Source: Clostridia bacterium
GTDB taxonomy: Bacteria; Bacillota; Clostridia; Christensenellales; Aristaeellaceae
Assembly: GCA_045599485.1 (NCBI GenBank)
Contig: JAZRWA010000020.1
Span: 1 to 15,404, forward strand
Direction of reading: 5' to 3'
DNA length: 15,404 nucleotides
This document shows, piece after piece, positions 1-15,404 of this stretch. Made by a program: the position numbers and the translations under genes. Positions within the stretch are counted from its first letter, which is position 1. Each line of letters opens with the position of its first letter. The notes beneath the pieces are model-generated. The model worked only from the letters and a program-made list of their open reading frames with translations. It was not told where the DNA came from and ran no database searches.

Positions 1-748
1 CGGTGACCATCCTGTTGTGCTTCCTGCCTTGGATACTGACTTTAACGAATAGTTTTTGCGCCGTATGCACCCATCCGCAAAGCTGCATCACCGGCAAAAG
101 ACAAGCGTGACCCGCCTGGCGCACGAGACGGCTTTGAAGGAAGAGGAGGACGAGACCGCCGATACCAAGCGCCGTCCCCTGGAGCTGTCCCGCGCCCTGC
201 CCCCGCTGCCCGACTTTATGAAAAAGGAATCCGGCCTATCCGCCGCTGACCGCGGCACCGCCATGCACCGCGTGCTGGGGCTGCTGGACCTGAGCAAGGT
301 CCGGGACATTGCCTCCCTTTCCGTCCTCGATCAGACCGCGCCCATCCGGGCCGAGCTTGAACGGATGCTGTCCCTGGGGCTGTTGACCCAGCCGGAGTAC
401 GATGCCCTGCAAAGTCATCAGATCGCCGCCTTCCTGCTCTCGCCCCTTGGTCAGCGCATGCTGCACTCGCCGTAGGTGCACCGCGAGTGGCCCTTCTATA
501 TGATGCCGGAGGATATGCTCATTCAGGGGGTCATCGACCTGTGCTTCTGGGAGGGGGACGGCTGGGTATTGGCGGATTACAAGACCGACCGCTGTGACGG
601 GGCGGAGCTGTATCGCCGCTATGCCGAGCAGCTGCGCTGGTACGGACGCGCGCTTTCCACCATCACCTGGCTGCCGGTCAGGGAATTGTGGCTGTTTTCC
701 CTTCGCAGCGGCAAGGCCATTGCCGTGGAAGGCTTTGCCGACCCTTGA
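1..748 (+). CDS. addA: AddA-type ATP-dependent helicase/nuclease subunit A, C-terminal RecB-family nuclease domain. The 5' end lies outside the window. One reading frame is interrupted by an in-frame TAG at 473-475.
   Basis: Track ORFs 56-475 and 476-748 are the same frame (both coordinates = 2 mod 3), separated only by TAG 473-475. The upstream part carries SAADRGTAMHRVL. The downstream part carries REWPF and VIDLCFWEGDGWVLADYKTDR, a PD-(D/E)XK / DYKTD-type motif typical of the AddA C-terminus. The gene ends at TGA 746-748. Frame assignment for nt 1-55 is uncertain: there is a further TAG at 50-52 in this frame. Confidence 0.7.
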
Positions 749-774
749 TTTATGCCCCCCGGATGGGGTATAAT
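745..774 (+). promoter_or_regulatory. Candidate sigma-A promoter for the DUF1385-prmC operon
   Basis: TTGATT (745-750), 18-nt spacer, TATAAT (769-774). It lies about 55 nt upstream of ATG 828 and overlaps the addA stop. Confidence 0.4.
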
Positions 775-827
775 ATACAGGAAAAAGTGTTTTGTAAGCG
801 GTTTTGCCGCTTTGGAAAGGAATTTTT

Positions 828-1847
828 ATGAGCAAAAAAGACGAACCCAAGCGCGTCGACATTGGCGGTCAGGCCGTCCTGGAAGGCGTCATGATGCGCT
901 CTCCCGAGTGGGTCGCCCTGGCGGTGCGCCGTCCCGACGGCTCCATCGTCATGAAGCGCGACCCCTGGGTCGCCCCCGCCAAGAAGCACAAGTGGATGGG
1001 GCTGCCCTTTATCCGCGGTGCCGTCAGCATGGCCATGATGCTCACCGTGGGCATGAAAACGCTGTCCGACAGTGCCAAGATGAGCGGACAGGAGGAGGAA
1101 GAGCCCTCCAAATTCGAAAAATGGCTGTCCCAGAAGCTGGGCAAGAGCATTGAGACCGTGGTCATGGCGGTCGCCGCCGTGCTGGCGGTGGTACTGAGCG
1201 TGGGGCTGTTTGTGCTCCTTCCCAACGCCATCATCAAGCTGTTCCCCGATTCGGGCTCCAGCGGCATGCTGCTGATGAAAAACCTCATCACCGGTCTGGT
1301 ACGCACCGTCATTCTGGTGGGCTACATGATGCTGTGCCGCCGCATTCCCGATATGCTGCGCACCTTCCGCTATCACGGCGCCGAGCACAAAACGGTATAC
1401 TGCAACGAGCACAACCTTGAATTGACGCCCGAAAACGCGCAGCAGTTTACCACCCTGCACCCCCGCTGCGGCACCAGCTTTATCCTCATCACCTTCATTC
1501 TTTCCATCATTTTCTACAGCATCATTGATGTTCTGGTGCTAATTCTTACCGGATACAACATGGGTAACAGCTACCTGCTGCGTGTATTGAGCCGCATCGT
1601 GCTGCTGCCCCTGGTGGCGGGCATCAGCTATGAGGCGCTGTTCTTCCTCGCGCATCACGAGGGCAAGGCCTGCGACATCCTGCGCAAGCCGGGCATGCAG
1701 CTGCAGCGTCTGACCACGGCGGAGCCCGATGCCGCCATGCTGGAAGTCGCCATTGCCGCCATGAAGGCCGCCAAGGGCGAACCCATGGAAGGCGAAGTCA
1801 CCCCCGAGGGCTACGTCATCGTGTCCCCGGCAAAGGAGAACGCATGA
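828..1847 (+). CDS. DUF1385 (YqhQ-like) membrane protein
   Basis: Motifs GGQAVLEGVMMR and YHGAEHK, several hydrophobic helices and high GC3 codon bias. ATG 828 is preceded by GGAAAGGAA (813-821). The track ORF starts earlier at 804, but 828 has the RBS. The TGA stop overlaps the prmC start (ATGA 1844-1847). Confidence 0.85.
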   Translation: MSKKDEPKRVDIGGQAVLEGVMMRSPEWVALAVRRPDGSIVMKRDPWVAPAKKHKWMGLPFIRGAVSMAMMLTVGMKTLSDSAKMSGQEEEEPSKFEKWLSQKLGKSIETVVMAVAAVLAVVLSVGLFVLLPNAIIKLFPDSGSSGMLLMKNLITGLVRTVILVGYMMLCRRIPDMLRTFRYHGAEHKTVYCNEHNLELTPENAQQFTTLHPRCGTSFILITFILSIIFYSIIDVLVLILTGYNMGNSYLLRVLSRIVLLPLVAGISYEALFFLAHHEGKACDILRKPGMQLQRLTTAEPDAAMLEVAIAAMKAAKGEPMEGEVTPEGYVIVSPAKENA

Positions 1848-2674
1848 CTATCAAGCAAGCGCTGCGCCTTGGTACGCAGGCACTGGAAGCCGCTTCCGTG
1901 CCCGATGCCGCCTGGGACGCGGCGCTTCTTCTTGCCCACGTGACCTCAAAGCCCGCGCTCTGGCTGCGGGCAAACGGCTTTGAGGAGCTGGGAAGCCCCC
2001 TTTATGAGCAATTTGACGCGCTCATCGCCCGCCGCGCCGCGCGGGAACCGCTGCAGTACATTCTGGGTTCGGTGGCTTTTGAAGGCGTGGAAATTGCCGT
2101 ATCGCCCGATGCCCTGATCCCCCGCATGGATACCGAGGTGCTGTTTGAGCGGACGGCGCTGCGGCTGCGCGGCACCGAAAAGGTGCTTGATCTTTGCACC
2201 GGCACGGGCGTGCTCGCCATCGCGCTCAAGCACAGGTTCCCATCCCTCACGGTCTTTGCCGCGGATAAAAGCGATGCGGCGCTGGCGCTGGCGCAGATCA
2301 ACGCGCTGCGCAATCAAACCGCCGTTCATTTTCGTCAGGGCGATCTGTTTGAGGCGGTGGGGGAGGAACGTTTTGACCTCATTCTTTCCAACCCGCCCTA
2401 CATTTGCGCCGCGGATATGCGGACCCTGCAGGAGGAAGTGCTTCGGGAGCCGCGCATGGCGCTCTTTGGCGGCGAGGACGGGCTGGATTTTTACCGGCGC
2501 ATTGTCGCAGAAGCCCCCAACCACCTCGTGCCCGGCGGCGCTTTGCTGTTTGAGATCGCCTGCTCGCAGGCGGCCGATGTTTCCGCCCTGATGGCTTCTC
2601 ATTTTGATGCCATCACCGTCACCCGCGACCTTTCCGGTCTGGACCGCTGCGTCGAAGGGACGCTGCGGGGATAA
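1844..2674 (+). CDS. prmC: Peptide chain release factor N5-glutamine methyltransferase (PrmC/HemK)
   Basis: SAM-binding VLDLCTGTGVLA, catalytic NPPY (ILSNPPYI), REPRMAL/GGEDGL motif and LEPLQYILG-like REPLQYILG. Translationally coupled to the upstream gene. Stop TAA 2672-2674. Confidence 0.9.
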   Translation: MTIKQALRLGTQALEAASVPDAAWDAALLLAHVTSKPALWLRANGFEELGSPLYEQFDALIARRAAREPLQYILGSVAFEGVEIAVSPDALIPRMDTEVLFERTALRLRGTEKVLDLCTGTGVLAIALKHRFPSLTVFAADKSDAALALAQINALRNQTAVHFRQGDLFEAVGEERFDLILSNPPYICAADMRTLQEEVLREPRMALFGGEDGLDFYRRIVAEAPNHLVPGGALLFEIACSQAADVSALMASHFDAITVTRDLSGLDRCVEGTLRG

Positions 2675-2681
2675 GGACGAT

Positions 2682-2746
2682 GCAGGGGAACCACGCTTTC
2701 CGAAGCCGGAAAGCATGGTTCCCCTGCACCCCTCCGAGAAAGGGCA
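2682..2746 (+). repeat. Type-1 structured repeat, copy A1 (46-nt hairpin plus conserved tail)
   Basis: Hairpin GCAGGGGAACCACGCTTTCCG-AAGC-CGGAAAGCATGGTTCCCCTGC (2682-2727) followed by tail ACCCCTCCGAGAAAGGGCA. Near-identical copy at 8375-8439. Starts 7 nt after the prmC stop. Confidence 0.9.
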
Positions 2747-2763
2747 GATTCATTTCATTTTCA

Positions 2764-2838
2764 GGGGGAGAGGTACGCTTTTCGAAGCCGAAAAGCATAC
2801 CTCTCCCCCTGTGACCCCCTCTCGGAGAAAAGGCAGAC
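2764..2838 (+). repeat. Type-1 structured repeat, copy B1 (variant stem)
   Basis: Hairpin GGGGGAGAGGTACGCTTTTCGAAGCCGAAAAGCATACCTCTCCCCC (2764-2809) is identical to 11184-11229. Tail TGTGACCCCCTCTCGGAGAAAAGGCAGAC. It shares the central ACGCTTT..AAAGCAT core with the A copies. Confidence 0.9.
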
Positions 2839-2937
2839 TTTAGCATAACATCATAACACTCTTACTTCGGTGTCAGATGCTTTCTTCAAAGCAAAAAACG
2901 TATTGCATGCATATCCAGTAAAGGATTGGTGAAAAAA

Positions 2938-3171
2938 GTGAGCAAGATAATTGAAGCTGACATTTTATCAGAAGGCAGAAAGAGAATAAAAATTACACTA
3001 ATAAATGATGAAGTGATTTATGGTGTATCAATGGGAATTATTCCTGCTGTTGATAACGAAGGAGAATAGCTTGATTATGATGTGCTTGTTTTTGATGCGT
3101 ATTCTCCGAATTCATATTTCAAACTGACAGATGAAATGATCAAAAGTATTGAACAAGTGAATAGTATCTAA
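2938..3171 (+). CDS. Small hypothetical protein (about 77 codons) in a low-GC island, with an in-frame TAG at 3067-3069
   Basis: GTG 2938 (alternatives TTG 2926 or GTG 2929), with AAGGA at 2921-2925. Translation: VSKIIEADILSEGRKRIKITLINDEVIYGVSMGIIPAVDNEGE-TAG-LDYDVLVFDAYSPNSYFKLTDEMIKSIEQVNSI-TAA. The frame stays open for 33 more codons after the TAG in AT-rich DNA, and a strong terminator follows. No family recognised. Confidence 0.35.
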
Positions 3172-3198
3172 CATATAGCGTTTTTGTTTATGAAAAAG

Positions 3199-3223
3199 GC
3201 ACTGATCACAATCAGTGCTTTTT
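3199..3223. terminator. Rho-independent terminator, bidirectional in appearance
   Basis: GCACTGAT (3199-3206), loop CACA, ATCAGTGC (3211-3218), then TTTTT (3219-3223). AAAAA precedes it at 3193-3197. It sits 28 nt after the small-ORF stop. Confidence 0.6.
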
Positions 3224-3274
3224 ATCAAGAGTAACTGTTCAATATAGCAGTAACGGTATTCATCAGTAAAATAA

Positions 3275-3326
3275 CACCCTTGTCCTGATGTCAGAAACCT
3301 TTCATCAGGGCAAGGGTGCATTTTTT
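3275..3326. repeat. Type-2 hairpin repeat (ATAACACCCTTG... family), terminator-like
   Basis: CACCCTTGTCCTGATG (3275-3290) pairs with CATCAGGGCAAGGGTG (3303-3318) with one T:G pair, followed by CATTTTTT. Related copies at 11277-11316, 13363-13405 and 14705-14747. Confidence 0.75.
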
Positions 3327-3338
3327 CATTTAAAGAAC

Positions 3339-3396
3339 CGCTTTTTCGCGGAGGGCTTGGGAACCGCCCTTTTGGACTTCAAAAAGGGGGTTCCCA
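3339..3396 (-). repeat. Type-1 structured repeat, copy C1 (inverted orientation)
   Basis: Inverted tail CGCTTTTTCGCGGAGGGC (3339-3356), then hairpin TTGGGAACCGCCCTTTTGG-ACTT-CAAAAAGGGGGTTCCCA (3357-3396). Very similar to 14769-14828. It lies 52 nt downstream of the minus-strand hydrolase stop. Confidence 0.85.
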
Positions 3397-3448
3397 TATC
3401 CTTTTCCGTCTCGTCTTCAGGGCGGGGGATCTCGCCCTGGTTCAGCGA

Positions 3449-4750
3449 TTACTGGGCGGCGCTGTGGCGGATGGTCATGCCGCGGGGAGCGGTATAGACG
3501 GTCTCAAAGCCCTTCCAGTAGTTGACACCGTAGATGCAGTTGGCGCCGACGGGCTCCAGCACATCCAGGTATTCCATCTTTTCGGTCTCGCCCTTCAGCT
3601 TGGCATCCAGGAAAGCGGTGATGAAGTGATCGGTATAGCCGTTCACATTCCACAGATCCCAGATAACGTCGCCCCAGCGGCGCATGTCAGCCAGGGAGCG
3701 ATCCTGCACATCGACGGGCACGGGGTTGGTGATGATGCTGTGATCCAGCATATCGAAGGTCACAAAGTAACGATCGGTATTGACGGTCTTGGCATACATA
3801 TCCAGCACCTGGGCATGGGGCACGATGGTGTCGTAGGTGCCCTGCATCCACAGGGTGGGGGTGTCGATGTTCACAAAGCTGGACTCGTCAAACATGGGCT
3901 GACCCCAGGGGGCGCACAGCACGGCAGCGCTCAGGCGCTTGTCGCCGACGTAGTCTTCAGCTTCGAGCAGCAGGTCTTCATAAGCGGCGATGCGGGCATC
4001 GGCAGCGATGGCGTCCTTGCTCAGCTTGGCACCCAGGGTGCGCAGCAGGCCGTAACCGCCGAAGCTGTAGCCGATCATACCGACGCATTCAGGCTTGAGC
4101 ATGCCGGCCAGGAAGCCTTCGGCATTCAGGCCCTCGAGGGCGTCGATGGTGTGGCGCTGGTCCAGCGTACGGTTCATGATGGCGCTGATCCAGGCGATGT
4201 CGGGGTTGAAGGCGGACACGCCGGTATCGGTGTGCTCCAGAGCCAGAACCACATAGCCCTTGGTGGCCAGGTTCTCGCCCAGGTGGCTCATCAGGTAGCG
4301 GCTGCCGGGATAGCCGTGGGTCACGATGACCACGGGATAGGGACCATCAGCCAGATAGGGATCGGCGTCACGCATGGCGCGGCCCACGAAATCAAAGGCT
4401 TCCAGGTCGTTGGTGTCGCTGCGGCCCATGTGATCGGTGTAGGTGGACAGCTGCACGGCGCCTTCGGCGACCACAGCGGGATACCACACTTCCACGGTCA
4501 GCACGCGGTCATGCAGGGGACGGGGATTTTCGGCGGTAATGGCGGCCAGGTCGACCTGGTCGGGGGTCACGATCTCAATGGTGCGCACGCCGATGGCGTA
4601 CTCGCCGCGCTTGGCCAGCGCGGGGGAGGAGGCGATCGGGTCACCGATCACAGAGCCGACGGGATAGCCTTCTTCGTACACCAGCGTATCGGCGACGGCC
4701 GCGGAGAACAGCATCACAAGGGCGAACAGGATAGCAAGAATTCGCTTCAT
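3449..4750 (-). CDS. Secreted alpha/beta hydrolase (dienelactone hydrolase / PAF-acetylhydrolase-like esterase)
   Basis: 433-aa ORF. N-terminal signal peptide MKRILAILFALVMLFSAAVA, nucleophile elbow GYSFGG (GxSxG), VTHGYPG oxyanion-type region, and later QGTYDT (Asp) and LDHS (His) candidates. RBS GAAGGAGAA on the minus strand (4762-4770). Stop TAA 3449-3451. Confidence 0.85.
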   Translation of the reverse strand: MKRILAILFALVMLFSAAVADTLVYEEGYPVGSVIGDPIASSPALAKRGEYAIGVRTIEIVTPDQVDLAAITAENPRPLHDRVLTVEVWYPAVVAEGAVQLSTYTDHMGRSDTNDLEAFDFVGRAMRDADPYLADGPYPVVIVTHGYPGSRYLMSHLGENLATKGYVVLALEHTDTGVSAFNPDIAWISAIMNRTLDQRHTIDALEGLNAEGFLAGMLKPECVGMIGYSFGGYGLLRTLGAKLSKDAIAADARIAAYEDLLLEAEDYVGDKRLSAAVLCAPWGQPMFDESSFVNIDTPTLWMQGTYDTIVPHAQVLDMYAKTVNTDRYFVTFDMLDHSIITNPVPVDVQDRSLADMRRWGDVIWDLWNVNGYTDHFITAFLDAKLKGETEKMEYLDVLEPVGANCIYGVNYWKGFETVYTAPRGMTIRHSAAQ

Positions 4751-4983
4751 GGTTTTTTGTTTTCTCCTTCTTCATTTTAATGGAACGGGGGAAGAGTATC
4801 AACAAGCCTCCTCCCGCGGCAGCAGCCGACGGTTTCAAGGCGGTTTTTGCGGAAATGCGCACAGAATCGATCCCCTTTCCATGCTGTGCATTCCGCGGTC
4901 TTCCGTCTGTTTTTCCGTTTCTTTCTCTGCCGGGGGGCTGCGTGTTTCTGTTTCTGCCGGACAGGCGCGTCCGGTTTTGCCGA

Positions 4984-5012
4984 TTGCTTTTTCAACGCAC
5001 CTTGCGTATAAT
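4984..5012 (+). promoter_or_regulatory. Candidate sigma-A promoter for the 5136 gene
   Basis: TTGCTT (4984-4989), 17-nt spacer, TATAAT (5007-5012). Confidence 0.4.
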
Positions 5013-5135
5013 GAAAATACTCACGCTGCGTTCATTTACACCATCGGGTCATTTGCTTTCCATATTATACAATTTTAAATGTTTTGTGTCAACAATATTC
5101 TTTACATTTCAAATCTTTTTGTAAGGAGTTCTCCC

Positions 5136-6578
5136 ATGAAAAAGATATTGTCCTTCCTCATCGCCCTGCTGCTGCTTTTTTCCTGCGCCGGCGCGGATTC
5201 CCTCATCTACGGCAGCGGCACCTGGGAATGCCCGTCCTGCGGCAGCCTCAACTGCGGTCAGCACTGCGGTGCCTGCGGCGCCCCCATCCCGCTGTGGCAG
5301 TGCCCTGCCTGCAGCGGCTTCATGACCTCGCCCTACTGCGTCAACTGCGGCATGGAAAAATACTATTCCCTCGGCACCGCCGCGCTGGCGGTGAGCGATT
5401 TTGAAGCCGCCATCGGTTATCTGGAATCGTCCCGCAGCCCCGAAGCCTGGGACGCGCTGGCCGGGGCGTGGGTTCAGGCGGCCCGAAGCTTCGAATATGA
5501 CCACGACTATGAGAATGCCCTTTATTGCTATCAGAATGCCGAAGTCTACGGCGCGGATGTTTCCGACAAAGTCTCCCACTGCAGCTACCAGCTGGCCACC
5601 GTGCTGTACCGGGAAGGCGATTATCCGGCCGCCATGGAGCTGCTGGATTCCCTCGGTGATTACAGGGACAGTGCCGACGCTGCCCGTGATTGCCGCTATC
5701 AGCAGGCCCTTTTATAGGAAGAAAACGGCCGGTTCGCCGAGGCGGCCGCCCTTTACGCGCAGATTCCGGGGTACAAGGACAGCGACAGCCGCTATCGTAC
5801 GCTCACCTGCGCGCTGGCGTCCGAATGCTTTGAAAACGGTCAGTACGACGAAGCCGCCGCGCTCTACGGCGAATTTGAATACGATGATGACTGCATGTCC
5901 CAGCGCACGGAGGCGCTTCGCCGCAGCGACCTGGTCAAACGCTTCACCCTCCAATGCTGCCTCCGCGTGGCAGATGCCGACGGCGCAATTGCCTACCGAT
6001 ACGGCTCCGCCACCGCGTATCTTGATGACCTGAACGAAGGCGATTCCCTGCAGCTGCTCCTGGCGCTGTCGGGGGCAGCTTCCGCTTCCGCGGATGTGCA
6101 GCTGCGCTGGAACGGCGGCGAATTACAGACCGCGGCGCTCTCCGCGTCTGAATTCGAACAGGCCGAATTTGTTGTCTCCCTCCCCGCCGAGGCGGGCACC
6201 TTCCCCTTTGAGGTCTTTGTCGGCGGTGTTAAGTTCAAGGAAGATACCGCCGAGATCCTGCCCTCGGGCGGTCATCGTCCCAGGGCGGTGAGATCGGAAA
6301 GTACCCGCACCGCTTCCGCCTCCGCCAATGGCTTTATGGGCCCCGTGTATGTCAAAATCACCGTAACTGACAGCAACACCCTCAGCTCCATCGTCATCGG
6401 CGATCACCGCTTCGAGGAGATCCTCGGCAGCAAGGTGCTGGAGGAGAGTTATCAGCAGCAGTTCATCGGCAAATCGCTGCCGCTTGGCCCGAATGATGTG
6501 GACGCCTGCGCCGGCGCGACCATCACCTCCGCCGCCGTGGTGGAGGCCGTCAACGCCGCCTTTGCCTCGCTTCCGTAA
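5136..6578 (+). CDS. Putative lipoprotein with double zinc ribbon, TPR-like repeats and a C-terminal FMN-binding (FMN_bind) domain. The frame contains an in-frame TAG at 5715-5717.
   Basis: RBS TAAGGAG (5122-5128), then ATG 5136. Signal and lipobox-like MKKILSFLIALLLLFSCAG, then CPSCG..CGACG..CPAC..CVNCG zinc ribbons. Repeats of the type YREGDYPAAMELL / ENGRFAEAAALY / ENGQYDEAAALY lie on both sides of the TAG. Track ORFs 5079-5717 and 5895-6578 are in the same frame, with no other stop between them. The C-terminus GFMGPVYVKITV...VDACAGATITSAAVVEAVNAA matches the FMN_bind flavinylation-type motif. Stop TAA. Confidence 0.7.
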
Positions 6579-6596
6579 AACCGATACCCTTCCCTC

Positions 6597-6633
6597 GGGG
6601 GACCGTTCCGTACGGTTCCCCGTTTCTTTTTTT
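6597..6633 (+). terminator. Rho-independent terminator
   Basis: GGGGACCGT..loop..ACGGTTCCCC (one bulge) followed by GTTTCTTTTTTT. It starts 19 nt after the 6578 stop. Confidence 0.6.
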
Positions 6634-6737
6634 GTCGTTTGCAAAAAACGTTTGCCCCGCGGCCGCCCTCCCGCAAACGTTGGTAAAGGCGTGCTGCTTC
6701 ATAAGTCGTTGCAAAAATGTTTATCTTTTGTTAGAAA

Positions 6738-7048
6738 TGTGGATAAAATCCCCTGTGGATAACTTTTGTGGATAACTTCGGTGGATAAATGGAGTTATCC
6801 ACAGGGTTTTTGCACATTGAACACGGGAAAATCAACAAAATCAAGGGTTTTTGCACCAAATTCGGTGGATAACTATGTGGATAATGTGGATAACCTCCTT
6901 TTTCTTCCCTTGCGCATATCTTGTATGTAAGCCGCGGGAGCACCACAAGACCATCATTTCTGGGCAAAATATCCCCTTTTTTTTGAGGTTATCCACCGAG
7001 TCACGGTGGATAAAAATTGGAAAAGTGGATTTTTTCGCTTGTGGATAA
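6738..7048. promoter_or_regulatory. DnaA-box cluster (oriC-like or DnaA-titration/regulatory locus)
   Basis: Perfect TTATCCACA or its complement at 6738-6746, 6754-6762, 6767-6775, 6795-6803 (opposite orientation), 6876-6884, 6885-6893 and 7040-7048. One-mismatch TTATCCACC at 6780-6788, 6864-6872, 6989-6997 and 7005-7013. A weak box at 7024-7032. The cluster lies in a 650-bp non-coding, lower-GC gap. Confidence 0.85.
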
Positions 7049-7147
7049 CCTTTCGCCGCGGGAGCGAACAGCGGCGGAATAAGAGGCGATGTCTTTCAAA
7101 AAGCGTCTTTGATGTCATAAAACCGTAACAATTAAAGATCCGAATCA

Positions 7148-7156
7148 TGGTATACT
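7148..7156 (+). promoter_or_regulatory. Possible extended -10 promoter element for the 7229 gene
   Basis: TGgTATACT (7148-7156). There is no convincing -35. Confidence 0.3.
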
Positions 7157-7228
7157 GATACAGGCGGAAAAAAGCGGCTCACGCCGTCCCTCCGCCGCAA
7201 AAAGCGAACGATCCGAAAGGAAAACGAT

Positions 7229-8350
7229 ATGATCGACAGCAGAAAACACGTATGTCTGGCCACCGCCTCGGCGGGGCTGGAGGGCGTGGTCAAGCGGGAG
7301 CTTCTCTCCCTGGGCTTTGAAGACGCCAAGGCGGAGCTGGGCGCCGTGCGCTTCACCGCCGATTACGCGGGCATGATGAAGGCCTGTCTGTGGCTGGCGT
7401 GTGCCGACCGCGTACTCATTGTGGTCAGGGAAGGCCACGCCGAGACCTTTGAAGACCTTTTTCAGCTGGTATTGAGGGCGCCGTGGAGCGATTATCTGCC
7501 CAAGGATGCCGCCATCCCCGTGTCGGGGCGCTGCTCGCGCAGCAAGCTGATGTCCGTGCGCGACTGCCAGGCCATCACCAAAAAGGCCATTGTGGAGCAC
7601 ATGAAGCGCGCCTTCCACACGCAGCTTTTGCCCGAAACGGGCCCGCGCTTTCAGGTCGATGTGGCCCTGCACGGCGACACGGCGCGCTTGACGCTGGATG
7701 CCAGCGGCGAGGCGCTCAACCGCCGCGGCTACCGCACCTGGAACGGCGAAGCGCCCCTGCGCGAAACGCTGGCCGCCGCCATGGCGCGCCTGGCCTTCTG
7801 GGACAAGCGTCAGCCCCTGCACGATCCCTGCTGCGGCACGGGCACGCTGCTCATTGAAGCGGCCTTTTACGCCGCGCGCCGCGCGCCGGGGCTGAACCGC
7901 TCCTTTGACCTGGAGCGCTGGCCGTATGCCGACGCGCGCGAGCTTTCCCGCCTGCGGGAGGAGGCCGCCGCCGCCTTTGACCCGTCCCTCATTCCCCCCA
8001 TCACGGGCAGCGACCTCGATCCCAACGCTTTGGAGCTGTGCCACCGCCACATCCGTCAGGCGGGGCTGGAATCCTACATCCGCGTTTACCCTGCCGACCT
8101 GCGGCAGCTGACGGTTGAGGGGCCTTCGCCGTGCTTTATTGCCAACCCGCCCTACGGCGAGCGCCTTGGCGACAAAAAGCAATGCGAAGAATTGTACCGC
8201 GCCTTTAAGCCCCTCATGCTGCGCCACCCCGGCTGCAGCCTGAACCTGATCACCTCCCACCCCGGCTTTGAGCGCGTTGCCGGCCTGCGCAGCCGCAAAA
8301 AGACGCGCATGTACAACGGCCGCCTCGAGTGCGATTACATGAGGTTTTGA
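7229..8350 (+). CDS. THUMP-domain class I SAM-dependent RNA methyltransferase (COG0116, RlmL/YpsC-like)
   Basis: 373 aa. The N-terminus ATASAGLEGVVKRELLSLGF is typical of the family. SAM motif DPCCGTGTLLIEAA and catalytic NPPYGERLG. RBS GAAAGGA (7215-7221). Stop TGA. Confidence 0.85.
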   Translation: MIDSRKHVCLATASAGLEGVVKRELLSLGFEDAKAELGAVRFTADYAGMMKACLWLACADRVLIVVREGHAETFEDLFQLVLRAPWSDYLPKDAAIPVSGRCSRSKLMSVRDCQAITKKAIVEHMKRAFHTQLLPETGPRFQVDVALHGDTARLTLDASGEALNRRGYRTWNGEAPLRETLAAAMARLAFWDKRQPLHDPCCGTGTLLIEAAFYAARRAPGLNRSFDLERWPYADARELSRLREEAAAAFDPSLIPPITGSDLDPNALELCHRHIRQAGLESYIRVYPADLRQLTVEGPSPCFIANPPYGERLGDKKQCEELYRAFKPLMLRHPGCSLNLITSHPGFERVAGLRSRKKTRMYNGRLECDYMRF

Positions 8351-8374
8351 CGAAGGATTTTGACGAAAGGTTTT

Positions 8375-8439
8375 GCAGGGGAACCACGCTTTCCGAAGCC
8401 GGAAAGCATGGTTCCCCTGCACCCCTCCGAGAAAGGGCA
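8375..8439 (+). repeat. Type-1 structured repeat, copy A2
   Basis: Matches 2682-2746 exactly by eye across hairpin and tail. It starts 24 nt after the methyltransferase stop. A degenerate half-copy with the tail CCGAGAAATGGAAAACTTTATTGCACAGCAC follows at about 8507-8560. Confidence 0.9.
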
Positions 8440-8553
8440 AACTTTATTGCGCAGCACAGCACCCTTGCACGTACGAAAGTTGCTTTCAGCAAAACAAGGG
8501 GAGTTCAGCATGCTCTTCCCAAGCCTGCCCCGAGAAATGGAAAACTTTATTGC

Positions 8554-8586
8554 ACAGCACCCCAGCCCGGATGCTGTTTGTTTTTT
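8554..8586 (+). terminator. Possible Rho-independent terminator
   Basis: CAGCACCC / GGATGCTG stem with one mismatch, followed by TTTGTTTTTT. Confidence 0.4.
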
Positions 8587-8723
8587 CCCGCCGCTTTTCC
8601 CTTGTTCATGTGCCGTTTTTTACCAACACTGCCATTGACAGAAAGCCTCTTTTTGACATACAATAAGTGTATAATTCAGGAAAATTTCCGCCATATCGGC
8701 GGGTAAAAGAAAGGAAATCAAAC

Positions 8724-9893
8724 ATGCTTCAGAAAAAGTGTGTAGCCATGCTGTTGGCCGGCGGTCAGGGCAGCCGTTTGGGCGTGCTGACCAAGCATAT
8801 GGCCAAGCCCGCCGTTCCCTTCGGCGGCAAATACAGGATCATTGACTTCCCGCTGTCCAACTGCACCAACAGCGGCATTGACACCGTGGGTGTTCTGACG
8901 CAGTATCGTCCTCTGGAGCTGAATGCCTACATCGGCAACGGCGCCCCCTGGGATCTGGACGTCAACAACGGCGGCGTGTACGTGCTGCCCCCCTATCAGA
9001 CCGGCGCCACCGGCGAATGGTACAGCGGCACCGCCAACGCCATTTACCAGAACCTGGCCTTTATTGCCCAGTACAATCCCGAGCATGTGCTCATCCTGTC
9101 CGGTGACCACATCTACAAGATGGATTACAACGACATGCTGCGCCACCACATCGATACCGATGCCGACGTGACCATTGCCGTCCGTCAGGTGCCGTGGGAG
9201 GATGCCAGCCGTTTCGGCCTGATGAACACCGATGCCTCCGGCCGCATCATTGAGTTTGAAGAGAAGCCCAAGAACCCCAAGAGCAACAACGCCTCCATGG
9301 GTGTGTACATCTTCAAGTGGGAAAAGCTCCGCGATTATCTGATCGCCGACGAAGCCAACCCCAACAGCTCCAACGACTTTGGCAAAAACATCATCCCCAA
9401 CATGCTCAATGACGGCTGCATGATGAGCGCCTACAACTTCAACGATTACTGGAAGGACGTCGGCACCATCGACTCCCTGTGGGAGTCCAACATGGACCTG
9501 CTGACCGATCCCCTGCCCATTGACCTGTATGACCGCAAGTGGCGCGTGTATGCCCGCAACTTCGGCTCTCTGCCCCAGTACATCGCCGACGGCGCTGTCG
9601 TCAAGGATGCCCTGGTGACCGAAGGCTGCGAAGTGTACGGCACCGTGGAGCACAGCGTGCTGTCCACCGACGTCAAGGTGGAAGAAGGCGCTGTCGTCAA
9701 GGACAGCGTGATCCTGCCCGGCGCCACCATCAAAAAGGGCGCTGTGGTCATCCGCGCCATCGTGGCGGAAAAGGCCGTCATCGGTGAAAACGCCGTGGTC
9801 GGCGCCGAAGGCGGCGAGATCGCCGTGGTCGGCAATAATACCACTATTCCCGAGGGCGGCACCGTCGCTCCCGGCGAACAGGTTGGCGAGTAA
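8724..9893 (+). CDS. glgC: Glucose-1-phosphate adenylyltransferase (ADP-glucose pyrophosphorylase catalytic subunit)
   Basis: [40 protein letters not shown] and a C-terminal left-handed beta-helix repeat region. ATG 8724 with GAAAGGAAA upstream; the track ORF begins earlier at 8667. Stop TAA. Confidence 0.92.
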
Positions 9894-9908
9894 AGGAGGC
9901 GGCCGAAT

Positions 9909-11030
9909 ATGAACAATCTGATGGGTCTGATCTTCACCGGTGAAAACCTCGGTCATCTGGGCACCCTGACCGCCATGCGCGATGTGGCGGCTGTGCCTGT
10001 GGCCTCCCGTTACCGCATTGTGGACTTTATCATCTCCTCCATGGTCAACAGCGGCGCCCGCAACGTGGGCCTGATCGTGCAGCAGAACTACCACAGCCTG
10101 ATGGATCATCTGGGCACCGGCAAGGAATGGGACCTGCACGGCAAGCGCCGCAGCCTGACCATTCTGCCCCCCTACACCATGCCCGGCAGCATCGGCATGT
10201 ACAACGGCCTGCTGGACAGCATCAAGAGCAACATCCACTTCCTGCGCCGCTGCACCGAGCGCTATGTGGTGGTCACCGAAGCCAACATGCTCTACACCGC
10301 GCGCTTTGACGAAATGCTCGCCAAGCACGTGGAAACGAACGCTGACATCACCGTGATGTACAACAGCGATCCCGCCCTCATCCGCAGCAGCTGGGGCCGC
10401 TACATCAATGTGGCGGTGGACGGCCGTGTCACCGATCTGGAGATCAACCCCGTGCTGCCCAACAACTCCAAGAGCATGATGGGTGCCTTCATCATCCGCC
10501 GTGAGCTGCTCATTGAGCTGGTGGACCGCGCCATTGCCCGCGGCCAGTATCACTTCACCCGTGAGGTGCTCATCGACGCCATCCACAACGGCACCTACAA
10601 GGTGTACGGCTGGGAAAACACCAACAAGGTGTGGCGCATCGAAAACGTCAACGATTATTACAACGCCTCCATGGATCTGCTGTGCAGCGATTCCAAGGCG
10701 TCCCTGTTCAAGCCCGAGTGGCCCATCCTCACCCCTGTGCATGACGAAATGTCCTCCCGTCTGTGCCCCGGCTCCCAGGTCAAAAACAGCCTGATCGCCG
10801 ATGGCTGCAAGATCGAGGGCACCGTTGAAAACTGCGTCATCTTCCGCGGTGTGCAGATCAAAAAGGGTGCTGTGGTGCGCAACTGCGTCATCATGCAGGA
10901 CAGCATGATCATGGAAAACGCGCATCTGGAGGGCGTCATCCTGGACAAGGAGTGCATCGTGCGCGAGGAAGTGGTCATGATCTCTCCCAAGTCCTGCCCG
11001 AACGTGCTGCCCAAGGGCGCTGTCATCTAA
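9909..11030 (+). CDS. glgD: Glucose-1-phosphate adenylyltransferase subunit GlgD (non-catalytic)
   Basis: GlgC paralogue lacking the GGxGxRL signature (IFTGENLGHLGTLT), with RYRIVDF present. AGGAGG at 9894-9899. Lies directly downstream of glgC, as in Firmicutes glgCD pairs. Confidence 0.9.
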   Translation: MNNLMGLIFTGENLGHLGTLTAMRDVAAVPVASRYRIVDFIISSMVNSGARNVGLIVQQNYHSLMDHLGTGKEWDLHGKRRSLTILPPYTMPGSIGMYNGLLDSIKSNIHFLRRCTERYVVVTEANMLYTARFDEMLAKHVETNADITVMYNSDPALIRSSWGRYINVAVDGRVTDLEINPVLPNNSKSMMGAFIIRRELLIELVDRAIARGQYHFTREVLIDAIHNGTYKVYGWENTNKVWRIENVNDYYNASMDLLCSDSKASLFKPEWPILTPVHDEMSSRLCPGSQVKNSLIADGCKIEGTVENCVIFRGVQIKKGAVVRNCVIMQDSMIMENAHLEGVILDKECIVREEVVMISPKSCPNVLPKGAVI

Positions 11031-11042
11031 ATAACATTTTTT

Positions 11043-11100
11043 GCAGGGGAACCACGCTTTCAGGGCCTGAAAGCATGGTTCCCCTGCACCCTTCCAGAAA
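11043..11100 (+). repeat. Type-1 structured repeat, copy A3
   Basis: GCAGGGGAACCACGCTTTCAGGGCCTGAAAGCATGGTTCCCCTGC (11043-11087) plus a degenerate tail. It starts 12 nt after the glgD stop. Confidence 0.85.
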
Positions 11101-11116
11101 TAATAATCATCATTAA

Positions 11117-11160
11117 GGGGGAAAGGTACGCTTTTCAAAGCCGAAAAGCATGCCCGCCCC
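11117..11160 (+). repeat. Type-1 structured repeat, degenerate copy
   Basis: GGGGGAAAGGTACGCTTTTCAAAGCCGAAAAGCATGCCCGCCCC retains the central core, but the outer stem is decayed. Confidence 0.6.
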
Positions 11161-11183
11161 AAACCTCGATAATAAAGTAATAA

Positions 11184-11258
11184 GGGGGAGAGGTACGCTT
11201 TTCGAAGCCGAAAAGCATACCTCTCCCCCTTTGACCCCCTCACGGAGAAAAGGCGGTC
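11184..11258 (+). repeat. Type-1 structured repeat, copy B2
   Basis: The 46-nt hairpin is identical to 2764-2809. Tail TTTGACCCCCTCACGGAGAAAAGGCGGTC. Confidence 0.9.
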
Positions 11259-11276
11259 TATAACATACATCATAAC

Positions 11277-11325
11277 ACCCTTGCCTCGATGAGAATATCT
11301 TCATCAAAGCAAGGGTACTTTTTTA
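11277..11325 (+). terminator. Type-2 hairpin repeat, probably acting as the glgD terminator
   Basis: ACCCTTGCCTCGATGA / TCATCAAAGCAAGGGT stem (two C:A mismatches) followed by ACTTTTTT. Confidence 0.5.
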
Positions 11326-11334
11326 CAATTCAAT

Positions 11335-11362
11335 ACCCTTGCACTGGCATTCATGCAAGGGT
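11335..11362. repeat. Short type-2-like hairpin
   Basis: ACCCTTGCA (11335-11343), 10-nt loop, TGCAAGGGT (11354-11362). Confidence 0.5.
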
Positions 11363-11383
11363 GTAACGCACAGGATATCATAC

Positions 11384-11449
11384 TGCCCTTTCTCGGAGGG
11401 GATTAAAAGGGGAACCATGCTTTCCGGCTTCGGAAAGCGTGGTTCCCCT
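11384..11449 (-). repeat. Type-1 structured repeat, inverted copy
   Basis: Inverted tail TGCCCTTTCTCGGAGGGG (11384-11401), then hairpin AGGGGAACCATGCTTTCCGGCTTCGGAAAGCGTGGTTCCCCT (11408-11449). It lies 16 nt downstream of the minus-strand glgA stop. Confidence 0.9.
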
Positions 11450-11465
11450 TTGAAAATCGTCTTTC

Positions 11466-13154
11466 TTACTCCGCGTCGGCTTTCTTCGCGGCAGGCTTGC
11501 GGGTGCGCTTGGGCTTGGCAGGCGCTTCTTCCCCCTCCGCAGCGGGCTTCTTCGCAGCAGGCTTGCGGGTACGCTTGGGCTTCGCGGGCGCTTCCTCGGC
11601 CACGGCTTCGATCACGACCTCTTCCACCACGGGCGTTACGATCTCCTCGTCCGCGGGCGCTTCGGCCACCGCAGGCACGGCCGCTTCCGCCGCGTCCTCC
11701 GCCACGGGGGCGGGGGCGCTGGGCAGCATGCTGGCGTACAGGGACTCATACACCTCAGCGGAGTGCGTCCAGCTGTAATCGCCCTCCATGCCGCGCACCA
11801 TCAGGTTCTGCCACACATCGCTCTTCTCGCGGAAGTAGCGCACCGCACGGCGGATGGTAAACAGCATGTCATGCGCGTTGTAGTTGAAGAAGGTAAAGCC
11901 GTTGCCGGCGTTGTTGTAATGGTTGTAGCTCAGCACGGTATCACGCAGGCCGCCGGTCTCGCGCACGATGGGCACGCAGCCATAGCGCAGGGCGATCATC
12001 TGGGTGAGGCCGCAGGGCTCAAAGCGGCTGGGCATCAGCATCATGTCGGCACCGGCATAAATGCGGTGCGCCAGACCGTTATCCATCTGGAAGCGGGCGG
12101 CGACACGGCCGGGATACTGCTGCTCCGCCCAGCTGAAGAGGTTGACATAGCGGCTTTCGCCCATGCCCAGCACCACCAGCTGCACGTTTTCTTCCATGAT
12201 CTGGCCGATCACGTGATCCACCAGGTCCAGGCCCTTCTGGCTGGACAGGCGGGTGACCATGCCGATGACGGGCACGGAGGGATCGACGTTGAGCCCCAGC
12301 TCCTGCTGCAGGCTTTCCTTGCAGGCGGCACGGCCGCTCATATCGGCAAGGCTGTAATTGAAGGGGATCAGCGCGTCATCCGCGGGGTTCCAGGCGTTGA
12401 TGTCGATGCCGTTGAGCACGCCGGACAGGTTGGCACGGCGGGAACGGAGCAGGCCATCCATGCGCTCACCGTAATAGGTGGTCTGGATCTCCTCGGCATA
12501 GCTGGGGGACACGGTGGTGATCTCATCGGAATACACCAGCGCGGCCTTCATAAAGTTGGCGCAGCCGAAGCTGGCCAGCTTGTCCTCGGTGAAGTCGCCC
12601 TCGTTCAGGCTCAGCACATCGCGCAGCTGATCGATGCCGAACACGCCCTGATACTGCAGGTTGTGGATGGTGTACACCGTGCGGATGCCCTGATAGAAAT
12701 CCACACCGCTGTACTGGATCTTGAGCAGCGCGGGGATCATGCCAGCCTGCCAGTCATGGGCGTGCAGAATGTCGGGCTTGAAGCCCAGCAGGCGCATGCC
12801 CTCCAGCACAGCACGGTCAAAGAAGGCATAACGCTCGTACTCGTCGCCGCCCGCGCCGTACACATAATCACGCTTGAAGTAGTATTCGTTGTCGATAAAG
12901 TACCACTTGACGCCCTCGGCCTCGATCAGCTCGATGCCGCAGTACTGCTTTCTCCAGCCCAGAGTGACTTCAAAATTCATCACATGGGTCATGGCATCCT
13001 TGTACTTGTCGGGGATCATGCCGTACTTGGGGATCATGACCGCCACATCATTGCCGCGCTTGGCCAGCACGGGCGCCAGAGCGCCCACCACGTCCGCCAG
13101 ACCGCCGGTCTTGATGAAGGGCACGCATTCGCTCGCCGCAAACAAAATCTTCAT
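11466..13154 (-). CDS. glgA: Glycogen synthase (ADP-glucose type) with an unusual ~84-aa low-complexity C-terminal extension
   Basis: MKILFAASECVPFIKTGGLADV (KTGGL motif), then typical GT5 features. ATG at 13152-13154 is preceded by AAGGAG on the minus strand. The track ORF extends to 13343 through repeat DNA, and I reject that extension. Stop TAA 11466-11468. Confidence 0.92.
   Translation of the reverse strand: MKILFAASECVPFIKTGGLADVVGALAPVLAKRGNDVAVMIPKYGMIPDKYKDAMTHVMNFEVTLGWRKQYCGIELIEAEGVKWYFIDNEYYFKRDYVYGAGGDEYERYAFFDRAVLEGMRLLGFKPDILHAHDWQAGMIPALLKIQYSGVDFYQGIRTVYTIHNLQYQGVFGIDQLRDVLSLNEGDFTEDKLASFGCANFMKAALVYSDEITTVSPSYAEEIQTTYYGERMDGLLRSRRANLSGVLNGIDINAWNPADDALIPFNYSLADMSGRAACKESLQQELGLNVDPSVPVIGMVTRLSSQKGLDLVDHVIGQIMEENVQLVVLGMGESRYVNLFSWAEQQYPGRVAARFQMDNGLAHRIYAGADMMLMPSRFEPCGLTQMIALRYGCVPIVRETGGLRDTVLSYNHYNNAGNGFTFFNYNAHDMLFTIRRAVRYFREKSDVWQNLMVRGMEGDYSWTHSAEVYESLYASMLPSAPAPVAEDAAEAAVPAVAEAPADEEIVTPVVEEVVIEAVAEEAPAKPKRTRKPAAKKPAAEGEEAPAKPKRTRKPAAKKADAE
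11481..11598 (-). repeat. 66-nt-period tandem duplication inside the glgA 3' end
   Basis: 11481-11532 and 11547-11598 are near-identical. Each encodes EEAPAKPKRTRKPAAKK. Confidence 0.85.
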
Positions 13155-13224
13155 ATGGGTAATTCTCCTTAAAATAGAATGAATTATGATATTACAACAT
13201 CGGTTTTCACACAAAACCAGCTTC

Positions 13225-13253
13225 ATAATACCACATTTTGCCGCTTTACGCAA
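13225..13253 (-). promoter_or_regulatory. Candidate glgA promoter
   Basis: The minus strand reads TTGCGT (13253-13248), 17-nt spacer, TGgTATTAT with -10 at 13230-13225. Confidence 0.45.
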
Positions 13254-13279
13254 GGGAACGGCAGCATTGGATGTTGATC

Positions 13280-13486
13280 GGGGAGGGTACGCTTTTCGTG
13301 CCGAAAAGCATGCCCTCCCCCAACCCCTCCTGAGAAAAGGCAATCATGATCATACAGCATAACACCCCTGCTCCGATGACAGATTTCTTCATCCAAAGCA
13401 AGGGTACAATTATTTGATGAAATGATTGCTTTTTCTCGGAAGGTTTGGAAACCCTGCTTTTTGGCTTCAAAAAGCGTGGTTTCCAA
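13280..13486. repeat. Composite MITE-like element: type-1 hairpin + tail, central type-2 hairpin, inverted tail + type-1 hairpin
   Basis: Left hairpin 13280-13320, tail CAACCCCTCCTGAGAAAAGGCA 13321-13342. CATAACACCCC and the type-2 hairpin at 13363-13405. Inverted tail TGCTTTTTCTCGGAAGGT at 13428-13445, right hairpin TTGGAAACC...GGTTTCCAA at 13445-13486. No ORF. Confidence 0.75.
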
Positions 13487-13499
13487 GAACCCCCGTCCG

Positions 13500-14618
13500 T
13501 TATTCTAATAGCGGCTCGAGCACCGTGTTCATCACGTCCATGCCGCGCTGAGAAAGAAGAAGATGGGAACGTGTCAGCAAAGCACGCCCGTCCGCGATGG
13601 CGGGGGCCAGGGCGGCGCCGTAGCGTGTCATCAGATCCACACCGTAGCGCTGTTTAAATTCTGCAAGCGCAATGCCCTGCGTCAGCCGCATCCCCAGCAT
13701 CACGGCCTCAAACAGCATTTCGTCCGGGCCGATGTGCTCTGTCTCGCCCGCCTCGCCGCCAAGGTACGCGTCCAGCGTTTGCGGGTTGGTGCGGCGGTCA
13801 TTCTGCCACAGGGAGGCCGCGGCGCAGCCGAAGCCCAGGTAATCCTCGCGTTTCCAGCAGTTCACGTTGTGCCGGCATTCCTCGCCCGGCACGGCAAAAT
13901 TGCTGATCTCATACTGCAAAAGCCCATTTTCACGGAAGATACTGCGGCACAGCTCATACTGCGCGCGGTCCTCTTCATCGCCCGGCAGGGTCAGCCGTCC
14001 GTGTGTCAGATCATCATACAGCGGCGTGCCCTCCTACGGGATCAGCGCGTAGCAGCTGATGTGCTTTACGCCCAGCCCCATCACAAAGCGCGCGGTCTGT
14101 TCGGCGTCCCGCATCGTCATGCCGGGGAGTGCCAGCATCATATCGGCATTGAGCCGCTCAATGCCCGCCGTACGCACGATGGCCGCGGCGTTGACCGCGT
14201 CCTATACCGTATGGATGCGCCCGATGCTTTTGAGCAGCCGGTCGCTTGCGCTCTGCACGCCCATCGATACACGGTTGACGCCGCCTTCAAAAAGCGCGGC
14301 GGCTTTTTCCGCCGTGATGGTACCGGGGTTCATTTCGCTGGTCCATTCGGTGTTTTCCGCCAGAGGAAAGCTGTCCCGAACCGCCTGACACAGCCTGTAC
14401 AGCAGTTCTTCCGGCAGCAGCGTGGGCGTGCCTCCGCCAAAGAACACCGTGTCGGCCATGGGATGCCCCAGCGCGTCCGACCGGCGGCGCATTTCCTCCG
14501 CCACCGCGTCCACATAGCGCTGCATATCGTTTTCCCGCCCCGCCCAGCTGGCAAAGTCGCAGTAGCGGCACTTGCTTTTGCAAAACGGCACATGCACGTA
14601 GATTCCCAGATGCTTCAT
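13500..14618 (-). CDS. hemW: Radical SAM heme chaperone / oxygen-independent coproporphyrinogen-III oxidase-like protein (HemW/HemN family). The frame contains two in-frame TAG codons (14202-14204 and 14034-14036).
   Basis: MKHLGIYVHVPFCKSKCRYCDF (CxxxCxxC), FFGGGTP, NRVSMGVQS, GRIHTV-TAG-DAVNAAAIVRTAGIERLNADMMLALPG..., SCYALIP-TAG-EGTPLY..., YEISNFA...HNVNCW. Track ORFs 14202-14618 and 13500-13919 are in the same frame, and I translated the gap with no other stops. RBS GGAGGTG. Stop TAA 13500-13502. Confidence 0.8.
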
Positions 14619-14652
14619 GGCACACCTCCGAGGGGATTATAACACAGATTGT

Positions 14653-14828
14653 CAGGGGAAACCACGCTTTCCGAGAAAGGGCAGTTTTTTTCCTTTCTGC
14701 ATAACACCATTGCTCTGATGACGGGTTTAGATATCAGGGCAATGGTGCTGTTTTATTTAAATAATGATTGCTTTTTCGCGGAGGGCTTGGGAACCGCCCT
14801 TTTTGGCCGCAAAAAGGGTGGTTCCCAA
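14653..14828. repeat. Composite MITE-like element with an internally deleted left arm
   Basis: Collapsed type-1 arm CAGGGGAAACCACGCTTTCCGAGAAAGGGCAG (14653-14684). CATAACACC plus type-2 hairpin at 14705-14747. Inverted tail TGCTTTTTCGCGGAGGGC at 14769-14786. Hairpin TTGGGAACCGCCCTTTTTGGCCGCAAAAAGGGTGGTTCCCAA at 14787-14828. Confidence 0.75.
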
Positions 14829-14838
14829 CAATCCTTTC

Positions 14839-14867
14839 TTTACACATCGTCCCATCTGTGGTATGGT
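14839..14867 (+). promoter_or_regulatory. Candidate promoter for the 14898 gene
   Basis: TTTACA (14839-14844), 17-nt spacer, TGgTATGGT with -10 at 14862-14867. Confidence 0.45.
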
Positions 14868-14897
14868 AGAAAAAATACCGTAAAGGAGCGTAAAACC

Positions 14898-15404
14898 ATG
14901 AAAAAGCTGATTTCCCTGCTGCTGGCGGCGCTGATGCTGCTTTCCCTGTGCGCTTCCGCTTTTGCGGAGGAGCCCGTGCTGGCCTCCACCAAGTCCCTGA
15001 CCGCGCTGCTGGACAGCCAGAACCTCAACTACACCTGCTACGGTCTGGATGATGACGGCGATGACCACATTTCCATCGGCGTATCCAACGACGATCTGAA
15101 CCTCAAGTACACCATGGAGCTGTTCTTCAGCGATGACCTGGAGGCCGCTTATGTATACGTCTGGTACCTGATCAGCTACAGTGCCGAAAATCAGTCTGCT
15201 GTGACCGCCCTGTGCAACGAGATCAATTCCGCCTTCCGCTATGCCACCTTTGTCGCCGATGACCGTGACAACACCGTGACCGTCAAGAACGCCGCCTTCC
15301 TGCGCAGCGTGGACGATGCCGGCGCCATCGTGTTTGACATGATGACCACCATGGCCAGCGTGATCGATGAAGTGTATCCCTACCTGGCCGAATACGCCAA
15401 CTGA
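14898..15404 (+). CDS. Small secreted hypothetical protein (possibly YbjN-like fold; family call weak)
   Basis: RBS AAAGGAG (14882-14888), then ATG 14898. Signal peptide MKKLISLLLAALMLLSLCASAFA, high GC3 bias, and the gene ends at TGA 15402-15404. The upstream part of track ORF 14649-15404 is repeat DNA. Confidence 0.75.
   Translation: MKKLISLLLAALMLLSLCASAFAEEPVLASTKSLTALLDSQNLNYTCYGLDDDGDDHISIGVSNDDLNLKYTMELFFSDDLEAAYVYVWYLISYSAENQSAVTALCNEINSAFRYATFVADDRDNTVTVKNAAFLRSVDDAGAIVFDMMTTMASVIDEVYPYLAEYAN

Follow-up and report, generated by a model that had tools for sequence, protein, structure and literature searches.

In-frame UAG codons in a lineage of uncultured gut Clostridia are probably read as glutamate

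In-frame TAG codons in housekeeping genes of a Clostridia contig

The window analysed here is a stretch of 15,404 nucleotides from a GC-rich genome (~59 %), and Pfam annotation identified its content as bacterial housekeeping genes (addA, prmC, glgCDA, hemW). Four of its genes contain TAG codons within the reading frame:

2-748, plus strand: 3' part of addA, cut by the window start, stop codon TGA (Pfam PDDEXK_1)
50-52, plus strand: in-frame TAG, codon 17 of the partial addA ORF
473-475, plus strand: in-frame TAG in addA, within the PD-(D/E)XK nuclease domain
2929-3171, plus strand: small gene of 81 aa in a low-GC island, stop codon TAA (assigned by homologue matches)
3067-3069, plus strand: in-frame TAG in the small gene
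5136-6578, plus strand: lipoprotein gene with signal peptide, TPR-like repeats and C-terminal FMN_bind domain, stop codon TAA
5715-5717, plus strand: in-frame TAG in the lipoprotein gene, residue 194
13500-14618, minus strand: hemW, radical SAM haem chaperone, 372 codons, stop codon TAA (Pfam Radical_SAM and HemN_C)
14202-14204, minus strand: in-frame TAG, hemW residue 139 of 372
14034-14036, minus strand: in-frame TAG, hemW residue 195 of 372

The original prediction, made from the letters of the window, had placed TAGs at these six positions, and we found all six there: two in addA, one each in the small gene and the lipoprotein gene, and two in hemW. It had further stated that other lesions are absent and that no gene ends in TAG. 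Indeed, none of the window genes contains an internal TAA or TGA or needs a frameshift, and the 12 genes terminate with TAA (eight) or TGA (four), never with TAG. On the sense strand of these genes, TAG occurs six times in frame and only three times out of frame, a distribution that makes a chance origin impossible. A search for a shared sequence motif around the TAG sites found none. The expectation of a GC3-rich codon bias around the TAGs did not hold for the low-GC small ORF, yet this ORF represents a real gene family.

Reading on through the TAGs was confirmed by single-frame, gapless homology across each of them. In HemW, the Pfam domains Radical_SAM (residues 7-179) and HemN_C (residues 298-361) were both recognized, and all 120 full-length homologues of our comparison set (42-64 % identity) align straight across both TAGs. 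In the lipoprotein, residue 194 (the TAG) lies inside the TPR_19 match (residues 157-223), and the FMN_bind domain (residues 399-476) follows in the same frame 200 residues downstream of the TAG. The PDDEXK_1 match covers the addA TAG at 473-475, and addA aligns through both TAG sites with a TAG-free outgroup contig (L014). For the small gene, which has no Pfam family match, most of 19 representative homologues (68-145 aa) aligned in one stretch over the TAG. These alignments show that each UAG stands for one translated residue in genes of an essential type.

TAG alternates with glutamate codons within a clade of gut Clostridia

The lineage comprises the window organism, a MAG from horse faeces (JAKSQG01) and several assemblies from ENA and Logan, all belonging to uncultured gut Clostridia (Bacillota). 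The sequence base consists of the window (~15 kb) and ~35 kb from relatives, and any 'genome-wide' statement is an extrapolation from it. In public datasets of independent origin, eight related contigs contain in-frame TAGs, both the same and additional ones, and every clade relative with coverage of a TAG site is among these eight. Assemblies from NCBI, ENA and Logan share the same TAGs, amounting to about ten samples if short contigs missing the TAG sites are included. In addition to the six sites of the window, the relatives have five more TAG sites in addA and prmC, among them two positions at which the window itself has a glutamate codon:

509-511, plus strand: GAG (Glu) in the window addA, TAG in relatives (motif YMMP[E/TAG]DMLIQG)
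2447-2449, plus strand: GAG (Glu) in the window prmC, TAG in four relatives (motif EVLx[E/TAG]PRMAL)

The AddA proteins of the window and of L001 share 91.5 % identity. At 50-52, which had been considered only a possible site, TAG is found in all six clade strains covering it (window, L001, L011, L017, L018 and L026), and the outgroup L014 has GAG (Glu); this codon is now secure and has been retained across a dS of ~0.4-0.5. At 473-475, TAG is restricted to the window, with GAG confirmed by codon in L001, L011, L017 and L018, Glu in L024 and L026, and His in L014. The reverse pattern was observed at 509-511, where L001, L011, L017, L018, L024 and L026 carry TAG, and the window and L014 carry GAG. 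Altogether, six addA columns contain TAG, and every clade member without TAG at such a column has GAG or GAA there; L017 AddA contains as many as four TAGs. Two or three of these six columns lie at variable positions and say little on their own. In prmC (2447-2449), TAG is present in L001, L011, L012 and L024, GAA in L017 and L018, and GAG in the window and L014. Thus, seven columns of addA and prmC alternate TAG with GAG or GAA among strains, and TAG/GAG swaps occur even between strains that are 96-98 % identical. Judged by these codon patterns, TAG arises from GAG and GAA and gives way to them in the manner of a synonymous codon.

One G-to-T substitution, the signature of oxidative damage artefacts, suffices to turn GAG into TAG, and the TAGs might accordingly be recurrent sequencing or assembly errors, or nonsense mutations in decaying genes. 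Against this stands the recurrence of the same TAGs in independent assemblies from different projects, together with a TAG sharing among strains that tracks sequence similarity and the lack of a common motif at the sites. Furthermore, TAG is the sole type of lesion, as GAA-to-TAA changes, TGA codons and indels are all absent, and dN/dS 3' of the TAGs in addA is 0.03-0.14. We consider error or decay extremely improbable, and the claim of sense coding rather than pseudogene decay is upheld by the eight contigs from independent datasets and by the selection acting downstream of the codons.

Outside the clade, the picture is different. AddA, DUF1385 and PrmC of the outgroup L014 together provide 1,770 codons, none of them an in-frame TAG. 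In more distant relatives (L019-L021), TAG serves as a stop codon, and genes encoding as many as 2,441 aa are intact. Gene ends in TAG were counted in 0 of 14 clade genes (the 12 of the window and two of L001) compared to 3 of 19 in standard-code relatives of similar GC content; at 16 % TAG usage, this absence has a P of ~0.09 in what is a small sample. Sense use of TAG is common to the clade and is not seen in the nearest outgroup contig.

Glutamate is the commonest residue at every alignable TAG column

According to the original prediction, the encoded residue could not be read from the sequence. In contrast, we found that every TAG column open to alignment, ten out of ten in the window and the eight related contigs, has Glu as its commonest residue (hemW: two, small gene: one, addA: six, prmC: one; the lipoprotein TAG is not among them).

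The clearest case is HemW residue 195 (TAG at 14034-14036, motif CYALIxEEGTPL), which is Glu in 120/120 homologues, in line with the conserved Glu named in the prediction. The Gln that it assigned to the other hemW site was not borne out: at residue 139 (TAG at 14202-14204) Glu prevails with 53/120, followed by Ala, Asp and Arg (14 each) and Gln (10), and the closest homologue (P0001) has Glu. Residue 139 is a variable position and holds little information by itself. The column of the small gene (motif GEELDYD) is Glu in 15 of 17 homologues, and that of prmC in eight of nine distant PrmC homologues. This conservation, together with the strain data, shows that the UAG residue is functionally interchangeable with Glu.

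Reassignment of TAG to Gln is the usual fate of the amber codon in phages and eukaryotes, and the ten Gln residues at HemW position 139 would fit such a reading. However, Gln is absent from the other nine columns, and no clade member was found in which TAG alternates with CAG or CAA, the alternates being GAG or GAA throughout. Moreover, the invariant Glu of HemW (120/120) and the conserved EP motif of PrmC would tolerate neither Gln nor pyrrolysine. Purifying selection downstream of the TAGs and a TAG common to six strains in effect rule out the pseudogene, artefact, pyrrolysine and TAG = Gln readings, and we regard any residue other than Glu as highly improbable.

Two specific candidates were rejected on gene content as well. 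A pyrrolysine system was dismissed, as UAG is not confined to methylamine methyltransferase genes and appears in addA, prmC, hemW, the lipoprotein gene and the small gene; pylT, pylS and pylBCD were not found in the window. Phage code 15 was dismissed because the genes are bacterial housekeeping genes and Gln is seen in one column only.

Decoding of UAG and the possible loss of RF1

Based on the codon comparisons, the lineage most probably reads UAG as Glu, with UAA and UGA as the only stop codons. The wider proposal, namely that UAG means Glu genome-wide in these natural cellular bacteria (62 sense codons), that RF1 has been lost and that a tRNA-Glu(CUA) has evolved, is likely, if somewhat less so. 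Decoding would be carried out by a dedicated tRNA with a CUA anticodon charged with Glu, most simply a derivative of tRNA-Glu (CUC or UUC). In Bacillota, GluRS is typically non-discriminating and tolerates either C or G at position 36 of the anticodon; such an enzyme might accept a CUA tRNA. RF1 (prfA) would be lost or blind to UAG, because genes with up to four TAGs would otherwise be poorly expressed. A plausible order of events is that TAG stops and RF1 disappeared, the free codon was captured by the new tRNA and GAG codons subsequently mutated to TAG.

No tRNA gene of any kind was detected in the window or in about 14-19 further contigs scanned (nine of them clade-related), and prfA is absent from the window. 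The absence of prfA after prmC was dropped as an argument for RF1 loss, since prmC is not followed by prfA in the TAG-free outgroup L014 either. From the three mechanisms originally put forward, the pyrrolysine-like system does not agree with housekeeping genes and Glu positions, whereas reassignment and a suppressor with RF1 are not separable on the sequence reached.

In the latter case, a Glu-inserting amber suppressor tRNA would coexist with a working RF1, leaving UAG ambiguous, partly read through in the genes studied here and a terminator elsewhere. Such a situation would agree with the low TAG frequency in the window (~0.15 % of all codons, ~2 % of those for Glu), expected if the codon is still costly; furthermore, the lack of TAG stops rests on 14 genes only. 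Nevertheless, competition by RF1 would sharply lower the full-length yield of genes such as L017 addA with its four TAGs or hemW with two, one of the latter at an invariant Glu of the catalytic domain, and the TAG/GAG exchange between nearly identical strains resembles near-neutral synonymous change. We therefore consider a suppressor alongside RF1 unlikely.

Another mechanism would combine the loss of RF1 with near-cognate reading instead of a dedicated tRNA, e.g. by tRNA-Glu(CUC) mispairing with the first base of the codon. Near-cognate reading takes place in RF1-deficient E. coli, where the products at UAG are a mixture (Gln, Tyr, Trp, Glu and Lys; quantification covered Gln, Tyr and Lys; PMC4333366), and a CUA tRNA was not seen in the contigs scanned. 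In contrast to that mixture, Glu is indicated by all ten columns, and Gln, Tyr or Lys by none of them; slow, error-prone decoding at the invariant Glu of HemW would be selected against. Near-cognate reading is very unlikely in our view; the difference between mixed readthrough in E. coli and the clean Glu signal favours a dedicated tRNA.

Comparison with known genetic codes

The literature searched contained no description of UAG as a natural sense codon in bacteria, nor of a UAG = Glu code for any bacterium, which is consistent with the novelty claimed at the outset. If correct, this would be the first amber reassignment in Bacteria and the first stop-to-Glu change in any prokaryote, as far as we could find.

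UGA recoders typically have AT-rich or reduced genomes, whereas the genome studied here is GC-rich; the change, if real, arose in an apparently free-living clade of gut Clostridia and not in a reduced AT-rich genome. In the bacterial UGA codes (code 4, UGA = Trp, in Mycoplasmatota and others; code 25, UGA = Gly, in Gracilibacteria/Absconditabacteria), a stop codon likewise became a sense codon in a monophyletic lineage that kept two stops, and these reassignments were accompanied by a new tRNA and the loss of RF2. All known bacterial code changes reassign UGA according to the Codetta paper; the present lineage differs in its codon (UAG), in its residue (Glu) and in the release factor that would be affected (RF1).

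Sense use of the amber codon in the gut microbiome is also known from phages with code 15 (TAG = Gln; crAss-like, Lak and other gut phages), which employ suppressor tRNAs. That code, however, belongs to phage genomes in standard-code hosts, while the TAGs described here lie in chromosomal genes and correspond to Glu. A change from stop to Glu has occurred in eukaryotes as well (peritrich ciliates, code 30; Blastocrithidia nonstop, code 31), but in these nuclear codes UAA and UAG changed together, whereas UAA is the commonest terminator in our window (8/12 genes). Engineered E. coli without RF1 and with amber suppressors (RF1 knockouts, C321.deltaA) demonstrates that bacteria are viable when UAG is a sense codon or has no assignment; the lineage would be a natural counterpart to these man-made strains, with a canonical amino acid on UAG.

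Among prokaryotes, UAG is also a sense codon in archaeal code 34, in which all TAG codons genome-wide encode pyrrolysine and two stops remain (Kivenson et al.). This code needs PylRS and tRNA-Pyl and inserts a 22nd amino acid, in contrast to the standard Glu in Bacteria proposed here, and it was not observed in bacteria (Kivenson et al.). Like the present case, code 34 is hard to detect, with a coding density that barely falls.

TAG codons within intact housekeeping genes

The gene map of the 15.4-kb window (~59% GC) was obtained by translation with TAG read through and subsequent Pfam searches. The real genes have a strongly biased GC3 of ~0.75-0.85, with a GC2 of ~0.4.

Genes of the window (coordinates, strand, gene, stop codon)
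2-748, +, addA (3' part), TGA
828-1847, +, DUF1385, TGA
1844-2674, +, prmC, TAA
2929-3171, +, 81-aa small gene in a low-GC island, TAA
4750-3449, -, alpha/beta hydrolase, TAA
5136-6578, +, TPR/FMN_bind lipoprotein, TAA
7229-8350, +, THUMP methyltransferase, TGA
8724-9893, +, glgC, TAA
9909-11030, +, glgD, TAA
13154-11466, -, glgA, TAA
14618-13500, -, hemW, TAA
14898-15404, +, second lipoprotein gene, TGA

This content is ordinary Clostridia-type chromosomal housekeeping and not phage; Rfam families were not found in the window. As originally predicted, six TAGs are located in frame, namely in addA (50-52 and 473-475), the small gene (3067-3069), the lipoprotein gene (5715-5717) and hemW on the minus strand (14202-14204 and 14034-14036). 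None of the genes has an internal TAA or TGA or requires a frameshift, and the predicted tally of stop codons (8 TAA, 4 TGA, 0 TAG) holds exactly. Counted along the sense strand of all 12 genes, there are six in-frame TAGs and only three out-of-frame ones.

Homology runs through each TAG, which takes up exactly one aligned column without gaps. In HemW, with Radical_SAM at residues 7-179 and HemN_C at residues 298-361, the TAGs correspond to residues 139 and 195. The alignment of AddA to a TAG-free relative spans both TAG sites, and in the lipoprotein the TPR matches span the TAG, with an FMN_bind domain further on in the same frame. The 81-aa small gene matches no Pfam family, but most of its 19 representative homologues (68-145 aa), which have the motif GIxPAxDxxGEELDYD in common, match as one stretch across the TAG, indicating a real gene rather than an ORF of 47 aa with TAG as its stop. 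In the source contig (16,346 bp, NCBI), fragments of hemW and of the lipoprotein gene are called as ending at the first TAG.

The tetranucleotide CTAG is missing from the window (0 observed, ~5.4 expected) and from all clade contigs (loci L001, L011, L017 and L018), and C never precedes an in-frame TAG.

Relatives of the window

A PrmC scan of GTDB representative genomes identified contig JAKSQG010000066.1 (L001) of a horse-faeces MAG labelled 'Clostridia bacterium', whose PrmC is 83% identical to that of the window. Searching with the DUF1385 protein yielded a cluster of ten proteins at 90% identity, the contigs of which were taken from ENA and Logan assemblies (L011, L012, L013, L017, L018, L024, L025 and L026), and a GlgA search gave one clade match on a 1.9-kb contig. 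The clade datasets are JAKSQG01 (Horse_feces223), ERZ27247126/129/179, ERR6929691, SRR27361835, SRR21151038, SRR21150839 and SRR14246009. The nearest outgroup obtained is L014 (JGI contig, 3300020112), with 84% identity in DUF1385 and 56% in AddA. The members of a more distant group with ~70% identical GlgA (L019-L023) proved to be standard-code outgroups. A DUF1385 scan of JGI metagenomes found no relatives, and an IMG/VR search with the dispersed hairpin repeat of the clade gave no match.

In the outgroup L014, AddA, DUF1385 and PrmC contain 0 TAG in 1,770 codons, and L019-L021, which use TAG as a stop, have genes that run without interruption for as many as 2,441 aa. On these grounds, the TAG-sense trait appears to be confined to the clade.

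TAG occupies glutamate positions

Within the clade, six columns of AddA carry a TAG. At window position 50-52, TAG is present in all six strains covering the site, with GAG in the outgroup. At 473-475 it is found in the window only, next to GAG in L001, L011, L017 and L018 and Glu in L024 and L026; 12 codons downstream the situation is reversed, with GAG in the window and TAG in six relatives. At each of the three further columns, a single strain has TAG, and the other clade strains covering the site all have GAG or GAA. In the conserved motif E-P-x-x-A-L of PrmC, four relatives have TAG, the window and the outgroup GAG and two strains GAA; the same column is Glu in 8/9 distant homologues.

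Homologues beyond the clade point to the same residue. The HemW column aligned to 14034-14036 is Glu in 120/120 homologues, and at 14202-14204, a variable column, Glu, which the closest homologue has too, is the commonest residue (53/120). For the TAG of the small gene, 15 of 17 homologues have Glu in the aligned column. With TAG written as E, stretches over such sites read ...SCYALIP[E]EGTPLYDDLTHGR in HemW and ...MLHSP[E]VHR in AddA. Altogether, Glu is the top residue in 10/10 alignable TAG columns, a count that leaves out an eleventh site, the lipoprotein TAG, which is without usable homologue and for which the register against the internal TPR-like repeats is ambiguous. The codons alternating with TAG inside the clade are GAG and GAA only. 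Pyrrolysine and Gln were also considered as meanings of UAG and were rejected.

The interpretation of UAG as a sense codon is thus supported and can be sharpened: in this lineage UAG is very probably a codon for Glu.

Pseudogene decay and sequencing artefacts

Interrupted reading frames could also arise from pseudogene decay. Downstream of the TAGs in addA, dN/dS is 0.03-0.14 at a dS of 0.36-0.57 (window versus L001 group), and translation therefore continues past the TAGs, with the product under selection. Both unconstrained decay and a G-to-T artefact would yield GAA-to-TAA changes, none of which was seen. Furthermore, the same TAGs recur in assemblies of independent projects, and no shared motif suggesting a methylation or base-calling artefact was found around the TAG sites. 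Decay and artefact were both rejected on this evidence.

Stop codon use and decoding of UAG

TAG terminates 0/12 genes of the window and 0/2 further clade genes in L001, compared to 3/19 genes in related standard-code contigs of similar GC. The lack of TAG stops agrees with a loss of TAG as terminator, although it is weak evidence when taken alone (P ~0.09). The analysis shows that UAG is decoded as one Glu-equivalent residue and that UAA and UGA terminate.

Decoding would be carried out by a dedicated, Glu-charged tRNA bearing the anticodon CUA; tRNA genes were found neither in the window nor in the 14 related contigs scanned. In most Bacillota, GluRS is of the non-discriminating type, for which both C36 and G36 are acceptable. 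Such relaxed reading of position 36 could let a CUC-to-CUA anticodon change stay chargeable. When E. coli lacks RF1, UAG is read by near-cognate tRNAs and the residues inserted are mixed (Gln, Tyr, Trp, Glu and Lys); the readthrough products quantified were Gln, Tyr and Lys (PMC4333366). A dedicated tRNA is favoured over near-cognate reading of this kind because the Glu signal in the clade is clean, even at an invariant position. RF1 itself has presumably been lost or inactivated, a view favoured by the presence of as many as four TAGs in single genes. We consider the full model, including the CUA tRNA and the loss of RF1, to be likely.

The gene order was also considered with respect to RF1. 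Three Lachnospiraceae contigs examined (L004-L006) have the order DUF1385-prmC-prfA, and prfA does not follow DUF1385-prmC in the family of the window. A deletion of prfA from the low-GC gap after prmC was rejected, and the gene-order argument for prfA loss dropped, because the lipoprotein gene directly follows prmC in the TAG-free L014. The clade has kept an intact and conserved prmC gene, which acts in release-factor methylation and in four strains itself carries a TAG.

Comparison with known genetic codes

Known bacterial code changes all reassign UGA (Codetta paper, PMC8629427). Other known changes include TAG=Gln in phages, genome-wide TAG=Pyl in some archaea and UAR=Glu in some protists. 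In the literature searched, archaeal UAG=Pyl is the sole genome-wide UAG reassignment described for prokaryotes, a 2026 GTDB-related preprint likewise lists only this case for UAG, and no bacterium is reported to have UAG as a natural sense codon. The case of the clade works in the same mode as the bacterial UGA reassignments but differs from them in codon, release factor and amino acid.

If true, a bacterium with UAG=Glu would require a new translation table and would show RF1 to be dispensable in nature. It would also allow codon-capture and ambiguous-intermediate models to be tested on a natural example, set in a GC-rich genome in which the interchange between TAG and GAG is still ongoing between strains, and could yield a natural, Glu-charged tRNA for amber codons that is of interest to genetic code engineering. 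Standard annotation splits the TAG-containing genes of the clade, and therefore its genomes may score as less complete, with its proteins truncated or absent in databases. The different code may also form a barrier to phages and horizontal gene transfer in the lineage.

Further features of the window

The low-GC island (2850-3300) lies between prmC and the hydrolase gene and contains the 81-aa small gene; 1-kb profile windows drop here to a GC of 0.47-0.50, compared to ~0.59 overall. In the clade contig L011, a deletion has removed the hydrolase gene and the greater part of the lipoprotein gene (3260-4363, corresponding to window 2675-7228), leaving a short ORF that fuses the lipoprotein signal peptide to its last ~14 residues. 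The 3' end of glgA (11469-11600) carries a 66-nt tandem duplication coding for a Lys/Ala-rich basic tail (repeats of ...PAKPKRTRKPAAKK...), which is unusual in glycogen synthase.

Most larger intergenic gaps of the window contain GC-rich perfect palindromes (hairpins) of 40-48 nt, which form two families.

Hairpins of the window
Family A: 2684-2725, 8377-8418, 11408-11449
Family B: 2763-2810, 11113-11154, 11183-11230, 13265-13298
Diverged copies: 3359, 11046, 13447, 14789

A hairpin-repeat search of JGI gave only two short contigs of possible clade membership, L015 (R18__coassemble_11124) and L016 (R15__coassemble_7757), with 59-61% GC and the family-A hairpin. Their genes code for SDR, MBL-fold and MutY proteins as well as for aldehyde dehydrogenase, RnfC-like and BMC-domain proteins. 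In-frame TAGs are absent from both contigs, and each of the six complete genes terminates with TAA or TGA. The family-A hairpin is also present in the clade contigs L001 (8863) and L011 (3307) and absent from the outgroup L014. Both families resemble lineage-specific dispersed elements of the REP or terminator type.

Follow-up and report, generated by a model that had tools for sequence, protein, structure and literature searches.

A lineage-restricted family of interspersed palindromes in Clostridia, probably REP/BIME- and BOX-like DNA elements with a terminator-like module

Introduction

What kind of element are the hairpin repeats that recur between the genes of this Clostridia contig, and does selection act on their structure as DNA or as RNA? 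Small interspersed palindromes are well known from proteobacteria and streptococci, but descriptions from gut Clostridia are scarce. REP elements often lie within about 15–20 nt of a stop codon (PMC12306157) and are known for their dimers and GTAG/CGTC tags (PMC3733652), while BOX elements have the modular arrangement boxA-boxB(n)-boxC and SPRITE elements occur near CDS 3' ends (PMC3049150). No REP families were reported in Clostridia by Di Nocera et al. The window analysed here (the whole stretch of 15,404 nucleotides) holds these palindromes at a density of 12 units in 15 kb, and presents a tractable case of DNA versus RNA selection, with polarity at stop codons, a fixed mismatch, and subfamilies common to different samples and hosts.

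Repeat copies in the window

A covariance model for the first hairpin family (T1), trained on 11 copies, recovered all 12 of the T1 hairpins listed in the original prediction. Ten matches scored 55–84 bits, on the plus strand from 2681, 2763, 8374, 11042, 11183 and 13277 and on the minus strand at 3339–3400, 11384–11452, 13427–13489 and 14769–14831. The plus-strand copy at 11116 reached only 40 bits because its 3' arm is mismatched to its 5' arm, and the internally deleted plus-strand copy at 14654 just 15 bits. The core GCTTTY-N-RAAAGC occurred nine times in the window (0.04 expected), a count equalled in none of 200 shuffles, and in 701 kb of unrelated DNA from 97 genomes the T1 model made two matches only, both ≤24 bits. 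The second hairpin family (T2) also proved real, with copies at 3276, 11277, 11335, 13364 and 14705 and a degenerate copy near 2851; its patterns gave 6 and 2 matches against 0.00–0.01 expected.

Parts of the earlier description needed adjustment. The outer-stem variants had been quoted correctly, and the centre ascribed to every copy (ACGCTTTyC...GrAAAGCAT) is exact in 9 of the 12; the copies at 3357 and 14787, read in the same orientation, have (A/C)CCCTTTTTG...CAAAAAGGGC, and the copy at 13445 has ACGCTTTTTG...CAAAAAGCAG. The flanking tail, likewise said to be common to all, is degenerate at 11089, missing after 11160 and present in right-hand arms as a separate variant (CCTTCCGAGAAAAAGCA or GCCCTCCGCGAAAAAGC). 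It was an overstatement that the repeats make up most of the non-coding DNA: of the 3075 intergenic bases they account for 37% when counted as modules and 43% when counted as blocks, with six spacers 46–95% repeat-filled and the other four at 0%. All T1 copies are intergenic (12 in 15.4 kb), which agrees with the high-copy, extragenic, imperfect palindromes of REP families.

Architecture of the repeats

T1 is a hairpin of 42–48 nt with a stem of 18–22 bp (typically ~20 bp), a conserved inner stem, an AAGC- or TGC-rich loop and a single fixed A.C mismatch; in the basic unit it stands between a purine-rich head (motifs GGA(A)CGAT and ACGGGGG) and a tail of 17–20 nt in which GAGAAA is invariant. 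Such units are found alone, arrayed in tandem or paired in inverted orientation around one or two T2. The full composite (~210–215 bp) is polar, running from the head through T1 and its tail, T2 with a T-run and an inverted tail to an inverted T1. In the three genomes with composites the left arm belongs to subfamily A, B or C and the right arm to D or A, and the consensus fold has three domains, in which pairing between the tail and the inverted tail encloses T2 (folding z-scores of −11.9 and −10.0 for the two strands).

The repeats of the window range from single arms to full composites. Beginning 7 nt past the prmC stop codon is a subfamily A T1 (2681–2728, stem GGGGAACC/GGTTCCCC) with the tail CCCCTCCGAGAAAGGGCA (2681–2746, plus strand, 83.6 bits), followed by a subfamily B T1 (2762–2811, stem GGGAGAGGT/ACCTCTCCC) with its tail (2762–2837, plus, 77.7 bits), a degenerate T2 module (2846–2895, plus), a T2 hairpin and then a T-run (GCATTTTTTC; 3271–3320, plus), and a minus-strand right arm (3340–3396, 57.3 bits) made up of a subfamily D T1 (3357–3396, TGGGAACC/GGTTCCCA) and a D-type tail, which faces the 3' end of a hydrolase gene on the minus strand. 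A further subfamily A T1 with tail (8374–8439, plus, 83.6 bits) is 100% identical to 2681–2746 and lies 23 nt past an RlmL-like stop codon (26 nt when counted to the inner stem). After it come decayed modules that were absent from the earlier list (8452–8567, plus), namely the remains of a T2 (8452–8512) and those of a tail together with the beginning of a T2 (8524–8567).

Between glgD and glgA, a subfamily A T1 with a 3-nt loop variant and a degenerate tail (11041–11100, plus, 55 bits) starts about 11 nt past the glgD stop codon. The next unit is a chimeric or decaying T1 without a tail (11116–11160, plus, 40.3 bits), in which a B-like 5' arm (GGGAAAGGT) meets a C-like 3' arm (GCCCGCCCC), so that the outer stem is unpaired. 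It precedes a composite (11182–11452, plus) of a subfamily B T1 with tail, a T2 with T-run (11272–11321), a short second T2 (11330–11366), an inverted tail (11384–11401) and an inverted subfamily A T1 (11405–11452) that faces the glgA stop codon. The canonical composite (13279–13486, plus) consists of a subfamily C T1 (GGGGAGGGT/GCCCTCCCC) with tail, a T2 (13359–13410), an inverted tail (13427–13443) and an inverted subfamily D T1 (13445–13486, TTGGAAACC/GGTTTCCAA) facing an HemW-like stop codon. The composite at 14654–14828 (plus), in a divergent promoter region, carries an internal deletion of its left T1 between two TCCGA microhomologies, so that its 5' arm runs into the tail (14654–14685); next come a T2 with a compensated CCATTG/CAATGG stem (14700–14750), an inverted tail and an inverted T1 (14787–14828).

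T2 looks like an intrinsic terminator, with a T-run after the hairpin in 9 of 11 copies (≥4 T within 8 nt). The duplex followed by a U-rich tract that marks SPRITE elements and intrinsic terminators is thus found in T2 and is lacking in T1, where the duplex is followed by (TGCA/AAA)CCCCTCC, a C-rich tail with no U-tract; T1 was accordingly rejected as a canonical intrinsic terminator. A consensus terminator scan reported no T2 copy, and the sole T1 hairpin that it returned was 11183–11230, read on the minus strand.

The very stable three-domain fold (z = −11.9), with a consensus structure in three genomes and an internal terminator-like T2, could be that of independently transcribed small RNA genes in which the ~215-nt composite is the RNA. 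We consider this highly improbable, as no conserved promoter precedes the composites (terminator scan output and inspection), the two strands fold equally, half-elements and tandem units are common, and there is no Rfam match; nor do the T2 stems favour one strand (G.T 18 versus A.C 19).

Stem pairing and covariation

Pairing statistics were computed for 23 distinct T1 copies from three genomes. In these copies 92.5% of stem cells are paired (77% in shuffles), and 11 of the 18 stem pairs have changes in both partners. At 0.45 the covariation score exceeds the 0.16 of shuffles, none of 500 of which reached 0.45, and it falls to ≤0.14 when the partners are slid, a control that preserves relatedness. 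These values support the earlier claim that the stem structure is maintained beyond recent copying. The stem changes are differences among about 7–8 subfamilies, and the number of independent events is therefore small; T2 shows little covariation. A peptide-coding reading of the repeats was rejected because the stems are compensatory.

Outside the fixed mismatch, the T1 stems comprise 357 Watson-Crick cells, 3 G.T and 3 A.C. As G.T and A.C are equally rare, both strands pair equally well with no RNA-like excess of wobble pairs, and this suggests that a DNA hairpin, and not RNA alone, is under selection. A bias in the tail helix (G.T 18 versus A.C 5) was set aside because it is based on no more than two or three columns. 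Every copy has the A.C mismatch, displaced by one position in subfamily D, and in 24 of 24 copies the complementary strand is the more stable, the A.C-bearing strand being weaker by ~4 kcal/mol. Overall, selection on a palindrome of DNA (or single-stranded DNA) accounts for the pairing statistics no less well than selection on RNA.

Selection at the DNA level could also act on the duplex. Recognition sites in double-stranded DNA (operators, nucleoid-protein or gyrase sites, or uptake-sequence pairs), with a dimeric protein reading GCTTTyC/GrAAAGC, would be in keeping with an inner stem and loop flanks that are nearly invariant beside a variable outer stem, and with palindromy equal on both strands. 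A reader of duplex DNA, however, would not need an outer stem that varies yet stays complementary (11 two-sided pairs), and the conserved mismatch and asymmetric loop would be pointless in a duplex; we hold such sites to be very unlikely.

Gene ends, turnover and assembly

At 13 of 13 independent gene ends the first copy is oriented hairpin-first, 6–52 nt past a TAA or TGA stop. Such strict polarity could reflect host selection for function instead of mobility, and together with the terminator shape and T-run of T2, the symmetric composites between convergent genes and the conservation of subfamilies across genomes it favours an account in which the repeats are not mobile and are host-selected 3'-UTR RNA elements, with T1, tail and T2 forming a terminator/mRNA-stabiliser cassette that is spread by occasional recombination. 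Several observations weigh on the other side. The strand transcribed from the upstream genes is the one with the A.C mismatch and the weaker fold, in all 24 copies; there is no G.U excess and T1 is without a U-tract; T1 forms tandem arrays of two or three; copies occur in promoter regions (14654–14828, and 5604–5814 in the syntenic relative L116); a canonical terminator occurs without T1 (6596–6622); and the repeats turn over quickly between strains. The RNA-cassette account is a serious possibility, though on this evidence a doubtful one.

The turnover is visible in the glgD-glgA, RlmL-glgC and prmC-downstream spacers, in which the window differs from L116 in its set of repeats while the flanking genes are 85–95% identical in nucleotide sequence. 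Further signs are the identical pair at 2681–2746 and 8374–8439, the one chimeric copy and the one copy with a microhomology deletion.

Short-read assemblies break at repeats, and five independent short-read contigs terminate inside T1 or T2. The arrangement in the window is without independent confirmation, and repeats could have been collapsed or mis-joined in the MAG contig. Matching gene-to-T1 junctions nevertheless recur in independent assemblies from different samples (L116–L121, obtained as GlgD cluster members), and a separate horse-gut MAG carries the family too; we give an assembly artefact next to no credence.

Distribution in relatives and databases

The same subfamilies occur in L116 and in the Horse_feces223 MAG (horse-gut Clostridia); the covariance model detected 6 T1 copies in the former and 10 in the loci from the latter. 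Copies from different genomes are up to 96–98% identical, exceeding the identity within genomes; the window copy at 13427–13489, for example, shares 98% identity with a horse-MAG copy and only 81% with its nearest neighbour in the window. The variants are therefore either older than these genomes or moving between them.

Beyond these relatives, a scan of genome contigs with the bare core, too loose a pattern, returned 115 loci, of which 111 were chance matches and four, all from one horse-gut MAG, were true. Scans of JGI metagenome contigs with the core plus tail and with the right arm found nothing, viral contigs gave no match, a BLAST search with the composite against plasmids and phages gave none, and a repeat-derived ORF used as a protein query for repeat-bearing contigs produced no candidates. 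The family is lineage-restricted. No Rfam family reached its gathering threshold in a search at E ≤ 1, the best matches being miRNA-precursor hairpin look-alikes (22–34 bits against thresholds of 60–111), and a full-text literature search by motif strings retrieved primers only. With nothing near a gathering score in Rfam and the REP tags absent (see below), it remains the case, as first noted, that the repeats cannot be assigned to a named family.

Comparison with known repeat systems

The repeats form a new family within a class of bacterial element that is already well known (REP/BIME, BOX, SPRITE). As in REP/BIME/REPIN systems, the repeats are extragenic imperfect palindromes in many copies, single, clustered or in inverted head-to-head pairs; the inverted pairs join two differing unit types with conserved linkers between them, the subfamilies differ in their stems and retain a stem mismatch, and the copies lie close to stop codons and vary in content between strains. 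Unlike REP elements, they have stems of 18–22 bp (8–14 bp in REP) and hairpins of 42–48 nt (usually 20–40 bp), an additional head and the 17–20 nt tail, a linker that is itself a terminator-like hairpin, and a Clostridia host with no RAYT gene seen in ~50 kb. Membership of the REP GTAG/CGTC superfamily was rejected, as neither tag occurs within 10 nt of the stem (each 0 of 24 copies), including at the foot; the complement GACG is found there in 2 of 24 and at variable distance in the 30-nt head in 11 of 24.

The pneumococcal BOX element offers a parallel within the Firmicutes. In both, terminal modules pair around an independently folding middle of variable number (the A-B(n)-C layout; here 0, 1 or 2 T2), and both are intergenic, transcribable and strain-variable. 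The likeness is one of architecture, and we know of no sequence relationship between BOX and these repeats. Each terminal module here is also a strong hairpin alone, unlike in BOX, and the gene-end polarity is much stricter. SPRITE elements are similarly interspersed, with a duplex of ~18 bp, enrichment near CDS 3' ends and a plausible co-option as terminators, but have a long U-rich tract directly after the duplex, where T1 has its C-rich tail and only T2 a T-run.

MITEs (such as Correia, RUP and Nezha) resemble the repeats in being short, strongly structured and non-coding, with terminal inverted repeats that are imperfect and measure here about 60–85 nt with the head counted in. The present elements differ in being GC-rich rather than AT-rich, in having single arms as common as full elements, and in that no target-site duplication or related IS was found in the loci inspected; no flanking direct repeats were evident in the tabulated flanks, where the element ends are not sharply defined. 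Integron attC sites, whose cores (RYYYAAC...GTTRRRY) follow promoterless cassettes that all point one way, were considered and rejected, since stem ends such as GGGGAACC/GGTTCCCC do not fit GTTRRRY and housekeeping genes flank the repeats on both strands.

Origin and possible function

We favour, with a probability of roughly 0.55, a new lineage-specific family of REP/BIME- and BOX-like interspersed DNA palindromes with a terminator-like module. Copies would spread and be exchanged at the DNA level, through trans-mobilisation by an enzyme recognising the folded single strand, through recombination and gene conversion among themselves, or through both. The hairpin itself would be the target of selection, and the A.C/G.T asymmetry may mark the strand or orientation that is used. 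Once settled, a copy would be transcribed within the 3' UTR, where T1 might form the 3' hairpin, blocking exonucleases or providing structure close to the ribosome, and T2 might serve as the terminator. No transposase (RAYT or other) was present in the ~50 kb of lineage loci inspected, and neither a target-site duplication nor a clean empty site was identified; that upstream-gene transcripts carry the weaker, A.C-mismatched fold also speaks against the DNA-element reading. The copy counts refer to the window (15 kb) and to partial sequences from two relatives.

A more specific version, which we think unlikely, is that T1 is the substrate of an undescribed enzyme acting on folded single-stranded DNA, RAYT-like or unrelated, that inserts it in a fixed direction, flush against stop codons. 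Bacillota would then have their first REP-type system, which would deliver to genes a ready-made 3'-end cassette of hairpin and terminator. A bolder form ties this to the apparent UAG-to-Glu recoding in the clade: hairpins placed right behind true UAA or UGA stops would aid termination or ribosome release in a cell that no longer recognises UAG.

Whatever their origin, the repeats break short-read assemblies and yield spurious ORFs, and MAG quality and annotation in this lineage are affected as a result. The T1 covariance model can be used as a clade marker. As a separate observation on coding in the lineage, in-frame TAG appears to encode glutamate, UAG seemingly being a sense codon.

Structure and detection of the repeats

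The intergenic DNA of the window is best read as carrying a new family of small interspersed palindromic repeats with a terminator module. Repeat finding in the window picked up the type-1 (T1) hairpins and their arms, and the core GCTTTY-N-RAAAGC occurred nine times (0.04 expected). A covariance model of T1 (R1; 18-pair stem, 11 input copies) recovered all 12 hairpins of the original prediction: ten at 55–84 bits, the mis-paired 11116 at 40 bits and the deleted 14654 at 15 bits. As a negative control, 97 unrelated genomes (701 kb), each holding the 24-nt core by chance, gave only two matches, both ≤24 bits. The predicted type-2 hairpins (T2) at 3276, 11277, 11335, 13364 and 14705 were borne out against 0.00–0.01 expected by chance, with a degenerate copy near 2851, and remnants missing from the prediction lie at 8452–8567. 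Repeats make up 37–43% of intergenic DNA, not most of it as had been claimed, with shares of 46–95% in six spacers and none in four.

All units share one order of parts when read in orientation F: a purine-rich head (motifs GGA(A)CGAT and ACGGGGG; ACGA ≤30 nt away in 16/24 copies), an outer stem that differs by subfamily (A, A', B, C and D among them), the inner stem (A)CGCTTTyC, a loop of 3–4 nt with the centre AAGC or TGC, GrAAAGC(A)T followed by the outer-stem complement, and the tail CCCCTCC-GAGAAA-GGCA. The head is also present on copies not directly next to a gene end (14769–14831 and, in the syntenic relative contig L116, 5752–5814), and is therefore part of the element. A centre common to all T1 copies proved too strong a claim, being exact in 9/12, and so did a common tail, which was degenerate or absent in two copies and had its own variant in right arms. 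One T1 copy is a chimera, and another lost its centre between TCCGA microhomologies.

The composite form is polar and ~210 bp long, running from a left unit through T2 (CACCCTTGC...GCAAGGGTG), a T-run and an AT-rich spacer to an inverted tail and inverted unit. An alignment of eight composites, drawn from three genomes, had a mean column identity of 64%, and their consensus structure falls into three domains (T1; an extended helix of tail and inverted tail enclosing T2; inverted T1), with folding far stronger than in shuffles on both strands (z = -11.9 and -10.0). That such folded elements are sRNA genes is very improbable. Half-elements and tandem T1 units are also frequent, and an element may hold 0, 1 or 2 copies of T2.

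Stem covariation and strand asymmetry

Among 23 distinct T1 copies, 92.5% of stem cells were paired (77.1% when shuffled), and two-sided changes were found in 11 of the 18 stem pairs (64 cells, 18 expected). Covariation was 0.45, compared to 0.16 in shuffles (0/500 reach the observed value) and ≤0.14 for slid partners, upholding the claim that stem pairing is selected beyond copying. The compensatory changes separate ~7–8 subfamilies and so represent few independent events. T2 is conserved chiefly in sequence, with weak covariation and no strand bias, though the copy at 14705 has a compensated C-G to A-T change.

A C.A mismatch occupies one stem position in 19/23 copies, and in subfamily D the mismatch is A.C, one pair further out; the G.T is thus always on the complementary strand, which folds more strongly in 24/24 copies, by ~4 kcal/mol. 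The remaining stem cells comprise 357 Watson-Crick pairs, 3 G.T and 3 A.C. Structures selected only as RNA normally tolerate G.U. As both strands are equally paired and a single asymmetry is kept, we read the target of selection as a hairpin of DNA or ssDNA, the mismatch marking strand or orientation. Binding sites recognized as duplex DNA are an improbable account of the same stems.

Position at gene ends, relatives and turnover

The first unit past 13/13 independent gene ends (window, 6; L020, 3; L081, 2; L069, 1; L112, 1, the last four being other loci with repeats) was hairpin-first, 6–52 nt past the stop codon (TAA or TGA; chance under random orientation, 2^-13), and orthologous gene ends in L116 and in five short contigs of the same lineage (L117–L121) had the same layout. 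REP elements often lie ≤15 nt from stop codons (PMC12306157). From the position of the units, an RNA-level role is likely: T1 would form a 3' hairpin near the terminating ribosome, and transcription would terminate at T2. We do not think that this role is the primary selective agent, because the weaker fold is on the transcribed strand, T1 lacks a following U-tract and copies also occur in promoter regions; the same three points make a pure 3'-UTR cassette unlikely.

Scanning genome contigs with a loose core pattern gave four loci with true copies, in one horse-gut MAG (Horse_feces223). L116 (9.7 kb, different sample, 85–95% identity) and the five short contigs were found through proteins that cluster with those of the window. 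L116 gave 6 R1 matches and the horse loci 10, and subfamilies are common to different genomes. Window 13427–13489 is 98% identical to L020:4621–4683 and ≤81% to other window copies, and L116:5504 matches a horse copy at 96% identity and its best counterpart within L116 at 82%. Searches of JGI metagenomes, IMG/VR, plasmids, phages and Rfam for the repeats gave no matches.

Repeat content differs among orthologous spacers despite flanking genes 85–95% identical. The glgD-glgA spacer holds one C-T2-D composite in L116 and, in the window, two T2 along with three left units and a right arm of type A; the RlmL 3' end has an A-type unit in the window and an A'-type unit in L116; and a stretch of ~2.2 kb downstream of prmC in the window, bounded by repeat modules, is missing from L116. 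Neither the island at 2870–3260 nor the hydrolase gene (3449–4750) occurs in L116, such that gene-content differences are bordered by repeat modules. Within the window, 2681–2746 and 8374–8439 are identical copies.

The island has low GC (32.5%, window 58%), an ORF of 78 codons (2936–3172; one in-frame TAG; no match in a Pfam search) and its own bidirectional terminator (3199–3218), and separates a tail from T2 that are contiguous in L116. Short tandem duplications lie exactly at gene-end/T1 junctions: GGGGATAAGGACGATA three times at L116 3250–3300, where the unit takes in the prmC stop codon, and TGACGAAGGATTT twice at window 8348–8373, 3' of the stop codon of the RlmL-like gene. Slippage may explain them, or they may be traces left by repeated insertion and excision.

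Five independent short-read contigs (L117–L121; Logan, ENA) begin or end within T1 or T2, and breaks of this kind are the usual effect of high-copy repeats on de Bruijn assemblies. The repeats therefore fragment assemblies of the organism and cause gene callers to report spurious ORFs spanning T1 and T2, as foreseen; that the repeats are themselves an assembly artefact is scarcely credible. From dispersal, turnover and assembly breaks we infer that the repeats are mobile; neither a transposase nor a target duplication was found in ~50 kb of lineage DNA. The family appears to behave like REP/BIME and BOX elements, and its T2 terminator module is SPRITE-like. Membership of the GTAG/CGTC REP superfamilies was rejected because the defining tag is absent.

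Genomic setting

The window (58% G+C) comes from an uncultured Clostridia lineage, and its genes are of housekeeping type: the C-terminus of an AddA-like nuclease, DUF1385, PrmC, an alpha/beta hydrolase (minus strand), a TPR/FMN-binding lipoprotein, an RlmL-like methyltransferase, GlgC, GlgD, GlgA (minus strand) and a HemW-like radical-SAM protein (13500–14618, minus strand). Beyond its own 90% cluster, the nearest other GlgD is only 58% identical, so the lineage is isolated. At the C-terminus of GlgA (11469–11600, minus strand), a 66-nt tandem repeat (copies 83% identical) encodes a 22-residue unit rich in lysine and alanine, EEAPAKPKRTRKPAAKK, at the glycogen synthase end; cluster members of 562, 578 and 585 aa indicate that tail length differs among strains.

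Eleven DnaA boxes (TTATCCACA, ≤1 mismatch) cluster at 6738–7048 (whole window: 14, 1.9 expected), in a 650-bp spacer (43% G+C) between the lipoprotein and RlmL-like genes; this grouping of boxes is conserved in L116, and T1 and T2 avoid the spacer. No dnaA gene adjoins it, and the region may be oriC-like or a DnaA-box cluster. The lipoprotein gene has a canonical terminator (6596–6622; stem CGGGGGACCG/CGGTTCCCCG, then TTTCTTTTTT) similar to the T1 outer stem of subfamily A (GGGGAACC/GGTTCCCC), a likeness hinting that T1 may have arisen from, or converged on, local terminator stems.

In-frame TAG codons

Confident genes stop with TAA or TGA, and internal stops inside otherwise intact genes are TAG in every case, suggesting a UAG-to-Glu code in the uncultured Clostridia clade with the repeats; this apparent code lies outside the repeat finding and merits separate analysis. 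A literature search found genome-wide UAG reassignment reported from archaea only, and ~50 kb of lineage DNA held no tRNA genes. In the window, in-frame TAG occurs in the AddA-like gene (50–52 and 473–475, plus strand), a small ORF (3066–3068), the lipoprotein gene (5715–5717) and HemW-like codons 195 (cta near 14034–14036) and 139. It also occurs in L116 (636–638, 1095–1097 and 3033–3035) and in L020 ORFs 992–1684, 1678–2763 and TruA (minus strand); the horse MAG genes affected are a histidine kinase, a response regulator and TruA. TAG alternates with GAG between strains at three positions, two of them in the AddA-like gene and the third in PrmC, where the E-P motif has TAG in L116 and GAG (Glu) in the window strain. 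In the HemW-like protein, one TAG column is an invariant Glu (120/120 homologues), and Glu is the most frequent residue in the second (53/120).

Follow-up and report, generated by a model that had tools for sequence, protein, structure and literature searches.

We present an analysis of a dense cluster of DnaA boxes located at positions 6738-7048 of a 15,404-nucleotide stretch of DNA from a Clostridia bacterium (hereafter the window), and the cluster is probably a secondary, non-origin DnaA-box cluster (DBC) of the kind represented by the DBCs of Bacillus subtilis and by datA of Escherichia coli. Such a locus would sequester or otherwise modulate DnaA and might couple the transcription of the neighboring rlmL-like gene to replication status. 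The cluster is unlinked to dnaA, devoid of DnaA-trios, specific to its lineage, kept by selection and placed upstream of a putative promoter, so that the description of a DBC fits it point by point.

Most of the experimental work on non-origin DBCs comes from B. subtilis, E. coli and Streptomyces. The phenomenon is already established, and what the window locus adds is a clean footprint and a recent appearance at a breakpoint: in an uncultured lineage of strictly anaerobic gut (or rumen) Clostridia, a very strong cluster under purifying selection has recently appeared at, or been relocated to, a rearrangement junction. It is a clean natural example of the fast turnover of such loci, with the boxes themselves remaining fixed.

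Composition of the DnaA-box cluster

Scanning the 15.4-kb window with TTATCCACA at no more than one mismatch yielded 14 boxes, against 1.9 +/- 1.4 in shuffled sequences, none of which (0 of 200) reached 14. Eleven of the 14 fall within 6738-7048, seven of them perfect (starts 6738, 6754, 6767, 6795, 6876, 6885 and 7040) and four with one mismatch (starts 6780, 6864, 6989 and 7005), which reproduces exactly the count and the coordinates given for these ~310 bp in the preliminary description. The background box rate of the rest of the window predicts ~0.06 boxes for a stretch of 311 bp, and the Poisson probability of at least 11 is ~1e-21, so the earlier wording of an origin-grade density was upheld. 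When read on the + strand, nine boxes have the sequence TGTGGATAA and two have TTATCCACA, and most carry the extended high-affinity form TGTGGATAAC. Box density in relatives reached a maximum of 5 per 400 bp (~1.6 Mb, 116 loci); hence the density of the cluster is not ordinary for the intergenic DNA of this group, and a comparable density in many intergenic regions, the circumstance that had been named as making the cluster unremarkable, was not seen.

A terminator and the putative promoter of the RlmL/K-like RNA methyltransferase gene bound the 600-bp intergenic region that contains the cluster. The boxes form three groups at the positions first proposed for them; the three internal repeats are likewise present where they had been placed. 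Conservation of the individual elements was read from a footprint alignment of the window with the sister-lineage contigs L083, L085 and L086 (alignment A1). The left edge of the intergenic region is set by the intrinsic terminator of the FMN-binding lipoprotein gene (6596-6632, + strand; stem CGGGGGACCGTTCCGTACGGTTCCCCG then TTTCTTTTTT), the stem of which is almost constant in the three contigs, with variation confined to the loop. An AT-rich patch at 6700-6737, directly left of a four-box array, is the sole candidate unwinding element.

Sub-cluster I (6738-6803, - strand) consists of four head-to-tail boxes (6738, 6754, 6767 and 6780; start-to-start spacing 16, 13 and 13 bp) and an inverted box at 6795-6803, which pairs with the 6780 box to make a palindrome. 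Its repeating unit, TGTGGATAACTTN, suggests local tandem amplification. The box columns of this sub-cluster are kept in the relatives in A1, with single-base changes in two boxes, namely at the last base of the 6795 box and at one base of the 6767 box in L086. To its right lie two copies of (A)GGGTTTTTGCAC (6808-6857, + strand) that contain the weak box-like sequences TTTTGCACA (6808-6816) and TTTTGCACC (6849-6857). As TTTTGCACA, contained in the first copy of the AGGGTTTTTGCAC repeat, is one mismatch away from TTATNCACA, the DnaA-box consensus of B. subtilis and Firmicutes (PMC4447404), this copy is probably a weak extra box rather than a separate motif. Only the second copy of AGGGTTTTTGCAC is conserved in the relatives in A1, and these also carry TTATCAACA just upstream of it.

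Sub-cluster II (6864-6893, - strand) is a head-to-tail run of three boxes (6864, 6876 and 6885), with no gap between the second and the third. It is invariant in A1, and the relatives have an inverted fourth box (TTATCCACG/A) immediately to its right. Sub-cluster III (6989-7048) is made up of an inverted pair, TTATCCACC-7 bp-GGTGGATAA (6989-7013), and of a single perfect box at 7040-7048; its boxes are invariant in A1, and the ~90 bp to their left are almost unalignable between the lineages. Two of the repeats confirmed in the window, GCCGCGGGAGC and GTCGTT(T)GCAAAAA, are only partly conserved in the same alignment. About 100 bp downstream of the last box lies a putative extended -10 element of the rlmL-like gene (7148-7156, + strand; TGGTATACT) within a block, 7108-7160, that hardly varies in A1. 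Because its -35 is weak, this element was missed by the consensus promoter scan; its candidate role as the promoter of the rlmL-like gene is read from the sequence itself and from the conservation of the block.

Conservation in the sister lineage and lineage restriction

Four contigs from other samples (L083-L086) encode an RlmL that belongs to the same 90%-identity protein cluster and carry the box cluster at the same place. Those with an intact cluster have 14-15 boxes (L084 is truncated inside it), and overall nucleotide identity is ~85%. Box columns in A1 are 98-99% identical to the window as compared with 62% for the other intergenic columns (60% inside the cluster), with Fisher p values of 1e-15 to 1e-16. 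Boxes that stay fixed while their spacers drift point to purifying selection on the boxes, and this footprint is the strongest evidence that they may be functional DnaA sites. Maintenance of the boxes by selection, as is looked for in a DBC, is therefore found here as a column identity of 99% vs 62%.

The sister lineage (L083, L085 and L086) is without two blocks of the window, 2746-4936 (a low-GC island and a hydrolase gene) and 5196-6523 (most of the TPR and FMN-binding genes), and retains the final ~55 bp of the FMN-binding gene, the terminator of that gene and the box cluster in full. The left flank of the cluster is therefore an indel hot spot, and the cluster itself is preserved.

Beyond these contigs the cluster is not encountered. 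The closest GTDB species has an RlmL identity of only 71%, and the cluster was found only in the same 90%-identity RlmL cluster (L083-L086). There are no boxes upstream of rlmL in L081 and L082 (RlmL 76% identical) or in L001 and L123-L126 (71-72%), and no cluster was found in 80 GTDB species-level loci around rlmL or in 36 metagenome loci around DUF1385-prmC. A deep positional homology with the prmC side, comparable to B. subtilis DBC[ywlC-ywlB], was considered and dropped, as 0 of the 36 DUF1385 loci have the cluster. The prmC-rlmL junction is specific to the lineage of the window. This lineage-only joining, together with the boxless relatives, indicates that the cluster is young and located at a rearrangement junction, yet strongly constrained.

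In three relatives with RlmL 71-72% identical, gyrB lies on the opposite strand upstream of rlmL (L123:2-1431; L124:3820-10001; L125:112-6396). In L123 it is directly beside rlmL, and in L124 and L125 gyrB is joined by gyrA, with two chromate-transporter genes between them and rlmL. Upstream of gyrB in L123-L125 there is no dnaA-dnaN-recF, which indicates that the classical dnaA-dnaN-recF-gyrBA block is already broken in the clade. This gyrB neighborhood is one hint of a possible oriC-proximal location of the cluster. Another is that in two complete clostridial genomes rlmL lies 3.5-5% of the genome length from coordinate 1, which may or may not mark dnaA.

The only other box-rich spot in the 1.6 Mb of relatives' DNA belongs to Mogibacterium timidum ATCC 33093 (L034:19096-19530), with 6 boxes at no more than one mismatch (2 perfect) in ~430 bp, ~8 kb downstream of rlmL and in a locus that gave no dnaA match. 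It may be another DBC.

Origin features and the weighing of readings

Among the features of an origin, a DnaA-box cluster is present (11 boxes with at most one mismatch in 311 bp). The conserved origin context of Firmicutes, rnpA-rpmH-dnaA-dnaN (PMC7561715), is absent at the cluster according to Pfam/NCBIfam annotation of all real ORFs and to tblastn of the window and sister contigs. A Pfam-validated DnaA query gave no match in the window or in ~126 related loci, and dnaA, dnaN and rpmH are missing from the 6.7 kb on the left of the cluster and from the 8.3 kb on its right. The initial remark that neither dnaA nor dnaN is nearby is therefore correct for the window, as judged by Pfam and NCBIfam annotation and by tblastn with a DnaA query. 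The position is not conserved among relatives either, the cluster being absent at RlmL identities of 76% or less and in 116 further loci.

The geometry between box and trio was taken from the E. coli R1/DUE arrangement, and it agrees with the C. difficile trio CTACTACTATTACTACTA. The rule for a basal unwinding system (BUS) calls for a correctly oriented box followed, after no more than 16 bp of spacer, by three or more DnaA-trios (3'-NAN-5', consensus GAT) (PMC8287927). Applied to the cluster, it gave one trivial match, inside neighboring boxes, where chance predicts 2-3 (17-23% per position). No ([CT]T[AT])>=4 run occurs in the window or in the cluster regions of the sister contigs, and three 3-unit T-runs have the wrong geometry or are not conserved. 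The search for DnaA-trios that the preliminary description had proposed thus ended with no trio and no BUS (box plus DnaA-trios) at the boxes.

Its companion proposal, an AT-rich unwinding element (DUE) next to a box, gave a mixed picture. The AT-richest 27-mer of the intergenic region starts at 6712-6714 with 81% AT against a 99th percentile of 74% in the window, the least stable 30-mers of the region are at 6712-6750, and the 27-mer (6712-6738) abuts the four-box array; however, the window has intergenic sites of lower stability elsewhere. The patch at 6700-6737 is AT-rich in the relatives too and holds one extra box, TGTTGATAA, and its trio-like triplets number only 2 in succession (AAA, GAT), below the BUS minimum of 3. 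The location of the 27-mer on the side where, in the E. coli-type geometry, a DnaA filament would extend is suggestive of an origin.

Genes on the + strand have a GC3 skew between -0.15 and -0.35 to the left of the cluster and likewise to its right, with no shift, over a stretch that at 15 kb is too short for this purpose. Since the skew follows the coding strand, the minus-strand glgA being negative on its own strand, it cannot show the direction of replication. The adjacent left genes (TPR protein and FMN-binding lipoprotein) and the DUF1385-prmC operon are transcribed toward the cluster, and gene orientation is mixed on both sides. Approximately 4 of 8 transcription units would be co-directional with replication under an origin model vs 5 of 8 without it, which is a weak argument.

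The nearest likeness is with B. subtilis. The window cluster shares with the DBCs of that organism the form of an intergenic array, unlinked to dnaA in a Firmicute host, with many boxes at or near the consensus, a location next to a promoter whose gene may be regulated by DnaA, a position that varies among related species, and an RNA-modification gene as neighbor. RNA-modification genes lie beside four of the six DBCs in B. subtilis, namely yydA (rlmH), thdF (trmE), ywlC (tsaC) and gcp (tsaD), and the window cluster probably has more perfect boxes than most of the six. The six non-origin DBCs of B. subtilis bind DnaA stably, and deletion of all six raises the ori/ter ratio 1.37-fold (PMC3245932, PMC4447404); DnaA is a transcription factor at sda, ywlC, yydA and trmE (PMC4447404, PMC3245932), and DBC positions differ between related species (PMC3245932). 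With six such loci in B. subtilis and a conserved origin context in Firmicutes, a dnaA-unlinked cluster is a priori far likelier to be a DBC. DnaA binding and an effect on initiation were demonstrated for the B. subtilis DBCs and are predicted for the window cluster.

E. coli datA is likewise a chromosomal cluster of high-affinity boxes outside oriC, and it restrains initiation as is proposed here; it differs in having ~5 boxes against 11 in the window cluster, and the resemblance is functional only. datA needs IHF to promote the hydrolysis of DnaA-ATP, and Firmicutes are not known to have IHF, SeqA or Hda. Deletion of datA leads to ~1.3-fold over-initiation (PMC3245932). The oriC-proximal DBCs of Streptomyces coelicolor and oriCII of Pseudomonas aeruginosa are reported to be further non-initiating clusters that regulate replication or adjacent operons (PMC3245932; PMC13438810); they belong to other phyla and box dialects and have no sequence relationship to the window cluster. 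Clostridial oriC1, the rpmH-dnaA intergenic region, has 9-19 boxes and lacks both a DnaA-trio and its own DUE (PMC7561715). It resembles the window cluster in its many boxes, the missing trio and the overlap with a promoter, but it stands by definition beside dnaA and works with oriC2 across that gene, whereas the window is without dnaA.

If the cluster acts as a DBC, domain IV of DnaA would bind 11-13 boxes, mostly of the R1/R4 type (TGTGGATAAC). The three closely packed sub-arrays would favor cooperative binding of neighboring DnaA molecules and may be bridged by looping, and the locus could in this way keep a substantial number of DnaA molecules from oriC, or alter their nucleotide state, so that replication initiation would be damped, an effect established for the B. 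subtilis DBCs and E. coli datA. The number of sites, and with it the capacity of the sink, would double at each fork passage. As the array ends ~100 bp upstream of the putative rlmL-like promoter, DnaA occupancy may also tune the transcription of that gene.

Should the cluster be a purely transcriptional operator, DnaA would only repress or activate the rlmL-like gene and tie rRNA/tRNA modification to the state of replication, leaving initiation essentially unaffected, and this we consider unlikely. It would agree with the location of the cluster directly upstream of the conserved putative extended -10 promoter of rlmL, with the prevalence of RNA-modification genes beside B. subtilis DBCs, and with the regulation by DnaA of genes beside several of those DBCs (PMC4447404, PMC3245932). 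However, an operator would need far fewer than 11-15 high-affinity boxes over 310 bp, a distance of ~100 bp separates the -10 element from the nearest box upstream of it, and the rlmL promoters of relatives (L001, L081, L123-L126) are boxless, which argues that control by DnaA is no intrinsic need of rlmL. A dnaA-uncoupled, trio-less chromosomal origin, or an orphaned functional half of a bipartite, oriC1-like origin, that was separated from dnaA-dnaN by a rearrangement in the lineage at the ancestral gyrB|rlmL boundary, and in which a DnaA oligomer opens 6700-6737, appears quite improbable. Box number and affinity are origin-grade, the boxes are under strong selection, the AT-rich 27-mer is on the appropriate side of the four-box array, the position is a rearrangement junction at which relatives differ upstream of rlmL (gyrB/gyrA in L123-L125), and clostridial oriC1 is likewise without trio or DUE (PMC7561715). 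Yet dnaA, dnaN and rpmH are missing over the distances given above, no DnaA-trio or BUS was found although ~85% of predicted origins have one, and the window has other intergenic spots at least as unstable as the candidate DUE. The TPR, FMN-binding lipoprotein and DUF1385-prmC transcription units moreover read toward the cluster, the skew is equally negative on both sides, and the site is without the cluster in every genus-level relative examined, in a phylum with an otherwise conserved origin context (PMC7561715).

Far less credible still is a chance or decaying repeat array with no present function, be it of slippage-amplified 13-bp units or the relic of a mobile-element origin. Its TGTGGATAACTTN units do resemble tandem amplification, the cluster seems young and lineage-restricted, and the flank is prone to indels, with two blocks of the window missing from the sister lineage; but boxes conserved at 99% against ~60% for the spacers, the 14-15 boxes kept in the sister contigs, the lack of a similar plasmid or phage record and the housekeeping chromosomal genes on either side are at odds with it, and such a non-functional reading is already disfavored by the footprint. 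The origin of a mobile replicon was rejected after blastn of 6600-7230 against plasmids and phages gave no match. What speaks against the DBC reading is that seven perfect boxes, and 14-15 boxes in the sister contigs, at least equal the endowment of many origins, and the 81%-AT 27-mer beside a head-to-tail array is suggestive in the same direction. Because gyrB(-gyrA), classic genes of the origin neighborhood, are divergent from rlmL in the 71-72% relatives, the cluster could be the remnant or a relocated part of an origin.

A true origin at this site would be an unusual, dnaA-unlinked and trio-less one for a Firmicute, and a rare relocation where rpmH-dnaA-dnaN is otherwise fixed. The locus also calls for caution with origin-prediction tools that use box density in fragmented MAGs. 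Among the roles put forward in the preliminary description, DnaA titration of the datA/DBC type, possibly with control of rlmL, is the one favored by the evidence, which goes against oriC in view of the missing dnaA and trio/BUS, of the unshifted though weakly informative skew and of the absence of the cluster in the nearest genus-level relatives.

Neighboring genes and repeat elements

Real genes were picked by GC3, Pfam and NCBIfam. To the left of the cluster these are the 3' end of addA (56-748, + strand), DUF1385 (804-1847, +), prmC (1844-2674, +), an alpha/beta hydrolase gene (3449-4750, -), a gene for a TPR protein (5079-5717, +) and the FMN-binding lipoprotein gene (5895-6578, +), with palindromic repeat elements from ~2680 and a low-GC island at 2840-3320 between prmC and the hydrolase gene. 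The hydrolase assignment, with a GC3 of 0.81 vs 0.62 for the overlapping + strand ORF, corrects the earlier placing of every left-hand gene on the + strand. To the right are the gene of the RlmL/RlmK-like, THUMP-domain class I SAM-dependent RNA methyltransferase (7229-8350, +; Pfam RlmL_1st, THUMP and UPF0020), glgC (8667-9893, +), glgD (9909-11030, +), the - strand genes glgA (11466-13343) and a broken hemW-like gene (13500-14618), and an ORF without assigned identity (14649-15404, +). The best NCBIfam match of the RlmL-like protein is the N-terminal (RlmL) half of RlmK/L (E value 8e-78), a match that falls short of the model's cut-off. Rfam gave no match in the window, and minus-strand ORFs across the cluster in sister contigs (186 and 228 aa) were set aside as gene-caller artefacts, since the window has only 78- and 64-aa fragments in their place.

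The rlmL-like gene is the only gene placed for regulation from the cluster. DnaA control had also been suggested for the downstream glgCD; direct control is unlikely, given that the interval between rlmL and glgC holds a palindromic repeat element and then a ~230-bp gap.

This element belongs to a family of palindromic, GC-rich repeats of 45-85 nt and at least 3 subtypes that occur in the intergenic DNA after nearly every gene (2681-2746, 2763-2847, 3333-3404, 8374-8439, 11041-11106, 11113-11267, 11374-11449, 13265-13325, 13421-13492 and 14763-14834). The copies at 2681-2746 and 8374-8439 (TGCAGGGGAACCACGCTTTCCGAAGCCGGAAAGCATGGTTCCCCTGCA...) are 100% identical. The repeats look like REP/MITE-type elements doubling as terminator hairpins, and they are present also in the sister contig L083. 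The low-GC island has 36-42% GC against a background of 58-64%, contains small ORFs only and is missing from L083; it may be a small insertion.

The FMN-binding lipoprotein, which has an RnfG-like domain, found no homologue but itself at E<=1e-10 among 5.8 billion proteins and is an orphan except for this C-terminal domain. GlgA has a C-terminal extension of ~85 aa past the glycogen synthase domains (11466-11720, - strand), which ends in two tandem basic 22-aa units (EEAPAKPKRTRKPAAKK...) corresponding to a 66-nt tandem repeat at 11469-11600. The HemN/HemW-like radical SAM gene (- strand) is split into at least 2 ORFs (HemN_C at 13500-13919 and Radical_SAM at 14202-14618), as a frameshifted pseudogene or by an assembly error. 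The AddA C-terminal region is similarly spread over successive ORFs at 56-475 and 476-748, each of which has a coding-like GC3; the former matches the C-terminal region of AddA and the latter weakly matches its PD-(D/E)XK nuclease domain. This split could be a frameshift or an artefact of stop/start calling.

Follow-up and report, generated by a model that had tools for sequence, protein, structure and literature searches.

Why does an otherwise undamaged bacterial hemW carry two in-frame TAG codons, and how are these codons read? We approached this question through a 15,404-nt stretch of Clostridia bacterium DNA (the window, by which we mean that whole stretch) and through contigs of the same lineage from other samples. 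On comparative sequence grounds, UAG has very probably been reassigned from stop to glutamate (Glu) throughout this uncultured lineage, where it would serve as a rare synonym of GAG and GAA. Below, we describe the affected genes, the use of UAG as a terminator, the amino acid to which it corresponds and the explanations that compete with this reading, and then consider how such decoding could work and how it compares with known codes.

Two in-frame TAGs in an intact hemW

The gene and its two TAG codons are placed as follows.

13500-14618, minus strand: hemW (radical SAM heme chaperone), 372 codons plus a TAA stop at 13500-13502, with two in-frame TAGs
14202-14204, minus strand ('cta' on the plus strand): TAG at hemW codon 139, in the context GRIHTV-TAG-DAVNAA
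14034-14036, minus strand: TAG at hemW codon 195, in the context SCYALIP-TAG-EGTPLY

Translation of the minus strand gave a single frame with exactly two internal stops, both TAG, and no other damage, which reproduces the 372-codon frame, the coordinates and the peptide contexts of an initial annotation. The encoded protein has the CxxxCxxC motif at residues 13-20 (C13-x3-C17-x2-C20), its Pfam domains (Radical_SAM at residues 7-179 and HemN_C at 298-361) span both TAGs, and with Glu entered at both positions it scores 255.5 bits against the NCBIfam equivalog TIGR00539 (cutoff 205.4), placing it within that family. In an alignment with 120 intact homologues, all at most 64% identical, both TAGs fall in the columns where the initial annotation had put them. 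Its claim of a conserved Glu proved fully right for codon 195, where the column is invariant (Glu in 120/120 homologues, Gln in 0/120). The wider claim that the TAGs occupy Glu positions holds for codon 139 among close relatives, since GAG replaces the window's TAG in contigs L083 and L084 (listed below), including an 88%-identical relative, whereas distant homologues show Glu there by plurality only (53/120, with A 14, D 14, R 14 and Q 10), so that this column is not conserved. A sequence search of the PDB matched only NocN and HemN and was uninformative on the role of the Glu residues.

Recurrence of the TAGs in other genes and strains

Relatives were found via PrmC, an N-terminal HemW fragment and 90% cluster members, yielding about 10 contigs of the same lineage from about six other samples or assemblies and a total of ~60 kb of lineage sequence. 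Where measured, they are 83-90% identical to the window at the nucleotide level, with dS of 0.4-0.6. The sources of these contigs are as follows.

L081: Logan SRR21151038
L083 and L087: ENA ERZ27247129
L084 and L088: Logan ERR6929691
L085: NCBI MAG GCA_024404275.1 ('Clostridia bacterium'), JAKSQG010000066.1
L086: Logan SRR17543910
L089: ENA ERZ27247126
L090: Logan SRR27361835

In a large protein collection, the window proteins matched only the window's own NCBI entry, and the accessions of the samples and assemblies drew no hits in the literature. A HemW scan of the JGI metagenomes returned no relatives, and the lineage seems to be absent from that collection.

Across the lineage, we counted 9 distinct TAG sites in hemW, addA, prmC and a lipoprotein gene, some shared among strains and others strain-specific. 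The pattern of TAG standing for Glu is thus found beyond hemW, in addA, in the prmC of relatives and in a lipoprotein gene, an extension that the initial annotation had missed. The corresponding features of the window are these.

2-748, plus strand: C-terminal part of addA, PD-(D/E)XK nuclease domain (Pfam PDDEXK_1), ending in TGA, with two in-frame TAGs
50-52, plus strand: TAG at addA codon 929 (full-length numbering), in the context DFNE-TAG-FLRRM
473-475, plus strand: TAG at addA codon 1070 (full-length numbering), in the context SP-TAG-VHREW
509-511, plus strand: GAG at addA codon 1082, in the context MMPEDML
1844-2674, plus strand: prmC (release-factor glutamine methyltransferase), intact in the window, 263.6 bits to TIGR03534
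5136-6578, plus strand: TPR/FMN_bind lipoprotein gene whose codon 213 (5715-5717) is an in-frame TAG

Some of these TAGs are retained over considerable divergence: the one at hemW codon 195 is kept in the window, L083 and L084 despite a dS of about 0.5, and the one at addA codon 929 occurs in the window, L085, L087 and L090, where the outgroup L082, at 52% identity, has GAG. Others come and go. At addA codon 1070, TAG in the window corresponds to GAG in L081, L085 and L087, in a column where Glu is the plurality residue (44/150), and at codon 1082 TAG is found in L081, L085, L086, L087 and L090, with GAG in the window and in outgroup L082. Two further sites carry TAG in L090, namely codon 818 (GAG in L085 and outgroup L082) and codon 959 (GAA in L085). 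Such TAG/GAG differences separate even strains that share 97% AddA identity. Codon 202 of prmC is GAG in the window (2447-2449) and GAA in L090; comparing the codons directly shows TAG in L081, L085 and L087, and for L088 a TAG is indicated by a 201-aa gene call. This column is again invariant, with Glu in 119/119 homologues and Gln in 0/119, so that two of the TAG sites, hemW 195 and prmC 202, lie on invariant Glu columns.

The lipoprotein TAG is the sole site without an obvious fit to Glu, and it has no orthologue comparator. The gene itself continues through it, with TPR families flanking the TAG on both sides, an FMN_bind domain at residues 418-495 and a high coding score on either side (0.43 and 0.55). 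The TAG sits in a repeated unit, YQQALL-TAG-EENGRF, within a repeat region at 5640-5800 whose neighbouring units read YQLATVLYREGDY and CALASECFENGQY; in the adjacent internal repeats, it stands opposite Leu/Cys rather than Glu by an ungapped comparison made by eye, which is a weak one.

A small ORF in a low-GC island was considered as an additional site and left doubtful, given that it has neither homologues nor a family match; it lies outside the 9 sites, and the terminator-like hairpin there comes after the TAA at 3171 and not after the TAG.

2938-3171, plus strand: doubtful small ORF, with an in-frame TAG at 3067-3069 in the context DNEGE-TAG-LDYD

In the relatives' contigs, public gene calls break AddA, PrmC and HemW at the TAGs. 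Under table 11, the AddA of L085 (3442-6924) is annotated as products of 928, 134 and 77 aa, the first of them labelled 'UvrD-helicase domain-containing protein' (MCQ2453943.1), and its PrmC (8020-8850) as products of 201 and 72 aa.

UAG as a terminator in the lineage and its outgroups

Besides hemW, addA, prmC and the TPR/FMN_bind lipoprotein gene, the window contains the following genes.

828-1847, plus strand: DUF1385 gene
3449-4750, minus strand: alpha/beta hydrolase
7229-8350, plus strand: THUMP RNA methyltransferase
8667-9893, plus strand: glgC
9909-11030, plus strand: glgD, with a TAA stop at 11028-11030
11466-13157, minus strand: glgA
14892-15404, plus strand: YbjN-like lipoprotein

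Opposite glgC and glgD, an 851-aa antisense ORF (8718-11273, minus strand) was rejected as spurious on account of its low-complexity composition and the strong Pfam hits of the plus-strand genes; at such GC content, the longest ORF need not be the gene.

Within the 11 window genes, in-frame TAGs number five, spread over three confirmed genes (two in addA, one in the lipoprotein gene and two in hemW), and in-frame TAA or TGA codons number zero. The same genes end in TAA (7/11) or TGA (4/11) and never in TAG (0/11), and every visible gene end on the relatives' contigs is likewise TAA or TGA. Lineage-wide, TAG closes none of ~14 distinct genes, against about 20% of glg gene ends in the outgroups, a difference that is marginal in so small a sample (P about 0.04).

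Evolutionarily, the closest GTDB species in a GlgC scan, at about 75% GlgC identity, are RUG12813 (uncultured Clostridiales) and Ca. Egerieenecus merdigallinarum, which NCBI taxonomy places in Eubacteriales incertae sedis. Synteny with the GTDB loci is limited to glgCDA, and we used them as standard-code outgroups only. In three of these loci (L001, L004 and L005), glgD ends in TAG at the exact aligned C-terminus, where the stop is TAA in the window and TGA in L087, and we found no internal coding TAGs in L001, L002 or L006, whose loci are of comparable GC. In L082 (JGI 3300020112), whose PrmC is 67% identical, 1770 codons contain no internal TAG, which says little by itself. Because the nearest outgroups at ~75% GlgC identity keep TAG as a stop and lack internal TAGs, the recoding would be restricted to a shallow clade, and it looks recent, with TAG and GAG still being exchanged from strain to strain.

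The codon is also rare. Among the 4046 codons of the window genes, TAG occurs 5 times, GAG 136 times and GAA 127 times (263 GAR codons), so that TAG amounts to 1.2 per 1000 codons, and the base after it is G at 4/5 of the solid window sites. Rarity of this kind, together with a possible effect of the following base, is what might be expected if RF1 were kept and a suppressor tRNA, possibly prophage-borne, read UAG as Glu incompletely or in a context-dependent manner. We consider such partial or ambiguous decoding unlikely, as the TAGs occupy invariant residues of housekeeping proteins and drift freely to and from GAG at 97% AddA identity, and as no gene end seen in the lineage is TAG. Reading of UAG at invariant residues and free TAG/GAG drift argue instead that decoding is near-neutral and efficient.

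The amino acid at the TAG sites

All eight sites for which a comparator is available point to Glu: the sister codon is GAG at six and GAA at one, and the eighth lies on an invariant Glu column. If TAG had arisen from any single-step precursor, GAG would account for 22.5% of the opportunities, and Glu at 8/8 sites would have a probability of about 7e-6. A Codetta-style likelihood calculated over six columns from distant homologues favoured Glu by +10.2 log-odds, the next best residues being Arg (-4.2) and Asp (-4.4). As observed, then, UAG behaves in this lineage as a near-neutral synonym of GAG and GAA and is unseen as a terminator.

Other residues have precedents: UAG is commonly reassigned to glutamine (Gln) in phages (code 15) and eukaryotes, it encodes pyrrolysine (Pyl) genome-wide in some archaea, and tRNAs with a CUA anticodon tend to be charged by GlnRS in E. 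coli. Translation of UAG as Gln, Pyl or a mixture is nonetheless very unlikely here, given that no sister codon at the TAG sites is CAG, CAA or a Lys codon, that Gln is missing from both invariant columns (0/120 and 0/119), and that the likelihood is strongly for Glu.

Selection downstream of the TAGs

In-frame stops are a classic mark of pseudogenes, and the fragmentation of these genes in public annotation, as with MCQ2453943.1, gives the same impression. However, selection on hemW is as strong after the TAGs as before them: when the window is compared with L083, codons 1-138 give a dN/dS of 0.23, codons 140-194 one of 0.18 and codons 196-372 one of 0.17, with no indels, which bears out the view of the initial annotation that the gene is otherwise intact and its decay improbable. 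Comparable values were obtained for the C-terminus of addA (0.08-0.10, window against L085, L087 and L081) and for prmC 3' of its TAG (0.26-0.33, no indels). That hemW, addA and prmC are pseudogenes produced by nonsense decay, perhaps with intact copies elsewhere, is therefore scarcely credible: dN/dS 3' of the TAGs (0.08-0.33) resembles that upstream, and no frameshift or indel has accumulated at a dS of about 0.5. Moreover, the in-frame stops of the lineage genes are TAG at 9/9 sites with no mix of nonsense types (P about 5e-3 if the types tracked mutational opportunity), the TAGs at hemW codon 195 and addA codon 929 are kept across diverged strains, the comparator codons are all Glu, and three separate housekeeping genes are hit. 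A sequencing or assembly artefact, for instance a systematic G-to-T error that turns GAG into TAG and would suit the fact that the changes are all G/T differences at GAG codons, has practically no chance of being the cause, because identical TAGs in independent projects and from different groups and assemblers (NCBI MAGs, ENA MEGAHIT contigs and Logan unitigs) exclude a consensus error, and only 5/141 GAG-or-TAG codons are hit, at positions conserved between strains.

Reassignment of UAG to Glu, by comparison, agrees with the features by which stop reassignments are recognized: several intact, conserved genes carry the codon, a single amino acid aligns with it, the sequence downstream is under purifying selection (dN/dS 0.17-0.33) and the pattern is confined to one clade.

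Repeats and rearrangements at the locus

The window also contains repeats. REP/MITE-like palindromic hairpins with 22-nt arms and a 4-nt loop (consensus TGCAGGGGAACCACGCTTTCCG-AAGC-CGGAAAGCATGGTTCCCCTGCA) lie just 3' of most of its genes, match no Rfam family and give rise to spurious ORF extensions. Their copies are located as follows.

2681-2728, 2762-2811, 8374-8421, 11042-11088 and 11113-11160: hairpin copies
11182-11231, 11403-11454, 13447-13484, 14655-14696 and 14787-14828: hairpin copies

Composite repeats comprise a 66-nt unit at 100% identity (2681-2746 and 8374-8439), an 85-nt unit at 93% (2763-2847 and 11183-11267) and a 116-nt family (3271-3386, 13359-13474 and 14701-14816). The arrangement of the genes differs from that of the outgroups as well: in L001-L007, glgC, glgD and glgA share a strand and run collinearly, whereas in the window (8667-13157) glgA is inverted, on the minus strand, directly downstream of hemW. 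As the hemW-glgA adjacency is also present in L083, the lineage carries this rearrangement of the glycogen cluster. GlgA itself ends in a tail of roughly 90 aa (11466-11740, minus strand) that is rich in Ala, Pro, Lys and Glu, lies outside the catalytic-domain matches and contains two tandem 66-nt copies (11469-11534 and 11535-11600, 83% identical), each of which encodes EEAPAKPKRTRKPAAKK. The segment that separates prmC from the THUMP gene varies among strains (2850-6600 in the window, 3260-4360 in L087): in the window it comprises a low-GC island (about 47% GC) with the small ORF at 2938-3171, the alpha/beta hydrolase gene and the TPR/FMN_bind lipoprotein gene, and L087 has one 186-aa gene instead.

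A possible decoding mechanism

Mechanistically, the fuller version of the proposal, in which complete reassignment of UAG to Glu in this GC-rich lineage of gut Clostridia was accompanied by loss of RF1 and acquisition of a dedicated tRNA-Glu(CUA), is in our estimate somewhat more probable than its negation. The decoder would be a tRNA with anticodon CUA on a tRNA-Glu body, one substitution (at position 36) away from the CUC anticodon that reads GAG, and it would be charged by GluRS. The indirect pathway to Gln is common in Clostridia, and we assume it for this lineage. In bacteria, C36 is an identity element for Glu, non-discriminating GluRS charges both tRNA-Glu (C36) and tRNA-Gln (G36), and amidation to Gln is set by the U1-A72 pair in the tRNA body rather than by the anticodon (PMC9976931). 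For an enzyme that already accepts C36 and G36, A36 may be a small step, and GatCAB would leave the charged tRNA-Glu(CUA) unamidated if G1-C72 were retained. Because amidation depends on U1-A72, a tRNA-Glu body with a CUA anticodon is expected to keep its Glu, in agreement with the alignments. Engineered tRNA-Glu(CUA) mostly receives Gln in E. coli, and charging of such a tRNA with Glu is therefore not trivial.

The tRNA was sought directly. ARAGORN detected no tRNA genes in any contig of the lineage, the window included (~60 kb), and scanning the window together with three of these contigs against Rfam produced no match. Candidates from a metagenome search with a DNA pattern for the anticodon arm and T-loop of tRNA-Glu(CUA) were rejected, 5/6 being tmRNA 3' ends and 1/6 an unrelated AT-rich sequence; the tmRNA matches (within L091-L096) are the 3' tRNA-like ends of tmRNAs on soil-type metagenome contigs.

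As for termination, RF1 would have been lost or would no longer compete, with UAA and UGA both recognized through RF2. That RF1 is absent or ineffective is argued by the efficient reading of UAG at invariant residues and by the free TAG/GAG drift between strains with 97% identical AddA. We also considered whether RF1 loss could be judged from the neighbourhood of prmC: the window has no prfA next to that gene, but neither has the 67% relative L082, which makes the local absence uninformative. The presence of prmC is equally silent on RF1, since PrmC also methylates RF2.

Relation to known codes

Known bacterial stop reassignments all concern UGA (Shulgina and Eddy 2021, PMC8629427), which was still called the only reassigned bacterial stop in May 2026 (10.64898/2026.05.03.722492). 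For about 2.7 million NCBI assemblies, a k-mer screen reported no bacterial TAG reassignment and ascribed sense calls for TAA and TAG to contamination (10.64898/2026.04.02.715157), and the gTranslate preprint, citing Kivenson et al. 2025, lists a genome-wide change of UAG for archaea only, to Pyl. UAG read as Glu in a bacterium thus appears to be unreported in the literature that we searched.

Among bacterial codes, tables 4 (UGA as Trp, Mycoplasmatales and others) and 25 (UGA as Gly, Absconditabacteria/Gracilibacteria) offer the nearest form, in that a clade-limited stop-to-sense change affects conserved genes and involves one amino acid. They differ in the codon (UGA rather than UAG), the amino acid (Trp or Gly rather than Glu) and the release factor at stake (RF2 rather than RF1), and many UGA cases are found in low-GC or reduced genomes, whereas the host here has about 58-60% GC and roughly 60 kb of the lineage gave no sign of genome reduction. 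The change of UAG to Glu itself has eukaryotic counterparts. Peritrich ciliates read UAR as Glu (table 30). In Blastocrithidia nonstop, UAG is read as Glu via cognate tRNA-Glu with matching anticodons (PMC12153298). These eukaryotic codes are nuclear, involve eRF1 and reassign UAA too; here only UAG is concerned and UAA is the main stop (7/11).

Phage code 15 shares with our case a sense TAG in gut-associated genomes, with a phage tRNA(CUA) as the decoder where ours would be its inferred equivalent, but it belongs to phages and specifies Gln; the present locus is chromosomal (addA, prmC, glgCDA and hemW) and its TAGs correspond to Glu, which sets it apart from code 15. Lastly, archaea with UAG as Pyl and Pyl-using Firmicutes likewise represent prokaryotes in which UAG has been lost as a dedicated stop. 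There, the residue is Pyl, whereas the TAGs described here coincide with Glu positions, invariant ones among them, rather than with those of Pyl or Lys, and no pyl genes were seen in ~60 kb of the lineage.

Implications

Practically, table 11 fragments the genes of such MAGs, with AddA in at least three pieces and PrmC and HemW in two or three, which lowers apparent genome quality and places truncated proteins in databases. If the reading is correct, this would be the first reassignment of UAG from stop to sense in Bacteria and would call for a new translation table. The lineage would then stand as a natural counterpart to the engineered RF1-free, amber-recoded E. coli, and its natural bacterial tRNA(CUA)/GluRS pair would be of interest to code engineering. 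Finally, because TAG and GAG swap in near-identical strains and standard-code outgroups are at hand, the lineage would provide a young, polymorphic system in which the capture of a stop codon could be studied.
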